Shown piece after piece: positions 1 to 64,000 of a DNA stretch of 64,000 bases. Source of the DNA: a virus (taxonomy: Duplodnaviria; Heunggongvirae; Uroviricota; Caudoviricetes); the IMG/VR virus record IMGVR_UViG_3300029288_000055, positions 170,764 to 234,763 of that record. The stretch is one strand, 5' to 3'. The notes beneath the pieces are model-generated. The model was not told the DNA's origin and searched no databases. It was given only the letters and a program-made list of their open reading frames with translations. Positions within the stretch are counted from its first letter, which is position 1. Every line of letters starts with the position of its first letter. The translations under genes were made by a program, and so were the position numbers.

Positions 1-1560
1 ATCAAATGGGTTATACATTACAGGTGTTAACTGCATAGGTACGTAAGGAGCGTAAATGTAACCTGTTTCCAAGATACTTGTTCCTTTATGTCCAACTAAT
101 ACTGTGTTAGCTGGTGCGTATGGGTCACGATATACCTGATATCTTCCACTAAGAGTACCGATTTTTTCAATACCCATGTTATACTTATCCTGTTCAGGAG
201 CAGCATTACTTACGTGGAAATATTCAAGGTCATCGAATACTGCACTTACTTCAGGTGATACAACAATCCAAGAAGCTCCACCACGAAGGGTTGACTTATG
301 AATTTGTGCTGAAATCTGGTTGATCTTTGTAATCAATGTTTGATTCCAGTCTTTCTGTACACCATAATATGTAACAGTTCCTTTACGAAGACCATTATAG
401 TCCCATCTTGCAGTCCAAGCAGCACCACGTCTTAAATCACGAAGGATTTCACGGTCAATTTCAGCAGCCATTTGTTCTGAAAGAAGAGCAGTTAACTCAG
501 CTTCAGCGTCAATGTTGTGGAATGCACTAACGTCCTGTGCCAATTCAGGTGTCCACATAGCACGCATTTTACGTGTTTCTACAGATACTGTTACTTGGTC
601 AAGTACGAAAGTTACTTCAGCCATTCTTGAATCTTCTTCAAGATCACTGTATACTCTGTAAGTTGCAGTGAAAGTGATACCAGAAGCTACGGTTGAAGCA
701 CTAAGTGCTTGATATCCGTTTGTTCCAGCGTATTGTACGTCAGCAATAAGAACGATTTGACCAAGTTTGTTAACAATAGCCTGTCCGTATTTCTGAACTT
801 TTACGTTAAAAGGAATTGCCTGACCAGCAGTGATACTACCATCAGTTGCATAAGGAGCAGGAGCAACTAAGTTTACACTTGCAGTTACTCTTAAACCAGC
901 AAGAAATGATTCAGTGTCCATCGGAACACCAGCAGGACCAATCAATTTACCTTCATTTGTGATACTGAAACCACTCAATGTTAATGTAACATATTTATCA
1001 ACACCAACTGTCCAAGAAGAAGCTACTGTTGCGCCTGTTACGACTGTTAATTCACCTTTTGAACGATCAAATAATGAAGTACCTTCTTCTGCGTATTCGG
1101 TTGCATAGAAAGCATCATACAATGAACGACTTTCAAATTGTGTTTTTGCACTAAGTGCAAGAGTTGCAGCATTTCCATATGCACCATCTGGTGATGTATG
1201 TTGTAGACCTTGTGGTGCTACTCTAACGCTTGCTTTTGGATTGATGTAGTACAATTTACCAATCGGTAAGTTAAGTGCCTGTACAGACACGATGTCATTT
1301 GCTAACAATTTAGCAAACACTCTACGAATTACAGGGAATGCAACGGTTTCAAATTGTCCGCTTGATGTAGAATCTGATGATTCGTTAATCATATGTGACA
1401 ACTGGTTTTCGAATAACTGTGCGCAGTTTTCTTTCACGTTACCTTCAAGACCTTCCAAAAGTCCGATCTTTTCCCAACGGTTTGTTGTTATTTCTCTTTG
1501 TTCACGGAGTTGTTTTAAACCAATATTACCAACTTCCGCACTTTCCATTAAAAATCCCAT
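1..1560 (-). CDS. major capsid protein, T4 gp23-like (runs off the left edge)
   Basis: Manual translation: MGFLMESAEVGNIGLKQLREQ...FPVIRRVFAKLLANDIVSVQALNLPIGKLYY...YAPYVPMQLTPVMYNPFD, typical gp23 motifs. Missing from the ORF track because it is truncated. Confidence 0.95.
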   Translation of the reverse strand, partial: MGFLMESAEVGNIGLKQLREQREITTNRWEKIGLLEGLEGNVKENCAQLFENQLSHMINESSDSTSSGQFETVAFPVIRRVFAKLLANDIVSVQALNLPIGKLYYINPKASVRVAPQGLQHTSPDGAYGNAATLALSAKTQFESRSLYDAFYATEYAEEGTSLFDRSKGELTVVTGATVASSWTVGVDKYVTLTLSGFSITNEGKLIGPAGVPMDTESFLAGLRVTASVNLVAPAPYATDGSITAGQAIPFNVKVQKYGQAIVNKLGQIVLIADVQYAGTNGYQALSASTVASGITFTATYRVYSDLEEDSRMAEVTFVLDQVTVSVETRKMRAMWTPELAQDVSAFHNIDAEAELTALLSEQMAAEIDREILRDLRRGAAWTARWDYNGLRKGTVTYYGVQKDWNQTLITKINQISAQIHKSTLRGGASWIVVSPEVSAVFDDLEYFHVSNAAPEQDKYNMGIEKIGTLSGRYQVYRDPYAPANTVLVGHKGTSILETGYIYAPYVPMQLTPVMYNPFD

Positions 1561-1580
1561 TTTATAAATGTTTTAAATTT

Positions 1581-3212
1581 TTACTTTATTATTTTTTTGC
1601 CTCTGTTTTCTATGGTTTCAATAAGTTTTCTCATTCTCTGAATGTGTTTATCGTCTGCATAGGCTGTTTTTTCAACTACTTCATCGAGTTTTTGTTTTGA
1701 AGACGGCTGTATAGAAGCAGATACTTTATTTTCAATACTTTCTGTAAGAGTTTTCTTACCTACCTTCATTTCTGAAATAAGGTTCTTATAAACTTTTACC
1801 GATGAAGCGATACTATCAACTTTTTTAAATTCATTGATAATTTTAATTTTATCCTCTTGTGTCAACGCCAGTTCTTCATTTACCAATAGGTTATTTACAT
1901 GAGCCAAATTGGTATTGAAAACTGCCATTTCTTTCAACTGTCCACGATATTTGTCCAGTGCGGATTTGTAACTTTCAACTAAAACTGTAACAGTTTCTTT
2001 ATATTTCTTAGTTTCGTTTAATTTTTTAGTCAATTTCTTGTTTTCTTCAATTAAACTACTAATCTTTTTCTGTGATTCTTCCATGCCTCCACGCATAGCG
2101 GGACGCATTTTGCTAACTGCACTTTGTTTGTATTCTACACCCGGTAAAGCAGCAGTTACTTTCTTTTGATTTCCAAGTGTACGTGTTTGACTTTCTTCAA
2201 CTGATGGTTCACTTGCACCCAATACTGCATTAATGTCTTCTTCTGAAATTTCCATTGTTTCTCCAAGTTCATCAATCATAGGTTGAGTAGGTCCGCCAGC
2301 ATTTACCTTGTTAGCACCTTGACCACCATTATTTTTTTGTTCTTCCATGCCTTTTTCGTCAATTAATTTGTTATCATATGCACCTTGATGCATTTGATCT
2401 AATGGGAAATTTCCTTGATGCATTTCACTAACGCCAGCACCTTTAATTATACTATCGAGTTTGTTTCTCATTTCAACAAGTTCATTATATGGAATACCAC
2501 TTTCTTTTGCACCTTGATCTTGACCAGCACTTGCATTAACGCCATCAAGTTCTTCAGCCATATTTCCCATATTTGCAATTTCTTCTTCGATTTGCTCCAT
2601 TGTAAGGAGTTCATCCATTGGTTGTGCACCATCTAAAGATTTATCCACACCAATTTGATCAAATTCTGATAAATTATAATTTTCAGAAACATCTTTTTTT
2701 GCATTTGCAATTGGTTTTCCTGAAGTTGGACCTTTAAGTTTTTCGTTAAAAATTTTTCCCTTTTCAGCTTCGCCTTTACCTTGATTTGGTGTATCGCCTT
2801 CAACATCTCCCATGAAATCTTTATCACGTTCTTCGTCAATTTTAGTAGCTTTTTTAGCCTTTTCATCAAATGGGTCACCCTTACCAACAGTATCAGTAAT
2901 TTTTACATCTTCTGCTACTTTTGCAACAGCTTTTGGCTTTTCTGCAAAAGGTTTTCCGCTACCAGCAGTTTCTTTAACAACCTTTGGGGTCTCTTTCAAA
3001 TTTTTCATATCAGATTCTTTATTTGTTTCAGCACTATCTATATTAGATTCTTTTGCTGATTTATTTTTATTTAATTCTTCTTTCAATATATTGTTGAATT
3101 CCTTTGGGAATTCATCAGCCAATCTTTTTTTAGCATTAGCATCCGCAGCCTGTTGAATATCTTTATAGTCAGCCAAGGCTTCTTTTACTATCGATTTTTT
3201 TTCGTCTTTCAT
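1581..3212 (-). CDS. prohead core/scaffold protein (gp22-like)
   Basis: Acidic, coiled-coil-like 543 aa protein located between the protease and MCP genes. Confidence 0.75.
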   Translation of the reverse strand: MKDEKKSIVKEALADYKDIQQAADANAKKRLADEFPKEFNNILKEELNKNKSAKESNIDSAETNKESDMKNLKETPKVVKETAGSGKPFAEKPKAVAKVAEDVKITDTVGKGDPFDEKAKKATKIDEERDKDFMGDVEGDTPNQGKGEAEKGKIFNEKLKGPTSGKPIANAKKDVSENYNLSEFDQIGVDKSLDGAQPMDELLTMEQIEEEIANMGNMAEELDGVNASAGQDQGAKESGIPYNELVEMRNKLDSIIKGAGVSEMHQGNFPLDQMHQGAYDNKLIDEKGMEEQKNNGGQGANKVNAGGPTQPMIDELGETMEISEEDINAVLGASEPSVEESQTRTLGNQKKVTAALPGVEYKQSAVSKMRPAMRGGMEESQKKISSLIEENKKLTKKLNETKKYKETVTVLVESYKSALDKYRGQLKEMAVFNTNLAHVNNLLVNEELALTQEDKIKIINEFKKVDSIASSVKVYKNLISEMKVGKKTLTESIENKVSASIQPSSKQKLDEVVEKTAYADDKHIQRMRKLIETIENRGKKIIK

Positions 3213-3353
3213 ACTATTTTGTATCGTATCTAATACTATAATTTTTATATAAATACATTATTTTTATGAAAAAGCATACTTTTTAATTAAAACATCTTTA
3301 ATTTTCTTGCTTTTCAAAAAAATAATGTTTATATTCTGCACTTATAAATTCCA

Positions 3354-4055
3354 TTATAATAAGAACTTATTAACAGCAGTTAATATTTTATTATCTTCTT
3401 CCTTAAGATAAATGCCATTCTTTAATACATAATTTTCACCAAATCCTTTACTACCTTTATGTTCTGGAAATAAAAATGCACCCGGAGTACTTGGTGTTGC
3501 AACTAAGTCAAAACCAATTAATTCAAAATCATTTTGAACAAGATTTTCACCATTTATTTCTTTAAGTGTACCAACTCCACGAGAAGATATTCCTAATTTT
3601 ATTTTGTTTTGTAAATACAATACAATCTTATCACCAACTACGGAAACAACACCATAACGAATGTAACCCGGTGATACAATAATTTTTAATTGTCCATATA
3701 AAACATTTTCTTGTTCACCTTCACCCCACCACATTTTTGTTATCATATGTGAGATATTCTGGAGTGAAATAATACTACTATCAGGGTGGTCTGCTTCTGA
3801 AACAGCACTATTGGTACTAACCAAATCCTGATAGATATTAACTTGTGGTACTAAAACATCTTTGGGGTAAATACGTCCATTTTTATTTTTTACTCCCCAC
3901 TTCTGTAATATACAGTTAATTAAAACAGGTTCATTTGGTTTAAGTTCAAAGTTTTCATTGAGAATATCTTTGTTGATCTCTGAATTAATATAACCAGCAT
4001 CTGTTTCTATTAGAATTCCAAATCCAGTTTCACCTTTTTGCAGTATTTTGCTCAT
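3354..4055 (-). CDS. prohead core protease (gp21-like)
   Basis: KNKNGRIYP, EADHP, GISSRGVG and FDLVATPSTPGA motifs. Confidence 0.92.
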   Translation of the reverse strand: MSKILQKGETGFGILIETDAGYINSEINKDILNENFELKPNEPVLINCILQKWGVKNKNGRIYPKDVLVPQVNIYQDLVSTNSAVSEADHPDSSIISLQNISHMITKMWWGEGEQENVLYGQLKIIVSPGYIRYGVVSVVGDKIVLYLQNKIKLGISSRGVGTLKEINGENLVQNDFELIGFDLVATPSTPGAFLFPEHKGSKGFGENYVLKNGIYLKEEDNKILTAVNKFLL

Positions 4056-4252
4056 GTTAAATTTCTTTATATATAAATAGTTATGTAAAGTATTTTAGCT
4101 CAACAACTACTTTAGGTTTTTCTTCTTGTACAGCAATTTCTCGGATAATTTCAATATCTTCAATGAATATGCGTGTTTCTAATTCTTTTAATATAGTGCC
4201 AAGCTGTAAGTTAACTTCTTTGAGCTTATCCAATTTTGTCATAATAAATATG

Positions 4253-4681
4253 TTAATCCTTCGATGTTAATTTTTCAATTTTTCCCTGAATCTCAATAAG
4301 TTTTTGCATAATCTTTTCTGATTCTGATTTACTAAGTTTGTCGGTTAAATCTAATAAAGTAGAAACACCGTTCAATACATGTAAGGTTTCTTTTTCTGAT
4401 TCCATCCATTGACGGGTTCTTTCTTCTTCACGTTTTAACATTTCCACTCTTATTTTTTCCAATGTATCAGTATGATCTTTTCTAATCAAATCAATTTTAG
4501 CTACATGTTGTTGTAATTGCATTGCTTTCATTTCTGCAGTCTTTTTTTTCAGCAACCATGTCATTCTTAAAAATATTAAGATTGAAATAATACTCATACC
4601 AATAATAAGTAAAGCGATAATTAAATGTTGATGAGCAAGCGATGCTGGTTCAGATTGTAATAATATTTCAAGAAGTATCAT
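4253..4681 (-). CDS. membrane protein with coiled-coil tail
   Basis: One hydrophobic segment near the N-terminus, then a charged helix. Confidence 0.5.
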   Translation of the reverse strand: MILLEILLQSEPASLAHQHLIIALLIIGMSIISILIFLRMTWLLKKKTAEMKAMQLQQHVAKIDLIRKDHTDTLEKIRVEMLKREEERTRQWMESEKETLHVLNGVSTLLDLTDKLSKSESEKIMQKLIEIQGKIEKLTSKD

Positions 4682-4776
4682 ATTTTTCTTTTTATAATAA
4701 ATAGTCAGAAGAACTCGTTTGGTACTTTAATTTATATGTTTTTTATTAGCACGTATTTATAGATAAAATTAAAAGA

Positions 4777-7700
4777 ATGGCAACAGTAAACACTGGAAAC
4801 ATAATCCTACTCGACCCTAATACGGTGAATACCAATCCTAACATTACAAATGGAGTTCCACAATATCAAGACATGTTCATTTTTGCAGAACTAAGAGCAA
4901 TACGTAAAGGAAGAACTGTGTTAGAAACAATGAGCGAAAGAGGTACTGGTGCTAACGTTATGATAACAGGATTAGAAGATATTAAAGAAGTAAATTTTCT
5001 TGGTATAAATCAAAATTCTAAAAGTCCTGATTATCGAAAATTTACCACAAGATATTATGATGGTAGCAATGACAACAATATTCAATATGAAGGTTTTGGT
5101 ATGAGTAATATTAAGGTAACTATTAATTCATCATTCATTCCGCAGGTAAGTATTCAGTTTATTGACGTAAGAGGTTTAGCGTTTTTTAATCGTGAAAATT
5201 CTCCATATAGAATACTGTTTGATTTTCCACCACCAATTTTTTATCTTAAGATTAAAGGTTATTATGGTAAGGCATTAGAATATAAATTACACCTTGTTAA
5301 ATACACTTCTAATTTTAAGTCAGAAAACGGTAATTATGTAATTGATGCACAATTTGTTGCAGTTACATATGCTCCTTTGACTGATGTTTTATTCAGGTAT
5401 ATTGTTAATTTTCCATTAATACCTCTATCAAATGGTGCAATATCATTAAGTGCAAATCCAAACGTTCCGCCTAAAAACACATATGAATTAATTTTAAAGC
5501 TAAAAAATTTATATGATAATGTTCAAAAGGAGCTTAAATCGCTTTCTGAAACACAAAAATATGACTCTACATTAAATCTATTAACAAATAATACTTCGGT
5601 TGTGTCAATGATTGCTGATTATAAACATAAATTAAGAGATAGTGCAGGTAATGCATATTTAGTATCAGTAGATACATCAGTGCCATATTCACAAACTGCT
5701 TCAAATGCAATGCCATTATATCCTTTTGTAATTAATAACAATAGCCAACCAACATTGGTTGACGAAAAAAATATTGTTACAATAACAAGTTTTTCTGATT
5801 ACGATAATATAATTAAATCACTTGGCATACCAGCCACTCAAACAAATACAACAAAAAGATTATATATTGTATGTGTTTCTGGTAAAATATCTACAATACC
5901 ATATACTGGTGTTGAAGATATTACAACAAAAGTTGGTTTAGCTATGGATACATATAAAGCAGAATTAATAAATGCATATAAAGATGCTGGTAATTCAAAT
6001 ACGAATATTAGTATACCTTCAGTATATTTTAGTAATCCATATGATGTAACAATATTTAGAGATAATAAACCTTCAACAATATATACTGGTCTTGATATTA
6101 CTAACTTTTATACGAAATTATATAAAGACAGAGTAGCATTAAATCAAACAAAAGCTACACTTAGCAATACAATTAACGGGATTATTAACAATATGATAAT
6201 GAAAAATCTTGGCATGATGCCAACGATCTATAACATATTCAATATAATTTTAAATGATGTTGACACATTTTTTCAAACATTAAGAGATACTTCAATTAGT
6301 TCAGAACAACATCACAATCAAGCTGATTACAATAAAATCATATTAAGTAAATCACCAGATCAATTTGCTGACATAAATCCACAAACAAATACAACTAAAT
6401 TATTTTCATTTCCATTAGTAATTGATACTCAAAATATCTGTGGTGGACAAAGACAAGTAAAGGTTTCACCAGTAAAAATCAGCCAATTATTGCCACAACC
6501 ATTTCCTGAACTTACATTGGTAGAAAGTTTTGTTGAAACATTTAATAAGCAGAGAAATTTTAGTCAGCTTATGAATGCAAAAAATGAATTAAATGATGAT
6601 GGTACATATAAATGGATACCTGTTTCACCGCTTGATTCAAAACTCGGAAGTCCTACTACTCAAACTGCTTATTCGGGTCCGTATTTTGGAGTAGATACCA
6701 TTGATGGTGGCGGTAGCGTAATGCCAGTTAACGTAAGTAACGAAAAGAGATTAGCTCAAGTAATAAAAATAATGTTGGATAGATTCTATATTATATCACA
6801 AAGTTCATATCCTACAAGTTTTTATGATACTGACAAAAAGGTTAGTAAAGCATATGTTGAATTCTTTGCAAAATCAGAAGCAGCCAATTTAGCAAACTCT
6901 ATTACTGAAACAAAATATTCAAACAATATAAAAGATAATGCTAATAAATTTAGTAATATTGATAATTTTTACGCATATTTAAGTAACCCAAAGAATAATA
7001 TTCTTGATCATTATATATTTACACAAGCTGAAAGAACCTCATTTCCATTAGCTGGCGACATACCAGCAGATAATGATGCTTATGTAGATAAAACTAATTC
7101 AAATTATATGGGTAGTATTGTAAAAAATGAAAAAATTGATATACAAACATTTACAAAGGACAATACAAAACCCGTTAATGCATTTCAAAATGATGTAATG
7201 AGAGGTTTATTTGGAAACATATTTAAAGGTAGAACTGCTGAAGATTTTTACAATTTTACGAACGAAAATTTATTGTATATTATAGATAAGTTCAGTAAAG
7301 ATCACGAAGAAGATAGTGATAAAGTTATTCTTGATAATAATAATACTAATATTAAAACAAGATTTTTGGATTCAAATGCATACGGAATAGTTCCAGATTT
7401 TCCAACCACAAAAGTACAAATTGGTGAAAATCAAGTTAATAAAATAGATGTAATTCCAAAATTATTAGCAAGTGGCAACACTTATTTTTATAATAAAAAT
7501 ATTGGTGGTTTTAATAAAAGTACGGCACAAAACCTAAAAAGTTTTGATAAGATCATCAATCCTTGGATAGATCAATTATCAAAACATGATGATGCTATAA
7601 AAAAAACAATATTTAGCGGTAATAACCCACTTTATAATCAAAAATTAAGTGCATTACTATTTTTATCAAATTATGGTTATACGTTAGGACCATTCAACCA

Positions 7701-10173
7701 ATATCCACATAAATTAAATCAATTAATTTTCAATATTGCAGGAGTTATAGAAACACCAACATACCTGCCAGCATATATCGGTGCAATATTAACTGCAATA
7801 GATGGCATTGACCCAACATTTACCGTACAAAAAATAGAAGATTTTTTTACTACTGGTGAAGGACAGGTTCTGGATAGTTTTGGTCTATTTATATTTGCTG
7901 ATATTCATGATATTGATAAATATTTATCTGCAAAAGATAAACAAGTTTATAAAGAACAGTTTGATCTGTTTATGAGTAGTGGTCAATATAATACAATCTT
8001 AACTGGTGTTCAAAATATGTATAAAGACGTAACTGGTAAAACTGTTACTTTAAATAATAGTGTTAATGAAATAATAGCACAAAAGAAAAAATTATATGAC
8101 TTTTATCTAAATCCAAAATCAACAGAAAGTGGTTCGGGATTTAGATATTATGAAATTCTTACACCATTAATTACCAGAACTAATATAATAAATTATAGTG
8201 ACATAACGTTTAGCACTGGCACAACCAAAACAGGATATATATCACTTCAAACTTTAAATGCAGATACTACACATCCAAAAATAAAAATGGTTAACGACTC
8301 ATTTTTCCAAACATTCTTTTCTGAATTATCTTCTAAGATAAGTACAAAACAATCTGATTTGAAAAAAGAAGAAATTGCAAACAACAAATTAAAAGGTGAT
8401 GAAGACATTATAACACAAACATATTATTCGTTCAAAAATATTAATGACAAGTGGCTTACAAACCCCGAAAATGCAAATGTTAGGGGTTATCCATCAAATG
8501 AGGTTGGTAAAAGTTTAATTGATTCATTTGCTTTTGTTGACAGGGCAATGAATCCAATTGGCGATACAATAATAAACGCTGAAATACTATTACAAATGCT
8601 TGATGACCCAAATATTTCAGTTTTCAGTGTGATATCACAAATATTGTCACTTAATGGCTTTGAATTTTTTCCATTACAAAACTTCATGTCTTATACTCAA
8701 GATAGTTGGACTGAATCATTTATGATCAGCACTGATGTAAATACAACACCACGAGCAACATTTGTCTGTATGCTTATTGGCGGTACTTCAAGTTATCCTA
8801 CAGGAGTAGCAAATGGTTTTGTTGATGATGGTATTACTGATTTAAGTACTCAAGCAACTGTTGACTTTAAAACAAAACCACCAATTGACTCTGTGACAAA
8901 ACAGTTAAATCCAAATATATCAATAAATTCTGAAGATGGTAAACAGGTTTCAAGAAATAATAAATTTCCTTGGGGACAAGTTAGAGCATTTAGAGTAAAA
9001 TTTGGCGAACAGAATCAGTCAATGTTTCTTGATATGAAAATTGATAGTAAAGAATATCCAGAAACAAATGAATCAATTCAAATTTTGGCAAGGTTAGCTG
9101 GTGATAATAAAATACAAGCACCTGTACCTAAAGGTCAGAATTTATTTAACTTATATGAAAATAGAGCATATAAAGCAACTATCATGGGTATGGGAAATGC
9201 TATGATTCAACCAACGCAATATTTTCAATTGGAAAATGTACCGCTTTTTAGTGGAGCATATATTATATTAGGTGTTGAACATATAATTGAACCAAATAAA
9301 ATGAACACAAATTTTTATGGTACAAAAATACTTAGATATCCAGTTCCAAGAGTATTAAATCCTGCAGCAATTATGGGATTTGATGGTGGCGATTCCGATG
9401 AAACAAGTCTTAGTGATAAGTCTGCTGGCGAACTTACAAAAGGAGTTCAGGCAATAACAATGTCACAACCAAGAATAGATAAACTAAATTCTGTTTTTGG
9501 TATAGATGTTTCTAAGTGGCAAGAAAATTTCAATTGGACTAATGCAGTTAAAAGCACCAATCCTGATTTTCCAAACCCTCAATTTGCACTAATAAAAGCA
9601 AGTCAAGGAGAATCTAAAGATAGATTTGTAATGATGAATGCTAATGGTGCAAAAACCGCTGGATTAAAAATTGGATATTATCACTATGCAAAACAATATA
9701 TTGGTGCAAATATTGAAGCAAATATTATTGCTGATGCAAAAACACAAGCAAATTTCTTTGTAAGCACTGTCCAAAGTTTACCACATGCACCAGATTTTCC
9801 GCTTATATTGGATATGGAAGATGAAACTGATGCTAATGGTAATATAATTCGTGGTTGGTCGGTAGATAAAAAGGTTAACGATAAATGGATTAATACATTT
9901 GTTGCTGAATTAAAAAATAAAGGATATAATACAATTCTTTATGGTGGTAAACCATTTTATACTGAAAAAACAAGCAATAATTTTGGTTCACAACCATTAT
10001 GGCATGCACAATATCCAGAAAAACCCGAACAAACCAACCCGACAATTGCAACAGGATGGAAAGACTGGACTATATGGCAATTTAGTTCTAAAGGTAAGAT
10101 TAATGGAAATAAAGGTGATGTTGATATAAGTGTAATGAGAAAAAATTTCTTTGATTCGCCTAATACAGCTTAA
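4777..10173 (+). CDS. baseplate hub-like virion protein with C-terminal GH25 muramidase
   Basis: C-terminal GIDVSKWQ, IKASQG, GYYHYA, LDME, WHAQY, WQFSSKG (GH25); hub-like GNAMIQPTQYFQLENVPLFSGAYIILGVEH segment. Confidence 0.75.
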   Translation: MATVNTGNIILLDPNTVNTNPNITNGVPQYQDMFIFAELRAIRKGRTVLETMSERGTGANVMITGLEDIKEVNFLGINQNSKSPDYRKFTTRYYDGSNDNNIQYEGFGMSNIKVTINSSFIPQVSIQFIDVRGLAFFNRENSPYRILFDFPPPIFYLKIKGYYGKALEYKLHLVKYTSNFKSENGNYVIDAQFVAVTYAPLTDVLFRYIVNFPLIPLSNGAISLSANPNVPPKNTYELILKLKNLYDNVQKELKSLSETQKYDSTLNLLTNNTSVVSMIADYKHKLRDSAGNAYLVSVDTSVPYSQTASNAMPLYPFVINNNSQPTLVDEKNIVTITSFSDYDNIIKSLGIPATQTNTTKRLYIVCVSGKISTIPYTGVEDITTKVGLAMDTYKAELINAYKDAGNSNTNISIPSVYFSNPYDVTIFRDNKPSTIYTGLDITNFYTKLYKDRVALNQTKATLSNTINGIINNMIMKNLGMMPTIYNIFNIILNDVDTFFQTLRDTSISSEQHHNQADYNKIILSKSPDQFADINPQTNTTKLFSFPLVIDTQNICGGQRQVKVSPVKISQLLPQPFPELTLVESFVETFNKQRNFSQLMNAKNELNDDGTYKWIPVSPLDSKLGSPTTQTAYSGPYFGVDTIDGGGSVMPVNVSNEKRLAQVIKIMLDRFYIISQSSYPTSFYDTDKKVSKAYVEFFAKSEAANLANSITETKYSNNIKDNANKFSNIDNFYAYLSNPKNNILDHYIFTQAERTSFPLAGDIPADNDAYVDKTNSNYMGSIVKNEKIDIQTFTKDNTKPVNAFQNDVMRGLFGNIFKGRTAEDFYNFTNENLLYIIDKFSKDHEEDSDKVILDNNNTNIKTRFLDSNAYGIVPDFPTTKVQIGENQVNKIDVIPKLLASGNTYFYNKNIGGFNKSTAQNLKSFDKIINPWIDQLSKHDDAIKKTIFSGNNPLYNQKLSALLFLSNYGYTLGPFNQYPHKLNQLIFNIAGVIETPTYLPAYIGAILTAIDGIDPTFTVQKIEDFFTTGEGQVLDSFGLFIFADIHDIDKYLSAKDKQVYKEQFDLFMSSGQYNTILTGVQNMYKDVTGKTVTLNNSVNEIIAQKKKLYDFYLNPKSTESGSGFRYYEILTPLITRTNIINYSDITFSTGTTKTGYISLQTLNADTTHPKIKMVNDSFFQTFFSELSSKISTKQSDLKKEEIANNKLKGDEDIITQTYYSFKNINDKWLTNPENANVRGYPSNEVGKSLIDSFAFVDRAMNPIGDTIINAEILLQMLDDPNISVFSVISQILSLNGFEFFPLQNFMSYTQDSWTESFMISTDVNTTPRATFVCMLIGGTSSYPTGVANGFVDDGITDLSTQATVDFKTKPPIDSVTKQLNPNISINSEDGKQVSRNNKFPWGQVRAFRVKFGEQNQSMFLDMKIDSKEYPETNESIQILARLAGDNKIQAPVPKGQNLFNLYENRAYKATIMGMGNAMIQPTQYFQLENVPLFSGAYIILGVEHIIEPNKMNTNFYGTKILRYPVPRVLNPAAIMGFDGGDSDETSLSDKSAGELTKGVQAITMSQPRIDKLNSVFGIDVSKWQENFNWTNAVKSTNPDFPNPQFALIKASQGESKDRFVMMNANGAKTAGLKIGYYHYAKQYIGANIEANIIADAKTQANFFVSTVQSLPHAPDFPLILDMEDETDANGNIIRGWSVDKKVNDKWINTFVAELKNKGYNTILYGGKPFYTEKTSNNFGSQPLWHAQYPEKPEQTNPTIATGWKDWTIWQFSSKGKINGNKGDVDISVMRKNFFDSPNTA

Positions 10174-10959
10174 TTATAATAATTCTTTTTTTAGTTCATA
10201 TAAACCAATAATATCATTATCTACTGTTTGCGGATTGAATTTCATTTCCTTTAATTTTTTAATGGCACTTGCAATTCTTTCTTTTGCAATAGCATCATTT
10301 TCATTTACATTTTCCAAGATATTTAAATTATCAATTTTATATGTTTCAAGAAGGTTAGCTTTTTCATTATCATCAGATTTTATTAATTTCTGAAGTAATG
10401 TTCTATCATCTTCAGTTAATGATTCATATTTAGTATTGAATTTATCAACGGCAATTTCAATAACATCCTCATTTACAAGATCAGAAACCTCAATACTTTC
10501 AGTAAGACTTTGCTTATTGTTTTTAACATGTTCTAAAACAAGTGTAAATGATTCGTGAATATTATCTACATCTATTTTATCATAATTACTCAAAGATTCT
10601 TTAATTAAATTACCTATAGCAATATATAATTGAACCCTATTATCGTCAACCTGAACATCTTCTGTAAGAAATGGTTTTAATTTTTGGTGTTCTTTTTCAA
10701 TTTCTTTAAGCGTCCAAACTTCAAATAATTTAATATTATTATCAATATAACGTGTTGCAACCAAATCATTATCAATATGTTTATTTTCGATATTATTAAA
10801 TACCTTGAATTCTAATTGTAAAATTGGTGAATTTTTTACGACAGCAAAAAAATCGTTTGTTAATTCTTTTGATTCCTCAATTAAAGTGTTACTAAAGTAA
10901 GCGTCTTTTAATTTTTTAGAAACCACTAAATTAACAATTCCTATATTAATGCTTTTCAT
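10174..10959 (-). CDS. hypothetical head-module protein
   Basis: 261 aa ORF downstream of portal, preceded by the GTATTTAT motif. Confidence 0.55.
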   Translation of the reverse strand: MKSINIGIVNLVVSKKLKDAYFSNTLIEESKELTNDFFAVVKNSPILQLEFKVFNNIENKHIDNDLVATRYIDNNIKLFEVWTLKEIEKEHQKLKPFLTEDVQVDDNRVQLYIAIGNLIKESLSNYDKIDVDNIHESFTLVLEHVKNNKQSLTESIEVSDLVNEDVIEIAVDKFNTKYESLTEDDRTLLQKLIKSDDNEKANLLETYKIDNLNILENVNENDAIAKERIASAIKKLKEMKFNPQTVDNDIIGLYELKKELL

Positions 10960-11014
10960 ATGATCTAATTTGATTTATTATAAATACTGTAATTAACTAT
11001 AAATGTATATTTTA

Positions 11015-13027
11015 TTATTCAATTAATTCAATGTTCTCAATTGATTCAAAATCAATCTCATCTGATTCATTAATTTTTTTAGGAACATTAATACTTTCAT
11101 TATTCTTTAATAAAAGATCAATTTCGTTAATCATATTGAGAGCATTTTTATTTAAAGTTGCATTAATCACATCGTTTTCTTTAATTATCTCTTTATTTCT
11201 ATTTTCTTTTTTTTGCACAGGTTCTGAAGTTGAACCGAATACTAATCTTTCAACTTGCAAATCATATTCTTCATCAGTCATTCTTGATTCAGCTAATGGT
11301 GGCATAGCACTGCCAGTAGCAGGAGCACCGCCACCAACAGCAGGAGGCATTCCGCCTCCACCAACAGGAGCAGGTGGAGCACCAGTTCCACCTTCAGGTG
11401 GCAAACCAGTAGCAGGAGCACCGCCAGCAGGTGGCATACCACCGCCTTCAGTTCCACCGCTTGCTGGAACACCCAGCATTGCAGCTTCAGGTTCACCGAA
11501 CCTTTTATCAATATCAGTAAATAAACCAGATTTCTTAATTGTAACAGGAGAGTCCATAAGTTCTTGCATAACAACTTTTTCCATTTTCTGTTGTTTCAAA
11601 TCATTTACAATTTCACGATCACTCATGTTGAATAACAAACGTTTTGCACCAGTATGTGACATTGCAGCAATACCAGCTTCCGCACGTGTTAATTCAGTAT
11701 AAGTTTGTGCCTTTTCACGCATTAATTCAGCTTTCTGTAATTCTTGCTGTGTTGATGGATTTGTTAAGGTAAGTGTAAAATTACTAAGGTCTTCACCACT
11801 ATAACCCAATAAATACAAATGTATCATTGCCATTTTATTGAGTTCTTGAATCATTGCTTGTTGAATACGATTTATTTTTTTTGAAAAACGAATATCATAT
11901 TGTGCCATGTTTTTACCAGCACCAGCAGCATCCTGAAAACTTAAGAAAGGTTTAGGAATACCCAAACCAACAAATAAGTTATCACGAAGGTATTCAATGT
12001 CCTGAATAGCATCCAAGTTTGTAGCACCCGGGAGAGTATCAATACCTGTTTGGGTATTTGCATTTCTTACTGGAAGAAAATAGTCTTCATCATTACCAAG
12101 TATATTAAAACGATAGTCAATTTGTCCGTCATTTGGAGCAACTGATGCAGTTTTTTTGAACTTGGTAGCTACTTTATAGATATATTCTTCAATATCATCT
12201 TCATCAATATTACCAACGTCAATTTTGAATACTTTTTTTTCACCAGCACGAATAATACGATAAGTTAACATAGCATCTTCAGCCATAACAAGCTGTCTGA
12301 AAACCCTACGTACTTTATTAAGTACTGATGAGCCATAAGGCAAATATTTATCATCACCAAGAAGTCTGAAGTGAGCAATTTCAAATACATTGAATTCATC
12401 ACCAGTCATTCTTTCTTTGAATTTAACAAGTGGTTTACCACCTTGGATTCTTTCAAATCTTTCTATTTCATAGTTAACCAATTGTTTTACATGAGTAATA
12501 CCTTTTTTTCTTTCGCCATATAATAATACAAAATTATCACCATATTTAACAATATTTCTTACCCAAAAAGGTAAGTTAACATTAACATTAACAGTATCAT
12601 AAAAAAATTCTTCCAATAACATTTTAATTCTTTCTTTATTGGAGTATATGTTAAGCATCTTACCATTTAAACCAATAGTGGTAGACTCTTCCATGAATAA
12701 ATCCAATGCACTGCTGATGATTGGATAATATTCCATACCTTCATAATCAATATACGCTGGAAGTCTGGCTGCTTCATACTGAAGTGCCTTTTGAAAACCT
12801 CTATCTGTAGTACGAAAAAATTTATTTTGAAGTTCTCTTTTTTGTTGTAGTTCTAAACCTTTTCTATGTATTTCTTCAGGAGATGTGCCCTTAATAATAA
12901 TTTTTGTTTCTTTTGCAGGTGTACTTGCAGACACCGTTGGTTGCGCTGTTTGTACATCAAAACCACCAAGATTCAAAAATGAACTAAGTTCCTGATATAT
13001 AGTTTTACTTTTTTTTTCTTCACCCAT
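11015..13027 (-). CDS. portal protein (gp20-like) with Pro/Gly-rich C-terminal region
   Basis: LVMAEDAMLTYRIIRAGEKKVFKIDVGN, EDYFLPVR, IDTLPGA, DIEYLRDNLFVGLGIP. Confidence 0.93.
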   Translation of the reverse strand: MGEEKKSKTIYQELSSFLNLGGFDVQTAQPTVSASTPAKETKIIIKGTSPEEIHRKGLELQQKRELQNKFFRTTDRGFQKALQYEAARLPAYIDYEGMEYYPIISSALDLFMEESTTIGLNGKMLNIYSNKERIKMLLEEFFYDTVNVNVNLPFWVRNIVKYGDNFVLLYGERKKGITHVKQLVNYEIERFERIQGGKPLVKFKERMTGDEFNVFEIAHFRLLGDDKYLPYGSSVLNKVRRVFRQLVMAEDAMLTYRIIRAGEKKVFKIDVGNIDEDDIEEYIYKVATKFKKTASVAPNDGQIDYRFNILGNDEDYFLPVRNANTQTGIDTLPGATNLDAIQDIEYLRDNLFVGLGIPKPFLSFQDAAGAGKNMAQYDIRFSKKINRIQQAMIQELNKMAMIHLYLLGYSGEDLSNFTLTLTNPSTQQELQKAELMREKAQTYTELTRAEAGIAAMSHTGAKRLLFNMSDREIVNDLKQQKMEKVVMQELMDSPVTIKKSGLFTDIDKRFGEPEAAMLGVPASGGTEGGGMPPAGGAPATGLPPEGGTGAPPAPVGGGGMPPAVGGGAPATGSAMPPLAESRMTDEEYDLQVERLVFGSTSEPVQKKENRNKEIIKENDVINATLNKNALNMINEIDLLLKNNESINVPKKINESDEIDFESIENIELIE

Positions 13028-13098
13028 TTTTATAATTTTTTATACTTTTTTATAAATACTATGATTTCCGTGAAAAGTCATGTGAATATAAATACATA

Positions 13099-15177
13099 TT
13101 AATTTTTCTTTTTCTCTTTTATACCATTAAATAACCAAGCATTAACGCCATATGGATTTAATGGTGATGTACTATTAGGCGAAATCATAGGTTTATGGGT
13201 TTTAGTATTACCAGTGGCTATTCTTTTTCCAATTTCATTCATTTCATTATTAGTGATAATAGCATTAAGCATTTTCTCTGTAATTCCTTTGCTTTGTTTA
13301 TAACGTGCCATATCAAAATTCAATACATATAAGCCTATAGACAATCCCATAATTGAATCATCATGAAATGAACGTTTATGATCTGCAACACGATTTCCAG
13401 CAACAGTTACAAATGTTTTTAATTCATTTAACAATCTGATAGAGTGAATAATAACATCTTCTAAATGAATTGCTCTTTGCATTTCAAGAACTACTGAGGC
13501 ACGATTTCCACCGATAAAGAAACCGGGTATTAAGTCTACGTTTACAATCGTACCATCAGCCATTGTCTTTTGACCTTTTTTAATATATCCCTGTAATCTA
13601 TCCCTTGAAGGTTTATGAGTTACTTCAGCATAATGAACATTATCATAACCATATTCAAGCATTTTTTCAACTGTTTGTACGCCATAACCACCAGTAATAT
13701 CGACAACACAATAAGCATTATTATATCTTTTACCATATTGATATGCAATTTCTGCAAGCATTTGTGGTGTTACTTTACCATAATATTCAGCAACCTGTTC
13801 AACTTTATGTCTTTTTAATTTATATTTTTTTGTTTTTCCGTTTTTAGTAATTATCTTTTCTTCAATAACTTCTTTTGTTTTTAACATATTCATAGTAGAG
13901 TTATCTTCTCCATGTCCCGGTGATGCATCAAGTGCCATTATATATGTTTCTCCTACAATTGGGTCTTCCCAAATCCATACATTTTTATCAAGATATTCTT
14001 GACGAATTGGTGGCAATACTTCTTCATCCTGAATACGTTTTAAATATTCTTCTGAAATAAAGTTATCACCAGAACCAAGGAAAGAACAAAGTAATTCTTG
14101 TGCAATCTTACGCATATCACCTTCTGCTTCTTTAACTTGATCTTCAAACCACGGAGAACTTGCTTCCCAACCTTCATCCATCATTTGAATTCTTTTTCTG
14201 TTGTCCCAATTTTCATCAAGTAATTTTATTTCATTTTCTTTGCCTTTATTTTTTAACCAACACAAATCTTTATTATATCTTGGGTCATTATACCACCATA
14301 ATTCTACTGCAACAAAGTTATTTTCTTTATTTCTTGCGCCATTAAATGTTTTATAGAATACAGCATCAAGACCTGAAGGAGTACTAACCATAATTGCAGC
14401 ACCACCAGTTTGCAGTGTTGGTTTTGCAGATGTCCAAAATTTATCACCTTTTTCTGTCCATGCAGTTTCATCCCAGAAAATAAGAGTTGGCGTATATCCA
14501 CGAAGACCTTTTGAAGAGAATGCACCTAATTTAGAATTATTATCATAAATTTTTAATTTCTGAGTATCTTTTAAGTTTTTATCAAATGTTTCTCTACCAG
14601 TTTTTGGTCTAAGCCATTTTGGACAACCATCAATAAAATCTACTACATCATTCATTAATTCATCACGAGCAACTTCAAGTTTATCAGCAACAATAGCAAC
14701 TTGTCTATTTGCATTGAACATGACATACCAAGCGATATACGCACAAGTGGTTGTTGATACACCTGCCTGACGATATTTGTTAGCAATAACAAATCTATTC
14801 TCTAAATATGTTTTAATTAATTCTTTTTGAAAATCAAATAATTTAAAAGGTACAATTTCACCAGCAATACCTTGCGTCTGGTCAAAAATTGTTAAATATG
14901 TTTCAATAAAATATATTGGATTCATACCGCAACGAATAACTTCATCTTCTTGTTCTTGTTTGGTTAATTCGCTGACCTTTTTTACACCATTATGCTTTGT
15001 AACAATGATAGCCTCAATTTTACCGCCTTTTTTTCTAAGTTCTTTAGCTAATTTTCTAATTGCTTCTTTTTCCTTTTCTCTTTGAGTATCAAGAGGAATT
15101 AACGGTACGTGATCGGGAAATATATCTTCATTGTTTTTTTCAGGAATATTATCAGGGTTTATATCTTTAGCACTCAT
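13099..15177 (-). CDS. terL: terminase large subunit (gp17-like)
   Basis: YRQAGVST (Walker A variant), LIFWDE (Walker B), VSTPSG, QELLCSFLGS, ALDASPG and HDDSIM motifs. Confidence 0.93.
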   Translation of the reverse strand: MSAKDINPDNIPEKNNEDIFPDHVPLIPLDTQREKEKEAIRKLAKELRKKGGKIEAIIVTKHNGVKKVSELTKQEQEDEVIRCGMNPIYFIETYLTIFDQTQGIAGEIVPFKLFDFQKELIKTYLENRFVIANKYRQAGVSTTTCAYIAWYVMFNANRQVAIVADKLEVARDELMNDVVDFIDGCPKWLRPKTGRETFDKNLKDTQKLKIYDNNSKLGAFSSKGLRGYTPTLIFWDETAWTEKGDKFWTSAKPTLQTGGAAIMVSTPSGLDAVFYKTFNGARNKENNFVAVELWWYNDPRYNKDLCWLKNKGKENEIKLLDENWDNRKRIQMMDEGWEASSPWFEDQVKEAEGDMRKIAQELLCSFLGSGDNFISEEYLKRIQDEEVLPPIRQEYLDKNVWIWEDPIVGETYIMALDASPGHGEDNSTMNMLKTKEVIEEKIITKNGKTKKYKLKRHKVEQVAEYYGKVTPQMLAEIAYQYGKRYNNAYCVVDITGGYGVQTVEKMLEYGYDNVHYAEVTHKPSRDRLQGYIKKGQKTMADGTIVNVDLIPGFFIGGNRASVVLEMQRAIHLEDVIIHSIRLLNELKTFVTVAGNRVADHKRSFHDDSIMGLSIGLYVLNFDMARYKQSKGITEKMLNAIITNNEMNEIGKRIATGNTKTHKPMISPNSTSPLNPYGVNAWLFNGIKEKKKN

Positions 15178-15360
15178 TATAAATTTTTATAATAAATACT
15201 CTCACCACATAAAACCGCAAAGCTCGGCAATAATCTTGTACTGTCGAGCTTCGAATTTCCTTCTTCCTAATATGGTAAGATGAACTCTTTTAAACCGAAA
15301 ACACATGCATACATTTTCTTTTCTGTTTTACCACATGGGCATTCAGATGATATAAATACT

Positions 15361-15846
15361 TTAAAATCTTATAGAAGACGTTTCTACAAATTCATTATTT
15401 TTTAATATGATTTTTCTTGCATTAAGCAAATCTTTAACTTTTGCTAATGACATGCCATAATGAAATACTAATAATGGTACGTCATCTTCTTGTCCGTTAA
15501 ACATGTTGTCATAGTCACTGGAAGGATTGCTATTTTCATCTTTCTTTTCAATTTCATATGCAAGAGCATGTATAGTGTGATAGCCATGCATATATGGTCT
15601 GTCAACAGCTTCATGTAAACAAAAAAGATCAAATGAACTTGTCTTTAAATTAAAAATAGCATTTATAAAAGATTCAGTTGGTGGCATTGCATTATCACAT
15701 GCTGGTGTAATATCCCAACACCAACCATCCACATCAATATTAGTTTCGTCAAGCGAAAAAATAAATTCAAATAACCCTTCATCCTTCGAATTGTAGCCAA
15801 TCTTTAGCACATAAATCAATTTTAATTTATTATCTTCGTATTCCAT
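15361..15846 (-). CDS. hypothetical protein
   Basis: 161 aa ORF with upstream GTATTTAT motif. Confidence 0.55.
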   Translation of the reverse strand: MEYEDNKLKLIYVLKIGYNSKDEGLFEFIFSLDETNIDVDGWCWDITPACDNAMPPTESFINAIFNLKTSSFDLFCLHEAVDRPYMHGYHTIHALAYEIEKKDENSNPSSDYDNMFNGQEDDVPLLVFHYGMSLAKVKDLLNARKIILKNNEFVETSSIRF

Positions 15847-15896
15847 AATGATTTTTTTATAAATACACCCCAGAAAAAAAAGCCATATTAAGTGGC

Positions 15897-16313
15897 TTAT
15901 ATTTTATCAAGATCGAGTCCCATAATTTTTTTTATTTCACTCAAAAGAATTGTTTGAGTTAGTTTATATGCCCTGAGAGAATTTTTTTCTTTTTTCTTAA
16001 AAATAAAATAGCCGATTTGAAATAAAATAGCAATACAAATGAAAAGATAAAAAAGTAATTGTGTCTTCATATATAATGCAGCAATAAATAAAAATGCATA
16101 ACTTTCTCTCAAGCAAAGTCCTTTCCATGAAGATAACACAGTTATCACATCATCCAAATATGTTTTTAATAGTCTTCTGTATTCAAGCCAGTCACAATCA
16201 GAATTATCTTCTTTCGTGCCTTGCACATTAAGAAAAATTTCTTTTTCTTTTTTCTTTGAACCGCCAATATATGTTCTGCGATATTTACTTTCAGTTATTT
16301 CAATTTCAATCAT
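15897..16313 (-). CDS. hypothetical membrane protein
   Basis: Two hydrophobic segments; upstream TGTAAC-N16-CGTATAA motif. Confidence 0.5.
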   Translation of the reverse strand: MIEIEITESKYRRTYIGGSKKKEKEIFLNVQGTKEDNSDCDWLEYRRLLKTYLDDVITVLSSWKGLCLRESYAFLFIAALYMKTQLLFYLFICIAILFQIGYFIFKKKEKNSLRAYKLTQTILLSEIKKIMGLDLDKI

Positions 16314-16350
16314 AATAATGCTTATACGGAAATAAATTATAAAGGTTACA

Positions 16351-16378
16351 AAAAAACCCGAATTTCTTCGGGTTCTTA
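16351..16378 (-). terminator. intrinsic terminator after the 883 aa gene
   Basis: aacccgaa/ttcgggtt stem followed by a U-tract on the minus strand. Confidence 0.7.
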
Positions 16379-16399
16379 TTTATTTAATTTGTTGGTTTA

Positions 16400-19051
16400 T
16401 TATATGCCAGATAATCCTGTGCTGCCACCACCTTGTGGAGTTCTTATACCAGTATCCTGATATTGTTTCGAACCGTAGATTAATTTTCCTGCTTTATCAA
16501 CTCTCAAAGTACCACCACCACCATCAACATATTGTTGAAGAAGAGCATATTTTTCTTGTGGTGTTGCTCTTTTTGCTGCAGTGCCAATAGCACTCATATG
16601 TGGATTAATTAAAATATTTTTGAATGCAGATTGAAATAATGTATCAACACCCACTTGATCATTTGGGTCTAATTTTGCTAATTTTTCTGCAACACTAAAT
16701 CCCAATATTTCATTTAATTTACTCTTTTTTTTTAAGGCAACAGCTTCAAATAACTTAAATTGGTTATCAATTACTGCATCAAGTTTCTTTAATGTTTCAG
16801 ACTTCTTACTTTCATTTAAACTTGGTTTTCTTATTCCAGCATGTTCTTCAAGACGAGTACGAATGTATTTTCTCAATTTCTGTTCTGATTCATTCATTTG
16901 TACATTTTCGTCTTCAATACCTTTTTTGAAACGTTTTGCTAATGCTTTACGTGCTGGTGTACATGTTGGCTTAGTCATAGGAGTACAATAACCTTTATGT
17001 TCTGGGTCTACTGCCTTTTGAATCCACTTTTCATCTTCTTTAAGAGGTTTTGCTTCAGCCATATAAGCATTCACACCTTCAGCAATTAATTTAATCAATC
17101 TTTTCTTTGCTTCATTCATTGCAATACTAACAGTTTTATCAGGCTGAATTGTAATATCAACGCCTGTTGTTGGAGCACCATCAGGTTTAACAACACCACC
17201 ACCTAATGACTGTGAATCTTGTGCAAAAGTAAATTCTGGCTTTGTTTCTGGAGTTACATCATCAGTATCATTATCTGGTTCAACATCAGTTACAGGAGTT
17301 TCTTCACCAGCTTCAATATCTACATCAGGTGTTTCAATTTCAGGTTCTTCTGTTTCGGGTTCATCATCTTCTTTTAACATGCCCGGTTGTACTTGAACCT
17401 GATCAACAGGAGTAACACCTTCAGCTTTATATTTGCTTAAGTTTGCTGCGCCTGAACCTCTAAGTTGATTAGACAATGTTTGAATTATACTATTTACATT
17501 AATTGGTTCTTGACCTGCTTTAGCAGCACCTGCATTTGCAGCAGCAATCTGTTTACCCAAATCTGCAGCAAGTGTTTCAAGTTTACCTAACGCTGAATTT
17601 CTTTGTTTTGTGCCTGTTTTAACATCTTGTGCTTGACTACCTGCCTGATATGCTTGTTTAGCAGCTTGAACACCTTGTCCAACTTTTTCTGCACCAGCTT
17701 TATAAAGACTTGATGCACCACCAGCAATACCTTTAGCAGCACCAGCAATACCTTTGCCAATACCACCAAGAGCTGCTTTACCTAAACCAACTAAACCGCC
17801 ACCCCATGCTTCTTTAAGTTGTGCTTTCAAATCTTCTTCAGGTGCTTCATTCATTGAATCTACTTGTGGCTGCATTTTTTCAGCATAATCATCACGACCA
17901 TAATCAGTTTTCAATTTATCAAGAACTTCTGGAGATAATTTAATAACTAAACTAATAGTTTTTTCATCACCATCATTCATACCTTCTTCGCTTGCGCCAA
18001 CATAACCATTTACAACGTTTGCTTGTTCTTCACTTCCACTTTCCATAAATGCTTCTGAAGTATCGTATCCACGTGATTTAGCATATTTACCAAAACCACC
18101 ACATTCTGCACAATCTTCTTCTTCAATACCAGCTTCTGGTTCTGCTTTTGGTTCATCTTGAGGTACACTTTGAGCTAAATCTTCAACTTCATCATCACCA
18201 AGAACTTTAAGAATACCGTCAGCAATACCTTTTCTGTCTTCAATATCCATATTTTTTAATTTAGGTCTATATGCAGCAATAACTGATTTTAAATTACCAG
18301 TAACCTGACTATCTTCCATATCAGTTTTTCTAACTTTTTCACCTAATTTACCAATCAATTTATCAACATCATTTGTGGGTTCTTCTGTAGTACCAGTTTC
18401 ATCACCAGCAGGTTTTTCAACATCATCAGTAGGTGGAACTTCATCATCACCAGCAGGTGGAACTTCTGTATCCGTTTCAGGAGCAGGTGTTTCATCACCA
18501 GCAATTACACCAGTATCTTCTGCATCAGGAGAAGGTTCTACTGGTTCTGAAGAAACTACATCAGGAGAAGAAGGTTCTAAAGGAGCACCGGGTGTTTCAG
18601 GACTTGTTGCTGCACTTGTTGCTGCATCCAAATCACCTAATTTACTTTCTGCATTATCAAGTTCTGTTTTAGCTACATCTTCATTAAGCATTTTTTTCTT
18701 CTTACTGCCGTTTATATCTGGTTTATTTGTAATACCTTCATTAATTGTTTGAAATATCATATTTCTTTGTTTATCAGCTTCTGATAATTTAGAATACTGA
18801 AAATCGGTAATATTAGATAAGCCACCAATATATGCAAAATCTGCAACATTTGGGTCTTGTTTAATTCCAGCTTTCTTAATATAATAGTTGTGCTGTTCTT
18901 TAACAATTCCATAAGCAATACCATCGGCTGCTCTTTTATAGTCAATCAAAGTACCCAAATTACGGGTATTATCCTTTAATATGGGTTTTTTAACTTCAGC
19001 CAATTCTTGAATTCTTTGAAGAAATGCTTCTTTTGTTACATGTCTTTTCAT
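16400..19051 (-). CDS. large low-complexity putative internal head protein
   Basis: Acidic Pro/Glu/Thr-rich linkers, Gly/Ala-rich segment, many (L/I/M)-x-E motifs. Confidence 0.55.
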   Translation of the reverse strand: MKRHVTKEAFLQRIQELAEVKKPILKDNTRNLGTLIDYKRAADGIAYGIVKEQHNYYIKKAGIKQDPNVADFAYIGGLSNITDFQYSKLSEADKQRNMIFQTINEGITNKPDINGSKKKKMLNEDVAKTELDNAESKLGDLDAATSAATSPETPGAPLEPSSPDVVSSEPVEPSPDAEDTGVIAGDETPAPETDTEVPPAGDDEVPPTDDVEKPAGDETGTTEEPTNDVDKLIGKLGEKVRKTDMEDSQVTGNLKSVIAAYRPKLKNMDIEDRKGIADGILKVLGDDEVEDLAQSVPQDEPKAEPEAGIEEEDCAECGGFGKYAKSRGYDTSEAFMESGSEEQANVVNGYVGASEEGMNDGDEKTISLVIKLSPEVLDKLKTDYGRDDYAEKMQPQVDSMNEAPEEDLKAQLKEAWGGGLVGLGKAALGGIGKGIAGAAKGIAGGASSLYKAGAEKVGQGVQAAKQAYQAGSQAQDVKTGTKQRNSALGKLETLAADLGKQIAAANAGAAKAGQEPINVNSIIQTLSNQLRGSGAANLSKYKAEGVTPVDQVQVQPGMLKEDDEPETEEPEIETPDVDIEAGEETPVTDVEPDNDTDDVTPETKPEFTFAQDSQSLGGGVVKPDGAPTTGVDITIQPDKTVSIAMNEAKKRLIKLIAEGVNAYMAEAKPLKEDEKWIQKAVDPEHKGYCTPMTKPTCTPARKALAKRFKKGIEDENVQMNESEQKLRKYIRTRLEEHAGIRKPSLNESKKSETLKKLDAVIDNQFKLFEAVALKKKSKLNEILGFSVAEKLAKLDPNDQVGVDTLFQSAFKNILINPHMSAIGTAAKRATPQEKYALLQQYVDGGGGTLRVDKAGKLIYGSKQYQDTGIRTPQGGGSTGLSGI

Positions 19052-19128
19052 GTGAATATTTTTAAAATGTGTATTATTTAACTTTATATTTTTTTTATAA
19101 ATACTTAATTAAGAGCAAAAAAATGCAA

Positions 19129-19380
19129 TTAGAGTATTATTTCATGCTTTTCGTTCATTATTTTATTATTAATAAGCATTTCAATTACTTTAGGGGTTAA
19201 CAAGTTTTTCCTTTTGTAATTCTCAATAATAGCAAGATTAGTTTTCTCACGTGAAACATTCTCATTTAAATATTTCACATTTTTGTGCAAATCTTCCAAT
19301 ATGTCATAAAAAATCTTCTCAGATTTTTTTCTTTCAACATATTCAAGCAACTGCGCTTCGGTTAAGATATATCTGTTCAT
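19129..19380 (-). CDS. small putative head protein
   Basis: N-terminal YILTEAQL; overlaps the stop of the upstream gene. Confidence 0.5.
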   Translation of the reverse strand: MNRYILTEAQLLEYVERKKSEKIFYDILEDLHKNVKYLNENVSREKTNLAIIENYKRKNLLTPKVIEMLINNKIMNEKHEIIL

Positions 19381-20189
19381 GACAAAAATTCATTTAAACT
19401 TAGTTCCTTGGTTAAATATTTGTTTTTGAATTCGACCATTTTTTCAAGATAACCAGTATTTCTCAATACTTTAAATACAAGATTTTCTGTTGAAAACTCA
19501 CCACCAGTATCAAGTCCAGATTGTCTATATTTTTTTATTTTATTTTTTAATTGTTCATGTTTCTTCAAAAAATCATTTTGATTCTTATTAGTTTCCAGAT
19601 CATCAATCGCATTCATAATGTCTGCAGACTTTAACTGAACATCAGCACTATCAATATTTACAATTTTTTTGGTTGGTTTTCTAATCCAATCATTTTTAAC
19701 TAAAGAATATGTACCTGATGAATGGTGTGGTTCATTCGCATCTTGAAAATACATTTCAACATCATGTCCTTTTACTTGTATTGGAAGATGATCTGCCCAA
19801 AGTTGCTTTTTCAACTTAAAAAAATCACCAACAAATTCTTTATTATCAGAAATTTGATTAAAATCCAATATAATATGAACATCCAAATCAGATTCATCGT
19901 TATAATTATAATTAGCCATACTACCAGTCAACATAACATCATTAAATTTCAAATTTTCAACATCACTGAATTCAATAAATCTCTTAGCGTTTTTAAGTAA
20001 AACTGCCCTAACATCTGGTTTTATTGTTTCATCATTTTCCCAAATAAGTGGACTTAATGTATCATTAAATTTTATTGATGATACATCGACAGTATCTGGT
20101 TCTACAACTTCTTTTAGTATATCTGAAATATTGTTTCTTGACCAATATCTGCTTGACCAAAACCTTGGTTTCTTTTCGTTTTCAATCAT
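19377..20189 (-). CDS. Pol-beta superfamily nucleotidyltransferase
   Basis: GSMANYNYNDESDLDVH (GS...DxD) plus a third acidic residue in VEMY. Confidence 0.75.
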   Translation of the reverse strand: MIENEKKPRFWSSRYWSRNNISDILKEVVEPDTVDVSSIKFNDTLSPLIWENDETIKPDVRAVLLKNAKRFIEFSDVENLKFNDVMLTGSMANYNYNDESDLDVHIILDFNQISDNKEFVGDFFKLKKQLWADHLPIQVKGHDVEMYFQDANEPHHSSGTYSLVKNDWIRKPTKKIVNIDSADVQLKSADIMNAIDDLETNKNQNDFLKKHEQLKNKIKKYRQSGLDTGGEFSTENLVFKVLRNTGYLEKMVEFKNKYLTKELSLNEFLS

Positions 20190-20190
20190 A

Positions 20191-20466
20191 TTAATATTTA
20201 TCTAACATTTCACTTATTTGTTTAACAGCAGCAGTAAATTTTGGCTTTCTTTCTACCATTAACCTATATAATGTATCAATTACATCATATTCTTGATCAT
20301 CAAACAACTGATCAATAGTTGCCTTTAATTTTTCAACTTTTATTGCATACATATTAGGGTCTTTCTCATAATTGCTCATATCATAACCTTCTGTTAATTT
20401 AAACTTAGGGTCTAATTTTGATATCATTTCAAACAATCGCTTTTTATTATCTTTAAAATTTACCAT
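20191..20466 (-). CDS. small protein with RLFE N-terminal motif
   Basis: DNKKRLFEMISKLDPKFKLTE. Confidence 0.6.
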   Translation of the reverse strand: MVNFKDNKKRLFEMISKLDPKFKLTEGYDMSNYEKDPNMYAIKVEKLKATIDQLFDDQEYDVIDTLYRLMVERKPKFTAAVKQISEMLDKY

Positions 20467-20589
20467 GCCTAATATCTTTTATTGTTTTGTTGTAGGTGTG
20501 CCAATTTTTTACCATCTCAACAACATTTTCTATAAATACAAAACTATTAATTAAAATGCGATAGTATTTATGATAAATTCTTGTACGAA

Positions 20590-22695
20590 ATGAATTTAGA
20601 ATGTTTAAATGGTATAATTACCGACAATCTTGCTATACACATAGACTTAACTCAATTGAAGTCATGGAACTTAAACAGTGGCTTTACATCAATTAGTTTA
20701 ACTAAATGGGCAGGTGCTGTTTCTGAGAACATTAACCTTATGGACTTTGGATTAACTGAGTTCGATAATGGAAGAACCAATCTTATGTGGAGTGGGATAA
20801 CTCTCACACCTGCGGATACATTGTTTCATATGTATAGAGTGGGATACAATCAAATTATAAATCCAAGTACTGGCAATACAAGTGGTTATACTGCAACAAC
20901 TGTGCACACTGGATATGCAATAACTGGCGCATCTGCCACAACTGGCAATTATTTTATACTTAATGGTGGATATTTACAAGGATTTTTCAAAGCAGAAGGA
21001 TATGGCTTTGAATTATTACCCAAAAGATATGGCACTGGTATTACTATTGAAACTCTCGTATATCTTTATCCTGACTCTCAGGGCATATTTTATATGATGG
21101 GTGCACGTTCAGAAGATAAATATAATCCGTATTTCAGTGGTGAAACAATAACTGGTTTAACAACAATTAATACTGGTTTAACTCCATCAATAAGACAAAC
21201 ATTTACTGGTGTTACCACAAGTTATGATAATTATTTAAATAGTTTTGAAAAGGTTCGAACGCTTAATAGTGGTTTCAGAGACGAAAGTTTAATATATCGC
21301 ACAGAATACGTACAGCCAGCAGCAAGTGCCAACACAGTAAATAATGTAATTGCTTTTGAATTAACTCAGGATAAACATATTGCTTATAAATATATTGATG
21401 TTAACGGAAACATTGTAATCAATACATCGGCAGCAAGAATTGCTGCAACAGGTTTCACAATGATTGATATGGTATTTACACCTAACAATATACTTATAAC
21501 ACCATTTGAATTAGAATGTACGCCACAAAGATTAGGTAAAATGATGTTCTATGTTAATGGTCGTCCAATTTGGATTATTCATGATTTTCCAGAATTCTAT
21601 TTTCACGCATTTAACACTGATAAAGAAAAACAAATAGGTGAACCATATTCAATTAGTTGGGGTGGTGGTTCATTTGGCTTAAAACATTCATGGCATTATG
21701 ATTTTCAAACATACCTTCTTTATGGTGGTCAGGATACTAATTATATAAATAATAACTTTTTCATTGAAGCAGACCCAATTTCAACAGAATGTTATACTGC
21801 ACCAACAGGAAGCACTTATTTAACTGGCTTAACATTAAGTGCTGATAGTACCACATTTAAAATTGTAGATAAATGTACTGCACTTGAAAGTCCACTTACA
21901 GTAATGCGTGTTGAATATACTGGAGCAACAGGTACTTCAGCAAATACATATTTTATTAAATTTAATCATCCTATCACAGTATTATCGAACAGAGAATATG
22001 AAATTAATCTATCAATGTTTAATAATGGTTTCTTTAAAACCATTGATAATAATGGTAATTTTATCACTAACAGAATTAGTATTTTGGTTTATGGCGATGT
22101 TGATATTAATATATTAAAAGAAACACAATATGTACTTCCAATGACAGTAGCAGAATTTGCAGCATTAACAAATCTTGGTTTACATCCAATTATTGATAAA
22201 CAAGAATTTCAATATTCATTAAATGGTATTATATATTTTGGCGTGACAGGCATACCAGTTATAAGTCAATATTTAATGTTATTTGGTGGTAATATTGATA
22301 ATATTGCAATGTTTCAATCACCGCAACAAATATTTATTACTGGTGAAGACACATGGATACCATTAAAAACTACTTTCAGTACTAAAGATAATACAGGCAA
22401 ACATCAAGTACATATCGGCATTTTACTTGAATCCAGCGAAACTTTTAATCAGAATAAACCGTTATTCTTTAACAATTTTACATATAGGGGTGCAGACATA
22501 TTAATACAGGATACAAGAAAGAATGATCTATTAATACAACAAAATTTTGATTCATCATTTATTGGTGGTATTCAGAAATTGAGAGTTTATAACAATGCAT
22601 TAACTTCACCAGAAGTATTACATAATGCACTAATAGAAGCAAATTTAAATCCAAACTTACTTGTGAGCAAAGGTGGTAGAATTATTTATAGATAA
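20590..22695 (+). CDS. virion structural protein, LamG/concanavalin-like
   Basis: Thr/Gly-rich beta-type sequence; C-terminal FIGGIQKLRVYNNALT. Confidence 0.55.
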   Translation: MNLECLNGIITDNLAIHIDLTQLKSWNLNSGFTSISLTKWAGAVSENINLMDFGLTEFDNGRTNLMWSGITLTPADTLFHMYRVGYNQIINPSTGNTSGYTATTVHTGYAITGASATTGNYFILNGGYLQGFFKAEGYGFELLPKRYGTGITIETLVYLYPDSQGIFYMMGARSEDKYNPYFSGETITGLTTINTGLTPSIRQTFTGVTTSYDNYLNSFEKVRTLNSGFRDESLIYRTEYVQPAASANTVNNVIAFELTQDKHIAYKYIDVNGNIVINTSAARIAATGFTMIDMVFTPNNILITPFELECTPQRLGKMMFYVNGRPIWIIHDFPEFYFHAFNTDKEKQIGEPYSISWGGGSFGLKHSWHYDFQTYLLYGGQDTNYINNNFFIEADPISTECYTAPTGSTYLTGLTLSADSTTFKIVDKCTALESPLTVMRVEYTGATGTSANTYFIKFNHPITVLSNREYEINLSMFNNGFFKTIDNNGNFITNRISILVYGDVDINILKETQYVLPMTVAEFAALTNLGLHPIIDKQEFQYSLNGIIYFGVTGIPVISQYLMLFGGNIDNIAMFQSPQQIFITGEDTWIPLKTTFSTKDNTGKHQVHIGILLESSETFNQNKPLFFNNFTYRGADILIQDTRKNDLLIQQNFDSSFIGGIQKLRVYNNALTSPEVLHNALIEANLNPNLLVSKGGRIIYR

Positions 22696-22747
22696 TTATT
22701 ATCCGTCTATATGCTATTTATATACTATTGAAAGATAATAAATAACT

Positions 22748-22951
22748 ATGAATCGATTATCAGAAATTTATGAAGGTTGGAAAAATCTTACATTTCCAAC
22801 TCCAGAAACAGAAAAGATTGCGAAAGAAAGAATTGAAATTTGTGTTGAGTGCAAAAAACTTAATCCTAAGAATTGGTGTATGGTATGCGGTTGTTATATG
22901 CCAGCAAAAGTTAGAAATCCCAAATCACACTGTAAATTAAAAAAATGGTAA
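22748..22951 (+). CDS. small Cys-rich protein
   Basis: CxxC...CxxCGC...HCxxxKW. Confidence 0.55.
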   Translation: MNRLSEIYEGWKNLTFPTPETEKIAKERIEICVECKKLNPKNWCMVCGCYMPAKVRNPKSHCKLKKW

Positions 22952-23368
22952 TTATTGTCTATTTGTTGTAAGAATATATGTATCTTCTAATGCAACACCT
23001 TGAAATTCATCAGTATCTAAGCAAAATTTATTAAAACCACTAATAAGTTGAATTATACCATTTAAATTAAGTTCAAGTTTACCACTCAAACATGCAATAT
23101 CTTTAATATATTCTCTTTTAAGTAAAACGACTTCCGCACCTTTAGGTAAGAAATAAAAAATTGTAATATCTTCAGGTCTTTTCTCGTCAATAATTTTTTT
23201 ATATCTGATTTGTTCGTTTGTATGGCAATTATCCCAATCAGTAAAAAAACGAATAATTATGCCATCATCAATTTCATGAATAGAGGGAAGATGCTTAAGT
23301 AATTCTTTTTTTCTTTTCAAAATTAATTCATTAACTTTATCTAATATAACTTTTCTTTCATTTGTCAT
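22952..23368 (-). CDS. hypothetical protein, possibly cupin-like
   Basis: 138 aa ORF with a beta-rich C-terminal half. Confidence 0.45.
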   Translation of the reverse strand: MTNERKVILDKVNELILKRKKELLKHLPSIHEIDDGIIIRFFTDWDNCHTNEQIRYKKIIDEKRPEDITIFYFLPKGAEVVLLKREYIKDIACLSGKLELNLNGIIQLISGFNKFCLDTDEFQGVALEDTYILTTNRQ

Positions 23369-23380
23369 ATCATTAATTAA

Positions 23381-23989
23381 TTAGCAATATGGTACATTTT
23401 GAATTTTATCTTTTATTTCGGGAGTACTAATATCCATACTTGTATAATTACCAATATATCCTTCAACATATTGTCTAATAAACAATACTTTTATTCTTGG
23501 TGGTGCTTTTTCAAAAGCAACAAATTTAACTTCATCACCGTCTGATGTATTTAAGTCCACATTTATATCATTCCAATTAAAACCATCAAACCACGCATTA
23601 CCTGATGGTGCAACATATCTACCCCAATCCCCGGGGTCATAATTGTCACTTTTACTGATTGAAATATTATTACTATAAAAACTTAAATCAAATACTACTG
23701 GTTCTTTTTTTTGATCATATTTATATTCAATTTTGAGAAAATATTCAAGTGTTAATTTTTTTGCATCTTCAGAATCTTTTTCCCAATCACCACCAATTTT
23801 TGAGTCAAAAACATCAATTTTTATTTTATTTTTTTGCTCTAAAAGTGAATCACAAATAAATTGCTTTTGAAAGTCTTCATTTTGCAATAAATCAATGATT
23901 TCCTGCTCTTTCAATTGTTCTTCATTGCCCAAAAAATCAAACCCAGAAACTTCTTCATTAATTATTTTTATTAAATTTTTGTCAAACAT
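23381..23989 (-). CDS. hypothetical protein with IINEE N-terminal motif
   Basis: 202 aa; upstream GTATTTAT motif. Confidence 0.55.
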   Translation of the reverse strand: MFDKNLIKIINEEVSGFDFLGNEEQLKEQEIIDLLQNEDFQKQFICDSLLEQKNKIKIDVFDSKIGGDWEKDSEDAKKLTLEYFLKIEYKYDQKKEPVVFDLSFYSNNISISKSDNYDPGDWGRYVAPSGNAWFDGFNWNDINVDLNTSDGDEVKFVAFEKAPPRIKVLFIRQYVEGYIGNYTSMDISTPEIKDKIQNVPYC

Positions 23990-24254
23990 GAGAATATTTT
24001 ACAAATAAATACTTAATACTTTATATAAACGCTAAATTATTCATTGCTTTCAAGTATTTATGATATGAAAAGTCATTGCTTAATTCACTAATTAAGTTAG
24101 GTCTGGTAAAACAGGAATGCCTTTAAATTTTTATTGCCAAATAGTGGTTATGCAAAATTTTAAGACTTCTGAAAAATTAATAGTAATTGCACCGCATAAA
24201 AAACGGTGCAATTTTTTTAAGTGGTAATTAAGTATTTATAGAAAATTCAATATC

Positions 24255-24917
24255 ATGAAGAATAATAGTACAAAAGAAAGATTGTTTGAAGTTATTGGTA
24301 GATTAGATAAAACATTTAAACCAATTGAAGATAAAACAATTGCCACAACATATCAACTTGTCACACCCGAAAGTGCTGAAGCTGGTGATTTTTCAGATCA
24401 AGGCTGGGTAAATCAAGAAGGTGAATCAATGCTTCCTAATAAATATGAAATAGAAGAAGGTATAACAGTAGTTGATAAAGCAGTTAAATTTTTAAAAGAT
24501 AATGGTGGTACTGAACCATCATCAAGTCAATTTCATGTTGGTGTATGGTATTCTACACCAGACCCAGATAGAGATTATAAATATATTCAAACTGGTGAAG
24601 AAAAATATTATTCATATCATTTAAAAGGATTTACTCTTGAAGAAGAAGCAGAAATTTATAAAAAAATTCAAGAAAAAGAAAAAATTATACCCGAACAACA
24701 AACAAATATGCAACAATCACAAGACGTAACATATACTGATAACACATATAAAGTAATTGCACCCATACTTAGAAGAGTTAGGACAGTTGATCAATTTCCT
24801 TTAGCATTTAAAGGTTGGTTTAGCTCATTGGGATATAATCCACAATCATCACCACTTACAATAGCACAGGCAAGAATAATGGTTGAACAAGTTATGAGAG
24901 AATTAGGCTATAAATAA
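24255..24917 (+). CDS. protein with RLFE N-terminal motif
   Basis: STKERLFEVIGRLDKTFK. Confidence 0.6.
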   Translation: MKNNSTKERLFEVIGRLDKTFKPIEDKTIATTYQLVTPESAEAGDFSDQGWVNQEGESMLPNKYEIEEGITVVDKAVKFLKDNGGTEPSSSQFHVGVWYSTPDPDRDYKYIQTGEEKYYSYHLKGFTLEEEAEIYKKIQEKEKIIPEQQTNMQQSQDVTYTDNTYKVIAPILRRVRTVDQFPLAFKGWFSSLGYNPQSSPLTIAQARIMVEQVMRELGYK

Positions 24918-24953
24918 AAAATTTACTTTTTTTTGAAAATAATTGTGATTTTG

Positions 24954-24984
24954 TTTGTATTTATGATTTTAATGTATATCTTTG
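24954..24984 (+). promoter_or_regulatory. Bacteroidota primary-sigma promoter, tRNA operon A
   Basis: TTTG(24954)-N19-TATCTTTG(24977). Confidence 0.8.
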
Positions 24985-25018
24985 CGAAGAGTTTTTAATA
25001 AATGTTATTTGTAAGACG

Positions 25019-25093
25019 ATGAAAAATTTAATAAACATAGTACCACAACCCCAACAGCATCCACAAAGTTTGGAATGGGGAAACTATGCTTAA
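25019..25093 (+). CDS. leader peptide A, MKNLINIVPQPQQHPQSLEWGNYA
   Basis: Eight consecutive Pro/Gln/His codons; located between promoter and terminator. Confidence 0.85.
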   Translation: MKNLINIVPQPQQHPQSLEWGNYA

Positions 25094-25124
25094 ATTTTTC
25101 ACAGGAAAATTTTTTAGGTTAGAC

Positions 25125-25155
25125 AAACCCCATTCATATTGAGTGGGGTTTTTTT
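25125..25155 (+). terminator. attenuator terminator A
   Basis: aaaccccattca-tat-tgagtggggttt plus T-tract; 5' arm complementary to leader gaatgggg (25073-25080). Confidence 0.85.
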
Positions 25156-25180
25156 ATGGTGTTCGTTGAAATATTTTTAT

Positions 25181-25275
25181 CAGGGTGTGAGCGAGTTGGT
25201 TGAAGCTGCTGGTCTTGGAAACCAGTCACGACACAAAGGTGTTGTCGTGCGTGGGTTCGAACCCCACCACCCTGA
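25181..25275 (+). tRNA. tRNA-Pro(TGG), long variable arm
   Basis: cagggtg/caccctg acceptor, ctggt-cttggaa-accag, C1-G72 and A73. Confidence 0.8.
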
Positions 25276-25331
25276 CGTTAGAGGATTAACTATATATGAC
25301 TGTACTTGGGACTGGCAAATTAGTAATATTT

Positions 25332-25407
25332 CGAGTAGTTGGGGAGTTGGTCACCCCGCCACATTTGGGATGTGGAGAACTCGCAGGTTCGAATCCTGCC
25401 TACTCGA
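25332..25407 (+). tRNA. tRNA-Pro(TGG)
   Basis: cgagtag/ctactcg, ccaca-tttggga-tgtgg. Confidence 0.88.
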
Positions 25408-25409
25408 CT

Positions 25410-25486
25410 GTGCTAAGTGTAGATGTTGGCATTCTTCACCTGACTGTGAATCAGGGTTTCGTGGGTTCGATTCCCATTTAGCACCA
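25410..25486 (+). tRNA. tRNA-His(GTG), irregular acceptor/D junction
   Basis: cctga-ctgtgaa-tcagg; T arm gtggg-ttcgatt-cccat. Confidence 0.7.
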
Positions 25487-25519
25487 AAAAGCGTGATAAA
25501 AGCGTTTATCACGGAATTA

Positions 25520-25595
25520 CGGGATATAGTTCAGTTGGTAGAATGGGTGCTTTGGGAGCATCAGGTCGTCAGTTCGAGTCTGGCTATCCCGACCA
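25520..25595 (+). tRNA. tRNA-Pro(TGG)
   Basis: cgggata/tatcccg, ggtgc-tttggga-gcatc, encoded CCA. Confidence 0.92.
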
Positions 25596-25598
25596 CAT

Positions 25599-25675
25599 GG
25601 TGATTGTAGAGGAATTGGTAAACTCGCCTGACTGTGAATCAGGTATTTGCGGGTTCGACCCCCGTCCTTCACCCA
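25599..25675 (+). tRNA. tRNA-His(GTG)
   Basis: G-1 start, cctga-ctgtgaa-tcagg, C73. Confidence 0.85.
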
Positions 25676-25755
25676 GCATCGTTTGGCGAACGATATGAAT
25701 CGGTTTCTTAATGCCCTGATCGCAGGGTGGCGTATAGTTGAAGCATCGCCTACAT

Positions 25756-25829
25756 TGCCACATGGCGCAATTGGCTAACGCACCTGACTCTGAATCAGAA
25801 GATTGTAGGTTCGACTCCTACTGTGGCAA
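25756..25829 (+). tRNA. tRNA-Gln(CTG)
   Basis: tgccaca/tgtggca, loop ctctgaa. Confidence 0.88.
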
Positions 25830-25836
25830 CAACAAA

Positions 25837-25941
25837 TTATACCCGATCAGGACTATGAATTCATATGAAATTTACATAAAATTCTGGGTATTAATGTCTT
25901 AGCAAAAACGCTAAAATTACGATAGTCCTGATCGGGTATAA
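25837..25941. repeat. perfect 20-bp inverted repeat in a tRNA spacer
   Basis: ttatacccgatcaggactat ... atagtcctgatcgggtataa. Confidence 0.9.
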
Positions 25942-25953
25942 AATAGTATAAAC

Positions 25954-26037
25954 TGTCCTTTGGCAGAATGGTTATTGCATCGGTCTTTGAAGCCGACACC
26001 CCCAACGGGTTTGTAGGTTCGAATCCTACAGGGACAA
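25954..26037 (+). tRNA. tRNA-Gln(TTG), long variable arm
   Basis: tgtcctt/agggaca, tcggt-ctttgaa-gccga, variable stem accc/gggt. Confidence 0.82.
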
Positions 26038-26085
26038 CTTTTTTAATGTTCTTTGATATTTCATAATTATTATTACCTTTGCAAA

Positions 26086-26862
26086 ATGTATTATGTAGTT
26101 CAGGAAAATGTATTCAGGGAAGAAAATTATGACAATTTAATATTGGCATTGGATAAACTTACCTTACCATATGAAATTGTCAAAGTTAAACCCTTTATTG
26201 AAACATTCAGAATACATACCAGAAGAAAAGATATCTTTCCTTTTGGTTCATTGAAAATGGCAAGAATATCAGCGAAACGTGGCTGGCGACCCGGTTCTCA
26301 AATGAATGCTAATCACGATTATTTGGTTTATCGTGACTATTATAAAGAAAATCTTTTGAATTATGATTCACACATACAGAAATTTGGTGATGATTTTTTC
26401 AGTAAAGAAACGTTCTTTGCACGACCAACACAAGATACGAAAGTATTTACAGGAAAGGTCTTTGACATGCAAGAATGGCGAGAATTTGTGGCATATTCTC
26501 TTACTAACGGTCATAGTACCTTATTGAATATTGACACTGAAATTCAAATATGTTCAGTAAAAAAGATTCAACAAGAGATCAGGTTCTGGATTGTTAAAGG
26601 TGAAATTGTTACCGCAAGTCAATATAGACTTGGAAACAGATTGGTGCTTAGTGAAAATGTTGATCAGGCAGCTTATGACTACTGTAAGAAAATGGTTGAC
26701 ATATTTCAATTGAACGATGCTTTTGTAATGGATTTAGCTTTAACTGAAAATGGATATAAAATCATTGAATGTGGTTGCATTAATTGCGCTGGATTTTATA
26801 AAGCAAATATGCAGAAACTTTTAATGAAACTTGAAGATAGTTTTAATTGTCCTATGGTGTAA
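26086..26862 (+). CDS. ATP-grasp protein (DUF4343/R2K-like)
   Basis: FFARP..DTKVFTGKVF, EIRFWIVKGEIVTASQY, FVMDLA...KIIECGCINCAGFY. Confidence 0.75.
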   Translation: MYYVVQENVFREENYDNLILALDKLTLPYEIVKVKPFIETFRIHTRRKDIFPFGSLKMARISAKRGWRPGSQMNANHDYLVYRDYYKENLLNYDSHIQKFGDDFFSKETFFARPTQDTKVFTGKVFDMQEWREFVAYSLTNGHSTLLNIDTEIQICSVKKIQQEIRFWIVKGEIVTASQYRLGNRLVLSENVDQAAYDYCKKMVDIFQLNDAFVMDLALTENGYKIIECGCINCAGFYKANMQKLLMKLEDSFNCPMV

Positions 26863-26921
26863 TTGGTTAACACGTTGGATTTTGATTCCAAAGAGTCGGG
26901 GTTCGAGTCCCTGTAGGACAA
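26848..26921 (+). tRNA. tRNA-Gln(TTG)
   Basis: tgtccta/taggaca, ttgga-ttttgat-tccaa. Confidence 0.9.
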
Positions 26922-27078
26922 CAAATTTTTATGGTTATGAGCAAATTAAGAGTAGGTAATAAACAAAATGCAATTCTAAATGGTGAATGGGCAGGACACA
27001 TGCGCAAGTGGGGAAAATTCTTCACCGCCAAAATACGTAGAAATGTAGATAAGAAAATAATAAGAAACGAAATTAAAA

Positions 27079-27453
27079 ATGAGCTATAATCTATTCCTTG
27101 ACGATTTTCGTGAACCAGAAGATGCATTTAATCACACAAATAATCAATTATATTTAATTGGTTGGGTTGTTGTTCGTAATTATAATGAATTTGTAAAAGC
27201 AATTGAAGAAAAGGGTATTCCTGAAATGATTTCATTTGATCATGATCTTGCGGATGAACACTATGAATCTTATAAACAATATGGCGAGTATAAAGAAAAG
27301 ACTGGTTTTCATTGTGCTAAATGGTTTATCAATTATTGTATTGACAACAAAAAAGAACTTCCAGCAACAATTCTTATACATTCAATGAATCCTGCTGGAA
27401 GTGCTAATATTAAATCTTTGTTCGATACTTATAATAAATATTTCAGAATTTAA
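27079..27453 (+). CDS. cyclic-phosphate-processing receiver-like domain protein
   Basis: LFLDDFR, ISFDHDL, TGFHCAKW, IHSMNPAG. Confidence 0.7.
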   Translation: MSYNLFLDDFREPEDAFNHTNNQLYLIGWVVVRNYNEFVKAIEEKGIPEMISFDHDLADEHYESYKQYGEYKEKTGFHCAKWFINYCIDNKKELPATILIHSMNPAGSANIKSLFDTYNKYFRI

Positions 27454-28449
27454 TTATCTTCTTCCTGAACTACCATTACTACCCGAACTCCTGCCACCGC
27501 TTGAGCCAGAGCCACTTGAACTATTCGAGTTATTTGAATAATTTGAACTTCTACTGTTGCTAAAATTACTTGAACCACCTGAATTATAACTTCTTGATGG
27601 AGTGTTATTATTGCTTCTTGAGGGCACAGAATAAGTACGTGTTTGAGTACTTCTTTGTGTATTTGGTTGTGAATAAGTACGTGTTTGTGTAGTTGTTTCC
27701 ACTCTTCTATTAGTTGTAACACCTATTCTACTATTATTATATTGTGGACGAGTATTTAAACGTGGATTTTCATAAGAAGGTGTATATGTTCTCCTATTTT
27801 CTTGATAAATTGCTCTATTTTGTGGACTGGTAGTACGTTTTTCTTGTGGTACAACTCTTTGTATATTGTTATTATATGTGCTTGATAATGTTGATGGTCT
27901 TTCTCTACGACCATATCTACCACTCCAATTATGATTATTACTATATCTCCAAGGACTCCAGTAATTATATCCAAAATAAAAATTATTGTAATACCAAGGA
28001 CTGTACCAGTTTCTCATAAATCTAAATTCCCAATACCAATCATAGCTATCATACATCCAATAATTCCCAAAATAAAAATTGTTATAAAAATAATAAGGAT
28101 TGTCATACATCCAATAATTAAATCCATTATGATAAAATCTTCCTATATTATATGAATAAAAGAAAGGGTCATAATTATATTCATATATAATTTTAATTTC
28201 AGAATTGTACTTTATAAGAGTATCTACAACCTCATTAACATCATTTATTTTTTGTTTTTTAATCTTTTTAGCATCTTTACTTGGTTGATAATAAAGGTCA
28301 TCATATTCTGGTTTATCAGATACAACTGTTTGATTATTATTTATTGAATCTTCTCTTGCTTGCCAATACTTCTCATAATTGGACTTTTTTTGTGCCGATA
28401 AAATACTTGTTAAAAGTATAAGGCAAATAATTATTAGTAATCTTTTCAT
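27454..28449 (-). CDS. exported Tyr/Trp-rich protein with Ser/Gly/Arg-rich tail
   Basis: Signal peptide MKRLLIIICLILLTSILSA; low-complexity C-terminus. Confidence 0.6.
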   Translation of the reverse strand: MKRLLIIICLILLTSILSAQKKSNYEKYWQAREDSINNNQTVVSDKPEYDDLYYQPSKDAKKIKKQKINDVNEVVDTLIKYNSEIKIIYEYNYDPFFYSYNIGRFYHNGFNYWMYDNPYYFYNNFYFGNYWMYDSYDWYWEFRFMRNWYSPWYYNNFYFGYNYWSPWRYSNNHNWSGRYGRRERPSTLSSTYNNNIQRVVPQEKRTTSPQNRAIYQENRRTYTPSYENPRLNTRPQYNNSRIGVTTNRRVETTTQTRTYSQPNTQRSTQTRTYSVPSRSNNNTPSRSYNSGGSSNFSNSRSSNYSNNSNSSSGSGSSGGRSSGSNGSSGRR

Positions 28450-28541
28450 AGTTTCATATATTATATTGCAATAGTATAAATAGCAATATCCGTACCAAAG
28501 TTTTTTTAACTTTGCTGTGTATTTATTATAAATTTCACATT

Positions 28542-28925
28542 ATGAGCAAACGTGCCACAAAAGAAAGACTTTTCGAAGTTACTGGTAGACTTGATAAAAC
28601 ATTTAAAATAATAAATGAAGAAGTTGCACCTGAAAATATTGCGGTTTCATCACTTGGTGGTGTTGTTGAAAAAACTGATCTTAATGAAGCATCATCAAAA
28701 TCACCAATTAATTTATATGTATATTTTGCATATAATTTTCCAAGCAATTTTATTGAAAAAACATGGGCAAATAACCCAAACATAATGGAACATTTGAAAA
28801 ACAAGTTCAATGGATACTATACCAAATATGGTGCTGAAGGGGTAATGAACAGATTTTATGTTGAATTAGATATCGAGAATCAAAGAATTTTAGAAGATTG
28901 GATATTACATAATTATAGCGGATAA
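28542..28925 (+). CDS. protein with RLFE N-terminal motif
   Basis: ATKERLFEVTGRLDKTFKIINEE. Confidence 0.6.
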   Translation: MSKRATKERLFEVTGRLDKTFKIINEEVAPENIAVSSLGGVVEKTDLNEASSKSPINLYVYFAYNFPSNFIEKTWANNPNIMEHLKNKFNGYYTKYGAEGVMNRFYVELDIENQRILEDWILHNYSG

Positions 28926-28945
28926 TAAAAATAAAATAATTAACT

Positions 28946-29275
28946 ATGAAAACAACAGATAACAAACAAAGACTTTTCGAAGTCTTGGGTAAAATAGACC
29001 CAACATTTAAACCAAGTGCACAACTTCTTACCGAATGGAACTTTGATAAGAAAAAAGGTGAAAACAAAGAAGAAGATAAAGACGAAGATGAAAAAGACAG
29101 CAAGAAAAAATTCAACTTCGAAAAAAAAGAAGATAAAGAATCCAAAAAACATGAGGAAGTTGAAAGTCCTGAAGAAGAAAAAGAAGAACATGAAGATAAA
29201 AAAGAATTAAAAGAAGCCGATGCACCTGCAGCAAAAAAAATACCTGTTAATGCAATAGCTAAAGTTGGTAAATAA
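28946..29275 (+). CDS. highly charged protein with RLFE N-terminal motif
   Basis: DNKQRLFEVLGKIDPTFK...LLTE followed by a K/E/D-rich tract. Confidence 0.6.
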   Translation: MKTTDNKQRLFEVLGKIDPTFKPSAQLLTEWNFDKKKGENKEEDKDEDEKDSKKKFNFEKKEDKESKKHEEVESPEEEKEEHEDKKELKEADAPAAKKIPVNAIAKVGK

Positions 29276-29325
29276 GATAGAATTATTCTAAATAACATTA
29301 TTTTGTGAATTTTTTTACGAAAAGA

Positions 29326-29355
29326 TTTGTATTTATGAAAAATTGATTATCTTTG
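29326..29355 (+). promoter_or_regulatory. Bacteroidota primary-sigma promoter, tRNA operon B
   Basis: TTTG(29326)-N18-TATCTTTG(29348). Confidence 0.75.
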
Positions 29356-29389
29356 CAAAGATATTTAAAACAAATTATGATTTAAAACG

Positions 29390-29482
29390 ATGAAAAATTT
29401 ATTCGACATATTGGTAGCAGTCCTCATGGTGGATGTCCTATTATGGGCAGCCGAAGAGGATGATCTATGCGTAGTCGGGTAA
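29390..29482 (+). CDS. leader peptide B, MKNLFDILVAVLMVDVLLWAAEEDDLCVVG
   Basis: Residues 8-26 are all L/V/A/M/D/W/E. Confidence 0.85.
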   Translation: MKNLFDILVAVLMVDVLLWAAEEDDLCVVG

Positions 29483-29519
29483 TACTTTGAATATTACAAC
29501 CTCCTTTCTTATAAAAAAG

Positions 29520-29559
29520 AAACCCGACTACCCTAAATTTAGTCGGGTTTTTTGTTTTT
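29520..29559 (+). terminator. attenuator terminator B
   Basis: aaacccgacta/tagtcgggttt plus T-tract; 5' arm complementary to leader gtagtcgggt (29471-29480). Confidence 0.88.
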
Positions 29560-29570
29560 AGTGGTTGTAG

Positions 29571-29582
29571 GTTCTTTGACAT
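29571..29582 (+). promoter_or_regulatory. boxA-like antitermination element
   Basis: GTTCTTTGACAT just after the terminator; near-identical copy at 55626. Confidence 0.55.
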
Positions 29583-29593
29583 GTTGGAATTTT

Positions 29594-29672
29594 GGTGCTG
29601 GGGTCTGCTTGGTGTGGACGCATGACTGTCACTCATGATATCAGGAGGGTTCGATTCCCTTCAGCACCGCCA
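29594..29672 (+). tRNA. tRNA-Asp(GTC)
   Basis: ggtgctg/cagcacc, catga-ctgtcac-tcatg, G73, CCA. Confidence 0.88.
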
Positions 29673-29781
29673 TTCTCAACCGAAAGCAAGTAGGTTACTG
29701 GTGAAGCGGAGATCGTGACTCCAACCTTGATGGTTCGTTCCTGAGAGGGCATGGTTGCAAAAAACAGTTTGGGGATATTTT

Positions 29782-29854
29782 CGAGGCTGTGGTGTAATGG
29801 CTAACATACCTGACTGTCACTCAGGTGTCTGGGGTTCGAGTCCCCCGGTCTCGG
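29782..29854 (+). tRNA. tRNA-Asp(GTC), apparent 8/4 fold
   Basis: cgaggctg/cggtctcg acceptor, gggg/cccc T stem, cctga-ctgtcac-tcagg. Confidence 0.8.
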
Positions 29855-30031
29855 CACATTTTTACTGCCAAAGCAGTAAAAAATAAAAATTTGAGGTAAA
29901 AAGTATCGTTAATATCACTTTTTTATTTACTTTTACCGTTTTGGCAGTAAAAAACGACTATTTGTTAAGAAATAATAATTTGTTTCAAATAAAGTGCATT
30001 ATTTTGCACTAAATAAATTAATAAAGTATTT

Positions 30032-30634
30032 ATGAATATGAATGAAAATATTATATATGGTTTAAAAGACCCAAGGACTGATGAATATAAGTATGTTGGT
30101 AAATCAATAAAAGGAATCGAAAGAGCAAACTCACACTTAACACATTCTCATAATCCATTGGTTAATGAGTGGATTAATGAACTTAAAATGGATAGTTATG
30201 TTCCACTTGTTGTTATTTTGGAAAATGTTTCTGATTGGACACAATTGATCGATAAAGAAAAATATTGGGTCGGGAAATTAACCGATGAAGAACACGATTT
30301 ATTTAACATTTTAATTACAGATTCATATAACAATACGCTGGATTCCTATAATAAGAAATTGATACAACAAATAAAAGATAGGGAAAAAGTGTTAAATGAA
30401 AAGTTAAATAAATCATTAATGCAATTCGGTAGTGAATCAGATGTTGGTGATTTAATAAAAAGAAGACGTAAAACTCTAAAAGTAACACAACAACAACTTG
30501 CAGATATTTCTGGGGTTGGGTTACGAACAATAAAACTAATTGAATTAAACAAATCAAATGCGACTATTAATACTTTAATGAAAATATTTGATACTTTAGG
30601 TTATGAACTTTTCATTAACTTAAAAACAAAATAA
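30032..30634 (+). CDS. GIY-YIG-like endonuclease fused to an XRE-type HTH
   Basis: IIYGLKDPRTDEYKYVGKS...R..H...EKYW; C-terminal TQQQLADISGVGLRTIKLIE. Confidence 0.7.
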   Translation: MNMNENIIYGLKDPRTDEYKYVGKSIKGIERANSHLTHSHNPLVNEWINELKMDSYVPLVVILENVSDWTQLIDKEKYWVGKLTDEEHDLFNILITDSYNNTLDSYNKKLIQQIKDREKVLNEKLNKSLMQFGSESDVGDLIKRRRKTLKVTQQQLADISGVGLRTIKLIELNKSNATINTLMKIFDTLGYELFINLKTK

Positions 30635-30637
30635 TAT

Positions 30638-30720
30638 GCTGCGTTATACAAGCGACTAAAGTAGACAGACCTTCAATCTGTCATCGAAAGATTTCGTGGG
30701 TTTGAATCCCACACGCAGTA
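30638..30720 (+). tRNA. tRNA-Glu(TTC), C33, long variable arm
   Basis: gctgcgt/acgcagt, acaga-ccttcaa-tctgt, variant T loop tttgaat. Confidence 0.7.
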
Positions 30721-30817
30721 CGATGTTGAGGTGGTATTACACGGGGAAAAGAAAGTCCCTGCTGATAATCTAAAAAATGTGGACAGCATGTGGGTATAAA
30801 TCCCGCCAACTACACCT

Positions 30818-30889
30818 GCTCGATTCTTCTAATGGAAAGGAAAGCTGACTCTCAATCAGTTAACGGCAGTTCGATTCTGCCATCGAGTA
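30818..30889 (+). tRNA. tRNA-Glu(CTC)
   Basis: gctcgat/atcgagt, gctga-ctctcaa-tcagt. Confidence 0.85.
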
Positions 30890-30894
30890 CAAAT

Positions 30895-30969
30895 GCTCGG
30901 TTCGTCTAAGGGTTAGGATGTAAGACCTTCAATCTTAAAATACGGGTTCGATTCCCGTACCGAGTACCA
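30895..30969 (+). tRNA. tRNA-Glu(TTC), C33
   Basis: gctcggt/accgagt, taaga-ccttcaa-tctta, CCA. Confidence 0.85.
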
Positions 30970-31084
30970 AAATGGGGCATAAAAACCCCAGATGTTAAGT
31001 AAATGGGGAAAATATGCCCCATACTACAAAAATGTAGTATATTATCAACAAAAATGCCAGTTATGATGATAATATACAACAAAT

Positions 31085-31173
31085 GCACTTTTAGCTCAGT
31101 CTGGTTCAGAGCGCAACCCTTACAAGGTTGAGGCGAATAGTTCACGGGGGTTCGAATCCCTCAAAGTGCACCA
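31085..31173 (+). tRNA. tRNA-Val(TAC), long variable region
   Basis: gcacttt/aaagtgc, caacc-cttacaa-ggttg, CCA. Confidence 0.85.
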
Positions 31174-31175
31174 AT

Positions 31176-31251
31176 GCTCTTTTAGCTCAGTTGGGTCAGT
31201 AGCGTCTGTTTTACAAGCAGAAGGTCGTAGGTTCGAAGCCTACAGGGAGCA
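31176..31251 (+). tRNA. tRNA-Val(TAC)
   Basis: gctcttt/agggagc, tctgt-tttacaa-gcaga. Confidence 0.87.
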
Positions 31252-31363
31252 CAAAGGTCCGCACACAGGGGCGGACCTTAAATATAGGTAAAATAACCGA
31301 TATAATGCATTTATCGGTTGTAGAGGCGATAAAGAGTATTTATCGTGTGTAGAATGCATAAAC

Positions 31364-31445
31364 GTCCATATGTTGTAATTGGTAGCCAAGCTGGTCTAAG
31401 AAGCCAGTGCCGTAAGGCGTGTCGGTTCGACTCCGACTATGGACA
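31364..31445 (+). tRNA. tRNA-Leu(AAG)
   Basis: gtccata/tatggac, ctggt-ctaagaa-gccag, variable arm gcc-gtaa-ggc, A73. Confidence 0.85.
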
Positions 31446-31454
31446 CAACAAAAC

Positions 31455-31529
31455 GCAGGTGTAGCCGAATGGTCAAGAGGCAGCAGTTTTAGAAACTGAA
31501 ATTTGCGGGTTCGACTCCCGCCACCTGTA
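31455..31529 (+). tRNA. tRNA-Leu(TAG), short variable loop
   Basis: gcaggtg/cacctgt, cagt-tttagaa-actg. Confidence 0.8.
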
Positions 31530-31594
31530 CAAACGTTCTCTTTGAGTAGTAATATTCATTAAATTTGGTAGCAATATCAAGTAGGGAACACCAA

Positions 31595-31670
31595 GCGGAT
31601 GTGCTGGAACTGGTATACGGGTTGGCTTCAGACACCAATATTAATGAGGGTTCGAGTCCCTTCATCCGCA
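31595..31670 (+). tRNA. tRNA-Leu(CAG), short variable loop
   Basis: gcggatg/catccgc, Leu-type D loop, ttggc-ttcagac-accaa. Confidence 0.75.
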
Positions 31671-31748
31671 CCGACCTTATTCTGGATAACGAAGCAAATA
31701 GTTCCAGACACTCAGTCCTGAAGTCATGGTTCAGGAGTAAGGACAACT

Positions 31749-31821
31749 GCCCCGTTGACGTAATCGGCAACCGTATCAGTCTTAAAAGCTGAGTTTCACA
31801 GTTCGAATCTGTGACGGGGTA
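31749..31821 (+). tRNA. tRNA-Leu(TAA), short variable loop
   Basis: gccccgt/acggggt, tcagt-cttaaaa-gctga. Confidence 0.8.
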
Positions 31822-31956
31822 CAAAGGTGAATGCTGTTACTTATTTGCAGTAGTAACACCACCTGTGCCGAATAACTTGTAGAGAGGAAAGTAGTACTTT
31901 TCAATACTTTGTGGATTGCAAATATACATTGGTTGAGTTATTAAAAAGGCACACAC

Positions 31957-32026
31957 GGGCGTAAGAGTAATTCTCTGTAAGTCGGGTTGATCACCGAAGT
32001 AGGTTAAAATCCTACTACGTTCACCA
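31957..32026 (+). pseudogene. degenerate tRNA-like element
   Basis: gggcgta/tacgttc acceptor plus ACCA; gtagg-ttaaaat-cctac T-like arm; irregular anticodon arm. Confidence 0.45.
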
Positions 32027-32027
32027 C

Positions 32028-32101
32028 GGGGTCGTGGCTCAATTGGCTAAAGCATCTGCCTTGCACGCAGAGGACTGTGGGTTCGAGTCCCACCGACTCC
32101 A
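32028..32101 (+). tRNA. tRNA-Ala(TGC)
   Basis: G3:U70, tctgc-cttgcac-gcaga. Confidence 0.92.
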
Positions 32102-32138
32102 CAAACAAAGGTCCGCAAATATTTGCGGACCTTTACTT

Positions 32139-32212
32139 GGGGCATTCGCTTAGTTGGCTAAAGCATCTGTTTTGCAAGCAGAAGATCGTGGGTTCAACTC
32201 CCACATGCTCCA
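32139..32212 (+). tRNA. tRNA-Ala(TGC)
   Basis: G3:U70, tctgt-tttgcaa-gcaga. Confidence 0.9.
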
Positions 32213-32329
32213 CACAATCCATAATAATAAGGCAAGTAACAAATCTTGTGTTCGTGGGAACAACATGTCCGTGCGTGCGCAGGGATAAATTGGTTGATGC
32301 TCCAATCGTGCCCACGAAGGGTTGCACTT

Positions 32330-32416
32330 GTAGGTGTATTCCGTAATGGCGAAATTGGTTATGTCATCCATGTAACAAGGGTTGGAATGTTAGAGGTTCG
32401 AGTCCTTTCATCTACA
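32330..32416 (+). pseudogene. degenerate tRNA-like element
   Basis: gtaggtg/catctac acceptor, agagg-ttcgagt-ccttt T arm, anticodon unclear. Confidence 0.45.
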
Positions 32417-32422
32417 CAAACA

Positions 32423-32501
32423 ACGGATTTAACATAGTGGCAAGTGTTGCACCTTAAGTCCTGCGTGGCTGGTAACGGTGGTTCGATTCCATCAATCTGT
32501 T
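32423..32501 (+). pseudogene. degenerate tRNA-like element
   Basis: acggatt/aatctgt acceptor, D stem acat/gtgt, T arm ggtgg-ttcgatt-ccatc, weak anticodon stem. Confidence 0.5.
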
Positions 32502-32510
32502 GTTAAAAAT

Positions 32511-32593
32511 ACGCAAGTTGCCGAGTGGTTAAAGGCACGGGTCTCCAAAACCCGCAGAGAAATCTTTCGTGGGTCCAAATCCTACCTTGCGTG
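32511..32593 (+). tRNA. tRNA-Trp(CCA), long variable arm
   Basis: acgcaag/cttgcgt, cgggt-ctccaaa-acccg, G73. Confidence 0.75.
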
Positions 32594-32604
32594 CAAATTA
32601 AAAT

Positions 32605-32676
32605 GCGTCTGTCGTCTAATGGCTAAGACAACGGCTTCCAAACCCGTGAATAAGGTTTCGATTACTTTCAGACGTG
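32605..32676 (+). tRNA. tRNA-Trp(CCA)
   Basis: gcgtctg/cagacgt, loop ttccaaa, G73. Confidence 0.78.
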
Positions 32677-32727
32677 CTAAAATCAGATAATTATGAAAAC
32701 GCAAAAAGCAATGTGCATCCTAAAAGG

Positions 32728-33144
32728 ATGCTTACCAGAGAAGAAAAAAGACGTAGAAGACATAGTGATGAATTCAACAGAATTTTCACATTTTTCTTAA
32801 AGTCTTATCGCTACAAAATACTTGATTTTTCAGGTATTGAAGTGAAAACAAATATGGACATTAATGAAGACGATGGTAAAGTCTGTTTCAAAAATTTTGA
32901 CAACGGTGAATACAAAAGCATGAATTCAATGCCAACCAGACATCCAAACATATTGAAGGGTGTAATTGTTGGAAAAAAATCATGGGGTTTACATGTAAAG
33001 ATGTGGTCTGAAGGTATCTCCGAAGGTACATTTACCAAAAGAGAAATCTTACAACAATTTATAGATAATAAGATTGAAATACCAGAGCCATTTCTAATTG
33101 ATCTTGATAACACAATATTAAAGAAATTTCGAATGAAGCAATAG
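32728..33144 (+). CDS. hypothetical protein
   Basis: ORF; ATG chosen downstream of the tRNA. Confidence 0.45.
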   Translation: MLTREEKRRRRHSDEFNRIFTFFLKSYRYKILDFSGIEVKTNMDINEDDGKVCFKNFDNGEYKSMNSMPTRHPNILKGVIVGKKSWGLHVKMWSEGISEGTFTKREILQQFIDNKIEIPEPFLIDLDNTILKKFRMKQ

Positions 33145-33613
33145 TAAAAATCGCAGGTATGTACTGCAGGTTGGCGTTCTATCCAAAAGAACTAAAAGCA
33201 CAATTACCACTGAGGGCAGTTAATTCTGTACCCAAGAGCAATATCAGTTAGCAGTACACTATTGTTTCAAAAAATTAGAATATTTTGTAACTTTTTGGTT
33301 TTTTCTTCGTATAAAGAGTATTAATTTAATAAGAAAGGAGCAAGTCTTCAAAACACGAATTAAATACAGAGGATGTTGGTGGTGGAAAATTGTACATTAC
33401 AATTATTTTCATAAGAAACTTTTTAAAAATTTTTATGTACAAAAGAAAAAGAAACCATTTACCAATAGAGAAATTAAAAAATATGAACTATATAAAAAAT
33501 TCGATGATTTAATTACATTGAGACGAGTGGATTGGTTAAGAAAGTTTATATTTCTCATTGAGCCATAAATTTTCAGTATTTATTTGTAACATTTTTAATT
33601 AAAAATTATAATA

Positions 33614-34006
33614 ATGAAAAAAATATTATCATTACTTTTATTACTGGTATCCTTGACAGCTTTTTCACAGAGACATCAACACGAAAAATACTATCAGGAT
33701 AAGTTTGCTGAATTAATTTATGGAAGAACAGAAGTTGTTCTTGATGACAGGGCACGTGTTGATATTGTAACTGATACATTTGCAATTGAAGTTGATTTTG
33801 CACCTAAATGGGCAGAAAGTATCGGTCAATCTTTGTATTATGCTGAAAAACTTCACAAAAAAGCAGGTGTTTTATTGATAATAAAAGGAAATGACGATCA
33901 AAGATATACTGAAAGATTAATTACTATCGCAAAAAAATATAATATTACTATTTGGTTTATAGACTATACATCTGAAAAATGGAAGACGAAAAAATTTATA
34001 TTTTAA
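33614..34006 (+). CDS. signal-peptide protein with PD-(D/E)XK-like fold
   Basis: MKKILSLLLLLVSLTAFSQ; RVDIVTDTFAIEVDFAPKWAESIGQSLYYA. Confidence 0.55.
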   Translation: MKKILSLLLLLVSLTAFSQRHQHEKYYQDKFAELIYGRTEVVLDDRARVDIVTDTFAIEVDFAPKWAESIGQSLYYAEKLHKKAGVLLIIKGNDDQRYTERLITIAKKYNITIWFIDYTSEKWKTKKFIF

Positions 34007-34047
34007 TTGTTGTTTTTCTCATTGTAATATATTAAATTTGAGGCATT

Positions 34048-34761
34048 ATGTATATCATTGCAAAGAAAAAGGATTATTATGATGGTGTCGTTGGCACAAT
34101 GGGTGTTGACAAAACATTGGTCTATGAGCGTGAAACTCAAGAATTTGAAGGTGATGACATACCCGTAATATTTGAAAGAAAAAGAGGTTATTGGGGTATG
34201 AATCGTACAAAAACTCCTTTTCATCAAATGAATTATCATCAAATAAAAAAAGAATTTCGAAATGTTTGTGACGAGCACTCATATTTCATTATTGGATTTT
34301 GTGGCAAACTCTACATTGGTTGGAAACTTTACAGAGTAATAAATTCAAATGATGAAGTCAGCACAGAATTCACATATGATAATGAATATATGAAGAAAAT
34401 CTTAGAAGATAAAAGCTGGGATGGTACTCTTAGTGATAGCATTAACTACGTTCAGTCATTTAATGCACTTCAGATTTTTAGGGATTTAAAAAGTCCAGCT
34501 TTTGTGTATGACAGCGATTACGGTAGAACAAAACGTAATAATAATCATCATTCGAAATTCATTATCAATCCATTGTTGAAAAACTATGAATTTTTCAAGA
34601 TGTTTGACAGTTTTCAAGCATTTCAGGAAGTTTCGATGTTTATAGGTGGAGTACTTGGTAAAGGTGAAAAAGAAATAACTGAAGTTGCTGATAAATATAA
34701 GATTACACAACATGGTTTTAATAAATGGTCATTCAGAAAAGAACCAAAAATAAAGAAATAA
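34048..34761 (+). CDS. hypothetical phage protein
   Basis: 237 aa ORF, KDYYD...HGFNKWSFRK. Confidence 0.55.
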   Translation: MYIIAKKKDYYDGVVGTMGVDKTLVYERETQEFEGDDIPVIFERKRGYWGMNRTKTPFHQMNYHQIKKEFRNVCDEHSYFIIGFCGKLYIGWKLYRVINSNDEVSTEFTYDNEYMKKILEDKSWDGTLSDSINYVQSFNALQIFRDLKSPAFVYDSDYGRTKRNNNHHSKFIINPLLKNYEFFKMFDSFQAFQEVSMFIGGVLGKGEKEITEVADKYKITQHGFNKWSFRKEPKIKK

Positions 34762-34762
34762 T

Positions 34763-36155
34763 TATGAGAAAAGAAAATAGAGATGCATTAATTGAGGCAT
34801 TGCAAACACATTTGGATACCAGAGATAAAAGGTTTATGTTTTTGAAAATAGAATTTAAAGATTTTGTTTCTCGAATAAACCTTGAAGGTTCTGCACATGA
34901 TACTGCTTGGAATATTTATTCTGAATTTGAAAAGAATCAAATGTTGGGTTCTTTAATGGCATGTATAAACCATGTTTTCGATACTGAATTATATTTGGAT
35001 ATTATTAAAAAACGAAACGTATGAAAGTAAAAATTGGTGATAAAATCGTTGATGCTGAAAATGAACCAATTATGTTGATTTTCAGTGATGAAAAAGAAAG
35101 AAAAGCAGTAGCTAAAAACATAAAAGATATGGCAACTCAAGCATTAAAATACTGTACATTTCCAAATGAAATGCTCGCAGCAGATGTGGTAAAATTTATG
35201 AAAACAGAATGAAAAAATCAATTGCAGAAAAATATAAAGACAGAAAGGTTAATCCAAAGTACTATCAGACAATTAAAATAAGTGGTGGTATAGAAGGCGA
35301 ACCAAAAACACTAACCAGAAAAGAGTTTCAAGAGGGTAAACAGGGTATAGTTTGGGCAGACAATGAAACAGGTAAACTCGTGTTTGAAGATGAAGAAAAA
35401 CCAATTGGATTAATAGAAGGCATAAGGCAATATGAAGCCAACAAGCCACCAGTAAGACTTGAATCAGAACTTAATAAGGCATATAAAGGACAAAACAATA
35501 TGACAATATATGGTGGCTTTGAGTTCATTGAAAAATTAAGAAAATTGTTACCAAAGAAATATTTTAAATAACATGACAAATTCAGGTGAAGATATGAAAA
35601 AGATGCTGGAAAGAATACAGCGTGAACAAACAGAAAGAATGAAAAAAATTAATGAAAGGGTTTGTGGTTCAGTAAAAAATCCTTACGTACCCACTACAAC
35701 AGCTTCTTTTCTCAATCCACAAAGAAATTCAAATGATATGTTTGAGCAACTGGCAAAAGAAAATAAAAAATTAACAGAAGAAAAAATTAAATTGAACCTT
35801 AAAATATTACAATTGGAAAAAGAAAAATATGAACTTATGGAAAATTACGCAAAACTTAAGTCATATATTGAAGCCAATAAAGGTCAATTTTGGACTGATT
35901 TAAATAAAAACATTAAAAGTATTTATCAAAGAATAATTAACTGGTTTAATACCTGACAGTATGAAAAGGTTTAATGTAGCAAAATTTGAAATCGAAGAAC
36001 GATTGGCACATATAGATTATACTGGTGATATTTCTGATATTGGCAACGAAATTGGTATTATTATTGGTAAATATATTGACAAAGAAAACACTGTTGAAGA
36101 TTTTATTCGTGGTTTAAAACACGGAATATCATTAACTGATGGCACACACGCTTAA
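34763..36155 (+). other. run of five small hypothetical CDSs (34763, 35021, 35209, 35573, 35961)
   Basis: Tightly coupled or overlapping ORFs on the + strand. Confidence 0.55.
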
Positions 36156-36219
36156 GGTCAAAATTTAAATAAACATTAAATAATTAATTTTTTAATGTTT
36201 GTGGTTCTTTAAAAATATC

Positions 36220-36583
36220 GGGGATGACTTGGCTTTGACTGAATGGTCAGACTGGTAACGTAAGCAAGTAGTAGTTGAATCAGACTACTTTAAAAAGGTT
36301 CAAAACAATAGATGAAGACATAATGTCTATCCCAACTTCTCTCACGAGAGGTAAAAGCGTTTTTGTAAGAAGTGCAGAACTTCAAATCGCTGCGTAAGCA
36401 AGGGACACGAAAAAATTTGCACAAAAGTTCCTAACTTGAAGGGAAGGTAAACAAATTCAAGACAGTTTTGTAGTTATTCTGGAATAATACAACTAATATT
36501 TCGCTGGCTTAGAAAAACCAGATAAACTTGTAGAAAACTTATTACTCGCATTCAAGACGGGGGTTCAACTCCCCCCATCTCCA
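36220..36583 (+). ncRNA. ssrA: tmRNA
   Basis: 5' GGGGATGACTTGGCTTTGAC, 3' GACGGGGGTTCAACTCCCCCCATCTCCA, G3:U70, internal tag ORF ending ...LQIAA-stop at 36397. Confidence 0.92.
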
Positions 36584-36598
36584 CTAATTTGAATTATT

Positions 36599-37021
36599 AT
36601 GGAAAATTATAATTGGGAAAAAACTGGTATGTTAGAAGGATTAACGGGTAATACTCGTGAAACCGTTATAAAACTTTTTAAAGAAATTGACTTCAAATCA
36701 ATACCAGAAATTAAAGATTCTGTTGGTGTAGACACACTCATTTGTCCAGTAATAAGACGAATAGTTTCAGTAATCACGCCTGATAATTTACTGGTTCAAA
36801 ACAGTATCATTAAAGATCATTCAAGAGAAATTACAGAAGAAGACGTGCTTCCATTGATTGATGTAAAAGAAATAACAGAACTATTGATTGAATATGTTCG
36901 TGTTTTTATTCCATACGCAGAAAAATATTTACCAGACCTTGACGCACAAGCGGAAATGTGCTTATTGTTTTGTGATAATTATGTAATGAAACTGATTGGT
37001 AGAACTGGAAAATGGAAATAA
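36599..37021 (+). CDS. small paralog of the major capsid N-terminal region
   Basis: NWEKTGMLEGLTGNTRE...CPVIRRI versus MCP RWEKIGLLEGLEGNVKE...FPVIRRV. Confidence 0.7.
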   Translation: MENYNWEKTGMLEGLTGNTRETVIKLFKEIDFKSIPEIKDSVGVDTLICPVIRRIVSVITPDNLLVQNSIIKDHSREITEEDVLPLIDVKEITELLIEYVRVFIPYAEKYLPDLDAQAEMCLLFCDNYVMKLIGRTGKWK

Positions 37022-37023
37022 TT

Positions 37024-37454
37024 ATGAAAGAGAATCAATATCAAAAATCAGAAAGATTACTTAAAAAATGGTTTGATTCTGATGATGCTAAAATCTATTT
37101 TGAAAAAGAACGAAAAAACAAGAGTTTAAGCTCAAACGTTTTGCTCGTTTTGAAAAGTGGCTGGAAAATAATGATTTTGAAGCACTAATGTATCGTTTAA
37201 TTCTTGAACATGGTGAAAATTATCGTGAAAAATGTTATCATAAAGGTTATGAACCATACCCAAACAATAAATTATCATTTCTTATTGATTATGTATCAGA
37301 AAGTCTTGAACCAATAAGTGTACCACAACTTGAAAATATGTTTGGAACAAGTATTTGGTTTTTTAAAGGATATTATTTTAGGCTTATGTACGGACAGGGA
37401 ACTGTTTTTGATTTATATAATGGTGGCGATTTTAAACATTTATTAAGCGCATGA
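37024..37454 (+). CDS. hypothetical protein, apparently split by a -1 frameshift near 37113-37118
   Basis: Frame starting at 37024 continues plausibly into the frame of ORF 37188 if one A is added to the A6 tract. Confidence 0.35.
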
Positions 37455-37759
37455 CAACTTACAATAAACTGGTTAGAGACAAGATACTTAAAATAATTAA
37501 AAAGTCTGGTTCAGGTTATAAGTATCATATAGCAAAAGACGACACAGAATTTCTTGAAAAACTTTATGAAAAACTTCAGGAAGAAATTACTGAATTTAAA
37601 GAAAAACCAAGTGTAGATGAATTTGTAGATATGTTAGAAGTATTGGAAGCTATAGCAAAATATTATAAATTTAAATTGAATGATATTAAAACTATAAAAA
37701 CCAAGAAAAAAATAGATCGTGGTGGATTTAATAACAGAATAATACTTGAAGAATCATGA
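37451..37759 (+). CDS. MazG-like/PRA-PH-like NTP pyrophosphohydrolase
   Basis: YNKLVRDKI, KLQEEITEF, EFVDMLEV, KKIDRGGF. Confidence 0.75.
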   Translation: MTTYNKLVRDKILKIIKKSGSGYKYHIAKDDTEFLEKLYEKLQEEITEFKEKPSVDEFVDMLEVLEAIAKYYKFKLNDIKTIKTKKKIDRGGFNNRIILEES

Positions 37760-37921
37760 CAACAACAGAAAAAATTATTACCGTAGTACTTGAAGAAGTA
37801 AATGGCTACACTAAAGAAGAAGCAGAAAAATATGCAAAAGATTGTGAAGGAAGTATTACGTGGGAAAGAATTGATGCAATTGTAAATAAAGCAATTAAGG
37901 AAGCAAAAAAGAAATAACAAT

Positions 37922-38007
37922 GGCGTAGTGATGGAACTGGTAGACATGTAGGTCTTAAAAACCTATGGGCAGTAATGTCCGTGTGGGTTCGACTCCCATC
38001 TTCGCTA
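37922..38007 (+). tRNA. tRNA-Leu(TAA)
   Basis: taggt-cttaaaa-accta, long variable arm, A73. Confidence 0.88.
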
Positions 38008-38029
38008 CTATTTATATAAAAATAAAATC

Positions 38030-38490
38030 ATGAAAAAATCAAGCATACCTATTGATATTCTTTATGAAGAATGTCTTAAAGCAGTAAGAAAAGAAATTCG
38101 AAAGGATTGCTATCAGGAAGCAAAAGAAATTATTCGATTGGCTTCGGATGAAGATCGTAAAGAATTTCTTAAATATTTCAAAGAAGACAAAGGCAATATT
38201 TGTTGTTTAGTTCTTGATAGAATAAAACGTGATCTAATTACTGCAGGAAAACTTGAAGCAAATGATAATGATAATTTCGGTAAACCACTTATGTTATGAG
38301 TATATTGTTTAGAAATTGGCTGGAAGAAGGATATTATGAAGAAGATTCTTGGGGTAATCTAACACGAATAGAAGACCCTGACAGAATTTTTCAGGCACAA
38401 AAAGAAGGAACACTATATCATAATGATGGTATGGCAACCACTCAAGTATATTTGGGTGATAAACTTGATTTAAATGGCGAAAGTGATTAA
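38030..38490 (+). other. two small hypothetical CDSs (38030-38299, 38296-38490)
   Basis: Overlapping ATGA coupling. Confidence 0.5.
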
Positions 38491-38603
38491 GGGTAAAAAG
38501 CCAATACCGCAAGAAGATGATTGTCATTGTGGCAACCCTCTTAGAGTAAATGACCCTGCAAGAAAAAAAATTATCAGGGTCATAAAGAAAAAATGATTTA
38601 CCC

Positions 38604-38685
38604 CCTCATGTGGTGGAACTGGTAGACACGCACGCCTCAAAAGCGTGTGCCGTAAGGCATGTCGGTTCGAGTCCGACCATGAGGA
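38604..38685 (+). tRNA. tRNA-Leu(CAA)
   Basis: cctcatg/catgagg, cacgc-ctcaaaa-gcgtg, long variable arm. Confidence 0.92.
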
Positions 38686-38725
38686 CAATTGAATAATTAT
38701 GAGTATTTATTTAAAACTGTAAACT

Positions 38726-38780
38726 ATGAAAAGACCTTGGATGTATTTCTTGTAACTTGCTCTAATGCGAGTACAAGAAA
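38726..38780 (+). promoter_or_regulatory. micro-uORF MKRPWMYFL with a hairpin occluding the next start
   Basis: uORF 38726-38755; stem tttcttgta-a-cttgc/gcgag-tacaagaaa ends immediately before ATG 38781. Confidence 0.5.
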
Positions 38781-39077
38781 ATGAAAGCAAAATCAATTGA
38801 ACAAACATCCACAAATCGTGGAGAATTTAATCGTGCATACAAGCACTATTTAGAAAAAAAAGGCAAGATTCACTGTTCATATTGTGCTTATCACCGTTGT
38901 GAAAACGGTTGCGGGACAAAAATGTACGGTAGTATTGGTAGTGAAAGAATGAGATATCCTAACTGGAAACTTGTTTCAAAGCAACCAAAACAGTGGATGG
39001 AAAAACCCATCAAAAAAAGAGTTAAATATTATGGTGGGTATCAAAGAACATATGTTGAGATTACATTCTCAACATAA
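38781..39077 (+). CDS. small basic protein with CxxCxxHxC motif
   Basis: HCSYCAYHRCEN. Confidence 0.55.
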   Translation: MKAKSIEQTSTNRGEFNRAYKHYLEKKGKIHCSYCAYHRCENGCGTKMYGSIGSERMRYPNWKLVSKQPKQWMEKPIKKRVKYYGGYQRTYVEITFST

Positions 39078-39080
39078 TAT

Positions 39081-39152
39081 TGCGACTTGGTATAATGGTT
39101 AGAACGTCTCTCTCATAAGGAGCAGATACCGGTTCGATTCTGGTAGTCGCAA
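39081..39152 (+). tRNA. tRNA-Met(CAT); Ile2 not excluded
   Basis: tgcgact/agtcgca, loop ctcataa. Confidence 0.8.
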
Positions 39153-39153
39153 C

Positions 39154-39182
39154 AAAAAAACCTGTCGAATTCGACAGGTTTA
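39154..39182. terminator. probable bidirectional terminator ending the + strand block
   Basis: aaaacctgtcg-aatt-cgacaggttt between convergent genes. Confidence 0.65.
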
Positions 39183-39195
39183 AATTTCCAACATG

Positions 39196-39441
39196 TTATT
39201 TCTTTTTGGTAAACCATTTCCAGCCACCAATTGCTGCTGATGCAAACAACCAAAGTCCTAACAGAACTTCTGCACCTACTACACCGTCTTTGCCATAGAT
39301 AATTGAATATGCTATAAAGATTATAAGGTAATTTAATACAATCATCCAATTTTTAATAAACCATGCTTTAACTGCAGGTATGGCAACGGTTGTTATCCAT
39401 GTCCAAATTTTTTTCCAAAGTGCTTTTAATTTTTCTATCAT
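39196..39441 (-). CDS. small membrane protein, holin-like
   Basis: Amphipathic N-terminus, two TM segments, basic C-terminus. Confidence 0.5.
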   Translation of the reverse strand: MIEKLKALWKKIWTWITTVAIPAVKAWFIKNWMIVLNYLIIFIAYSIIYGKDGVVGAEVLLGLWLFASAAIGGWKWFTKKK

Positions 39442-39466
39442 TTTTATGTGTTTTTAATTAAAATTT

Positions 39467-39919
39467 TTAATATTGATTTTCTTCATCAAAAAAAGTTACT
39501 GTACATATTTTAGTTTTAAAATCAAAATCTAACGTGTCAACATAAAGCGTTTTACCCAAACGTAAATTAGCTTCTGTTACTTTAAATTTCCAAGGAAATT
39601 CAGCAATATTTTTATCGTTTTCTTGTTCAACTTCATCAGACTGTTTATTAAGTAACACAACCTTATATGTACCATCAACGCCATCAATTTCAACAAAGAA
39701 ATTTTCAACGCCAAAATCATTTAACCAAAAACCAATATGCCAATTAATGAAAAGATCGCTTTCATTAACATCAACATCAAAGTCGTTTGAAAATGATTCG
39801 AAATTATAAAATGAAGAATTTTTTATTTCCTGACGAAATTTAAAGTTTTCGTGCTCCATTGAATATGCTTCTTTTAGCAACCTAACATATTCTTCACGAA
39901 TAATATTATTTATTTTCAT
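39467..39919 (-). CDS. hypothetical protein with IIREE N-terminal motif
   Basis: MKINNIIREEYVRLLKE; upstream GTATTTATA. Confidence 0.55.
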   Translation of the reverse strand: MKINNIIREEYVRLLKEAYSMEHENFKFRQEIKNSSFYNFESFSNDFDVDVNESDLFINWHIGFWLNDFGVENFFVEIDGVDGTYKVVLLNKQSDEVEQENDKNIAEFPWKFKVTEANLRLGKTLYVDTLDFDFKTKICTVTFFDEENQY

Positions 39920-39994
39920 TAAACGTCTAATTTTCTATAAATACTCTATGATATCTTAAAATTCTTTTATATGTTTGCGTTCTAATGTTATAAT

Positions 39995-40513
39995 ATGTTG
40001 GGAACACCAAAGCAAAAGTATACTTCAGCAAAAACATCTATAAAACAAGTACCAGCAGGATTTAAAATAGTTGAAAAATATTTCGGTTGGCAAGCAAACA
40101 CAATTAATCTGGATATTGGTGGGGGAAAATATGACTTGATGACTGAAAAATTATTAGAAAAAAATGTAACTAATTTGATTTTTGACCCGTATAATAGAAG
40201 TTTGAAGCACAACATTAGGGTTATATATAAAATTGCTAAGAACGATGTTGATACTGCAACTATTTTTAATGTGTTAAATGTAATCATGGAACATGAAATC
40301 CAGTTAAATGTATTAAAGCTGGCGAAATCTGCACTTAAAATTGGCGGTCATGTGTTTATCAGGTCAACATATAAGAATCCTGTAAAGGTCTCTGGAGTGA
40401 CAAAATCAGGCACATTTCAACATTATTTAACTCAAAAGGAATATTTGAAAATAGTTAAAGAAATTTTTCCAAATGCAAAATTAGAATACGGCATAATATA
40501 TGCAACAAAATGA
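39995..40513 (+). CDS. SAM-dependent methyltransferase-like protein
   Basis: LDIGGGKYD, FDPYN, NVLNVI. Confidence 0.65.
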   Translation: MLGTPKQKYTSAKTSIKQVPAGFKIVEKYFGWQANTINLDIGGGKYDLMTEKLLEKNVTNLIFDPYNRSLKHNIRVIYKIAKNDVDTATIFNVLNVIMEHEIQLNVLKLAKSALKIGGHVFIRSTYKNPVKVSGVTKSGTFQHYLTQKEYLKIVKEIFPNAKLEYGIIYATK

Positions 40514-41532
40514 AAGAAAAAAACGGCTTATTAATTAATGAAAATTACTGGCGTAATATGTCGCCAATGGAATTAGAAAATTTTGCTCAGAAAATTTTTA
40601 TACATTACAGAGAAAATGGTTTTCCTTATTATCCAACAGATATTGAAATAAGACAAAAAGATTTTGAGCAGTTAATGAATTATGATTTCAAAGCGTTATT
40701 TGAAAATAATATAATAAAGCAATCGATGCATGGTCTTGGACTTGCGTGGTCATATTTTCCACACTCATTCAATGTCAGGTCAAATGATAAAATGACTCCA
40801 TATGAAGCATTTATGGATGATGAAATTTTCATAAAAGTCATCAAAAAACGTTTACAGATGGGTACATATATATCAGACTCTGGCATAAGAAAGATGTTGA
40901 AAATATTTACGGGCGTACAGGGAGTATCGAATTTCAGACCAACAGCAGCAGCATGCATTTATAATACGTTTGCTAAAGACGGTGTAGTTTGGGATATGTC
41001 AGGTGGTTGGGGTGGAAGATTGCTGGGGGCAATTGCTGGTGGGGTTCAGAACTATATTACGACTGAACCTTCAGAGTTAACACATAAAGGCTTGACAGAA
41101 ATGGCTTATTGTTTTTGTCCCAAAGGCATGGATTACATGATCTTGAAAATGGGAAGTGAAGTATTTAGACCAGACAAGAACAGCTTAGATTTGTGTTTCA
41201 CATCACCGCCATATTTTGATCTTGAAAAATATAGTGAAGAACCTTCACAGAGCTATATCAAATTTAATACGAAAGATACATGGGTTGAAGGATTTTTGAG
41301 ACCAACATTTAAAAATTCTTATTATGGATTAAAACAAGGTGGATATATGTTGATTAATATTGCTGATGTAAAAGGCAAACACAATGTTAATTTGGAATGG
41401 GAAACTATTATAACTGCAGAAAGTATTGGTTTTACACATGAAAACACGCTTCAATTAGCACTTTCAAATGTAAATTTGCGTGATAAAGGAAAGAAGTTTA
41501 AGTATGAACCTATTTATGTATTTAAGAAATGA
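40510..41532 (+). CDS. DNA amino-methyltransferase (SPPY type)
   Basis: WDMSGGWGGRLLG motif I; FTSPPYFDLEKYS motif IV. Confidence 0.8.
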   Translation: MKEKNGLLINENYWRNMSPMELENFAQKIFIHYRENGFPYYPTDIEIRQKDFEQLMNYDFKALFENNIIKQSMHGLGLAWSYFPHSFNVRSNDKMTPYEAFMDDEIFIKVIKKRLQMGTYISDSGIRKMLKIFTGVQGVSNFRPTAAACIYNTFAKDGVVWDMSGGWGGRLLGAIAGGVQNYITTEPSELTHKGLTEMAYCFCPKGMDYMILKMGSEVFRPDKNSLDLCFTSPPYFDLEKYSEEPSQSYIKFNTKDTWVEGFLRPTFKNSYYGLKQGGYMLINIADVKGKHNVNLEWETIITAESIGFTHENTLQLALSNVNLRDKGKKFKYEPIYVFKK

Positions 41533-42614
41533 AAATGTTAGAAAAAATTGATTGGAAGGTTCTCTGCACATATGTAGAAAATAGCCTCATTATTGCAAAC
41601 AAACATCCAGAATTGGATATTTGGATACTTAATTATTCTCCAAAAGTTCAGTCAAAAAAGTTCTGGGATGAATATACCTTATCTTGTCGTGGATTGGTAA
41701 TTGATGCTGAAGGTAACATCTTAGCTCGTCCATTCGAAAAGTTCATGAATTACGAAGAATATGACCCATCAGAAATTGACTGGTCAAAGGACTTTGATGT
41801 ATTCGAAAAAATGGATGGTTCATTGATTATTATATTTTATTATGAACCAAGAATGAAATGGATAGTAGCTTCCAGAGGGTCATTTATTTCTGAACAAGCA
41901 CTTGAAGCACAAAAAATGATTACAGTTACAGATTATGGCAAACTGGATATTGAATACACATATCTATTTGAAGCAATTTATCCAGAAAACCGAATCGTTG
42001 TTAATTATGGTAATAGAAGAGAACTTGTGTTACTTACCAAAATTAATACAAATACTGGTGCTGAAATAAATAACGATGAATTGGTTAACAAGTATTCAAA
42101 GCATTTTACAGTTGTGAAGAAATTTCAACTTAAATCATTTGATGAATTAAAACAATTAATAAAAAATGGTGAAGATAATAGTGAAGGTTTTGTTATTAGA
42201 TTCTCTGATGGCTTAAGATTAAAAATGAAATTTGCTGAATACTGCAGATTGCATGCAATATTAACAAATGTTTCTAATTTAACTGTTTGGGAACATTTGA
42301 TAAATAATTATGATTTTGATGCATTATATGACAGAGTTCCAGATGAATTTTACAACTGGCTAAAAAGAACAATAAAAGCAATACAGTCAGAATTCAATGA
42401 GATCGAAAGAAAAGCATTGAAAGAATTCATTAGAATTTACTATGTAAATGGAATTACTGTTCGTAAGGATTTCGCAATGGAAGCGATAAAAACAGAATAC
42501 CAGTCAATATTATTTAAATTGTACGACAAAAGATCATATGATGAAATCATTTGGAAATTAGTGCGACCAGTTTACAGTAAGCCGTTTCGAGACGGTTTTG
42601 AATATAGCATATAA
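41529..42614 (+). CDS. RNA ligase, T4 Rnl1-like
   Basis: CRGLV, RPFEKFMN, EKMDGSL, SRGSF, FEAIYPENRIVV, EGFV, KMK. Confidence 0.88.
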   Translation: MKMLEKIDWKVLCTYVENSLIIANKHPELDIWILNYSPKVQSKKFWDEYTLSCRGLVIDAEGNILARPFEKFMNYEEYDPSEIDWSKDFDVFEKMDGSLIIIFYYEPRMKWIVASRGSFISEQALEAQKMITVTDYGKLDIEYTYLFEAIYPENRIVVNYGNRRELVLLTKINTNTGAEINNDELVNKYSKHFTVVKKFQLKSFDELKQLIKNGEDNSEGFVIRFSDGLRLKMKFAEYCRLHAILTNVSNLTVWEHLINNYDFDALYDRVPDEFYNWLKRTIKAIQSEFNEIERKALKEFIRIYYVNGITVRKDFAMEAIKTEYQSILFKLYDKRSYDEIIWKLVRPVYSKPFRDGFEYSI

Positions 42615-42640
42615 AAGCGAAGGTAACTTCGCTTTTTTTT
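42613..42640 (+). terminator. intrinsic terminator
   Basis: aaagcgaag-gtaa-cttcgcttt plus T-tract. Confidence 0.75.
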
Positions 42641-42665
42641 ATGTATTTATATGAAATATTGATTA

Positions 42666-43994
42666 ATGAACATCATTGACATTATAAAAGAAGAAATTGA
42701 ACAATTTGATTGGGGTAAAGAAAAAGTTGCAGATAGACCAATAAAACCAAATGAATTTATTTATCATAGTTCTGATATAAATAACAGAGAAGGCATATTG
42801 CGCAATGGATTAGAACTTAGAACGGGTGATAATTATTTAGGATATGTTGGTCGAGAAAAAAAAGCAATACCTGCGATTTTTGCAACGGCAACATATAATG
42901 ATGTAACTGGCGGTATGCCCAATACCCCTGAAGATATTTGGGAAATTAATACTCGAAAAATAGATAATGAATGGTTTGCGGATAAACATTTTTCTGATTT
43001 TGGTTTACCAAATAATCCACATATGGTAACATTTAAAAACATTCCAGCAAATGCATTAAAATTAGTTCATAAAGGATATGATTATATGGCACAATTAAGG
43101 CAAAAACAAAATATGGATGAAGATATTACTTCTCAGTATATACATTTGCAAAGATGCCAAACAGGTGAAGTAAATAATGTCTGGGATTTTAATGTTGTAA
43201 ATGGTCAAAACGGTGAAGGCATATACGCATTTCTTGCTGGCGACAAACCAATGAAAGATTATTACTGTAAAAATGGTGAGAATATTCATTCATTTAAAAT
43301 CGAAAAAAAATATATAAAAGACTTATCAAACCTTAAATTAGATTATTGGGATGTTAAAAAATTTATTTATAATAATTCACAATATAAAGCATTTATTTTT
43401 AAGCATGTGGGACATGGAATACCATCTTCAAAAGAAGTATTAATAACCGACCCCAAAATAATTATATTGGATAATTCAGACATAATGAACGAAGAATATA
43501 ATCACACTAATTATTTAAAGTGGAAAAGACAAAACGTAACCCTAAGAGGGGTGCGTAATAATGTCGGTACACCTAATAGCGAAGATGATGAAGGAAATTT
43601 CTTAACCGCCTTTGGTGATGTACTTGGTAAAGGATTATATACTGCAGCTTTAAGCAATAAAGGAATGGCAAAACAATATGGTAAAGTATATTATGTACTA
43701 AATGCCATACCCAAACATCCGATGGTTTTTAATACTTTAAATGATTGGCAAATCTGGTTTGGCAATACACTTGTGGGTGATTTTACAAAACAACGGGGTG
43801 CAAATTATCCAGACAAACGAATTTTTAATGCCGAAACAACCATTGAAAAAGAAATGATGAAGCGTAGTTATGACGGAATTATAATAAGAGGAAGAGAAAT
43901 GGTTAATTTTACGCCACCAGATAACGTACTGTATTTCAGCACTGAACAAGAACTAATGAATTATTATGAAATCGTAATTGAAAATAATGTGTAA
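42666..43994 (+). CDS. multidomain protein with tandem ADP-ribosyltransferase-like modules
   Basis: YHSS...ILRNGL; GEGIYAF...EVLITDP; GKGLYTA...AKQYG...YDGII...EMVNF. Confidence 0.5.
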   Translation: MNIIDIIKEEIEQFDWGKEKVADRPIKPNEFIYHSSDINNREGILRNGLELRTGDNYLGYVGREKKAIPAIFATATYNDVTGGMPNTPEDIWEINTRKIDNEWFADKHFSDFGLPNNPHMVTFKNIPANALKLVHKGYDYMAQLRQKQNMDEDITSQYIHLQRCQTGEVNNVWDFNVVNGQNGEGIYAFLAGDKPMKDYYCKNGENIHSFKIEKKYIKDLSNLKLDYWDVKKFIYNNSQYKAFIFKHVGHGIPSSKEVLITDPKIIILDNSDIMNEEYNHTNYLKWKRQNVTLRGVRNNVGTPNSEDDEGNFLTAFGDVLGKGLYTAALSNKGMAKQYGKVYYVLNAIPKHPMVFNTLNDWQIWFGNTLVGDFTKQRGANYPDKRIFNAETTIEKEMMKRSYDGIIIRGREMVNFTPPDNVLYFSTEQELMNYYEIVIENNV

Positions 43995-44010
43995 AATAAA
44001 TGTAATTTTA

Positions 44011-44042
44011 TTTGGAAATGTCGTATTTATAAAATACATTTG
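44011..44042 (+). promoter_or_regulatory. Bacteroidota primary-sigma promoter, tRNA operon C
   Basis: TTTG(44011)-N20-TACATTTG(44035). Confidence 0.78.
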
Positions 44043-44080
44043 TCATCTGAATTTTTAAGAAACAAATAAAGAATAAAGCA

Positions 44081-44173
44081 ATGAGAACATTTGGTACATA
44101 TTATTACGGTAAAAAATCTTATAAGAAACAGCTTATAGGAATCGGGAATACTATGACCAAAGGTAAAATATAA
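44081..44173 (+). CDS. leader peptide C, MRTFGTYYYGKKSYKKQLIGIGNTMTKGKI
   Basis: YYYGKKSYKK cluster. Confidence 0.85.
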   Translation: MRTFGTYYYGKKSYKKQLIGIGNTMTKGKI

Positions 44174-44202
44174 CTTTCGTACTTTTTTTCATAATTAAGA
44201 CT

Positions 44203-44234
44203 AACCCGATTCGCAAGATCGGGTTTTTTGTTTT
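44203..44234 (+). terminator. attenuator terminator C
   Basis: aacccgat-tcgcaag-atcgggtt plus T-tract; 5' arm complementary to leader gaatcggg (44139-44146). Confidence 0.85.
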
Positions 44235-44369
44235 GCATAAAAACGTATATTGTTGCATAAAAACTCTTAGAATATGAAAAACAGGTATAAAAAGGCATAT
44301 TTCATGAAAAACGTTTATTACCCGTGAAAAACGTTTAAAAAACAGTATGTTTCATGAAAAACGGGTTTT

Positions 44370-44442
44370 GCGCTCGTAACTCAGTTGGTAGAGTAACGGA
44401 CCTTTAATCCGTGAGTCGTGGGTTCGACCCCCACCGGGCGCA
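44370..44442 (+). tRNA. tRNA-Lys(TTT), C33
   Basis: gcgctcg/cgggcgc, acgga-cctttaa-tccgt. Confidence 0.88.
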
Positions 44443-44499
44443 CTTAAGGTATAGTTTAGGTATTTTCTGTATCCATATTAACTGAAATATCCACAAGTT

Positions 44500-44570
44500 G
44501 TACCCGTAGCAAAGGGGATATGCCCTTGGCTTTTAACCAAGTGACGTAGGTTCGATTCCTACCGGGTACA
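44500..44570 (+). tRNA. tRNA-Lys(TTT)
   Basis: gtacccg/cgggtac, cttgg-cttttaa-ccaag. Confidence 0.88.
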
Positions 44571-44576
44571 CAAATT

Positions 44577-44657
44577 GGGTACGTTGAGCAATTGGTTGGC
44601 TCGCCTGACTGTAGATCAGGTTCTTCGGACGTAGGGGTTCGAGTCCCTTCGTACCCA
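44577..44657 (+). tRNA. tRNA-Tyr(GTA), G37
   Basis: gggtacg/cgtaccc, cctga-ctgtaga-tcagg, variable arm. Confidence 0.88.
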
Positions 44658-44663
44658 CAAATA

Positions 44664-44739
44664 GACTCCGTAGCTTAATTGGTGAAGCTGCACTCCCTTA
44701 AAGTGAGGATTATGGGTTCGAGTCCCATCGGGGTCACCA
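44664..44739 (+). tRNA. tRNA-Lys(CTT), C33
   Basis: gactccg/cggggtc, cact-cccttaa-agtg, CCA. Confidence 0.85.
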
Positions 44740-44750
44740 AATTTTTTATT

Positions 44751-44987
44751 ATGGAAACAATTAAAACAATTGTAAACGGAACACAAGCAACTTTAAGCCA
44801 CGTATGTAATGGCAAAGCATGCTATAAAATTATGACTGCAGATCACATATATCAACTTGAAATCAATTTGATGGATTCTGAATGGAAGGATGTATACGTA
44901 TATCCTGAATACAAGACGATTACCTTAATGCGTTGGATACGCAAGGGCATCGAGAATGATGACGGTTCATTCATTATGATGAAATAA
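44751..44987 (+). CDS. hypothetical protein
   Basis: METIKTIV... ORF between tRNAs. Confidence 0.55.
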   Translation: METIKTIVNGTQATLSHVCNGKACYKIMTADHIYQLEINLMDSEWKDVYVYPEYKTITLMRWIRKGIENDDGSFIMMK

Positions 44988-44993
44988 TATGCT

Positions 44994-45075
44994 GGGTAGG
45001 ATGGTAAGTGGGCGAAATCAATGGTCTGTAAAACCCCCGCCTTTGGCTATGCAGGTTCGAATCCTGCCCTACCCA
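44994..45075 (+). tRNA. tRNA-Tyr(GTA), weak anticodon stem
   Basis: gggtagg/cctaccc, ggt-ctgtaaa-acc, variable arm. Confidence 0.75.
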
Positions 45076-45223
45076 CACTAATCTTACAAAATTTATTTTT
45101 TGTAAGATTTTTTATTTCAGTCACTTATAATTTTTATTTAGTCTAAATAAAAATAACTCTTGCATTTTTAATTAAAAGTATTTATATTTACAAAAATAAT
45201 TTTATGCTTAAGTATTATGAAAA

Positions 45224-46093
45224 ATGGCTAAAAACAAAAAGAAAGTAACTACAACCGTAGTTACAACCGTTGTTACGGAAACAATAATTCCTACCAACGA
45301 GAAAACACACATTATTTGTATTCTTGATCGCAGTGGTTCAATGGCAGGTATTATGACCCCTTCTATTAGTGGATTCAACGAATTCCTTGGAAAACAAAAA
45401 GCACTTCCAGATAAAGCAACTATTACAGTTGTATTATTTGATGATCAATATGAAATACTTTATAATAATGTTGATATTAAACAAGCTGAGTTGCTTACTG
45501 AGAAAGTTTGGTTTGCAAGAGGTATGACAGCATTGTATGATGCAATTGGTAAAACAATTAACACTGAGAGAGCAAATCTTAATCGTCTTGGTGCTGAAAA
45601 ACCTTCAAAAGTATTGGTTTGCATAGTAACTGATGGGTTAGAAAATGCAAGTGAAGAATATAAAAAAGAAGAAGGTAGAAAAAGAATTATTTCTCTTATT
45701 AGAGAATGTGAAAAAGAGGACTGGAATTTCTTGTATCTTGCAGCAAATCAAGATGCATTCGCAGTTGGTACAGGATTCGGCATAAGCGGTGGTAATACTA
45801 TCACATATAGTGCTACACTACAAGGTGTTTCACATATGTCACAAACATTGAATTGTGTTTCAACTTCATATAGGGGTATGAGTGCAAATAGTGGTGATTT
45901 TCAAAAAAAATCAAAATCTTTGATTGATGATAACGAACCTGAAGAAGATAAAAAAGATGAACCACAAAACCTAACAGGTAATATTATTACAAATGGTGTT
46001 AGTGGAAATTTCACTCTTGGCGGTGGTAATAGCGGTGGTAATACTATTACTTCTTCCAACACAGCAGTTATTGATTCAAAAGACGTAAAATAA
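45224..46093 (+). CDS. vWA domain protein
   Basis: ILDRSGSM MIDAS, TALYDAIG, IVTDGLENAS. Confidence 0.85.
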   Translation: MAKNKKKVTTTVVTTVVTETIIPTNEKTHIICILDRSGSMAGIMTPSISGFNEFLGKQKALPDKATITVVLFDDQYEILYNNVDIKQAELLTEKVWFARGMTALYDAIGKTINTERANLNRLGAEKPSKVLVCIVTDGLENASEEYKKEEGRKRIISLIRECEKEDWNFLYLAANQDAFAVGTGFGISGGNTITYSATLQGVSHMSQTLNCVSTSYRGMSANSGDFQKKSKSLIDDNEPEEDKKDEPQNLTGNIITNGVSGNFTLGGGNSGGNTITSSNTAVIDSKDVK

Positions 46094-46282
46094 TTTTCTG
46101 TTTTTATATTAAATCCGCTTTTTTGAGGGGTACTTTTTAGTACCCTTTTTTATTTAAAAGTGTATGCCTGAATTGATTAAAATTTATTTGAATATTATTG
46201 ACGATATTTGAATAAAACCTTGTATTTATGAATGCTTATCAATATATTTGTAACCCATAATTTATAAAAAATTATTATTCTT

Positions 46283-48835
46283 ATGACAGATAAAAATCTT
46301 AAAAGTTTTCCCAAACAAGAAGTCGAAAAATCAACATTACAATATTTTAAAGGCGATGAATTAGCAGCACATGTTTGGATGAAAAAATATTGCTTAAAAG
46401 ACGAAAAAAATTATTACGAACTCAACCCAGACGATATGCATCATCGTATTGCAAAAGAAATTGCAAGAATAGAAGCAAAATATCCCAATCCAATCCCCGA
46501 AGAAGAAGTTTACAATACAATAAAAAATTTTGAACGAATCATACCACAAGGTTCACCAATGTCAGGTATTGGCAATAATCTTCAGGTAGTTTCTCTTAGT
46601 AATTGTTTTGTTGTTGGTAATGACGGCAATGGTGATAGTTATGGCGGGATTATTAAAATCGATCAAGAAATAGCACAATTAGAAAAAAGACGTGGTGGCG
46701 TAGGTACTGATATGTCATTCGTTAGACCTTTTGGTAGTCCTGTAAAGAATAGTGCAATTACCAGTACTGGCGTTGTGCCTTTCATGGAAAGATATTCAAA
46801 TACTACAAAAGAAGTGGCACAAGATGGTCGCAGGGGTGCATTAATGCTTAGTATTTCAATTAAACATCCAGATTCAGAAAGATTTATTGATGCGAAATTT
46901 GAACAGGGTAAAGTTACTGGTGCAAACGTATCAGTAAAAATTGATGATGATTTTATGAATTCTGCAATACAGGGAACTACATATTTTCAACAATATCCAA
47001 TTATTGGTACACCAAAAATGAGCAAAGATATTGATGCACAAAAACTTTGGAAAAAAATTATATTTAATGCTTGGCGTTCAGCCGAACCCGGTGTGCTGTT
47101 CTGGGATGCTATCATGCGTGAGAGTGTGCCCGATTGTTATGCAGACTTAGGATTTAAAACCTTATCAACAAATCCTTGTGGTGAAATACCTTTATGCCCC
47201 GATGATAGTTGTCGATTACTTTCACTTAATTTATTTGGTTATGTGAAATATCCATTTACAATAAATGCATATTTTGATTGGGAATTGTTCAAGAAAGATG
47301 TACAGATTGCTATGCGTTATATGGATGATATTGTCGATCTTGAAATAGAAAAAATTGATGCAATACTTGTTAAAATATATTCAGACCCAGAAGATGAATT
47401 TCTCAAACTATATGAAATAAAACTTTGGGAAAGAATTAAAGATAAAACAATTAGAGGTCGTAGAACTGGATTGGGAGTAACTGCAGAAGGTGACATGCTT
47501 GCAGCAATTGGACTTCGTTATGGTACAGATGAAGCCACCAATTTTAGTGAAAAAGTTCATAACACACTTAAATTAAATGCTTATCGTTCAAGTGTTATAA
47601 TGGCACAAGAACGTGGAGCATTTCCGATATATGACGCTGAAAGAGAAATAAATAATCCTTTCATTACAAGAATATTGAAAGAGGATGAAGTATTATATGC
47701 CGAAATGGTTACTTATGGTCGTAGAAATATTGCTTTATTGACCATAGCACCAACAGGTACTGCCAGTTTAATGACACAAACTACTTCAGGTATTGAACCT
47801 TGTTTTTCACCTGTATATAAAAGACGTAGAAAAATTAATCCACAAGAAAAAGATGTAAGAATTGATTTTGTGGATGACGAAGGTATTGCTTGGCAAGAGT
47901 ATCCAGTATTTCATCATAAATTTGAAATGTGGCTTGAAATAAATGGATATGACGCAAATGTTGTCAAAAGTATGAGTGATGAACAACGCAATGAAATCGT
48001 TAAGAAATCTCCATATTATAAAGCAACTTCTGAAGACGTTGATTGGGTAAAAAAAGTTGAAATGCAAGGTCGTATACAGAAACAAGTAGATCATAGTATA
48101 TCAGTAACCGTTAATCTGCCAAAAGATATTACAGAAGAAATGGTTGCAAAAGTATATGAAACTGGCTGGAAAAGTGGTTGTAAAGGCATTACTGTTTATC
48201 GTGATGGCTCACGTAGTGGAGTTCTGGTTGCGGATGACTCAAAAAAAGATGCAGAATTTCATGAAAATCATGCACCGAAACGTCCAAAAAGACTTAAAGG
48301 TGAAATTCATAGATTTCAAAATAATTTAGAAAAATGGATTGCTGTTGTAGGCATGAAAGACGGCAGACCATATGAAATCTTTACTGGTAAACTTGAAAAT
48401 GGATTAAGTAAATTACCACCACATGTAAAAGAATGTGAAGTAGTTAAAAATCTTATTGACGGTCTTGATGCAGAAGGTAAACCCACCAAAATCAAGAGGT
48501 ATGATATTGAATATATTGATATTGATGGAGTAAAACAAATTCATACTGGATTGAATCATGCATTTAATCCTGAATTTTGGAATTATGCTAAATTGATCTC
48601 AGGTATTATGAGACATGGAATGCCAATTGTTAAACTTTATGAATTAATTGATTCATTAAACTTTAAAGAAGATTATATCAACACTTGGAAGAATGGTGTT
48701 GCACGTGTGATCAAAAGATATGTTAAAGACGGAGAAAAGGGCAAAGGCAAGTGTCCTGAATGCGGTAGTGATCATCTTGAATTCAAAGAAGGTTGTTTAA
48801 CATGCATGGCTTGTGGAAATAGTAAATGTGGATAA
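46283..48835 (+). CDS. nrdJ: class II (adenosylcobalamin-dependent) ribonucleotide reductase
   Basis: SLSNCF, TNPCGEIPL, TIAPTGT, GCKGITVYRDGSR, C-terminal CPECG...CLTCMACGNSKCG; no beta subunit nearby. Confidence 0.9.
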   Translation: MTDKNLKSFPKQEVEKSTLQYFKGDELAAHVWMKKYCLKDEKNYYELNPDDMHHRIAKEIARIEAKYPNPIPEEEVYNTIKNFERIIPQGSPMSGIGNNLQVVSLSNCFVVGNDGNGDSYGGIIKIDQEIAQLEKRRGGVGTDMSFVRPFGSPVKNSAITSTGVVPFMERYSNTTKEVAQDGRRGALMLSISIKHPDSERFIDAKFEQGKVTGANVSVKIDDDFMNSAIQGTTYFQQYPIIGTPKMSKDIDAQKLWKKIIFNAWRSAEPGVLFWDAIMRESVPDCYADLGFKTLSTNPCGEIPLCPDDSCRLLSLNLFGYVKYPFTINAYFDWELFKKDVQIAMRYMDDIVDLEIEKIDAILVKIYSDPEDEFLKLYEIKLWERIKDKTIRGRRTGLGVTAEGDMLAAIGLRYGTDEATNFSEKVHNTLKLNAYRSSVIMAQERGAFPIYDAEREINNPFITRILKEDEVLYAEMVTYGRRNIALLTIAPTGTASLMTQTTSGIEPCFSPVYKRRRKINPQEKDVRIDFVDDEGIAWQEYPVFHHKFEMWLEINGYDANVVKSMSDEQRNEIVKKSPYYKATSEDVDWVKKVEMQGRIQKQVDHSISVTVNLPKDITEEMVAKVYETGWKSGCKGITVYRDGSRSGVLVADDSKKDAEFHENHAPKRPKRLKGEIHRFQNNLEKWIAVVGMKDGRPYEIFTGKLENGLSKLPPHVKECEVVKNLIDGLDAEGKPTKIKRYDIEYIDIDGVKQIHTGLNHAFNPEFWNYAKLISGIMRHGMPIVKLYELIDSLNFKEDYINTWKNGVARVIKRYVKDGEKGKGKCPECGSDHLEFKEGCLTCMACGNSKCG

Positions 48836-48837
48836 TT

Positions 48838-49310
48838 ATGCCAAAGACAAAACTTAGTGACATATTAAAACATGGGAAAAATTTTAAAGTAAAAATATTA
48901 AACCCTGATGACCCCGAAGTAATTGAAATGTTTCGCAAAGTAAAAGAAGAACAAGAAAAATGCTTGGCGAGAAAGAAAATTGATTGGGAAAAAATGCGTA
49001 ATACTGTGATTAATATTTAATTTGTGAGTATTTATACGAAAGTTCTTTGAAATTATAAAATATTGTAATATATTTGCTTCTTAATATCATTTCTATGATC
49101 ATACTGGAAAGTAAACTTGTTAGAAAAGATTCACCTGCACATAGTGAATATCAAAACTATGGGTATGTTGACGGATACTTTCTAACCATTCATGATTTGG
49201 CTGCTCTGGTCAGAGATTTTCAAGTCGATTGTTTTGATGGATTTGTCAGCAATGATCATTCTTACATTGAAGAATGGTTAAAGAAGCATAACCAAATTGT
49301 AAAAAAATAA
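48838..49310 (+). other. two small hypothetical CDSs (48838-49020, 49096-49310)
   Basis: ORF track, with ATG starts chosen by eye. Confidence 0.45.
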
Positions 49311-49331
49311 CTGTAATATAAATTAAATTGT

Positions 49332-51572
49332 ATGAAAAAAAATGTAAAATTCGATGAAAACTATTATCTCATTTCTCAAGAAGCTAATAGTACCGTAACT
49401 GTAGAAGTTGCAAAAAAAACAAACCACATTTTCGTGGTAGACGTATCTGGCTCAATGTCATGGGAACTCCCAAAAATTAGAACACAATTGAAAAATAAAC
49501 TCTCCAATATTATGAAGGAAGGTGATACTATTACTATTGTGTGGTTCTCAGGCAGCAGGGATGCTGGAATCCTCAAAGAAGAAGTTGAAGTAAAATCACT
49601 TAAAACTTTATCCGACCTACATGATGCAATTGACAAATGGCTTCGTCCAGTTGGCTTAACTGCATTCTTAAAACCACTTGAACTCGTTAAAGAAGTTATT
49701 GGTAGAATCAGAAAGAACAGACCTGACAGTGTGTTCTCAATGATATTTCTTACTGATGGTTGCAACAATGATTGTTCTTGGAATGATGTAATTAAAACGC
49801 TCAAAGGACTTGAAACTGAGATTGCTTCTTCAACATTTGTTGAATACGGTTATTATGCCGATTCACGTGCATTAACCCAAATGGCAAGTGTTCTTGGTGG
49901 AGAAAAAATCAGTTGTGATGGTTTCGATGATTTCGAACCAATGTTTGATGCTAAAATTTCTTCAAGCGTTTATGGTGGTAAAAAAGTCGTTGTTAATATT
50001 ACCGACAAATACCTTTATGATTTCGCATTCAGTGTTGGTAAAGACGGTAGTGTATTGCTTTACAACATTCAGGATGGTAAGATCATGGTTGGTAGTGATG
50101 TTAAAGAAGTTTATTTCTTCAGTCCCAATGGAGTTGGTGGTGGAACAATCATTGATGGTGCACTTTACGCAGCAATATATGTTCTTTCAGATAAACTCAT
50201 GAATGACGATGCGGAAAAAGTCTTTTATGCACTTGGCGATAATCATTATTATAGGATGTTAGCTAATGCATTTGGAAAGCAGAAACTCAATGCATTTAAA
50301 GCAGCTATCAAAGAATGTGTTGCTGATGTATCAAAAAGATTTCCTGACGGTGGAAGAGCAGCAATTCAAAAAGTTCCCGATGATGCATATTGCTTAATGA
50401 ATCTTATTGAAGACTTGGGTAATCTGGAAGGTTGTTTATTCTATAAAGGACATTCAGATTTCAATTATAATCTTATTGGCAGAAAACGTGTTGCAAGGGG
50501 TGAAAATTTATCAGAAGCTGATAAAAAAAGATTATCTGAAGCTAAGAATGTTGAAGAAATTAGTAAGATCACCGAAGAACTTAAACAAAAGAATGTTGAA
50601 ATTAGTTTTGTAGATTCTGACCCAAACAGGGGTTATCCGCTTACTGACTTAGTATGGAATGAAAAACGTGCAAACCTTTCTATTCGTATTTACATTGAAG
50701 GTGAAGCAATTACACCTAAAAACAAATTCAGTATTGAAAAAGTTGCTTCTTTCAGGTACAAAACATACACTCTTATCAAAGACGGTATCGTAAATATTAA
50801 AAAACTTCCAGTAAGTTTTTCGCCAGAATTAGATCAATTATTGGTGAAATATAATGTTAGTCACACCATAGATGTGGTTAACAAAGTGGTTGTTATTGAT
50901 CTTACCAGTTTGCCACTTATTAACAGGGGTATGGTAAAAAGTATTTCAGCTAAAGGTCTTGCAATTCAAGAGTGGGAACTTCAGAAACTTCAGGCAGACA
51001 AAAAGGTTTACGATTATTTCAGAAAATCATTGTTTCCAAAAGAAAGTAAGTCTTTTGTTGAACTGCTTGGTCAGGAAGCTGCAGATTGGCTTAAAACAAT
51101 CGGAATTACTGACTACAATGGTTTTACACCATTGACAGATGCTGAAGAATCAACTGACTTTTACTTGTCAGTCAATCTTGAAACTAAAATTAAAGGTTTC
51201 TCTTCATTACCAAAGGTTGAAGATGTTATCGCTAAACTTAAAAGCGGTACTTCATTAAAACCAAGTGAAGCTATTATGTCTGATGCAGTTAAAAAATATC
51301 AAGCACAACTTGAATCTGAAATGTATCAATCATTAAATGAAGAACAGCAGAAGGGTGTGTTGAAAACATATCTTATCACCAAGTCTGACATTCTGAACAA
51401 AAAGAGAAGAAAAGCATTACAGGAGATCGCACAGATCAAATTCTCGCTTATTCTTTCTAAGAAATGGTTTACTGAATTTAAAACATTTGATGAAAATAAA
51501 CTAAGTCTTAAACTTGACGGTCAGGATTTAGAATTTACTTTCGATTTAAGTGAAAAAGAAGAAAAAATCTAA
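49332..51572 (+). CDS. large vWA domain protein
   Basis: VVDVSGSM MIDAS, IFLTDG. Confidence 0.75.
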   Translation: MKKNVKFDENYYLISQEANSTVTVEVAKKTNHIFVVDVSGSMSWELPKIRTQLKNKLSNIMKEGDTITIVWFSGSRDAGILKEEVEVKSLKTLSDLHDAIDKWLRPVGLTAFLKPLELVKEVIGRIRKNRPDSVFSMIFLTDGCNNDCSWNDVIKTLKGLETEIASSTFVEYGYYADSRALTQMASVLGGEKISCDGFDDFEPMFDAKISSSVYGGKKVVVNITDKYLYDFAFSVGKDGSVLLYNIQDGKIMVGSDVKEVYFFSPNGVGGGTIIDGALYAAIYVLSDKLMNDDAEKVFYALGDNHYYRMLANAFGKQKLNAFKAAIKECVADVSKRFPDGGRAAIQKVPDDAYCLMNLIEDLGNLEGCLFYKGHSDFNYNLIGRKRVARGENLSEADKKRLSEAKNVEEISKITEELKQKNVEISFVDSDPNRGYPLTDLVWNEKRANLSIRIYIEGEAITPKNKFSIEKVASFRYKTYTLIKDGIVNIKKLPVSFSPELDQLLVKYNVSHTIDVVNKVVVIDLTSLPLINRGMVKSISAKGLAIQEWELQKLQADKKVYDYFRKSLFPKESKSFVELLGQEAADWLKTIGITDYNGFTPLTDAEESTDFYLSVNLETKIKGFSSLPKVEDVIAKLKSGTSLKPSEAIMSDAVKKYQAQLESEMYQSLNEEQQKGVLKTYLITKSDILNKKRRKALQEIAQIKFSLILSKKWFTEFKTFDENKLSLKLDGQDLEFTFDLSEKEEKI

Positions 51573-51593
51573 CTATTTTTGCAACTTAATATT

Positions 51594-51622
51594 AAAACCC
51601 ATCAATTCAGATGGGTTTTTTT
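51594..51622 (+). terminator. intrinsic terminator
   Basis: aaaacccatc/gatgggtttt plus T-tract. Confidence 0.75.
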
Positions 51623-51657
51623 GTTATGAAAACTATTTATAAAAAATATATACTCAT

Positions 51658-54600
51658 ATGAGTTTATTATCCGAAAGTAAACGCTTTAATGATTTCACGC
51701 CAGAAGAGAAACGTCAAATATTTAATGTTTTCACACAATCATATGTAAAGGCAACTGGTGTTTCATGGGATGAAAGAAAATTTTATAGCAGGGCGGGAGA
51801 ATGGATATTTTTTGGCGACCCATTAGGATTTGTTACAGTCAGACCACAAAAAAGTGGGTTTTATAAGCTAACTGGTGTTGCTGGTAACCCAAAATCCATA
51901 TTAAGGAGCTTACAAGAACTCAATAGTACCAATTACCCAATATGGGGCATGCTTACAAAAGAACTTGCAAACATTTTAGTTAAAAGATATGGCTTCAGAA
52001 TGCCAAATAGACTTGAAGGATTTGTAATTGGTAAATTAATAACAAAGAATGTATTTGGAAATGTTGAATATACTCGTAATCCTGACGGTAGTTTAACATT
52101 TAAATATGGTGATGTCGGTGAAGCCACAAAAGTTTTCGTTGGCAATAGAGAATACTATAAAAAGATCAGACGTGATGCACTTAAAAGGGTATTTTCTCCA
52201 AAACAAGCAGTAAGCGAAGATGTTCTTACCGAAAAAAGAGCAATTGAACATTATTTTGAAGATAGTTTTAAGGCAGTATCAGAATATATAAGAAGATATG
52301 GTTATGAACACACATATGTTTCATTCAGACAAACAGCAAACACCACATTTATTAATCGTAGTAATAAATATAATACTCCGACAGGTTTTTATATGTATCC
52401 TTTGAAAAATTATCAAGAAAAAATTGCACAAAGTATTGACATGCAGAGTTTTATGAAAGCATTTCCATATACTCCTGAAAGTAAATTTGCTTTTCTTTTT
52501 ACAATAACAAATACTGAAAATTTCTTATCTTCATTAAATATTAATGTTGAAAAAATTCATAGATATGTAAAAAAAATTAAAGAATTATATGGCGAAAAAA
52601 AACCTGCAATCAAAACATTGTGTGATTTATATTTTACTACCGAAGGTTTTACACCAAGAGGAGGAAGCGATTATCAATATAAAAATGAATTTCAAAAATT
52701 TTGGTTATTTTTATATGAAATTGCATTTGAATTAAGAGCAAACAACACAACATACAATTCTGACAGAAGTTCAAGTCATTATAAAGAATATCCTTCAACA
52801 ATTACTATAATTGCAGACGATATTGGTCTTGAAGGATTTATTGATGATGCATGCACATCAACCATACATTCTGGTGAACCATGTCAAGGGGTTTTACTTA
52901 GTAATTTAAGAAAAAGTATTGGTAATTTGAAAATAGTACCAATATATCAAAAATATGATGCTCCATTAAATATTGATAATCCAAATGCGCCAACAGTTGA
53001 CCCATCAGAATATAAAAACAAATATGAAAAATATTTGAAAGGTAAATTAAATGCTAAAGAAGTTTATATTGCCGATAATAATTATCAATTAGCAATAAAA
53101 AATCGTTTACCATTTATTGTTATTGCAAATAGTTATACACCATATTATGTTGACAGGGATGGAAATAAAACTGTAAGAGGTCTTGATACAACAAAAATAC
53201 TTTCTAATGACCCACATGAGGATACATATGATGATACTTTAAAACAAAAACGTACTGCATATATTAATTCTTTATTGAATACAAAATATGATGAAGTGCG
53301 CCCATTTGGAAAATATGGTGGAGATGTTGCATTTGCAGTTCATGATAACGGAAGTTATGCATTTATTAATAAAGAAGGCAAACCAGATATTACAGGTGTT
53401 GATATTCTTAAAATTGGTGACGGTAAAACACGTGCAGTATATTTTAATCAATTACTTGGCAAAGAAATATTTGATCAAATTAATAGTTTTAGTGATTATG
53501 GCGGAGAAATTGCACTCGCACATCCACTTTCTGGTGGTCAATCATACTTTATTGATAAAATGGGTAATCCTGATATAATAAATGTAGATGTTACCAAAGT
53601 TAGTGATAGCAATACACGTGCAATAATTATAAACCAAAAATTAGGAAAAAAATATTATTATTCAATTGGTACATATAATAAATATGGTCAAGGTATTGCA
53701 GTTGCAACAAAAAATAATGGTGATAAAGTCTTTATTAATATTGAAGGTAAACCAAGTATTGCCAAGGTTAATATAAATAATATTGATGACGGTGATTTAC
53801 GTGCAATATATCTTAATCAGAGATTACATAAAAAAATCTTCAGTTTTATTGGTATATTTGATAAATTTGGTACAGGAATAGCATTAGGAAGATATATAGA
53901 TGGTACTTTAAAATTTGTAAATGCTTTAGGACAACCTGATCTTGAACATGTAGATTTTGATGCAATTGATGATACTAACACTCGTGCATTATATATAAAT
54001 CAAAAATATGGTACTGATTTTAAATCGGTTGGTATATTTGATAAAATTGGTGATGATGTAGCTCCTGCTGTTCGTGATGATGGTACAATCGAATTTATTA
54101 ATAGAGAAGGTAAACCAAGCATGGGTAATGTTGATATTAACAGAATTGACGATAGTCATGTTCGTGCACAATTTATAAATAAATTATTAGGTACTAATTA
54201 CACGCATGTTACAAAATTTGGTGAATTTGGTGGCGATATTGCACTTGCAGGTAATCGTGACACTAATACTCATGAATTTATTAATAGAGAAGGTAAACCA
54301 GATGTATCAACAGTTGATTTAGATAAAATCGGAGATAGAACAACAAGAGCAGTATATTTTAATCAAAAATATGGTACAGATTATAATGGTGTTTATGATT
54401 TTGGTACATACGGTAATGATGTCGCATTAGCATATAATAATGAAATAGGAAAAGTTTTTATTAACAGAGAAGGAATGCCAGATACTTCTGGTATAGAAGA
54501 AAAATATCTTGACGAACCACCTGTACATGCAGCATATTATAATCAAAAATTTGGCACACATTATGCTGAAATTAGTCCGTTTGGAGTATATGGCAAAGAT

Positions 54601-55191
54601 ATTGCAGTGGCTTCTGATGATAATGACAACAGAATGTTTATTAATAGGAAAGGTAAAAAAAGCACTATTGGTGTTAATGTAGATGAACTTACTGATTCAC
54701 TTCGTGTTGTATATTATAATCAAAAATTTAAGAAAAATTTTAAATCAATTGGTACTTTTGGTCAATATGGCGAAAATATTGCTGTTGCAAGAGATAAAGA
54801 CAATAAAAATGTTTTTATAAATAGAGAAGGTAAACCAGATGTTAGTGGTGTTGACCCTAATAGTATAAAAAATATGAATAGTAATATAAAAGCAGCATAT
54901 TTTAATACTATAAACGGTACTAATTTCACGGATATTTATGACTCTTTAACAAATAATCAAACCAATGTATTATTTGGAAGTTTACCAAGCGGTGGGTATG
55001 CTTTTATTAATAATAAAGGGAAACCAACAATAAAAATTAAAAATTTACAAATGCTTAAAGATCAATATGGCGAAAACACAGTTAATGATATAATTAAAAA
55101 TACAAAAAAAATATTAACTGGTGAACTTAAGGAAAATTATTCTATTTTACATTCAATTATAAATGAAGAAGTTATGAATTATTTTCAATAA
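51658..55191 (+). CDS. 1177 aa multidomain protein with about ten 60-aa WG-like repeats
   Basis: Repeated YxxxGxFGxYGxDIA...FINREGKPD; C-terminal SIINEE. Confidence 0.65.
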   Translation: MSLLSESKRFNDFTPEEKRQIFNVFTQSYVKATGVSWDERKFYSRAGEWIFFGDPLGFVTVRPQKSGFYKLTGVAGNPKSILRSLQELNSTNYPIWGMLTKELANILVKRYGFRMPNRLEGFVIGKLITKNVFGNVEYTRNPDGSLTFKYGDVGEATKVFVGNREYYKKIRRDALKRVFSPKQAVSEDVLTEKRAIEHYFEDSFKAVSEYIRRYGYEHTYVSFRQTANTTFINRSNKYNTPTGFYMYPLKNYQEKIAQSIDMQSFMKAFPYTPESKFAFLFTITNTENFLSSLNINVEKIHRYVKKIKELYGEKKPAIKTLCDLYFTTEGFTPRGGSDYQYKNEFQKFWLFLYEIAFELRANNTTYNSDRSSSHYKEYPSTITIIADDIGLEGFIDDACTSTIHSGEPCQGVLLSNLRKSIGNLKIVPIYQKYDAPLNIDNPNAPTVDPSEYKNKYEKYLKGKLNAKEVYIADNNYQLAIKNRLPFIVIANSYTPYYVDRDGNKTVRGLDTTKILSNDPHEDTYDDTLKQKRTAYINSLLNTKYDEVRPFGKYGGDVAFAVHDNGSYAFINKEGKPDITGVDILKIGDGKTRAVYFNQLLGKEIFDQINSFSDYGGEIALAHPLSGGQSYFIDKMGNPDIINVDVTKVSDSNTRAIIINQKLGKKYYYSIGTYNKYGQGIAVATKNNGDKVFINIEGKPSIAKVNINNIDDGDLRAIYLNQRLHKKIFSFIGIFDKFGTGIALGRYIDGTLKFVNALGQPDLEHVDFDAIDDTNTRALYINQKYGTDFKSVGIFDKIGDDVAPAVRDDGTIEFINREGKPSMGNVDINRIDDSHVRAQFINKLLGTNYTHVTKFGEFGGDIALAGNRDTNTHEFINREGKPDVSTVDLDKIGDRTTRAVYFNQKYGTDYNGVYDFGTYGNDVALAYNNEIGKVFINREGMPDTSGIEEKYLDEPPVHAAYYNQKFGTHYAEISPFGVYGKDIAVASDDNDNRMFINRKGKKSTIGVNVDELTDSLRVVYYNQKFKKNFKSIGTFGQYGENIAVARDKDNKNVFINREGKPDVSGVDPNSIKNMNSNIKAAYFNTINGTNFTDIYDSLTNNQTNVLFGSLPSGGYAFINNKGKPTIKIKNLQMLKDQYGENTVNDIIKNTKKILTGELKENYSILHSIINEEVMNYFQ

Positions 55192-55215
55192 TTGTGTAAA
55201 AAAATAATAAAATAA

Positions 55216-55246
55216 TTTGCAGAAATCAAAACTTTATTTACCTTTG
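55216..55246 (+). promoter_or_regulatory. Bacteroidota primary-sigma promoter, tRNA operon D
   Basis: TTTG(55216)-N19-TACCTTTG(55239). Confidence 0.8.
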
Positions 55247-55287
55247 CAGAGTATTTAAATGAAAATGAACTTATAATTTTAAAACAA

Positions 55288-55422
55288 ATGAAAACGTACA
55301 GGAAAATATCAGAAGATTCTACATCGACCTCAAGTCGCAATGGAAATGGTATATTCTGTTCAATTTTTACAGGCAGAAATAATGCAGATACGGGTTCTGG
55401 TTTTAAAGACATTGATTTGTAA
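55288..55422 (+). CDS. leader peptide D, MKTYRKISEDSTSTSSRNGNGIFCSIFTGRNNADTGSGFKDIDL
   Basis: Residues 11-32 are exclusively S/T/R/N/G/I/F/C. Confidence 0.85.
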   Translation: MKTYRKISEDSTSTSSRNGNGIFCSIFTGRNNADTGSGFKDIDL

Positions 55423-55441
55423 TTTTTAAAACTAATATAAG

Positions 55442-55473
55442 AAGAACCCGTATCGCAAGATTCGGGTTTTTTT
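55442..55473 (+). terminator. attenuator terminator D
   Basis: aagaacccgtatc-gcaa-gattcgggttttt plus T-tract; 5' arm perfectly complementary to leader gatacgggttct (55387-55398). Confidence 0.88.
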
Positions 55474-55486
55474 GTTCTTTACATAT

Positions 55487-55557
55487 GTCGGGATAGTTCA
55501 GGGGTAGAACGTCTGTGTGGTATTCAGGCAACATCGGTTCGAATCCGATTCTCGGCT
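55487..55557 (+). tRNA. tRNA-Thr(GGT)
   Basis: gtcggga/tctcggc, loop gtggtat. Confidence 0.78.
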
Positions 55558-55649
55558 CAAAAATATAACTCTTACAGGTTATAAACACAAAACATAACCT
55601 TTGCAGGTTATGCAAACTGTAAGACGATCTTTGACATGTTGGAATTTCT

Positions 55650-55730
55650 GAAGGGTTGCCTGAGTGGTTGAAAGGGACGGTCTGCAAAACCGTTAGGAAA
55701 CTCACGTGGGTTCGAATCCCACACCCTTCT
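55650..55730 (+). tRNA. tRNA-Cys(GCA), extended variable arm
   Basis: gaagggt/acccttc, acggt-ctgcaaa-accgt, U73. Confidence 0.85.
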
Positions 55731-55784
55731 CGAAAATTATTTTTGCATAAAGGACTGAAATTCGGTACTTTGTGCAAAAAATCT

Positions 55785-55859
55785 GTTTCGGTAGTGCAAT
55801 AATGGTAAAACGACAGTCTGTTAAACTGCAAGATGTAGGTTCGACTCCTACCCGAAACG
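55785..55859 (+). tRNA. tRNA-Asn(GTT)
   Basis: gtttcgg/ccgaaac, cagt-ctgttaa-actg, G73. Confidence 0.8.
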
Positions 55860-55865
55860 CAATAT

Positions 55866-55942
55866 TGGGACGTATTCCCTCTGTCTGATAAGCAGTTGAA
55901 AGGATAATTGGTCACATGTGGGTTCAATTCCCACCTTCCCAA
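55866..55942 (+). tRNA. tRNA-Ile(GAT)-like, lacking a D arm
   Basis: tgggacg/cttccca, ctgt-ctgataa-gcag, intact T arm, only about 7 nt between acceptor and anticodon stems. Confidence 0.55.
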
Positions 55943-55958
55943 CATAAAAATTTAAAAT

Positions 55959-56031
55959 GGGCGTATCGTCTAACTGGTTAGGATGTGTCTCTGATAAGGA
56001 TACGATGAAGGTTCAAGACCTTCTATGCCCA
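55959..56031 (+). tRNA. tRNA-Ile(GAT)
   Basis: gggcgta/tatgccc, tgtct-ctgataa-ggata. Confidence 0.82.
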
Positions 56032-56158
56032 CAAATCGCAGACGTGCGATCTTATGTTGCAACATAAAACGATTACTTATTGTTAGCATAGCTGGCAATG
56101 CTGCTCTGTGAATGGGTGAAGGTGAGTTCAAGTCTCACAGGTAAGAGTCGTTTTGTAT

Positions 56159-56245
56159 GGAGAGTTGTCCGAGTGGTTGATGGTGGCAGTCTTGAAAACT
56201 GCTGGGCACGCAAGTGCCCCGTGGGTTCGAATCCTACACTCTCCG
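56159..56245 (+). tRNA. tRNA-Ser(TGA)
   Basis: ggagagt/actctcc, gcagt-cttgaaa-actgc, long arm, G73. Confidence 0.92.
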
Positions 56246-56349
56246 CAAATTACAAATGGGAAAGTAGTTAGCGGTACTTAGTTGAGATAGTACTAAGTCG
56301 AGATGCACTGACCACTATTATCGAGTATAATAAAAAGTTTGTAATATTT

Positions 56350-56443
56350 GGATGGTTAAGCAGTTACATTGGAGTGGCGACATGCTTTGAATACATGGTT
56401 TCGATCTAAACAATCGGACGGGGGTCGGGTCCTCAATCATCCG
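56350..56443 (+). pseudogene. degenerate tRNA-Ser(TGA)-like element
   Basis: ggatggt/atcatcc, catg-c-tttgaat-a-catg, long arm, aberrant T loop. Confidence 0.45.
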
Positions 56444-56512
56444 CAGTGCTTTTGGTGTTAACTACTCACAACCGTTTAGCATTTATAATTATAATGGTAA
56501 AAGAGTAGACTT

Positions 56513-56599
56513 GGAGAATTGACAGAGTGGTTATTGTGCCAGTTTGCTAAACTGTGGGCGGTGAAAGCTGCCCCGGGGGTTCGAATCCCTCATTCTCCG
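56513..56599 (+). tRNA. tRNA-Ser(GCT)
   Basis: ggagaat/attctcc, cagt-ttgctaa-actg, long arm. Confidence 0.9.
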
Positions 56600-56673
56600 C
56601 AAAGTCAGGTGCACTGGATTACATCACTTGACCTATGTATCAATATGGTGGTCATGACACTATTGCGGTATAA

Positions 56674-56831
56674 AAGTTCTGGCTTGCATAAGAGGCTGCC
56701 CTAATGTTCGTTGAAGTGAAGGTTTTGTGTTTGTGACTGGCATCACAGAAAACGCAAACTGATTCAGAGAGACATTTAAGAAAGTTGCAATACTATCGGG
56801 AAACGTGAGTATAAGGCTCACACCAGAACTT
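56674..56831 (+). ncRNA. candidate rod-shaped structured RNA
   Basis: Closing stem aagttctgg/ccagaactt; inner stems aatgt/acatt, tttgtgttt/aaacgcaaa, gtga/tcac. Confidence 0.35.
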
Positions 56832-56836
56832 AATTT

Positions 56837-56908
56837 GGAACGGTAACTCAGTGGCAGAGTGCTTCCCTGAAGAGGAAGTGGTCGTGGGTTCGACTCCCAT
56901 TCGTTCCA
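56837..56908 (+). tRNA. tRNA-Phe(GAA), G37
   Basis: ggaacgg/tcgttcc, cttcc-ctgaaga-ggaag. Confidence 0.88.
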
Positions 56909-56914
56909 CAATTT

Positions 56915-56987
56915 GGTGTCGTAGCTCAGTTGGTAGAGCAGTGGACTGAAAATCCACGTGTCACAGGTTCAAATCCTGTCGATACCA
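56915..56987 (+). tRNA. tRNA-Phe(GAA)
   Basis: ggtgtcg/cgatacc, gtgga-ctgaaaa-tccac. Confidence 0.92.
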
Positions 56988-57102
56988 CTCTCTCCGATCT
57001 TGAGGGACTATCCACGTCCCCAATCCAAGGTTGCACGAAGCAAGAATGCCTCCTGCCTCTGTTGCAGGTGAATCCAAGAGGTTCAGCAAAAAGTCGTGGC
57101 AC

Positions 57103-57175
57103 GCAGAAGAAGCTCATGTGGTCGAGTGTCAGCCTTCCAAGCTGAATGTAGCGGGTTCGAATCCCGTCTTCTGCT
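57103..57175 (+). tRNA. tRNA-Gly(TCC)
   Basis: gcagaag/cttctgc, tcagc-cttccaa-gctga, U73. Confidence 0.9.
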
Positions 57176-57283
57176 CAACAATGCTTCCCACGCCTCTGAC
57201 CGATGCCTGTGCAGGTTAGGTTATGCGCATCAGGGTCGCTTTCAGTAGAACTCACTTAATGCACAACAAGTGAGTTCGCCCAT

Positions 57284-57355
57284 GCGGGTATAGCACAACG
57301 GTTAGTGTGTCAGTCTTCCAAACTGAAAATGAGGTTTCGATTACCTCTACCCGCA
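57284..57355 (+). tRNA. tRNA-Gly(TCC)
   Basis: gcgggta/tacccgc, tcagt-cttccaa-actga. Confidence 0.88.
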
Positions 57356-57419
57356 CAAAAATCCTTGTTAATCAAAAAAGAATCGCTATCTTTGTGTTTA
57401 GTTTATAAGATAGCAATAT

Positions 57420-57493
57420 AGTGACGTAGCTAAATGGTGACGGCAGTTGTCTTATAAGCAAAAGATGTGTGGGTTCAAGTCCCACCGTCACTA
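57420..57493 (+). tRNA. tRNA-Ile(TAT)
   Basis: agtgacg/cgtcact, ttgt-cttataa-gcaa, A73. Confidence 0.8.
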
Positions 57494-57497
57494 CAAA

Positions 57498-57707
57498 ATG
57501 AAAGAAATTAATTTGAAATTAGATCACGTACATGTTGAACCAAGAGTAATTAAAACAAATATTACTTGGAAAATTTGTGAATGTCTTTATGATTGCCTTG
57601 ATGATGAATGCGCACAAACACTTGGATTCAGTAACAAAGAAGAATACCGCAGAAAAATGAATAGCAAAAAAGGTTATAAAGAAGTGATCAAAATGATGGG
57701 TAAATAA
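57498..57707 (+). CDS. hypothetical protein
   Basis: ATG after the tRNA. Confidence 0.45.
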   Translation: MKEINLKLDHVHVEPRVIKTNITWKICECLYDCLDDECAQTLGFSNKEEYRRKMNSKKGYKEVIKMMGK

Positions 57708-57708
57708 T

Positions 57709-57780
57709 GCTTCGGTAGCTCAGTGGTAGAGCGTTTGTCTGTTAAACAAAGGGTCGCAGGTTCAATCCCTGCTCGGAGCG
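57709..57780 (+). tRNA. tRNA-Asn(GTT)
   Basis: gcttcgg/tcggagc, tttgt-ctgttaa-acaaa, G73. Confidence 0.9.
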
Positions 57781-57923
57781 CAAATTGAAATAAAAATGTT
57801 TGAATATTCAAAATTAACAGAAAAGCATTTTTTTTGGCTTAGAATTGTACAACTTTTAAATAAAAAGAATGAAAAAGTATTTATTCGTAGGGGAAGAAAG
57901 AAGTAAAATGGACACATAATTAT

Positions 57924-57997
57924 GCCAGAATAACTTTAATTGGTAGAGTAGCTCATTCGTAATGAGAATGTTGCAAGTTCGAGTCTTGCTTCTGGCT
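57924..57997 (+). tRNA. tRNA-Thr(CGT)
   Basis: gccagaa/ttctggc, ctca-ttcgtaa-tgag. Confidence 0.85.
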
Positions 57998-58053
57998 GGC
58001 AATCAATATCAACTTACTTGCACGTAGTGGTTGTTGCACATCAGAAATGATGA

Positions 58054-58719
58054 CTAAATGGTTGATGAGCGTTCTTTGATAATATTTATTATAATATCAA
58101 GATATTTTTGTGACGTTTCAATTTTAAAATATTTTTGTTTTGATGTGTCAATAATACATAAATTGATATCTTTTTCAATACATGCTTGAAATTTACGATT
58201 ATCATTATTTTGAATTTGATTAAGTTTATCTTGACCATAAATAGGTTCATAATGAAATACACCATTTAATTCAAATGCGAGTTTCAATGAAGGTATATAA
58301 ATATCCAATTCAGAATTAATGGCATCTTTATGATTGAATAATATTTTCAATTCGGGATATAATAACTTCAGTTGGTCTTCAAGAAATCTTTCAAGTTTCG
58401 ACCTGCGATTACCATTTGTTTTATGTTTATTATTATATGTTGCAGCACACGAATTTGAACAGAAATTATTTTTATGTATTTGGGATGGTATTTTATAAAA
58501 TAGTGTACCACAATTAATACACACAACTTCTTTCTTTGTTGTTCTACCAATACTTTTACATGTCTTAGAGCAGTATTTTCCAGTGCGTTGCCCATTTAAG
58601 ACTTTTAAAATATCTCGTTTGGACTTATAAAAAATACTTGAACATATTTCACATTCACATGGAAATTTATTGGTTATGTTTGACGTATCGAATTCTTCTT
58701 GGTCGTATAATGAAATCAT
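58054..58719 (-). CDS. free-standing endonuclease (Zn-finger repeats plus Vsr/DUF559-like nuclease)
   Basis: CEIC/YCSKTC/CINC/FCSNSC; SKLE...ELDIYIPSLKLAFELNGVFHY...DNRK. Confidence 0.75.
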   Translation of the reverse strand: MISLYDQEEFDTSNITNKFPCECEICSSIFYKSKRDILKVLNGQRTGKYCSKTCKSIGRTTKKEVVCINCGTLFYKIPSQIHKNNFCSNSCAATYNNKHKTNGNRRSKLERFLEDQLKLLYPELKILFNHKDAINSELDIYIPSLKLAFELNGVFHYEPIYGQDKLNQIQNNDNRKFQACIEKDINLCIIDTSKQKYFKIETSQKYLDIIINIIKERSSTI

Positions 58720-58794
58720 ATTATAATTTTATAATAAATACTTAAAAATTTTCGAAAAATTATTTTCGAATCTTCTTTTTGGCTCAAAATAAAT

Positions 58795-58881
58795 GCCTTC
58801 TTCCTATAGTTGGTCGATTAGACGGGATTTGTAACCCCGCTTTCCACAAGAAACACGTCAGTTCGAATCTGACAGAAGGCT
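58795..58881 (+). tRNA. tRNA-Thr(TGT), long variable arm
   Basis: gccttct/agaaggc, cggga-tttgtaa-ccccg. Confidence 0.8.
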
Positions 58882-58896
58882 CAAATACAAATAATT

Positions 58897-59199
58897 ATGA
58901 GAAACTATCATTTTAGTGAAAAAGAAATTGAAGAATTTTTGAAAAACAATAAAAAAGCAGGTTATGGTGAGCTTAATCATCCATCACCAAATCATGAAGA
59001 AAAGTTTTTAAAGAAACTTCAACTCAGAATGAAAAGTTTTGTTGATCTTACACCTTATTTTGTAAAAGTTGCAATTGTCACAATTATTGTGTTTCTTTGC
59101 TCAATGTTTGTATGGTACAGTTTTATGAGACCAGACAAAAGTAAACCAATAATTGAGAACATTATTGAACAATTTGAAAAGAAAAAAATGCCCTCATAG
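58897..59199 (+). CDS. hypothetical membrane protein
   Basis: One TM segment; stop codon lies inside the downstream tRNA. Confidence 0.5.
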   Translation: MRNYHFSEKEIEEFLKNNKKAGYGELNHPSPNHEEKFLKKLQLRMKSFVDLTPYFVKVAIVTIIVFLCSMFVWYSFMRPDKSKPIIENIIEQFEKKKMPS

Positions 59200-59261
59200 T
59201 TCAACGGATAGAACGGATGTCTTCTAAACAACAAATCGTGGTTCGATTCCACGTGGGGGTA
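59190..59261 (+). tRNA. tRNA-Arg(TCT)
   Basis: gccctca/tgggggt, loop cttctaa, A20. Confidence 0.88.
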
Positions 59262-59576
59262 CTAAAAAAATAAAAAATGAGAACTGTAATTTGTCCCAAA
59301 TGTAACCAAGTAATTGCAGTACCAGATCATAAAGATTTTGTGATTTGTTGTAATGAAGTAATTTATGCGCCTTATGAAACACACGATTGTAAAGATGCAA
59401 TACCCGATGGTGTATGTAGAAAATAAAAAAGAATTTTCAATGGAAGGTTATGCCTTTCTTGATGAAGCAGGAAATACAATAATAATTGTTTACGGAGAAG
59501 GACGCAGAGACGACATGGACAAGTATTTAACTAATGACGGTGATTTAATTAATATCAAATATAAAATTATTGATTT

Positions 59577-59931
59577 ATGCCAAAAACAAAAATCACAATA
59601 ACAATTGAAAGAGACTTTCCATTGAGTGATGAAGAAATTCAAATTGCAATGAATGATATTCAAGCAAAATTACAAGGTTATTATGAAAAAACACCTGACT
59701 GCCTGAAGAAAGTAAAAATGAGTATTGGTTACGATAAAAAATATAACAATGAATAGAGTAAAACTTACGATTAATATCGACAGCGAAAATGAATTAACCG
59801 AAGAACAAATTGTGGAAGCAATGGTTAATATGAAATTCAGATTAGAAGGTTATAGTACTCCATGTCCAGAATTTTTAAAGAATGCGGAAATAGCGATAGA
59901 TAAAAATTATAAAATAACAATGCTCCCATAG
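59577..59931 (+). other. tandem pair of small paralogous CDSs (59577-59756, 59749-59931)
   Basis: TKITITIERDFPLSDEEIQIAM..LQGY..TPDCLK versus VKLTINIDSENELTEEQIVEAM..LEGY..CPEFLK. Confidence 0.55.
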
Positions 59932-59993
59932 TCCAAGGGATAGGGCAACGGTTTCCTAAACCTTAAATGCAGGTTCGAGTCCTGCTGGGAGTA
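59922..59993 (+). tRNA. tRNA-Arg(CCT)
   Basis: gctccca/tgggagt, loop ttcctaa. Confidence 0.88.
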
Positions 59994-60106
59994 CGAAGAA
60001 TAAATTAATATGACACCAAATATTGAAGAATATCAAAAGAAATTAACATTAGAAATAAAAGTTATGACAGTAATTCTCATAATTGTTTTATTTTTGTGTT
60101 TATAAT

Positions 60107-60181
60107 GCCTTTGTAGCATAACGGATAATGCGCTTGTCTTCGAAACAAGGTCTTATGGGGGTTCGAGTCCCTTCAGAGGTA
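60107..60181 (+). tRNA. tRNA-Arg(TCG)
   Basis: gcctttg/cagaggt, cttgt-cttcgaa-acaag. Confidence 0.88.
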
Positions 60182-60306
60182 CAAAATGAAAAAGAAAAAA
60201 ATTATAACAGGAATTACTGTTGCTGAACAAATGCGTAGAGCAAGAAAAATATTAAAAGAACAAGTAATACCTAAAGAAAAATTATATCAAAAACTAAAAA
60301 ACAAAT

Positions 60307-60380
60307 GCTCTCATAGCATAATTGGATAATGCATTTCGCTACGAACGAAAAGAGTGGGGGTTCGAGTCCCTCTGGGGGTA
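60307..60380 (+). tRNA. tRNA-Arg(ACG)
   Basis: gctctca/tgggggt, tttcg-ctacgaa-cgaaa. Confidence 0.9.
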
Positions 60381-60394
60381 CTAATAAAAATAAA

Positions 60395-60888
60395 ATGGAT
60401 GAAGAAAAAGAAGTTGATGAATTATTTGAATTTCTTGCATCTTGGGGAGCACGAAATAATTTTAAATTTGTAGTGCCACATGATGACGAAAAAAATATTG
60501 ACTTTATCAATATTAATTTCAAAACCAATATTATTTATGTTGACGAATTAGGTATTGATGAACCATTAACTGAAGTTGGATAAAAAAAGTAAAAATATGA
60601 AGTATCTCAACACATCGTAATTATCAAGCTACTTTGATAAATGCGATTGAAATGTTATTTAGACAGACAAGTAGCAAAAAACAACTCGTACCAAAAGTAC
60701 CAACAGCAAATGAAGTGGGTATGAAGTACTGGTTGGTGGAAATCACGCTTACGGGTGGTGAAATCCAAAAGTTTTACGTTAGTGCCGAAACACGATTCTT
60801 TGCCGAAGAAAAGGCATATGAGTACACGTATTGGATGGCTAACGAGAAACTTAAAAATAAGTTGAGTACTTTTAGGCTTATGCCTTAA
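60395..60888 (+). other. two small hypothetical CDSs (60395-60583, about 60651-60888)
   Basis: ORFs between tRNAs. Confidence 0.45.
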
Positions 60889-60921
60889 AGGATTAAAATT
60901 GCAGAGGAAACTCTGCAACAT

Positions 60922-60995
60922 GCAGGTGTAGCATAGTGGTAGTGCGTTGGCTTGCCGAGCCGAGGACGAGGGTTCGATTCCCTTCACCTGCTCCA
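60922..60995 (+). tRNA. tRNA-Gly(GCC), G37
   Basis: gcaggtg/cacctgc, ttggc-ttgccga-gccga, U73, CCA. Confidence 0.9.
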
Positions 60996-61051
60996 ATTAA
61001 GTTCGAAAATCTTTTTTCGCATTTCACAGTATTTATGTTAAAGTAAATATT

Positions 61052-61729
61052 ATGAAATGGTTAAAAGAAGATGTCGAAAAAGCAATTGTACTTCATACGG
61101 AAGGAAAAAGGTTTCAAGAAATTGCAGAAGCATTAAATAGAAATTTTAGGTGTGTTCAGATAAAATTAAATAAACTTGGATACCATCAAAATTATGTCGA
61201 GACCAAAGAAATCAAAGCGTGTCTTAACTGCGGTAATGTGTTCACATCGTTAATAAGTAAAAACAGAAGATTTTGTTCACAGTCATGTGGTGCAGAATAT
61301 AACAATAGAAAATACCCCAAACGAGCCAACATAAACAAACTGAAAAATTGTTTACATTGCGGTCAGCCATTAAATTCACATCAAACAAAATTTTGCTCAC
61401 CCAAATGTAGTGGCGAATATTTTCAACAAGAAAATTTCAAGAAAATTGAAAATGGGGATGTGTCATTTCCCGCTACAATGTATAAAAAGTACCTCATACA
61501 TAAGCACGGTAATAAGTGTATGAAATGTGGATGGCATGAAGTTAATATGGTTACGGGTTTAGTGCCAATTCAGTTAGAGCATAAAGATGGTAATTCTGAA
61601 AATCATAATTTAAATAATTTGGAGTTACTGTGTCCTAATCATCATTCATTAACCCCGACATTTGGTGCATTGAATAAGAGTAACGGCAGGACTAAAAGAA
61701 GGGAAAAAAGAAAATCATTTGCATATTAG
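61052..61729 (+). CDS. HNH endonuclease with Zn-finger repeats
   Basis: CLNC/FCSQSC/CLHC/FCSPKC; QLEHKDGNSENHNLNNLELLCPNHH. Confidence 0.85.
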   Translation: MKWLKEDVEKAIVLHTEGKRFQEIAEALNRNFRCVQIKLNKLGYHQNYVETKEIKACLNCGNVFTSLISKNRRFCSQSCGAEYNNRKYPKRANINKLKNCLHCGQPLNSHQTKFCSPKCSGEYFQQENFKKIENGDVSFPATMYKKYLIHKHGNKCMKCGWHEVNMVTGLVPIQLEHKDGNSENHNLNNLELLCPNHHSLTPTFGALNKSNGRTKRREKRKSFAY

Positions 61730-61769
61730 AAAATTTAATGCAATATTTGCAGTATAAATAATTTAAATT

Positions 61770-62048
61770 ATGAAAACAAAAAAATTCTTTAAAGGAAAAC
61801 TAATTAAATTAGTGATTGAAAATTTTTGTAAATGTGATTTTGCTTGGATTTCACAAACCACATTGCAGGAATATTTGGATAAACATCTGTCATTTAAAAC
61901 AGAAGTTTCGAATTTCACGCAGGATGAAGATAAGTTTACAAAAAATGCTCAAATAAAATTCACTGATGAAGATAATAAATTTCGTGTAATTGATATTCAT
62001 GTTGCACAAATCGAAAAATCAGTTAACGAACTTGTGGCAATACAATAG
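61770..62048 (+). CDS. hypothetical protein
   Basis: 92 aa ORF. Confidence 0.5.
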   Translation: MKTKKFFKGKLIKLVIENFCKCDFAWISQTTLQEYLDKHLSFKTEVSNFTQDEDKFTKNAQIKFTDEDNKFRVIDIHVAQIEKSVNELVAIQ

Positions 62049-62063
62049 ACCTACCCGCCACAC

Positions 62064-62318
62064 AAAAAATAACAAAGAGGATTCATCGCTGCGTGCCATT
62101 GCCATTAGTTGCATTGAACCTGCAGAGGAACTTCAGAACATCGCTGCTTAATGCGGGAGCATAAATATCTACGGCAATGCTGTAAGGAGAATATGCGTTA
62201 ATACCGCAGAGGATGCAAGCCAAATTTGCTTAGTCGGTGAGCAGGACGTAAAGCGTGGTTGGTGCATAGATAAATGATGAAATAAAACAAAATTCTGGGT
62301 ACGCTCATGTTATTTTTT
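62064..62318 (+). ncRNA. rnpB: minimal RNase P RNA
   Basis: P1 aaaaaataaca/tgttatttttt; P2 ttcatc/gatgaa; CR-I GAGGAACTTCAGA pairs with CR-V AACAAAATTCTGGGTA to give P4 with a bulged U; TAGATAAATGA (CR-IV). Confidence 0.8.
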
Positions 62319-62366
62319 GAAATTTTTTAGTATGTAGTAATAATTATAGTTATCTTTGCAATTATT

Positions 62367-62954
62367 ATGAAATACACAAAATATTTAATAAACGGAAAAT
62401 TTGTTGATATTGATTCTTTACAAACAAATAATTTTTATTTTAAAATACCAATAAGATTAATTAGCATATCAGTTGCATTTATGGGAATTACCATAATACT
62501 TGGAGTATTACCAATGGCTTTAATAGTTGATGAATATCGAAACACTAAATGTAGATTAATTCATTTTAAAAGAAATAAATATAAATTGTAACTATTATCA
62601 AATATTATTCGTATAATAATGTATAATTAAAATAATTAATCAATGGCAACATTATTACAAAAAGATGTTAAGCGTGAAACATTCGCAGTTATGGATATGA
62701 AAGGAAATAAAATGATTGTTACATTAAAAGCGGGTGATAACGTTGAATTCAGACCAAAAGGCAAAAGATATAAATATGAAGTACCACTTGCAGCATGTTT
62801 TAATCTTGCAATGATTTATACGGCAAGCGAACGCTATAAAGAACGAATAAAAAGATATGAAGAAGGTCGTAAAGAAGGTCGTAAAATGAAACGTCCAAAA
62901 CTGATGCCAAAAATATTTAATGAAAAACTATACCAAGCATTGAAATTAATTTAG
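62367..62954 (+). other. two hypothetical CDSs (62367-62591, 62643-62954)
   Basis: ORF track; promoter-like motifs upstream of each. Confidence 0.5.
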
Positions 62955-62999
62955 TATATTTGCAACATGAAAAACTTTTTAATTAATTTTTGAATAAAA

Positions 63000-63739
63000 T
63001 GAAACTATTTGAAAAATTTAAAATGACGACCCAAAGCGATTTGGAGAAAGTAAAATCAGCATTAAAAGCAAGTCCTATTTGCAAATCAATGAATGATTTA
63101 AGAGAATCTAAACTTGATACTGATGGCAATGGTAAGATAACTCGTATTTGGTTAAATCCACATAATCAGAAGTGTTTTAATTGGGGTTGGTTTGTACATC
63201 AAGACTTTTTTGACTGGACACAAGGCAAAGGTAAGATTATTAAAGGTAAAACCGATGAAGAAAAAAAGAAATTTTGGGATGTGGCAATGTTTGAATTACA
63301 ACATGATTATGCATGGGCAATTGGTTACAATAAAAAATATTTTGATTGCATCGATGAAACTTATCATCCAAAATCAAAACCGAATTATTATAGTATTGAA
63401 AGGTATGTTGAAAAACCATTGAAGATTACCAAAACCAATCACGAAGAAATTATTGCAAAAGTATTTGGTGATATTTGTGCATATTATAGCGATACCGAAT
63501 TAACTTATGAATCAAATCTTCACAGAAGAATTCGTAATGAAGTCGATGGTGCAAAACAAGTATTATTTGCATTGGGCGTTGGTTATTATGGCGCATGCAA
63601 CACTCCTGAAGAGCCATTAAACCTTTCTTGGGTTTCAGATATTTGCATTTATAAAGCAGTATATTTGTATTTTCTAAAAAATAATGTACCTTTGCCAGAC
63701 TTTGATTTCGTTTACAACTATAAAGATCAAGTAAAATGA
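63000..63739 (+). CDS. hypothetical protein
   Basis: Long ORF, followed by another ORF (from 63736) that runs off the right edge. Confidence 0.55.
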
Positions 63740-64000
63740 ATTTTGAAATGTGGGAAATATTAGTACCTGCCTCTAATAACAGAGACCAAGAATTTTCATA
63801 TGAACATCATAAGAAATGGGATGCTTTTGTGAAAGAAATCACTGGTGGTGTCACTATCATGAAAACTGCAAAAGGTGAATGGGTCAGTCCAAATGGAAAA
63901 ATTTACATTGATAAAATGATTCCTTGCAGAATTATTTGTAATGAAAATCAAATAAAAGAAATTATTGATTTCACACTAATACATTACAATCAGGAAGCAG

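Follow-up and report, generated by a model that had tools for sequence, protein, structure and literature searches.

Why large phages carry arrays of tRNA genes has long been debated, with codon compensation, replacement of decayed host tRNA and the countering of anticodon nucleases all proposed. The window (the whole stretch of DNA analysed, 64,000 nucleotides) is part of a 363 kb contig of a T4-like jumbo phage whose host is probably a member of the Bacteroidales. A T4-like Gp23 was found on this contig, and PF00562 (RNA polymerase beta) and PF00091 (tubulin, PhuZ) had no match there. In a nucleus-forming jumbo phage transcription would be uncoupled from translation; of the marks of such a phage, the contig carries neither a multisubunit RNA polymerase of its own nor a PhuZ tubulin. 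Searches by blastn and tblastn against a phage collection returned tRNA-level or distant matches only and no cultured close relative. Stop-codon recoding was rejected as a general feature of the phage, coding density barely shifting when TAG or TGA was read through.

ARAGORN located 52 tRNA genes and one tmRNA gene, all on the + strand and arranged in four blocks, A to D (Table 1). Blocks B (9.6 kb) and D (at least 5.5 kb) both contain protein genes, and an HTH gene is located within block B. The original prediction held that the blocks divide all 20 amino acids as 3 + 7 + 2 + 8 with no isotype shared, and within the window they have none in common. Past it, the contig carries Ser(GCT), initiator-like Met(CAT) and CTA (amber) tRNA genes with no leader of their own; with these counted, the strict claim holds for elongator tRNAs only. 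No + strand terminator was detected between block D and these three genes, and block D may extend past the window to include them. Promoter-like sites also lie within block A (at 26074) and block D (at 57387, before Ile(TAT), shared by just 2 of 21 D loci); from these, part of each block could be transcribed outside the control of its cassette.

Every block is headed, in the order that had been predicted, by a promoter (TTTG-N19-20-TAnnTTTG), a short ORF starting with ATG, and a hairpin with a T-tract; among 60 terminators on the contig, only these four follow a promoter and short ORF. Four elements of a leader-peptide attenuator were found, namely a short ORF, codons related to the block, a predicted terminator and, 3' of the codons, an exclusive and covarying antiterminator. 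The observed parts, codon match, complementarity, covariation and spacing argue that the cassettes are very probably four ribosome-mediated transcription attenuators gating the phage tRNA operons; translation of the leaders, the switching, its sign and its trigger are what we infer from them.

Table 1. Positions in the window of the attenuator cassettes, tRNA blocks and associated elements.
Feature	Position	Strand	Remarks
Block A promoter	24954..24984	+	-33 TTTG, -7 TATCTTTG
Leader A	25019..25093	+	24 codons; Pro/Gln/His run at codons 9-16
Antiterminator segment A	25073..25080	+	Partner 25128-25135, or Pro codons (1:2) if ribosome absent
Terminator A, hairpin and T-tract (predicted)	25128..25157	+	
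tRNA block A	25181..26922	+	Pro x3, His x2, Gln x3; R2K ATP-grasp gene within
Block B promoter	29326..29355	+	
Leader B	29390..29482	+	30 codons; Asp/Glu/Val/Leu/Ala/Trp/Met; many codons rare in phage
Antiterminator segment B	29471..29480	+	Partner 29522-29531
Terminator B (predicted)	29523..29555	+	Terminates - strand as well
boxA after terminator B	29571..29589	+	rRNA-operon type
tRNA block B	29594..39153	+	Asp, Glu, Val, Leu, Ala, Trp, elongator-type Met; tmRNA; about a dozen ORFs
tmRNA in block B	36220-36584		
Hairpin just past Met, end of block B	about 39161-39178		
Block C promoter	44011..44042	+	
Leader C	44081..44173	+	30 codons; Tyr/Lys run at codons 7-16
Antiterminator segment C	44139..44146	+	Partner 44205-44212, or Tyr codons (1:2) if ribosome absent
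Terminator C (predicted)	44205..44231	+	
tRNA block C	44370..45076	+	Lys x3, Tyr x2 (ARAGORN)
Block D promoter	55216..55246	+	
Leader D	55288..55422	+	44 codons; Thr/Cys/Asn/Ile/Ser/Phe/Gly/Arg; 19 distinct cognate codons
Antiterminator segment D	55387..55398	+	Partner 55443-55454
Terminator D (predicted)	55447..55474	+	Weak; stem has one mismatch
tRNA block D	55487..60995	+	20 genes; Thr/Cys/Asn/Ile/Ser/Phe/Gly/Arg
boxA before tRNA-Cys, block D	55626..55644	+	18-mer identical to Bacteroidales 16S-23S spacer motif

The claim that each leader carries codons for the isotypes downstream was borne out for all 3, 7, 2 and 8 of them. Cognate codons make up 8 of the 17 codons lying 5' of the antiterminator segment in A, 21 of 26 in B, 8 of 18 in C and 26 of 32 in D, an enrichment over the phage proteome (binomial P = 2.7e-5, 1.6e-6, 1.3e-3 and 1.9e-5, respectively) obtained with blocks delimited post hoc. 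The leaders showed no enrichment when tested for codons of the other three blocks.

Complementarity of 8-12 nt to the terminator 5' arm had been proposed, and perfect complements of 8 (A), 10 (B), 8 (C) and 12 nt (D) are present; by this measure of upstream complement to the 5' arm, the leader terminators rank 1-4 among the 60 on the contig. The four pairings differ in sequence as stated, except that a GGG core is common to all and CGGG/CCCG to B, C and D. The alternative structures are predicted by folding: 2:3 helices match or exceed the terminators in strength in B, C and D, and a 1:2 hairpin is predicted in A and in the window's C, with none in B or D. A ribosome modelled at the stop codon masks the antiterminator in A and B; in C and D a 15-nt footprint leaves the segment uncovered (mean P(2:3) 0.71 and 0.54), the corresponding means for a 24-nt footprint being 0.56 and 0.33. 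With the ribosome absent, the antiterminator is the predicted default in B (0.69) and D (0.72). It is favoured even at equilibrium in the window's D, so that termination there would require well-timed coupling, the model calling for a ribosome at codons 32-40 at the moment the terminator of D forms. The logic of trp/his/thr/pheST attenuation, which had been invoked for all four cassettes, is supported by the computational tests, save for the missing 1:2 hairpin in B and D.

In the mechanism proposed, host RNA polymerase would initiate at the Bacteroidota promoter and a ribosome would translate the leader behind it. Were the cognate codons read fast, the ribosome would cover the antiterminator segment (in all four cassettes), the terminator would form and the tRNAs would not be made; in A and C the ribosome might alternatively depart, the 1:2 hairpin hiding the segment with the same outcome. 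Should any tRNA of the block be scarce, the ribosome would lag in the sensing run and the segment would pair with the terminator 5' arm, allowing read-through. A boxA accompanies the attenuators of the two long blocks, B and D, where it would then likely recruit the host rRNA antitermination complex. In rRNA operons boxA serves Nus antitermination, and the 18-mer of the block D element recurs in the Bacteroidales 16S-23S spacer, 65-150 nt before the 23S rRNA; in the phage, boxA sits after an attenuator, at the head of tRNA operons. Fresh tRNA would restore decoding speed and shut the switch, a negative feedback in which four sensors span 20 amino acids. The lineage of the likely host supports such a mechanism, since Bacteroidales use hisL-type attenuators: a His-run leader and terminator, in the same layout as the phage cassettes, precede hisG in 5 of 5 Bacteroidales genomes.

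If this mechanism holds, the trigger would probably be functional loss of tRNA during infection, through anticodon nucleases or host tRNA decay, as opposed to starvation or timing. The cassettes may have evolved as a counter-defence against anticodon nucleases, but they would react whenever ribosomes slow on the sensing codons, whatever the cause. An alternative, which we consider unlikely yet worth serious weight, is that the attenuators form a general switch, set by translation rate or timing, or a starvation sensor, all of them opening as host tRNA pools fall and the four-way split giving little selectivity. Selectivity is indeed coarse where B pools seven and D eight amino acids; B and D, reading through by default without a ribosome in the folding predictions, would open on global translation arrest too; and uncharged and cleaved tRNA, to which any attenuator responds alike, could not be distinguished. 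Each leader nevertheless avoids the codons of the other blocks, and a pure timer would need no codon match, whereas in distant phages these amino acids are distributed over as many as seven units, each with its own match and one of them Gln-only. Leader content follows block content in LR745206, LR756500 and phiCbK, which have other partitions; phiCbK is a cultured phage with such a cassette. Across phages with partitions unlike that of the window, 11 of 13 automatically found leaders best matched their own block out of 17, and none of 200,000 permutations reached the leader-block match score. The match was weak or lacking in Lak-A1 and one block of G016, and the cassette scan found none at two LR756500 clusters. 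These exceptions apart, the expectation that leader codons track tRNA content was upheld in the phages with other partitions, as it was in homologous loci.

Those loci provide all four cassettes in relatives (14, 17, 22 and 23 distinct copies for A to D). As predicted, antiterminator and terminator arm covary: a phage's own arm pairs better than that of another phage (permutation P = 0.029, <5e-5, 3e-4 and <5e-5, values that overstate certainty, the relatives being non-independent samples), and double-sided, compensatory pair changes were seen in all four classes. The segment lies at a class median of 66-75 nt from the T-tract in all four. Sensing codons stop 4-6 codons 5' of the antiterminator, and the cognate fraction drops 3-5 codons before the GGG core (sharply in A, B and C, more gradually in D), which coincides with the position where the modelled ribosome starts to cover the segment. 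Leader changes are mostly at third positions, with substitutions remaining within the cognate set; inspection gave no evidence that individual codons follow the exact anticodons from one relative to another. In L045 a Lys/Tyr leader before a Leu call looked like an exception, but reading the sequence showed that a Tyr had been missed and a Lys miscalled. A model in which RNA folding or a protein antiterminator suffices to determine read-through, with the ORFs as relics or incidental, would suit the strong 2:3 helices of B, C and D and the HTH gene inside block B; it is made very improbable by the conservation of leader frame and start, of third-position bias and of a composition specific to each block, and by the shift of composition with block content between phages.

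Marginally less credible again are functional or arrest peptides that stall through nascent-chain sequence rather than tRNA supply, to which the short conserved motifs LLW (B) and KSYKK (C) might point. The leaders, B and D most of all, retain their composition under a changing order (conservation is stronger in A and C), and their range of synonymous codons is wider than expected from phage usage (B, P = 0.025; D, P = 0.015). The RNA segment accounts for the C-terminal motifs, a leader Trp to Arg change in L095 being accompanied by a compensatory arm change. Chance, for which one could cite the short ORFs and hairpins common in AT-rich intergenic DNA, the post hoc blocks and the similar core of the four terminators, has already been ruled out by conservation and by the tracking seen across phages, and is further opposed by the block-specific codon match, the terminator ranking and the scans of the same kind that found no such cassette at 22 Bacteroidota host tRNA loci or ahead of the tRNAs in the T5 tRNA region, which has several promoters.

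The attenuator reading has close parallels. Leader-peptide attenuators of amino-acid operons include trpL, hisL and the multivalent thrL and ilvL of E. coli, and pheM-pheST places phenylalanyl-tRNA synthetase under feedback from charged tRNA. T-box riboswitches bind uncharged tRNA directly without translation, sense one codon and would not respond to tRNA loss; they are alike in that tRNA status decides between terminator and antiterminator, and T-box control of tRNA genes is a possible precedent. An Rfam search of 24000-64000 gave tRNA and tmRNA matches only, with no T-box at the leaders. Another leader of the amino-acid operon class is pheL (PMC3082878). With that class the phage cassettes share the promoter, the short ORF with regulatory codons and the alternative antiterminator and terminator; they differ in being phage-encoded, in controlling tRNAs rather than biosynthetic enzymes, in covering as many as eight amino acids with a single leader and all 20 with four units, and in the lack of a predicted 1:2 hairpin in B and D. 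They work like attenuators of biosynthesis and synthetase genes but are not members of those families, the downstream genes being tRNAs. As in pheM-pheST, a leader peptide would govern a component of the translation machinery, the phage output being tRNA itself, of many isotypes. A literature search, with most subscription journals outside its coverage, found no description of leader-peptide attenuation of tRNA genes. Phage tRNAs are known in counter-defence, a T5-like tRNA-Tyr countering retron Eco7 PtuAB (PMC11555353) and others having nuclease-resistant anticodon loops (PMC10264068), and the present genes could likewise replace cleaved host tRNAs, block C supplying Lys and Tyr; what those two papers report is a strong promoter or resistant sequence, with attenuation mentioned in neither.

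A feedback sensor ahead of such arrays would mean that tRNAs are made on demand according to decoding speed, and the rival ideas for why arrays are carried could be tested with one reporter, phiCbK permitting a direct test. Leader-peptide attenuation would gain tRNA genes as targets and a genome-wide design for 20 amino acids, and the cassettes would provide naturally occurring multi-codon sensors with which to follow tRNA pools. More tentatively, large phages of unrelated hosts might carry a complete tRNA-surveillance circuit, in which a few translated sensors jointly sample 20 amino acids along with most codons and each turns on its own block, so that the phage would detect which tRNA had been lost to a host anticodon nuclease and replace it on demand. 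If so, leader and block composition would map the tRNA-targeting defences met by each phage clade.

Blocks, promoters, leaders and terminators of all four cassettes were located where the original prediction had put them (see table), and every isotype of each block was represented among the codons of its own leader. Cognate codons upstream of the antiterminator segment, which lies 3' of the sensing codons, numbered 8/17 in A, 21/26 in B, 8/18 in C and 26/32 in D, an enrichment over the phage proteome with P of 2.7e-5, 1.6e-6, 1.3e-3 and 1.9e-5, respectively; by the same comparison, none of the four window leaders was enriched for codons of any other block. Distinct synonymous codons numbered 15 in leader B (11.9 predicted from phage usage, P 0.025) and 19 in leader D (15.0 predicted, P 0.015), and leader B codons were shifted strongly toward rare ones, a shift matched by 0/20000 draws. 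Wide synonymous use in B and D and the rare-codon shift in B are as expected of an isoacceptor-sampling sensor. The cassettes are a real feature and, judged from sequence, are very likely leader-peptide attenuators of the tRNA blocks.

Positions of cassette parts and associated genes (window positions unless a contig or locus is named; C1, phage contig bearing the window; L126, a locus on C1; L053, a locus of a relative)
Feature	Position	Remark
Leader A	25019-25093	24 codons
Segment A	25073-80	perfect complement to terminator 5' arm
Block A	25181-26922	Pro/His/Gln
R2K-clade ATP-grasp gene	26053-26862	inside block A; own promoter-like site
Leader B	29390-29482	30 codons
Segment B	29471-80	perfect complement to terminator 5' arm
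boxA-like motif, core TCTTTGACATGTTGG	29571-29589	3' of terminator B
Block B	29594-39153	Asp/Glu/Val/Leu/Ala/Trp/Met
HTH_3 regulator gene	30032-30634	inside block B
Two odd tRNA-like genes	32330-32502	weak Asp(ATC); one with 8-nt anticodon loop (TAAG)
tmRNA	36220-36584	inside block B
Met(CAT) tRNA	39081	elongator-like (paired first base); closes block B at hairpin
T4 Rnl1-type RNA ligase gene	41529-42614	1.4 kb upstream of leader C
Leader C	44081-44173	30 codons
Segment C	44139-46	perfect complement to terminator 5' arm
Block C	44370-45076	Lys/Tyr
Leader D	55288-55422	44 codons
Segment D	55387-98	perfect complement to terminator 5' arm
Block D	55487-60995	Thr/Cys/Asn/Ile/Ser/Phe/Gly/Arg
boxA-like motif, core TCTTTGACATGTTGG	55626-55644	5' of tRNA-Cys, block D
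HNH/homing endonuclease-like gene	58054-58719 (- strand)	antisense insertion in block D
Ser(GCT), 88-nt initiator-like Met(CAT) and CTA (amber) tRNAs	L126:2174-3390 (C1 236173-237385)	beyond the window
PolyA_pol/CCA-adding-type domain	C1 60144	in 2259-aa frame
AAA_33 kinase domain	C1 355884	
B-type leader of L053	L053:1497-1628	additional N-terminal stretch rich in His/Tyr/Asn/Gln

The proposed complementarity of segment and terminator was borne out in all four cassettes. As a control, each of the 60 terminator-like sites on C1 was scored by the strongest duplex that its 5' arm could form with upstream sequence; the leader terminators took ranks 1-4, at -14.4 to -20.6 kcal/mol against a mean of -8.0 (s.d. 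3.5) for the set, and only these four had a promoter and short ORF upstream. When copies were lined up by the segment's GGG core, the fraction of cognate codons at offset -6 was 0.9-1.0 in all classes; in A, B and C it had dropped by offset -3 to -5, and in D it fell more slowly. Nascent RNA was folded with a blocked ribosome footprint at successive codons, and the antiterminator probability fell from ~0.9-1.0 to zero as the modelled ribosome left the sensing run, at codons 16-17 (A), 25-26 (B), 17 (C) and 31-33 (D). The distance from segment to T-tract was alike across classes (medians 66-75 nt) despite the variable position of the stop codon, and this spacing and the folding geometry fix the predicted sign, in which a lagging ribosome would give read-through. 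A 1:2 hairpin hiding the segment by pairing with the sensing codons was predicted in A and in the window's C; none was predicted in B or D, for which folding gave read-through as the ribosome-free default. The modelled stop-codon ribosome covered the segment in A and B and did not reliably do so in C and D. Here the model is weakest: in D, termination would have to occur during ribosome passage over the segment.

Distinct copies were found in relatives (14 of A, 17 of B, 22 of C and 23 of D), each ahead of the same kind of block. The expected covariation was recovered: segments paired better with their own terminator arm than with a same-class arm from another phage (permutation P 0.029 for A, <5e-5 for B, 3e-4 for C and <5e-5 for D), and own-arm pairing also beat that with other classes' arms and that of codon-shuffled leaders. 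Double-sided pair changes were found in all four classes, with a register chosen separately for each sequence, a procedure biased toward pairing. In locus L095 the segment, 5' arm and 3' arm were altered jointly at the peptide cost of one Trp to Arg change. By pairwise, non-independent counts, third codon positions differed most (A, 654 vs 266/200; B, 1269 vs 786/790; C, 1284 vs 742/754; D, 3051 vs 2362/2775). By the same counts, a cognate residue that had changed became another cognate one far more often than in the background (A, 62% vs 8%; B, 84% vs 34%; C, 42% vs 13%; D, 76% vs 44%). The B-type block of L053 contains Gly(TCC), and a Trp gene was not found in that locus.

Because the partition is inherited within the clade, phages outside it were examined with a composition-blind rule. 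LR745206 carried seven leader-terminator units with a partition differing from the window's (His/Phe/Trp/Lys; Arg/Ser; Glu/Tyr; Ile/Gly/Ala; Asn/Arg/Leu/Val/Ile/Thr/Met; Pro/Asp; Gln), LR756500 one (His/Glu/Val/Trp/Leu) and IMG/VR record G016 two good ones, and Caulobacter phage phiCbK had a 45-codon leader in which 41/44 codons match Pro/Thr/Lys/Leu/His/Ala/Ser. No convincing cassette was found in T5 or Lak-A1 in this survey. That leader content tracks block content was upheld, the own block being the best of 17 for 11/13 external and 4/4 window leaders, a score reached by 0/200000 permutations. Lys is partnered by Tyr in the window and by His/Phe/Trp in LR745206, and the leaders change accordingly.

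The claim that the blocks divide all 20 amino acids with no isotype shared held within the window and, once the sequence past it is counted, for elongator tRNAs only: Ser(GCT) and a second Met(CAT) that bears initiator features (1:72 mismatch and A11:U24, as read from the sequence) lie there with a CTA tRNA. These three have no leader of their own and are possibly on the D transcript. The CTA tRNA is kept in many relatives (L086, L091, L094, L096, L122), and in L053 lies near the Lys/Tyr block; TAG is a minor stop, and coding density gave no sign of general recoding. Part of A and part of D may be transcribed free of this control from promoter-like sites inside them. The odd tRNA-like genes of block B also occur in L127, with similar ones in L095 and L130, and could be decoys, frameshift suppressors or relics. 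tmRNA is charged with Ala, which is among the isotypes sensed by leader B, and would be co-induced with block B upon ribosome stalling.

The boxA-like motif or a near variant was present in 16/17 B, 16/23 D, 4/14 A and 0/22 C copies. The exact 18-mer gave 37 matches in a scan of GTDB genomes, many in Bacteroidales, and in 10/14 matches checked it sat in the 16S-23S spacer directly before 23S rRNA, where the second boxA of rRNA operons normally lies. From this identity, B and D, the two long blocks, probably make use of the host's rRNA antitermination once transcription is past the attenuator.

C1 (362,763 bases, 30.5% GC) lies within a 1.27-Mb bin and has a gene for a T4-like capsid protein (Gp23). 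Neither tubulin nor an RNA polymerase beta subunit was found encoded on the contig, so this jumbo phage probably uses the host polymerase in the cytoplasm. Relatives are common in IMG/VR (ribonucleotide reductase 60-89% identical), some complete at 320-360 kb. Shine-Dalgarno motifs preceded 5/163 C1 genes vs 98/510 on the bin's other contigs, and TAnnTTTG promoters 14/163 vs 4/510. Few Shine-Dalgarno motifs and TAnnTTTG promoters are established Bacteroidota features; C1 was therefore probably binned in error with a bacterium of about 0.9 Mb that uses Shine-Dalgarno motifs, and a member of the Bacteroidota is the probable host of the phage. A hisL-type leader of 15-17 codons, 5-6 of them His, with a terminator preceded hisG in 5/5 Bacteroidota genomes (Parabacteroides, Bacteroides and Ancylomarina), which indicates by sequence that leader-peptide attenuation is in use in the likely host lineage. 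No codon-matched cassette was found at 22 host tRNA loci, a small sample.

The mechanism would be that of classical leader-peptide attenuation, here applied to tRNA genes, a single leader serving as many as eight amino acids and the set covering the entire code; no description of such attenuation of tRNA genes was found in the literature searched. The device would respond to decoding speed irrespective of cause. Loss of tRNA would be a more sensible trigger than amino-acid starvation, since extra tRNA does not cure starvation. PrrC targets tRNA-Lys. Retron Eco7 PtuAB targets tRNA-Tyr, and phage-supplied tRNA rescues (PMC11555353). The Lys plus Tyr content of C, the smallest block, and the RNA ligase, CCA-type and AAA_33 domains of the phage are suggestive only of a link to tRNA-targeting defences.

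Follow-up and report, generated by a model that had tools for sequence, protein, structure and literature searches.

Transcription attenuators of the trp and his type answer to the level of charged tRNA, and in hisR mutants with reduced tRNA-His the his operon is derepressed. In such systems, the stalled ribosome is blind to whether the amino acid or the tRNA is missing. The trpL, hisL, pheL, thrL, ilvGMEDA and pheST leaders have a short promoter-proximal ORF with codons for the regulated amino acid, followed by alternative 1:2, 2:3 and 3:4 pairings and an intrinsic terminator, with the position of the ribosome deciding between them; in the ilv and thr leaders, several amino acids are sensed by one leader. 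Phage tRNA genes are usually explained by differences in codon usage or as substitutes for host tRNAs that defence nucleases or host shut-off have eliminated. To our knowledge, the control of their expression has hardly been addressed so far, and a literature search found no description of leader-peptide control, in the style of the trp operon, acting on tRNA genes.

Here we describe a locus, unit A, in a 64,000-nucleotide stretch of the genome of an uncultured giant Caudoviricetes phage (hereafter the window; positions 170,764 to 234,763 of IMG/VR record IMGVR_UViG_3300029288_000055) that resembles these leaders in its short promoter-proximal ORF, its alternative pairings, its intrinsic terminator and its codons for several amino acids, and in which the position of a ribosome would likewise decide the outcome. 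We propose, with a probability of roughly 0.8, that unit A is a ribosome-mediated (leader-peptide) transcription attenuator gating a Pro/His/Gln tRNA operon of the phage, and that these tRNAs are probably made only while ribosomes decode Pro, Gln and His codons slowly.

Anatomy of unit A and its tRNA array

Across 24954-26038, unit A consists of a promoter, a leader ORF, a terminator and seven tRNA genes (3 Pro, 2 His and 2 Gln), in that order (Table 1); the first protein gene after the terminator starts only at 26128, behind the seven tRNA genes. An upstream TTTG/TTG plus TAnnTTTG box lies 27-85 nt 5' of the leader ATG in 22 of 22 homologues and in units B, C and D, three sibling units within the window. 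No Shine-Dalgarno sequence is present upstream of the leader ATG; in Bacteroidota, initiation generally proceeds without one. The terminator has a 12-bp stem followed by T7 and is the top-scoring plus-strand terminator match within 24000-40000. In the leader hairpin, the P0 stem encloses a pairing of 25036-25041 with 25083-25088 as well as the 1:2 pairing. A preliminary description had reported the Pro/Gln/His codon run, the complementarity of segment 2 to the terminator arm and the 10-nt distance from segment 2 to the stop codon, and all three are borne out by the sequence at the positions in Table 1.

Table 1. Features of unit A and its surroundings, in coordinates of the window
Feature	Position	Strand	Description	Basis
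Promoter, Bacteroidota type	24954-24984	+	TTTG at -33 (24954-24957), 19-nt spacer, TATCTTTG at -7 (24977-24984)	
Leader ORF	25019-25093	+	24 codons, ATG to TAA, peptide MKNLINIVPQPQQHPQSLEWGNYA	ORF reading of sequence
Leader hairpin	25020-25101	+	P0 pairs start-codon region 25020-25031 with stop-codon region 25090-25101; -19.0 kcal/mol	
Regulatory run	25043-25066	+	CCA CAA CCC CAA CAG CAT CCA CAA (PQPQQHPQ)	
Segment 1	25049-25053	+	CCCCA; partner is UGGGG of segment 2 (25076-25080) when leader is untranslated	MFE folds
Segment 2	25073-25080	+	GAATGGGG, antiterminator 5' strand; 10 nt from its end to stop codon (starts 25091)	
Intrinsic terminator	25125-25156	+	5' arm 25125-25136, loop TAT, 3' arm 25140-25151, T-tract to 25156	
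Segment 3	25128-25135	+	CCCCATTC, inside terminator 5' arm; perfect complement of segment 2	
tRNA-Pro(UGG)	25181-25276	+		ARAGORN, Infernal
tRNA-Pro(UGG)	25332-25408	+		ARAGORN, Infernal
tRNA-His(GUG)	25410-25485	+		ARAGORN, Infernal
tRNA-Pro(UGG)	25520-25595	+		ARAGORN, Infernal
tRNA-His(GUG)	25600-25674	+		ARAGORN, Infernal
tRNA-Gln(CUG)	25756-25830	+		ARAGORN, Infernal
tRNA-Gln(UUG)	25954-26038	+		ARAGORN, Infernal
Promoter of R2K ATP-grasp ORF	26052-26081	+	TTTG-N18-TACCTTTG	
Third tRNA-Gln(UUG)	26848-26922	+	Behind R2K ATP-grasp ORF (26128-26862)	

Between 25181 and 26922, ARAGORN and Infernal/Rfam identify 3 Pro(UGG), 2 His(GUG), 1 Gln(CUG) and 2 Gln(UUG) tRNA genes (Infernal/Rfam bit scores of 35.9-69.5 for the eight) and no other isotype, as had been claimed for this array. 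The array tRNAs decode seven of the eight codons of the run by strict wobble, and CCC requires extended reading by U34. The third tRNA-Gln gene stands behind an ATP-grasp ORF with a promoter of its own and is therefore probably not governed solely by attenuator A; it probably forms a separate or read-through unit. Hence, the original picture of an attenuator standing ahead of the whole array fits seven tRNAs and probably has to be relaxed for the eighth. Genes for a T4 Rnl1-type RNA ligase, an R2K ATP-grasp protein and cREC are interspersed with the tRNA arrays, a neighbourhood that fits a genome guarding its tRNA supply.

An Rfam cmscan of 24000-33000 at E<=1 returned only tRNA and chance matches, with no T-box (RF00230) and no known leader family; the best match at 24990-25160, IsrM, reached 15.6 bits against a cut-off of 376 bits and is not credible.

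Predicted response to ribosome position

Unit A was folded with a 30-nt ribosome footprint masked at chosen A-site positions. In these masked folds, an A site at the first or a middle codon of the run lets segment 2 form 8 bp with the terminator 5' arm while the 3' arm has yet to be made; an A site at the last run codon or at the stop puts segment 2 under the footprint, and the terminator alone forms. This reproduces the earlier proposal that a ribosome at the stop would mask segment 2 and one stalled early would not. For a stall on the final two codons of the run, the folds predict that the ribosome itself would cover segment 2. When no ribosome is present, the leader hairpin holds segment 2 in the fold and the terminator forms. 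In silico, segment 2 thus behaves as an antiterminator strand, in that its pairing excludes the terminator and its exposure is set by the position of the ribosome.

The leader hairpin is calculated at -19.0 kcal/mol, the antiterminator structure at -20.0 kcal/mol and the terminator hairpin at -16.7 kcal/mol. Full-length equilibrium folds of unit A favour the terminator whatever the state of the ribosome, so that antitermination must be kinetic, as in trp, where the terminator is stable alone and the antiterminator wins only by forming first. In units C and D, the stop codon lies 21-24 nt beyond segment 2, and in this simple model a footprint at the stop therefore leaves the segment uncovered. 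In these two units, a ribosome at the stop may block the antiterminator by steric exclusion or through close coupling.

From this anatomy, we infer a translated leader, coupled transcription and translation, and regulation in the direction of read-through when charged tRNA is limiting. Host RNA polymerase would initiate at the Bacteroidota-type promoter and transcribe the 24-codon leader. If the PQPQQHPQ run is decoded without delay, the ribosome would reach the GAATGGGG region and the stop 10 nt further on and cover segment 2 while the terminator is being made, and transcription would stop short of the tRNA genes. A leader without a ribosome would fold on itself, hiding GAATGGGG, and termination would again be expected. 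A shortage of charged tRNA-Pro, tRNA-Gln or tRNA-His would stall the ribosome on the first five or six codons of the run, opening the leader hairpin and freeing GAATGGGG to pair with the emerging CCCCATTC; this 2:3 pairing would preclude the terminator and allow the polymerase to continue into the seven tRNA genes. Since the new tRNAs would relieve the stall, the loop would act as negative feedback on decoding capacity for Pro, Gln and His.

Conservation and the match between leaders and arrays

We scanned IMG/VR with a 7-codon pattern, obtaining 119 loci, mostly unrelated coding matches, which were then filtered by tRNA context. At least 27 IMG/VR loci carry a QPQQHPQ-type leader immediately 5' of Pro/His/Gln arrays on the same strand, the conservation of the run among these matches being partly built in because the run belonged to the search pattern. 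In an alignment of 22 unit A homologues, the leader ORF is retained throughout. Leaders of three loci (L005, L123 and L024) have in-frame 6-nt deletions, and in L134 two compensating 1-nt indels alter the peptide, with GAATGGG intact in the RNA and the TAA unmoved. The eight core 2:3 pairs are retained in 20-22 of the 22 homologues. In L021, a U-A pair of 2:3 has become C-G with a matching change in 3:4, and the peptide has changed from EWG to ERG. Covariation in the A family is thin because segments 2 and 3 are almost invariant, with a single double change in the 2:3 pairing that does not exceed the shuffle control. The terminator is paired in 97.9% of cases across the 22 homologues, with three compensatory pairs, and P0 is paired in 83% of cells, with three pairs altered on both sides. 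Conservation of the 1:2 pairing is only approximate, since CCCCA is displaced by two codons in most homologues. The arrays of L123, L069 and L096 contain no detected tRNA-His, though their leaders retain CAT, and L005 has a complete unit B leader ahead of an array holding Asp tRNAs only.

Searching the GenBank phage collection for near-identical sequences gave no close relative; the matches there were limited to the ATP-grasp gene (LR756500, LR756501 and LR756503) and scattered tRNA matches. Eight further units were found in three distant huge-phage records, two from Al-Shayeb et al. 2020 and one IMG/VR contig. Their leaders differ from that of unit A, yet each agrees with its own tRNA set, the leader ORFs in these phages having been chosen partly by eye. 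The four units of the window together cover 19 of the 20 amino acids; unit D is up to 8-valent, and units in the other phages are 6- to 7-valent. An HTH_3 protein gene lies within array B (30032-30634).

The leader runs are rare in six-frame space. A P/H/Q-only run of eight residues occurs at three loci among 725,480 six-frame windows of the 363-kb contig, and the runs of the four units have 3, 2, 2 and 5 loci. An 8-nt complement to the terminator arm of unit A was attained in 9 of 2000 shuffles. When the contig (362,763 bp, both strands, 55 terminators) was scanned by architecture only, for terminators whose 5' arm has a complement of 7 nt or longer within a small ATG ORF, exactly units A-D were recovered, each directly before a tRNA array. 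Over all 12 units from the four phages, 10-11 have a perfect 7-12 nt complement of the terminator 5' arm inside the leader ORF or at its end, and the complements in ten units were each matched by at most 19 of 2000 shuffles. All isotypes of each array are present in its own leader in these 12 units, and the matrix of leader-against-array scores has a diagonal sum of 145 (39 ± 13 when permuted), with none of 200,000 permutations as good as the real pairing. As a negative control, fragments upstream of 25 tRNA arrays from the remaining contigs in the bin were scored, and the best for each array reached no more than 5; the same score is 8 for unit A, 16 for B and 23 for D, and just 4 for C. The rarity of the runs, the permutation test and the negative control lead us to reject chance composition as the source of the match between leaders and arrays.

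Alternative readings, significance and known systems

The attenuator could be real and the tRNAs nonetheless come mainly from a second start site, or from a processing signal, located past the terminator (the GTTCTTTGAYRT motif), with the leader unit tuning only early transcription by the host polymerase or releasing a small RNA or peptide with a role of its own. The motif, conserved across many arrays, follows the terminator and precedes the first tRNA in unit B (29571) and in five other loci (L001, L002, L003, L005 and L008), is degenerate in unit A, and is also found ahead of leaderless arrays in L009 and L018; moreover, its exact matches in LR756501 and G001 (1.4 Mb) lie inside tRNA arrays in six of six cases. 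If it is a promoter, the attenuator would be bypassed. However, in several arrays just 8-25 nt separate the end of the motif from the 5' end of the mature tRNA, which leaves too little room for a -33/-7 promoter to serve that tRNA, its letters at 26048 and 49042 are merely the -33 TTTG of ordinary TAnnTTTG promoters, and a second start leaves unaccounted for the way in which leader composition tracks the arrays. We therefore regard this reading as unlikely. The idea of GTTCTTTGA as a general phage promoter was rejected, there being just 11 exact copies in the 363-kb contig.

We consider it quite unlikely that the ribosome-based switch reports amino-acid starvation or general translation stress rather than tRNA supply, the isotype match merely mirroring which amino acids are sensed. 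A stalled ribosome does not distinguish an absent amino acid from an absent tRNA, and an inducible tRNA array in Anabaena responds to general translational stress (PMC8421152). Extra tRNA is useless without its amino acid, however, and the precise match between leader and array in 12 units is therefore hard to explain as selected by starvation. In addition, the leaders sample synonymous codons that suit the available anticodons, as with Gln, for which both codons and both anticodons are present. That the small ORF is untranslated and belongs to a T-box-like switch binding protein or tRNA, or to a terminated small transcript, with the codon match due to chance or composition, is highly improbable: its presumed start codon does lack a Shine-Dalgarno sequence, but Bacteroidota generally start without one, reading frame and stop codon stay in place through the in-frame indels and paired frameshifts, the match in composition exceeds chance by far, and no T-box or other Rfam cis-regulatory family matched even at E<=1. 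We also rejected nascent-peptide arrest of the proline type as a general mechanism, because the sibling leaders are very different in composition and unit A has no Pro-Pro.

If leader-peptide attenuation does operate here, leader codons that mirror the downstream tRNAs would constitute a direct, self-correcting gauge of decoding capacity, and textbook attenuation would reach RNA genes as targets, phages as carriers and an unusually high valency. The sorting of tRNA genes into isotype blocks in these genomes would find an explanation as well, units B, C and D being proposed to do likewise for the remaining isotype groups. More tentatively, and with somewhat poorer than even odds in our estimation, the four attenuators may jointly form an isotype-resolved homeostat of tRNA supply that acts as a counter-defence sensor. 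Once a given tRNA is depleted, whether by an anticodon nuclease of the host, by host shut-off or by a loss of host tRNA that the phage induces, a stall on the matching leader would turn on only the array that replaces the depleted isotype group, in concert with the RNA-repair genes nearby (T4 Rnl1-type ligase, R2K ATP-grasp and cREC). The units are modular, each with a different leader and a different terminator stem, as well as compact, and they are found in many uncultured huge phages; thus, the idea is directly testable with reporters, and a codon-specific sensor of tRNA availability is a possible use.

Eight or more units with the architecture of unit A occur in the tRNA-rich huge phages of the Al-Shayeb et al. 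2020 group. Phages of the Mahaphage clade (LR756500 and LR756501) are related, having the R2K ATP-grasp gene in common and the same kind of tRNA arrays. They have a predicted Bacteroidetes host, and their tRNAs are listed without mention of leaders or attenuation (PMC7162821). Anabaena sp. PCC 7120 carries a long, inducible tRNA array, the trn operon, which is horizontally mobile, serves as a spare and stays off until translation is impaired (PMC8421152). As with the phage arrays, RNA-repair genes occur near arrays of this type; unlike the phage arrays, the trn operon is not divided into isotype-matched units. It is controlled by a protein repressor, TrcR (PMC10272220), and neither paper on this array (PMC8421152, PMC10272220) mentions an attenuator, leader or terminator. 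T-box riboswitches, as we propose for unit A, read the charging of tRNA and choose between terminator and antiterminator, but they bind one uncharged tRNA directly, involve no ribosome or ORF, and control synthetase and amino-acid genes. In the scan of 24000-33000, nothing resembled the Rfam leader families (His, Trp, Thr and Leu) in sequence, and we know of no classical leader with a valency as high as that of unit D. What sets unit A apart from the classical attenuators is its targets, which are tRNA genes rather than genes for biosynthesis, transport or synthetases, and its location in a phage.

Layout of the Pro/His/Gln unit

Unit A consists of a promoter, a short leader ORF, an intrinsic terminator and an array of Pro, His and Gln tRNA genes (see table), and had been described in a preliminary description as an attenuator. 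The underlying observation is confirmed: on rereading the sequence all coordinates of the unit were correct, segment 2 of the leader complements segment 3 of the terminator with a gap of 10 nt to the stop, and ARAGORN and Infernal concur that the run precedes three Pro(UGG), two His(GUG), one Gln(CUG) and two Gln(UUG) tRNAs and no other isotype. The array extent requires one amendment. The tRNA set at 25181-26922 is right, but the third Gln tRNA sits behind the R2K ATP-grasp gene, which has its own promoter at 26052-26081, so the safest delimitation of the attenuated unit is the block of seven tRNAs at 25181-26038. Of the eight run codons, seven are decoded via strict wobble by the array's own tRNAs; both Gln codons occur in the run, and both Gln anticodons in the array.

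The first tRNA-Pro(UGG) (25181-25276) has a length of 96 nt and carries an inserted hairpin of 22-24 nt in its variable region, a class II-like long arm that is unusual for tRNA-Pro. This form is also found in relatives (IMG/VR contigs L003, 9100-9195; L005, 8055-8150; L096, 1614-1708), and other tRNAs of the window are over-long (e.g. Gln 85 nt, Val 89, Glu 84, Trp 84, Thr 88). Between the Gln(CUG) and Gln(UUG) genes lies a perfect 20-nt inverted repeat (arms 25837-25856 and 25922-25941, 65 nt apart), which may represent either a small element that inserted there or a large hairpin involved in processing.

Features of the tRNA-bearing region and of units in other phages (window positions unless another record is named)
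Feature	Position or record	Strand	Description
Promoter of leader A	24954-24984		canonical Bacteroidota type, TTTG-N19-TATCTTTG
Leader ORF A	25019-25093	+	reads MKNLINIVPQPQQHPQSLEWGNYA
P/Q/H run	25043-25066	+	CCA CAA CCC CAA CAG CAT CCA CAA
Segment 2	25073-25080	+	GAATGGGG; ends 10 nt short of TAA at 25091
Segment 3	25128-25135	+	CCCCATTC; within 5' arm of 12-bp hairpin, then seven T
Unit A	25019		detector output
Unit B	29390		leader MKNLFDILVAVLMVDVLLWAAEEDDLCVVG; Asp, Glu, Val, Leu, Ala, Trp tRNAs
Unit C	44081		leader with YYYGKKSYKK; Lys, Tyr tRNAs
Unit D	55288		leader with STSTSSRNGNGIFCSIFTGRNN; Thr, Cys, Asn, Ile, Ser, Phe, Gly, Arg tRNAs
R2K ATP-grasp gene	26128-26862		among tRNA arrays
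cREC_REC cyclic-phosphate receiver domain gene	27079-27453		among tRNA arrays
T4 Rnl1-type RNA ligase gene	41529-42614		just upstream of Lys/Tyr array
tRNA-like gene	32422-32502		four-base anticodon taag by ARAGORN; Infernal 33.7 bits
Phage tmRNA	36220-36584
tRNA with CTA anticodon	contig 237313-237385		possible amber suppressor, just beyond window
GTTCTTTGAYRT motif	26048-26059; 29571-29582; 55626-55637; L001 ~8245; L003 ~8995; L008; L009; L018
Distant unit	LR756501		leader TPAPAVAFRRGTGTGTGTCVPAG; Arg, Thr, Val, Ala, Gly, Pro tRNAs
Distant unit	LR756501		leader INMIQEQMQQIQ; Met, Gln, Ile, Glu tRNAs
Distant unit	LR756501		leader SKHSKHFSSSSKWF; Trp, His, Phe, Lys, Ser tRNAs
Distant unit	LR756501		Leu-rich leader; five Leu tRNAs
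Distant unit	LR756500		leader SVHIIHIWEHLLEEV; His, Glu, Val, Trp tRNAs
Distant unit	LR756500		leader TLSTYPLGQAQTLGTPPITG; Ala, Leu, Pro, Tyr, Gln, Gly, Thr tRNAs
Distant unit	676-kb IMG/VR contig		leader LLCNLYNMYLNNLEND; Leu, Asp, Asn, Met, Glu, Tyr tRNAs
Distant unit	676-kb IMG/VR contig		leader TTYTTATTAPQQGAGQGRTAQPRG; Thr, Gly, Ala, Gln, Pro, Arg tRNAs

Predicted folding around a masked ribosome

We folded unit A with a 30-nt ribosome footprint masked. Without a ribosome, the predicted leader hairpin (-19.0 kcal/mol) joins the start region to the stop region and pairs CCCCA of the run with UGGGG of segment 2; segment 3 remains unpaired, and the terminator forms. When the A site is at the first or a middle codon of the run, the 8-bp antiterminator pairing between segments 2 and 3 is predicted to arise before the 3' arm of the terminator exists. 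When it is at the last run codon or at the stop, the footprint covers segment 2, and the terminator is predicted to form. These folds bear out the earlier proposal that a terminating ribosome would mask segment 2 and that one stalled early would leave it free. The antiterminator structure, including a nested hairpin, has a calculated energy of -20.0 kcal/mol and the terminator hairpin one of -16.7; at equilibrium the terminator state prevails, and therefore the switch would have to be kinetic, as is the classical trp attenuator. The attenuator interpretation is supported by sequence and folding models, and we consider it probable, at roughly four chances in five, that unit A works as an attenuator that responds to the decoding of Pro, Gln and His codons. 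In units C and D, segment 2 and the stop are 21-24 nt apart, a distance at which simple masking by a ribosome at the stop fails to account for termination.

Recurrence of the layout and conservation of the pairing

An eight-residue run of P, H and Q alone occurs at three loci among 725,480 six-frame windows of the contig, leader A being one of them. When the upstream sequence was shuffled 2000 times, 9 shuffles reached an 8-nt complement of the terminator arm. A detector blind to composition and tRNA position, which required a strong terminator and a complement of its 5' arm of at least 7 nt, 15-90 nt upstream and inside a 14-60-codon ATG ORF, returned exactly four units (A, B, C and D) from the 55 terminators on both strands of the full contig. 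All four have a TAnnTTTG promoter 42-49 nt upstream of the ATG.

The spacer of the A-family promoters contains TTTGTATTTATGATTTTAATG between the -33 and -7 boxes (24955-24976; 22 homologues), conserved far above what is expected of a spacer; GTATTTAT is repeated in the promoters of units B (29331-29345) and C (44022-44034), a recurrence that hints at an extra recognition element. A second small K/Y-rich ORF (44274-44327, MKNRYKKAYFMKNVYYP) is located between terminator C and the first Lys tRNA, in a stretch (44240-44370) where ATGAAAAAC occurs four times and TTGCATAAAAAC twice; this may be another sensor in tandem or a signal built on repeats. The conserved motif GTTCTTTGAYRT, often with TTGAAAT after it, recurs between terminator and first tRNA or shortly ahead of tRNAs, and its six exact 16-nt matches in 1.4 Mb (LR756501 and the 676-kb IMG/VR contig) all fall inside tRNA arrays; candidate roles are RNA processing, signalling to the polymerase and a second start site.

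Eight more units of the same layout, with different leaders and terminator stems, were found in two huge-phage records and the 676-kb contig; these leaders were picked partly by eye, although nearly always a single small ORF ends just before the terminator. When the leaders and arrays of the 12 units were scored all against all, the diagonal summed to 145; permuted pairings gave 39 +/- 13, and none of 200,000 permutations was as high. Each leader contains every isotype of its own array (12/12), and in 10-11 of the 12 units the leader ORF carries, internally or at its end, a perfect 7-12-nt complement of the terminator 5' arm. For 25 tRNA arrays on the bin's remaining contigs, which served as a negative control, no score exceeded 5.

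Leader A is kept in four IMG/VR contigs reached via the ATP-grasp protein, and a codon-pattern scan found 27 IMG/VR loci at which a QPQQHPQ-type leader immediately precedes a Pro/His/Gln array of the same orientation. The alignment comprises 22 distinct versions, in which the run itself was fixed by the search pattern. Core pairs between segments 2 and 3 are retained in 20-22 of the 22, and terminator A is 97.9% paired with three compensatory pairs; covariation within the family is thin, segments 2 and 3 being nearly invariant. In one homologue (L021), U->C in segment 2 and A->G in segment 3, with a matching 3' arm change, turn EWG into ERG and leave both alternative helices intact. Another (L134) has a 1-nt deletion ahead of segment 2 and a 1-nt insertion behind it, altering the peptide but neither the GAATGGG RNA nor the position of TAA. 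In a third (L044), a 1-nt insertion makes the stop a TGA overlapping segment 2, which a terminating ribosome would still cover. Unit B shows a three-way change, with leader CAGTCGGG and terminator CCCGACTG...CCAGTCGGG in L005 and leader UAGUCGGG and terminator CCCGACUA...UAGUCGGG in the window. Because these variants keep the pairing or the stop, they point to selection on pairing and translation end point, not on the C-terminal peptide. His tRNA was not detected in the arrays of three relatives, yet CAT is kept in their leaders, and L005 retains the full B leader ahead of an array with Asp tRNAs only.

The start-codon region of leader A (25020-25031) also pairs with the stop-codon region (25090-25101), with compensatory changes in homologues such as L104; across the 22 versions this helix is 83% paired, and three of its pairs are compensatory. 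After transcription of the whole leader it would occlude the start site, perhaps restricting the gauge to the first ribosome.

Genomic setting and relation to known systems

The window spans positions 170764-234763 of the contig (362,763 bp, 30.5% GC), which carries 55 tRNA genes and one tmRNA (56 ARAGORN calls), including one tRNA with a CTA anticodon; the window holds 52 tRNAs and the tmRNA, 53/53 on the + strand and isotype-sorted. RNA-repair-type genes (R2K ATP-grasp, cREC_REC, T4 Rnl1-type ligase) alternate with its arrays. Among the 21 A-leader homologues listed, the stop is TAA in 18, TGA in three and TAG in none. The contig was binned as a 'prokaryote genome' of 1.27 Mb, whose other contigs (C2-C38) are mostly 33-43% GC and carry ordinary dispersed tRNA genes; the bin is therefore a mixture of phage and one or more cells. 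GenBank phage matches beyond tRNA length were confined to 462-kb and 735-kb huge phages (Al-Shayeb et al. 2020), whose clade has Bacteroidetes as predicted host (PMC7162821).

Unit A matched none of the Rfam leader and T-box models, and a full-text literature search returned no account of tRNA genes under leader-peptide control. Among published systems, the closest functional analogue found is the tRNA array of Anabaena, which is induced by translational stress (PMC8421152) and is under the control of the repressor TrcR (PMC10272220); neither paper mentions an attenuator. From sequence and folding, unit A resembles classical leader-peptide attenuators in every structural feature that could be assessed here, and it would sense several amino acids, as do the multivalent leaders of ilv and thr. 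The differences lie in the targets, which are tRNA genes, in the phage setting and in a valency of up to eight amino acids. Unit A would thus extend a known mechanism, leader-peptide attenuation, to phage tRNA genes.

Follow-up and report, generated by a model that had tools for sequence, protein, structure and literature searches.

In the window, the whole 64,000-nucleotide stretch of DNA analyzed here, we identified a 30-codon leader ORF (leader B, 29390–29482) followed by an intrinsic terminator (29519–29559) and a core block of tRNA genes (29594–32677), all on the plus strand. The core block encodes two tRNAs for Asp, three for Glu, two for Val, four for Leu, two for Ala, one with an unassigned anticodon, and two for Trp (at 32511 and 32605 on the plus strand, by tRNA search), and at related loci its first tRNA is tRNA-Asp wherever that gene is shown. 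Inserted within the block is a plus-strand ORF of 200 amino acids (30032–30634) with a C-terminal helix-turn-helix (Pfam HTH_3, E = 4e-9). At the end of the block lies a structured RNA (33135–33268, plus strand) found in 20 viral contigs, which has no Rfam match and in which 19 of 30 predicted pairs are changed on both sides. Of ten proteins from the region and next to it that were compared with Pfam, nine had no match. Three sister leaders, also on the plus strand, are present in the window: A (25019–25093), followed by Pro/His/Gln tRNAs; C (44081–44173), followed by Lys/Tyr tRNAs; and D (55288–55422), followed by Thr/Cys/Asn/Ile/Ser/Phe/Gly/Arg tRNAs.

The window comes from a T4-like phage contig of 363 kb, and its source, an uncultured giant phage, probably has a Bacteroidota host. 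Searching GenBank phages at the DNA level for cultured relatives gave tRNA-level matches and nothing more. The capsid of Flavobacterium phage immuto is 40% identical over 45% of the query; that phage has three tRNAs, and a leader of the B kind was not seen in it. A pattern search of bacterial chromosomes in GTDB genomes returned 68 matches that look like chance, except for a contig of 5.9 kb binned with Anaerolinea (L078) that resembles the phage loci. TilS was not found in the assembly, a result that is uninformative on the host. All credible genes up to 39153 are on the plus strand, with the longer minus-strand ORFs overlapping them, which bears out an earlier reading of the sequence alone that had placed all genes to 39152 on that strand. 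A strand-switch hairpin at 39158–39181, beyond which genes lie on the minus strand, is likely the far end of plus-strand transcription.

Upstream of leader B is a Bacteroidota housekeeping-type promoter (29326–29355, plus strand; TTTG, 18 nt, TATCTTTG; for the −7 box consensus, see PMC9723704) that is kept upstream of related leaders, with a phage motif, GTATTTAT, nested within it at 29329. A scan for sigma-70 promoters gave no useful signal (82 found, 75 expected). The leader transcript has the pairing segments of an attenuator. Segment 1 (29399–29407), taken from the minimum-energy fold, is a tentative partner of segment 2 in ribosome-free RNA. Segment 2, the antiterminator strand (29471–29480), has as its last base the first base of the stop codon and pairs at ten of ten positions with 29522–29531, the perfect match between gtagtcgggt at the stop and acccgactac of the terminator that the sequence-only reading had pointed out. 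A 10-nt match to the terminator arm occurred in 13 of 20,000 shuffled leaders. The terminator consists of a 5′ arm (segment 3), a 9-nt loop, a 3′ arm (segment 4), and a U tract after the hairpin (29519–29551, −15.6 kcal/mol), and a simple terminator scanner missed it because of the size of the loop. The fold of the leader/terminator region has z = −4.08, and the core terminator pairs are kept in 38–41 of 41 aligned sequences.

At leader B, the 2:3 antiterminator and the 3:4 terminator are mutually exclusive. Their cores are nearly invariant within family B, and therefore give no covariation signal. In 12 of 22 cases, a leader end finds its best pairing partner in its own terminator arm. Around the terminator, an outer stem (29495–29501 with 29563–29569) would be possible only in read-through RNA. 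It has modest support: in 27 of 40 relatives, pairing with the natural partner is more stable than with the median of swapped ones (means of −8.5 and −6.2 kcal/mol). A boxA-like element follows at 29571–29582 and is at least 90% conserved in the alignment, and a one-mismatch copy of it occurs, as a single instance, in the 16S-23S spacer of Algoriphagus limi.

Leader B recurs in 42 distinct sequences, each with an open frame, segment 2, and a terminator, and all length differences among them are whole codons. Its control zone (codons 6–24, 29405–29461) encodes almost only Asp, Glu, Val, Leu, Ala, Trp, and Met, and residues of the types carried by the downstream tRNAs, the cargo, make up 22 of the 29 in the whole leader (binomial P = 2e-6). 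These residues fill the leader up to five codons before the pairing strand and then thin out: across the 42 sequences, the cargo fraction is 0.89–1.00 from codon −15 to −5, 0.41 at −4, and 0 at −2. Because the leader is spelled in the amino acids of the tRNAs downstream of it, those tRNAs are probably made only when these particular codons are read slowly.

The codons that the sequence-only reading had listed (TTG/CTC/CTA/TTA, GTA/GTC/GTG, GCA/GCC, GAA/GAG, and GAT) are present as stated, and the single Trp codon does have its counterpart in the Trp tRNAs at 32.5 kb. The further proposal of broad isoacceptor sampling stands in part. Rare codons are significantly enriched in leader B (8 of 17 against 1.7 expected, P = 5e-5), and the minor synonymous codons, Trp, and Met each appear in about one copy per leader; against it, the number of distinct codons in leader B alone is not significantly raised (12 against 9.7 expected, P = 0.08), and the codons used are an imperfect fit to the anticodons of the phage. 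For GTC and GCC, the block B cargo lacks a G34 tRNA, and CTT and CTG are nearly absent from the leaders despite Leu(AAG) and Leu(CAG) tRNAs in the cargo.

We examined the switch with an equilibrium folding model in which we chose a ribosome footprint of −12 to +15. The model switches between codon −4 (P 0.87) and codon −3 (P 0.18), with a median of 0 for a ribosome at the stop codon, and the end of the cargo constraint at codon −5/−4 is within one codon of the modeled footprint limit. In the model, a stall at the control codons frees segment 2 and a ribosome at the stop codon covers it, in agreement with the residue boundary. Without a ribosome, read-through is favored (0.70–0.83), unlike the trp paradigm; the leader can also form a long hairpin (a −33 kcal/mol fold), yet 2:3 pairing wins in the ribosome-free nascent model. 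No pause site that might synchronize polymerase and ribosome was identified at leader B.

We infer leader translation, switching in vivo, a physiological signal, and transcript ends as follows. Host polymerase would initiate at 29326–29355 with a ribosome trailing on leader B, assuming that transcription and translation are coupled in the host. If the test codons are read quickly, the ribosome would reach the stop codon and cover segment 2, the terminator would form, and the transcript would end near 29555. A shortage of charged tRNA for Asp, Glu, Val, Leu, Ala, Trp, or Met would instead stall the ribosome at or before about codon 24–25, leaving segment 2 to pair with the 5′ arm of the terminator and polymerase to pass the boxA-like site into the tRNA block. 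The block B tRNAs so made would replenish the scarce ones, constituting a negative feedback.

The match between leader and cargo extends beyond leader B. Leaders A–D split all 20 amino acids among their tRNA blocks, and 53 of their 69 zone residues match their own blocks, where random partitions average 20 and none of 200,000 reaches 53. Leaders and blocks match likewise in the complete phage G005. For these counts, segment 2 was set by hand for leaders B and C and for leader A of G005, the last at a fallback position. A related phage, G001, has a different four-way split, to which 48 of 54 zone residues conform; on the split of the source phage, the same zones reach at best 21 of 54. Many other leader/cargo sets came to light when only the terminator and boxA were used as search patterns. 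In 15 families, picked by eye from loci whose downstream DNA was long enough, the leaders contain 92 of the 94 amino acids carried by their own tRNAs. The match is poorer at truncated loci, and related leader sequences are not independent samples.

The hairpin might instead be a constitutive terminator or processing signal, with an ORF that is a relic or encodes a small trans-acting protein and a match that arose by chance. In being hydrophobic and acidic, leader B does resemble some small proteins. However, the residue constraint falls near the modeled footprint boundary, synonymous codon choice is conserved among the leaders, and a constitutive terminator placed between the promoter and the first tRNA would need to be bypassed. 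Chance is further opposed by the fact that leaders of unrelated sequence follow unrelated cargo sets and by the permutation result, and we regard this explanation as highly improbable. At the level of sequence, the attenuator is confirmed: its parts, conservation, and geometry and the leader/cargo match are there in the DNA. Conservation, footprint geometry, and leader/cargo co-variation strongly support leader-peptide attenuation of the Asp-to-Trp block, and the leader B region is very likely a ribosome-mediated transcription attenuator controlling tRNA genes.

Such an attenuator could respond to amino-acid starvation or a general slowing of ribosomes instead of the loss of specific tRNAs. 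To a stalling ribosome, an uncharged tRNA is indistinguishable from a missing one, and this established equivalence suits starvation sensing, as do the imperfect fit to the phage's own anticodons and the retention of codons after cargo loss (at L004/L044, the Val and Ala tRNAs are gone and the Val and Ala codons are kept in the leader). So does the use of CTA, the starvation-sensitive Leu codon of enterobacterial leu leaders (PMC1183508). Nevertheless, tRNA output would not cure a lack of amino acid, and block-by-block matching of leaders would be needless for a general stress sensor. The larger the share of regulatory codons, the more sensitive a leader is to partial starvation (PMC1183508), and the single copies of minor codons, Trp, and Met in leader B suit long stalls. 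On balance, starvation sensing appears unlikely.

How far control by leader B extends is a separate matter. As a firmly controlled unit, we count the Asp-to-Trp block, out to about 33.3 kb. Beyond it are a tmRNA gene (36220–36586; Rfam RF00023, 101 bits) just preceded by a second boxA-like element (36204–36215), distal tRNA-Leu(TAA) and tRNA-Leu(CAA) genes (37922–38686), and a tRNA(CAT) gene of elongator type (39081–39153), all on the plus strand. TilS recognizes tRNA-Ile2 by C4-G69 and C5-G68 in E. coli, and Bacteroidota may differ. In the acceptor stem of the tRNA(CAT), 1:72 is paired and followed by G2-C71, C3-G70, G4-C69, and A5-U68; both determinants are absent, a separate tRNA-Ile(TAT) gene is at 57420, and the tRNA is more likely Met than Ile2. 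The link that the sequence-only reading had drawn to the Met codon, which it had made conditional on this point, thus stands, and 34 of 42 B leaders have Met within the control zone (about 31% expected). This is the only CAT tRNA in the window, as had been claimed, but not on the contig, where a second, initiator-like one is found (C1:236268).

That reading had also proposed a unit of about 10 kb including the tmRNA, while noting that internal promoters exist. One is indeed predicted upstream of the tmRNA segment, a phage-class promoter at 33287–33314 (plus strand; GTAAC, 16 nt, CGTATAA). The motif has 62 copies on the contig, 54 of them intergenic, against 5–9 in shuffles. Of 22 loci, 17 have such a promoter behind the last core tRNA and two more have one of host type there; no core block contains a phage-class promoter. 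With this promoter, which at 33287 comes after the Trp tRNAs, the tmRNA need not depend on B; its segment has a predicted promoter of its own and probably receives only extra read-through. The segment also contains some 15 genes for small proteins that fall in no known family, suggesting its own timing. In favor of one 10-kb transcript are the shared strand, the two boxA-like sites, one behind the terminator and one ahead of the tmRNA, and the absence between the tRNAs of hairpins more stable than −7.5 kcal/mol ahead of a T run, two tRNA arms excepted. The order of core block, tmRNA, Leu, Leu, and Met is repeated in L005, L011, L073, L167, and G005; all three distal tRNAs are for B-type amino acids, Met being in the control zone of B only among the four leaders; and the Met tRNA of L171 is inside the core block. 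With these points on both sides, we consider the strong form, in which B is the main control of a single 10-kb transcript and tmRNA supply depends on it, unlikely. Read-through from B to the distal Leu/Leu/Met tRNAs has about an even chance, given the lack of a strong intervening terminator and the Met zone found in B only.

The reason for phage tRNA genes is described as a question open for more than 50 years (PMC10264068). A sensor wired to such genes reveals the phage's cue, slow decoding of particular codons, so that codon compensation, starvation, and tRNA-destroying defense become rival predictions for one reporter assay. It could equally well be true or false that large Bacteroidota phages carry a programmable surveillance of the whole genetic code, in which a few attenuators each test about one codon per host isoacceptor, detect destroyed or exhausted tRNAs (for example, through defense nucleases), and switch on the matching block only, B here also boosting the distal Leu/Met tRNAs and the tmRNA by long read-through. 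The arrangement takes leader-peptide attenuation beyond enzyme operons, into feedback control of tRNA supply, and a part of about 300 nt could report tRNA loss in Bacteroidota.

A literature search, with most subscription papers outside its reach, found no description of leader-peptide control of phage tRNA genes. Phage tRNAs are reported to replace host tRNAs lost to defense nucleases (PMC10264068, PMC11555353, PMC11464382), accounts that deal in the main with the tRNAs and their effect rather than with a switching sensor. The boxA-like motif is similar to that of rrn antitermination, with the near-identical copy in the Algoriphagus rRNA spacer; unlike in rrn, this putative Nus-factor site belongs to a phage tRNA block and comes after a conditional terminator. 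T-box riboswitches likewise let tRNA status drive a terminator/antiterminator switch ahead of translation-related genes, but they (RF00230) bind uncharged tRNA directly and without the leader ORF seen here, and the B region has no T-box match in Rfam and no stem I, specifier loop, or T-box bulge. The Rfam leader families (trpL, leuL, ilvL, and thrL) also gave no match at B, at gathering score or at E up to 5. Leader-peptide attenuation has been proposed for Flavobacterium amino-acid operons (PMC9723704). The closest likeness is to the enterobacterial attenuators (ilvGMEDA and thr; trp, his, leu, and pheA), which share the short leader ORF with control codons, the competing 2:3 antiterminator and 3:4 terminator, and the stop codon beside segment 2; the Salmonella leu leader also uses CTA for Leu, as leader B does (PMC1183508). 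Those attenuators regulate biosynthetic enzymes, whereas leader B precedes phage tRNA genes and so does not belong to an amino-acid biosynthetic operon. Enterobacterial leaders have runs of control codons, whereas leader B has six or seven amino acids with about one copy per minor codon. Unlike the enterobacterial operons, the source phage has four modules that together cover 20 amino acids, in a split that varies between phages.

The codons named in a sequence-only reading of this region are present in leader B, a 30-codon open reading frame at 29390-29482 (+), and the perfect pairing it claimed is seen as well: 29471-29480 (segment 2, the antiterminator strand) pairs with 29522-29531 at 10 of 10 positions, which 13 of 20,000 shuffled leaders equaled. 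The partner lies in the 5′ arm (segment 3) of a hairpin at 29519-29551, which folds at -15.6 kcal/mol and has a U tract behind it. Downstream, at 29571, is a boxA-like motif, and behind it come 16 tRNA genes, whose amino acids are Asp, Glu, Val, Leu, Ala, and Trp; the anticodon of one of the 16 is unassigned. These six amino acids account for 22 of the leader's 29 residues (P = 2e-6). No Rfam model matches leader B. Within the block, a 14-nt perfect inverted repeat at 29859-29953, just upstream of an inserted helix-turn-helix ORF (30032-30634), is possibly an operator or an insertion end.

Leaders A, C, and D (25019-25093, 44081-44173, and 55288-55422, all +), which precede the other three tRNA blocks, are rich in Pro/His/Gln; Lys/Tyr; and Thr/Cys/Asn/Ile/Ser/Phe/Gly/Arg, respectively. 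Between them, the four leaders account for all 20 amino acids once Met is counted with B. Residues in the control zone (codons 6-24 of leader B) match their own block's cargo, the amino acids of the tRNAs behind the leader, in 53 of 69 cases versus 20 for random partitions, with 0 of 200,000 reaching that figure. The complete phage G005 shows the same four-way split as C1, the contig containing the window. In G001, a related phage, the split is different (His/Trp/Ser/Ile/Asn/Met/Arg; Cys/Val/Leu; Phe/Glu/Asp/Ala; and Pro/Gln/Tyr/Thr/Gly/Lys), with every amino acid found in its own leader and 48 of 54 zone residues matching. Since ARAGORN did not identify the Ile and Met genes of G001 as such, we assigned these by their anticodon loops. 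G001 also has two atypical tRNA-like genes (L204:1054-1145 and L204:1250-1340) with GAT and TAT anticodon hairpins and an extra arm but no normal D arm, located in an attenuated block whose leader includes Ile. A search using the terminator and boxA alone yielded more leader/cargo sets. At locus L225, all 19 zone residues match a block of 12-13 amino acids, and over 15 families, picked by hand, 258 of 411 residues match (permutation mean 131, maximum 210). The match is not instant: loci L004 and L044 keep Val and Ala codons in the leader where Val and Ala tRNAs are absent. Block D may have internal starts as well, given host-type promoter matches at 57365 and 58108 (+).

We gathered 42 distinct B leaders through a neighboring protein and DNA patterns, 26 of them without recourse to the leader coding sequence; all have an open frame, and length differences are whole codons. 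Counted by codon upstream of segment 2, the share of cargo residues is 89-100% at -15 to -5 (-12 to -9 having been selected by the collection filter), falls to 41% at -4, stands at 80% at -3, where most are Leu, and is 0% at -2 but 18% at -1. In an equilibrium folding model of nascent RNA plus a ribosome footprint of our choosing, the antiterminator forms with probability 0.95 when the A site is at -5 and 0.87 when it is at -4, dropping to 0.18 at -3 and 0.01 at -2; the median for a ribosome at the stop codon is 0. The ribosome-free version predicts read-through. Taken together, the residue profile and the modeled switch place the end of the cargo constraint within one codon of the point beyond which the stalling of a ribosome would no longer have an effect.

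The broad sampling of synonymous codons proposed for leader B holds for codons rare in the phage (8/17 versus 1.7 expected, P = 5e-5) but not for distinct codons (12 versus 9.7 expected, not significant). Summed over the 42 leaders, distinct codons number 609, whereas shuffling gave at most 571; shared descent inflates this difference. GCC, CTA, CTC, GAG, and GTG each occur at most once per control zone, with GCC found in 30 of 42 leaders at seven differing positions relative to Trp, while GCT, GTT, and CTT, the phage's commonest U-ending codons, are avoided. GTC and GCC are used, yet block B has no G34 tRNA for either, and CTT and CTG are almost absent despite Leu(AAG) and Leu(CAG) genes. We infer that the leader samples host isoacceptors and does not mirror the phage anticodons one for one. 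Some codon sites may also be constrained by RNA structure. The tRNA-Leu with an AAG anticodon (31364-31446, +), unusual for bacteria, is kept in most relatives. A tRNA with an 8-nt anticodon loop (32422-32502, +; ARAGORN "taag"), recurs at L001 and probably at L003; it may represent a Leu tRNA that has decayed, or one that reads a frameshift.

The tRNA at 39081 is the only CAT tRNA within the window, as had been claimed, but not on the contig, where an initiator-like one lies at C1:236268. In the tRNA at 39081, position 1 pairs with 72, which makes it a predicted elongator; it also has G2-C71 and C3-G70 and lacks the acceptor pairs that serve as TilS determinants. Together with a separate Ile(TAT) gene, a Met codon within the control zone in 34 of 42 B leaders (positions varying; about 31% expected), and a Met tRNA in the core block of L171, these features make the suggested Met link likely. 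Beyond the four attenuated blocks, CTA-anticodon (amber suppressor type) tRNAs are present at C1:237313-237385, outside the window, and at L203:14045-14118 in G005.

Whether attenuator B governs a 10-kb unit including the tmRNA is a more divided matter. In favor, there is no strong intrinsic terminator ahead of 39158, the attenuator has a boxA-like site behind it, and relatives keep the gene order tmRNA, Leu, Leu, Met, all three distal tRNAs being B-type. Against it stands a predicted promoter at 33287, downstream of the Trp tRNAs and a structured RNA. It belongs to a strong putative promoter class, GTAAC-N15-18-CGTA, with 62 contig copies (54 intergenic) versus 5-9 in shuffles; in the form GTAAC-N15-18-CGTATAA, the class resembles ECF-sigma promoters. 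Of the 22 loci that extend far enough, 17 have a promoter of this class beyond their final core tRNA and none has one within the core block; two further loci have a host-type promoter there instead, after the core tRNAs. The tmRNA segment can therefore probably be transcribed without B. Read-through from B has an even chance of reaching the Met tRNA, and it is unlikely that the tmRNA depends mainly on B. GTAAC-class copies cluster in two convergent arms, mainly beyond the window at window-relative 98,000-186,000, with window copies at 33287, 40166, and 62588. The structured RNA (33135-33268, +; about 135 nt), which lies at the end of block B and occurs in 20 viral contigs, has two stacked stems with strong compensatory change, as well as invariant single-stranded motifs, and no Rfam match. 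The tmRNA (36220-36586, +) has an unusually long tag peptide, 27 residues by ARAGORN; that of G005 is similar (28 residues). Another motif, GTATTTAT, is probably a late promoter: it has 119 contig copies versus about 64 in shuffles and peaks 14-15 nt upstream of start codons. Its window sites include 24232, 28519, 42643, and 61029, and copies also lie inside the promoters that precede leaders A, B, and C.

C1 (362,763 bases, 30.5% GC; assembly total 1.27-Mb) is a T4-like jumbo phage, as it carries genes for a Gp23-type major capsid protein (E 8e-65) and two short sigma factors, 55 tRNAs, and one tmRNA. The bacterium sharing its bin need not be the host. A Bacteroidota host is suggested by TAnnTTTG promoters (consensus from PMC9723704) ahead of all four tRNA blocks, a boxA-like motif with a near-identical counterpart in an Algoriphagus limi rRNA spacer, and a capsid similar to that of Flavobacterium phage immuto.

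Very probably, fast translation of the leader favors termination and stalling at a cargo codon favors antitermination: a ribosome reaching the stop quickly would let the terminator form and transcription end, while one stalled at a cargo codon would allow antitermination and supply more of the missing tRNA. Extra tRNA is no remedy for an amino-acid shortage. Sensitivity to partial starvation is low where a codon occurs in a single copy (PMC1183508). On both counts, we favor a signal in which specific tRNAs are lost or exhausted, as through tRNA-targeting defenses, which phage tRNAs are known to counter (PMC11555353, PMC11464382). The kind of switch is known, being that of trp/ilv/thr-type attenuation; our literature searches turned up no account of its use to control tRNA genes, the whole code being shared out among leaders that can be re-programmed.

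Follow-up and report, generated by a model that had tools for sequence, protein, structure and literature searches.

Module C is a Lys/Tyr tRNA unit in a 64,000-nucleotide stretch of phage DNA (the window; IMG/VR record IMGVR_UViG_3300029288_000055, positions 170,764 to 234,763), in which a promoter, a short leader open reading frame (ORF) and an intrinsic terminator precede a run of tRNA genes (Table 1). The tRNA genes were called by ARAGORN and Rfam, in agreement with an earlier, sequence-based note that had listed three Lys and two Tyr tRNAs; its further statement that the leader precedes these tRNAs only does not hold, since the gene of a 77-residue protein is found inside the unit. This protein has no match in Pfam, PHROG, NCBIfam or Atlas, and its 188 homologues are almost all unnamed or hypothetical. 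The last tRNA-Tyr is possibly decaying, as judged from its weak arms, and the AU-rich hairpin that follows it probably marks the end of the unit. Between the terminator and the first tRNA, an array of (A/G)T(A/G)AAAAAC motifs, the sole such cluster in the 363-kb contig, looks like a set of protein-binding sites on one helix face; it is present in some relatives and absent from many. A 17-codon Lys/Tyr-rich ORF (44274-44327) lies within the array. Upstream of module C, with one terminator and one gene in between, is the gene of an Rnl1-type RNA ligase.

Table 1. Features of module C, the upstream ligase gene and the sister modules (coordinates of the window).
Feature	Coordinates	Strand	Remarks
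Rnl1-type RNA ligase gene	41529-42614	+	PF09511 (E 8e-21), phrog_562
Composite promoter, presumed	44011-44042	+	Bacteroidota-type; TTTG (44011-44014), 20-nt spacer, TAnnTTTG (44035-44042)
Phage late-type motif GTATTTAT	44023-44030	+	Nested within the composite promoter
Leader ORF	44081-44173	+	30 residues; control codons Tyr7-Lys16 (44099-44128): AAA, AAG, TAT, TAC
Long leader hairpin (1:2, putative anti-antiterminator)	44090-44161	+	72 nt, -21.1 kcal/mol; sequesters 44139-44144
Antiterminator strand (segment 2), GAATCGGG	44139-44146	+	8/8 complement of the terminator left arm (44205-44212)
Intrinsic terminator (3:4 hairpin and U tract)	44203-44234	+	Hairpin 44203-44225, then T run; -11.4 kcal/mol
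(A/G)T(A/G)AAAAAC motifs	44236-44365		About six, 20 or 30 nt apart
tRNA-Lys(UUU)	44370-44443	+	C33 variant
tRNA-Lys(UUU)	44500-44571	+	U33, G31-C39
tRNA-Tyr(GUA)	44577-44658	+	G37
tRNA-Lys(CUU)	44664-44739	+	C33, U31-A39
77-residue conserved hypothetical protein gene	44754-44987	+	Inside the tRNA unit
tRNA-Tyr(GUA)	44994-45076	+	Weak D-arm and anticodon stem; Rfam 40.1 bits
AU-rich hairpin and T run	45080-45116	+	-11.5 kcal/mol
Sister module A	25019-26922		Pro/His/Gln
Sister module B	29390-39153		Asp/Glu/Val/Leu/Ala/Trp/Met
Sister module D	55288-60995		Thr/Cys/Asn/Ile/Ser/Phe/Gly/Arg

The contig that bears the window (C1) comprises 362,763 bases with a GC content of 30.5% and 56 clustered tRNA/tmRNA calls, and encodes a T4-like portal and large terminase; the remaining contigs of its genome bin have a higher GC content and a separate, dispersed tRNA set. 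As a search of C1 for an RNA polymerase beta subunit found none, and the portal and terminase are present, the contig is taken to be a jumbo phage that was binned with a bacterium, and use of the host enzyme, with intrinsic termination, is likely. The bin (G000) consists of this 363-kb contig and a small bacterial genome, of which contig C6 (60 kb, 29.9% GC, no tRNA) may be foreign too. No close cultured relative of the phage was found, with the best terminase match at 27% and DNA matches limited to single tRNAs. The host most likely belongs to the phylum Bacteroidota, as suggested by the phage ribonucleotide reductase, for which the best matches listed are all from Bacteroidota (61-63% identical), and by promoters that fit the consensus of this phylum. 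The promoter of module C, which we take to be one from the known Bacteroidota consensus, is conserved in the alignment of homologues. The late-type motif nested within it is found no more than 90 nt ahead of 54 of 317 genes of the phage, including those of the terminase and portal (about 1.4% expected), and is likewise nested in the host-type promoters of modules A and B, so that modules A-C may each possess a dual, host and late, promoter.

The arrangement of module C is preserved in related phages. Searches with two neighbouring proteins as queries uncovered a Lys/Tyr block at 16 further phage loci, and leader, antiterminator and terminator are intact in 15 of these. A DNA pattern search of viral contigs, with a pattern that held no tRNA information, matched 36 contigs, several of them near-duplicates or loci found earlier, in all of which the leader ORF is open and Lys/Tyr-rich (25 distinct peptides) and a terminator is conserved between the leader and the tRNA genes; the promoter was matched in 32. 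Lys and/or Tyr tRNAs stand behind the terminator in 35 of the 36, the remaining contig having 376 bases of room; one 'Leu' call proved on reading to be a C33 tRNA-Lys(CUU), and one 'Val' call an atypical 94-nt element. In the most distant relative with the pairing (G004, 58% terminase identity), a different, 21-codon Lys/Tyr leader precedes three Tyr and five Lys tRNAs, and module D is headed by a tRNA-Trp while its leader contains Trp, which argues that leader content follows tRNA content. In G003, the leader of module C is broken and tRNA-Tyr alone remains, neither tRNA-Lys nor Rnl1 being found in the record. The decayed module (L018, 9300-9720) keeps its promoter, a terminator with a mismatch and the one tRNA-Tyr, and a short stretch within it may be an insertion-sequence end, which it resembles.

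The Tyr and Lys codons that the earlier note had pointed out are indeed present at positions 7-16 of the leader, and the positions of the control region that do not specify Lys or Tyr are codons 2-6, 10 and 13. As Lys and Tyr codons are AT-rich, a run of this kind might be an accident of AT-rich DNA, ahead of a terminator that is leaky and constitutive or that is read through with the aid of a phage protein; translation would then not be sensed at all. Such a reading would fit the folding calculations, in which the completed terminator always wins at equilibrium, and the phased, potentially protein-binding repeats that follow the terminator in some relatives. Background rates argue against chance, however: Lys and Tyr together account for 13.3% of the phage proteome, yet not one of its 79,110 windows has 8 Lys or Tyr in 10 codons, and of 3,000 short ORFs on the contig a single one does, the module C leader itself. 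In addition, the leaders of the three sister modules match their own tRNA blocks using GC-richer codons, the ORF is open throughout the pattern-matched contigs and, as described below, the leader hairpin covaries, all of which makes a terminator indifferent to translation improbable.

The antiterminator was found where it had been claimed, 24 nt before the stop codon, and folding shows that the control codons pair with it in the 72-nt leader hairpin. A shorter hairpin (44117-44140), which had been put forward as overlapping the antiterminator, exists, but as the tip of this 72-nt stem rather than as the whole leader hairpin. When the long stem, taken from single-sequence folds, was counted on the alignment of 15 homologues (a procedure that favours the stem in a slid control), 89% of cells pair and 5 pairs (10 cells) are changed on both sides, a level of two-sided change that was reached by none of 500 shuffles, although related sequences inflate this test. 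RNAalifold recovered the tip hairpin and the terminator only. In each of the 13 homologues examined, the leader hairpin is stabler than its synonymous recodings (z -2.5 to -5.6) and, together with the compensatory changes, this modelled stability lends support to the suggestion that it acts as an anti-antiterminator. The antiterminator itself is invariant in the 15 homologues, even though the reading frame differs in L009 and L017 through a one-base deletion, and this retention of bases in a changed frame indicates selection on the RNA; since its pairs never vary in module C, they give no covariation signal of their own there.

The same alignment bears on an alternative in which the 30-residue peptide itself carries the function, for example as a small basic effector, and the RNA features have no part in it. 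Conservation of the peptide is good over its first two thirds, counted from the N-terminus, but the C-terminal part is frame-shifted in L009, L017 and L213 with the antiterminator bases unchanged, and the G004 peptide is different and shorter with the same composition and layout. A peptide effector is, in consequence, a very remote prospect.

To model the effect of translation, a mask of 27 nt stood for the ribosome, and the transcript was ended ahead of the right arm of the terminator. With the modelled ribosome at codons 2-16 the antiterminator forms (P >0.93), at codons 17-27 it is blocked, and for the leader of the window with no ribosome it forms with P 0.03. Under the same mask, the antiterminator of 15 homologues passes from free to blocked where the Lys/Tyr control run ends, or no more than about one codon away, and the model places the antiterminator just past the stretch covered by a ribosome at the last control codon. 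As codons 2-6 are not Lys or Tyr codons, some cross-talk from other amino acids is possible. The antiterminator can still form when the modelled ribosome has reached the stop codon (0.82), and with no ribosome it is hidden in only about half of the homologues, with values from 0 to 1. These two results, and the advantage of the finished terminator at equilibrium, imply that control must be co-transcriptional, which bears out, at the level of the model, the earlier proposal that control depends on coupling kinetics.

All features of leader-peptide attenuation that can be examined in sequence are present, namely a cognate-rich leader ORF, a terminator, an antiterminator exclusive with it and an overlapping 1:2 hairpin, and module C is very probably a ribosome-controlled transcription attenuator that sets the output of a Lys/Tyr tRNA operon. 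Host RNA polymerase would begin transcription near 44048. When Lys- and Tyr-tRNA are ample, the ribosome is expected to traverse the leader, cover the antiterminator at codons 17-27 and release, whereupon the long leader hairpin would refold over the antiterminator, the terminator would form and transcription would, according to the predicted folds, end at about 44230. When they are scarce, the ribosome would stall on codons 7-16, preventing formation of the leader hairpin, and 44139-44146 could capture the left arm of the terminator before the right arm is made, so that the tRNA genes are transcribed. The new Lys and Tyr tRNAs would then relieve the stall, giving negative feedback. Because such a sensor reads decoding speed, it would respond alike to nuclease cleavage, host tRNA decay and heavy demand.

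Module C appears to be one of four paralogous modules that share the 20 amino acids between them. The layout of promoter, leader, terminator and tRNA block recurs at 25019, 29390, 44081 and 55288 (modules A-D), the amino acids of the respective block are over-represented in the part of each leader before the antiterminator (P 5e-5, 3e-6, 3e-4 and 2e-5, respectively), and the four blocks together cover all 20 amino acids. In each module, 8-11 nt of the leader are exactly complementary to the left arm of the terminator, and antiterminator and terminator arm co-vary across the four. Modules A, B and D are also present in G001-G004. Module B contains, in addition, a phage tmRNA (window 36220-36586).

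The existence of four such modules invites an explanation in terms of supply and demand, in which they match the tRNA pool to the load of AT-rich late genes and the grouping of Lys with Tyr is an inherited partition that has no particular bearing on defence. Of the codons in the phage proteome, AAA is used most often (71 per 1000) and TAT ranks sixth (41 per 1000), and the late-type motif in the promoters of modules A-C points the same way. The partition also differs among unrelated phages: L072 (175 kb, 1779-15570) and L071 (195 kb, 581-19550), neither of which has a terminase match, contain three and two candidate leader-plus-terminator modules, respectively, in which Lys is grouped with Trp/Phe/Arg/Ile/Cys or with Pro/Thr/Arg/Glu/Val/Gln and Tyr codons lie in Leu/Ser-rich leaders. 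In Caulobacter phage CcrColossus, Lys stands beside Pro, Leu, His, Ala and Ser, without Tyr; as scans of the block show no leader or terminator ahead of it, this phage is usable for gene order only. Homeostasis of this kind leaves unexplained the linkage and co-loss of Rnl1, C33 beside a nuclease cut site and the strong divergence of anticodon stems between paralogous copies, and we consider it a possible but doubtful account of the module as a whole.

A different purpose, which leaves the attenuation mechanism as it is, was implied by the earlier description of a dedicated module for nuclease targets: Lys and Tyr would have been split off as the main targets of anticodon nucleases, and the module would be an inducible counter-defence. 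The nuclease targets that it cited are correct for E. coli. In this species PrrC, AriB and RorSlfn5 all cleave tRNA-Lys, and tRNA-Tyr is the target both of Septu, which cuts it, and of Eco7 PtuAB, which depletes it (PMC11555353, PMC11464382, PMC13056530, PMC13096335). However, tRNA is not a target of Eco4 PtuAB. Candidate nuclease genes do occur in Bacteroidota genomes (PtuB-like HNH genes in 9/151, DUF4435 genes in 4/151, AAA_13, RloC/PrrC-like, in 1/5). The Rnl1-type ligase is found upstream in nearly all relatives, the distant G004 included, and T4 Rnl1 repairs tRNA-Lys after PrrC has cut it 3' of U33 (PMC2610378); G003 lacks ligase, tRNA-Lys and intact leader together, and the Lys/Tyr pairing persists down to 58% terminase identity. 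Against this, the loss in G003 is a single event, synteny is also preserved for other neighbours such as the reductase. As a polynucleotide kinase partner, the contig offers one weak AAA_33 match at a great distance.

The tRNAs themselves give a similarly divided picture. Among distinct anticodon arms, a base other than U at position 33, beside the PrrC cut site, occurs in 10 of 46 for Lys and in 26 of 301 for other tRNAs (p 0.016, uncorrected for kinship), three U33/C33 twins share identical anticodon stems, and in five Bacteroidota genomes tRNA-Lys keeps U33 and C33 is absent. C33 is, however, found just as often in Glu(UUC), Val(UAC) and Asn and seldom in Tyr (2/28), and in the diversity of their anticodon stems the Lys and Tyr tRNAs are average (ranks 18 for Lys(UUU), 14 for Lys(CUU) and 11 for Tyr, of 27). 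A T5-type swap of the 31:39 pair was considered as a mark of PARIS resistance and rejected, as host tRNA-Lys of Bacteroidota already vary at this pair. The dedication claimed earlier is therefore supported only in part, equivalent modules existing for all 20 amino acids, stem diversity lying at the median and the candidate modules of L071 and L072 placing Lys and Tyr in separate blocks, while some Lys-specific signs, the Rnl1 linkage and C33, stand. Given also that an attenuator cannot tell cleavage from demand, and that AAA is so common, a module split off for defence is a credible idea that still falls short of probable; that counter-defence is one use of module C, mainly for Lys, is likely. 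The fuller proposal, that this phage family senses tRNA-cutting immunity of the host through a translated Lys/Tyr sensor and induces cleavage-resistant Lys/Tyr tRNAs, with a linked repair ligase in support, as a feedback-controlled counter-defence, is offered tentatively.

Among known systems, module C most resembles the multivalent attenuators of enterobacteria, such as thrL (Thr and Ile), pheL, hisL, trpL and the ilvGMEDA leader. Like the attenuators of amino-acid operons (background in PMC4833913), it combines a short leader ORF with cognate codons, exclusive 1:2, 2:3 and 3:4 helices and a terminator, and two amino acids are read by one leader, as in thrL. It differs from them in that phage tRNA genes rather than enzymes would be regulated, five tRNAs and one hypothetical protein, with no biosynthetic enzyme or synthetase, lying downstream, so that the output is tRNA and the feedback direct; in that the 1:2 hairpin spans almost the whole ORF; and in that four paralogous modules serve the whole code. 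In the pheST attenuator of E. coli, which controls Phe-tRNA synthetase, ribosome stalling senses charged tRNA. That system likewise governs a part of the translation machinery, but it concerns a synthetase, a bacterial chromosome and one amino acid. T-box riboswitches also set a terminator/antiterminator choice by tRNA status, but bind tRNA directly without translation, and the conserved leader ORF, together with an Rfam search of the leader in which no family, including the T-box with its stem I, specifier loop and T-box bulge, reached threshold, rules out this identity.

Phage tRNAs are established as counter-defence: tRNA-Tyr of T5 and SP15 counters retron Eco7, tRNA-Lys counters PrrC and PARIS (PMC11555353, PMC11464382), amplification of tRNA-Tyr in T6, by SegB, counters Septu (PMC13096335), and T4 has the Pnk/Rnl1 repair pathway (PMC2610378). 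Module C shares with these systems phage-encoded Lys and Tyr tRNAs, the anticodon arms of which may be altered, and a nearby Rnl1-type ligase; in the known cases dosage is raised by a strong promoter or gene amplification, whereas module C would use an attenuator, in what is most likely a Bacteroidota host. Attenuation goes unmentioned in PMC11555353, PMC13056530 and PMC10264068, and no report of attenuation of phage or other tRNA genes was found in a literature that covered few subscription journals, so that novelty is unproven; module C would represent classical attenuation applied to tRNA genes, a use for which we found no published precedent. The presence of tRNA genes in large phages has long called for an explanation, codon supply and evasion of defence being the chief contenders, and an attenuator makes the matter measurable, as the condition that induces read-through is the one to which the tRNAs respond. 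Attenuation, so far a feature of enzyme operons, would also be extended to tRNA genes; cleavage of Lys/Tyr tRNAs could be followed with a small, genetically encoded reporter; and there would be reason to suppose that attenuation operates in Bacteroidota while a phage infects them.

Several further observations were made in the course of the analysis. ORFs of 190-250 residues, rich in Cys and probably encoding homing endonucleases, lie among the Lys/Tyr tRNAs in module C of L005, L008, L009, L017 and L019. A short Thr/Ala/Gly-rich leader and a hairpin precede Gly, Ala and Thr tRNAs in L042 (about 7000-8700), and a compact 14-tRNA array, upstream of which no leader ORF or terminator was seen, is found in the chromosome of a cultured Flavobacteriaceae, Seonamhaeicola sp. 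MEBiC1930 (L185/L186, about 1,558,000-1,559,300). A tRNA with a CUA anticodon, a possible amber suppressor, is located just outside the window (C1 237313-237385), and CUA tRNAs that resemble it were found in G001, G002, G004 and G005. Finally, the large terminase gene is in two or three pieces in G002 (225215-228863) and G003 (47773-51998), probably owing to introns or inteins.
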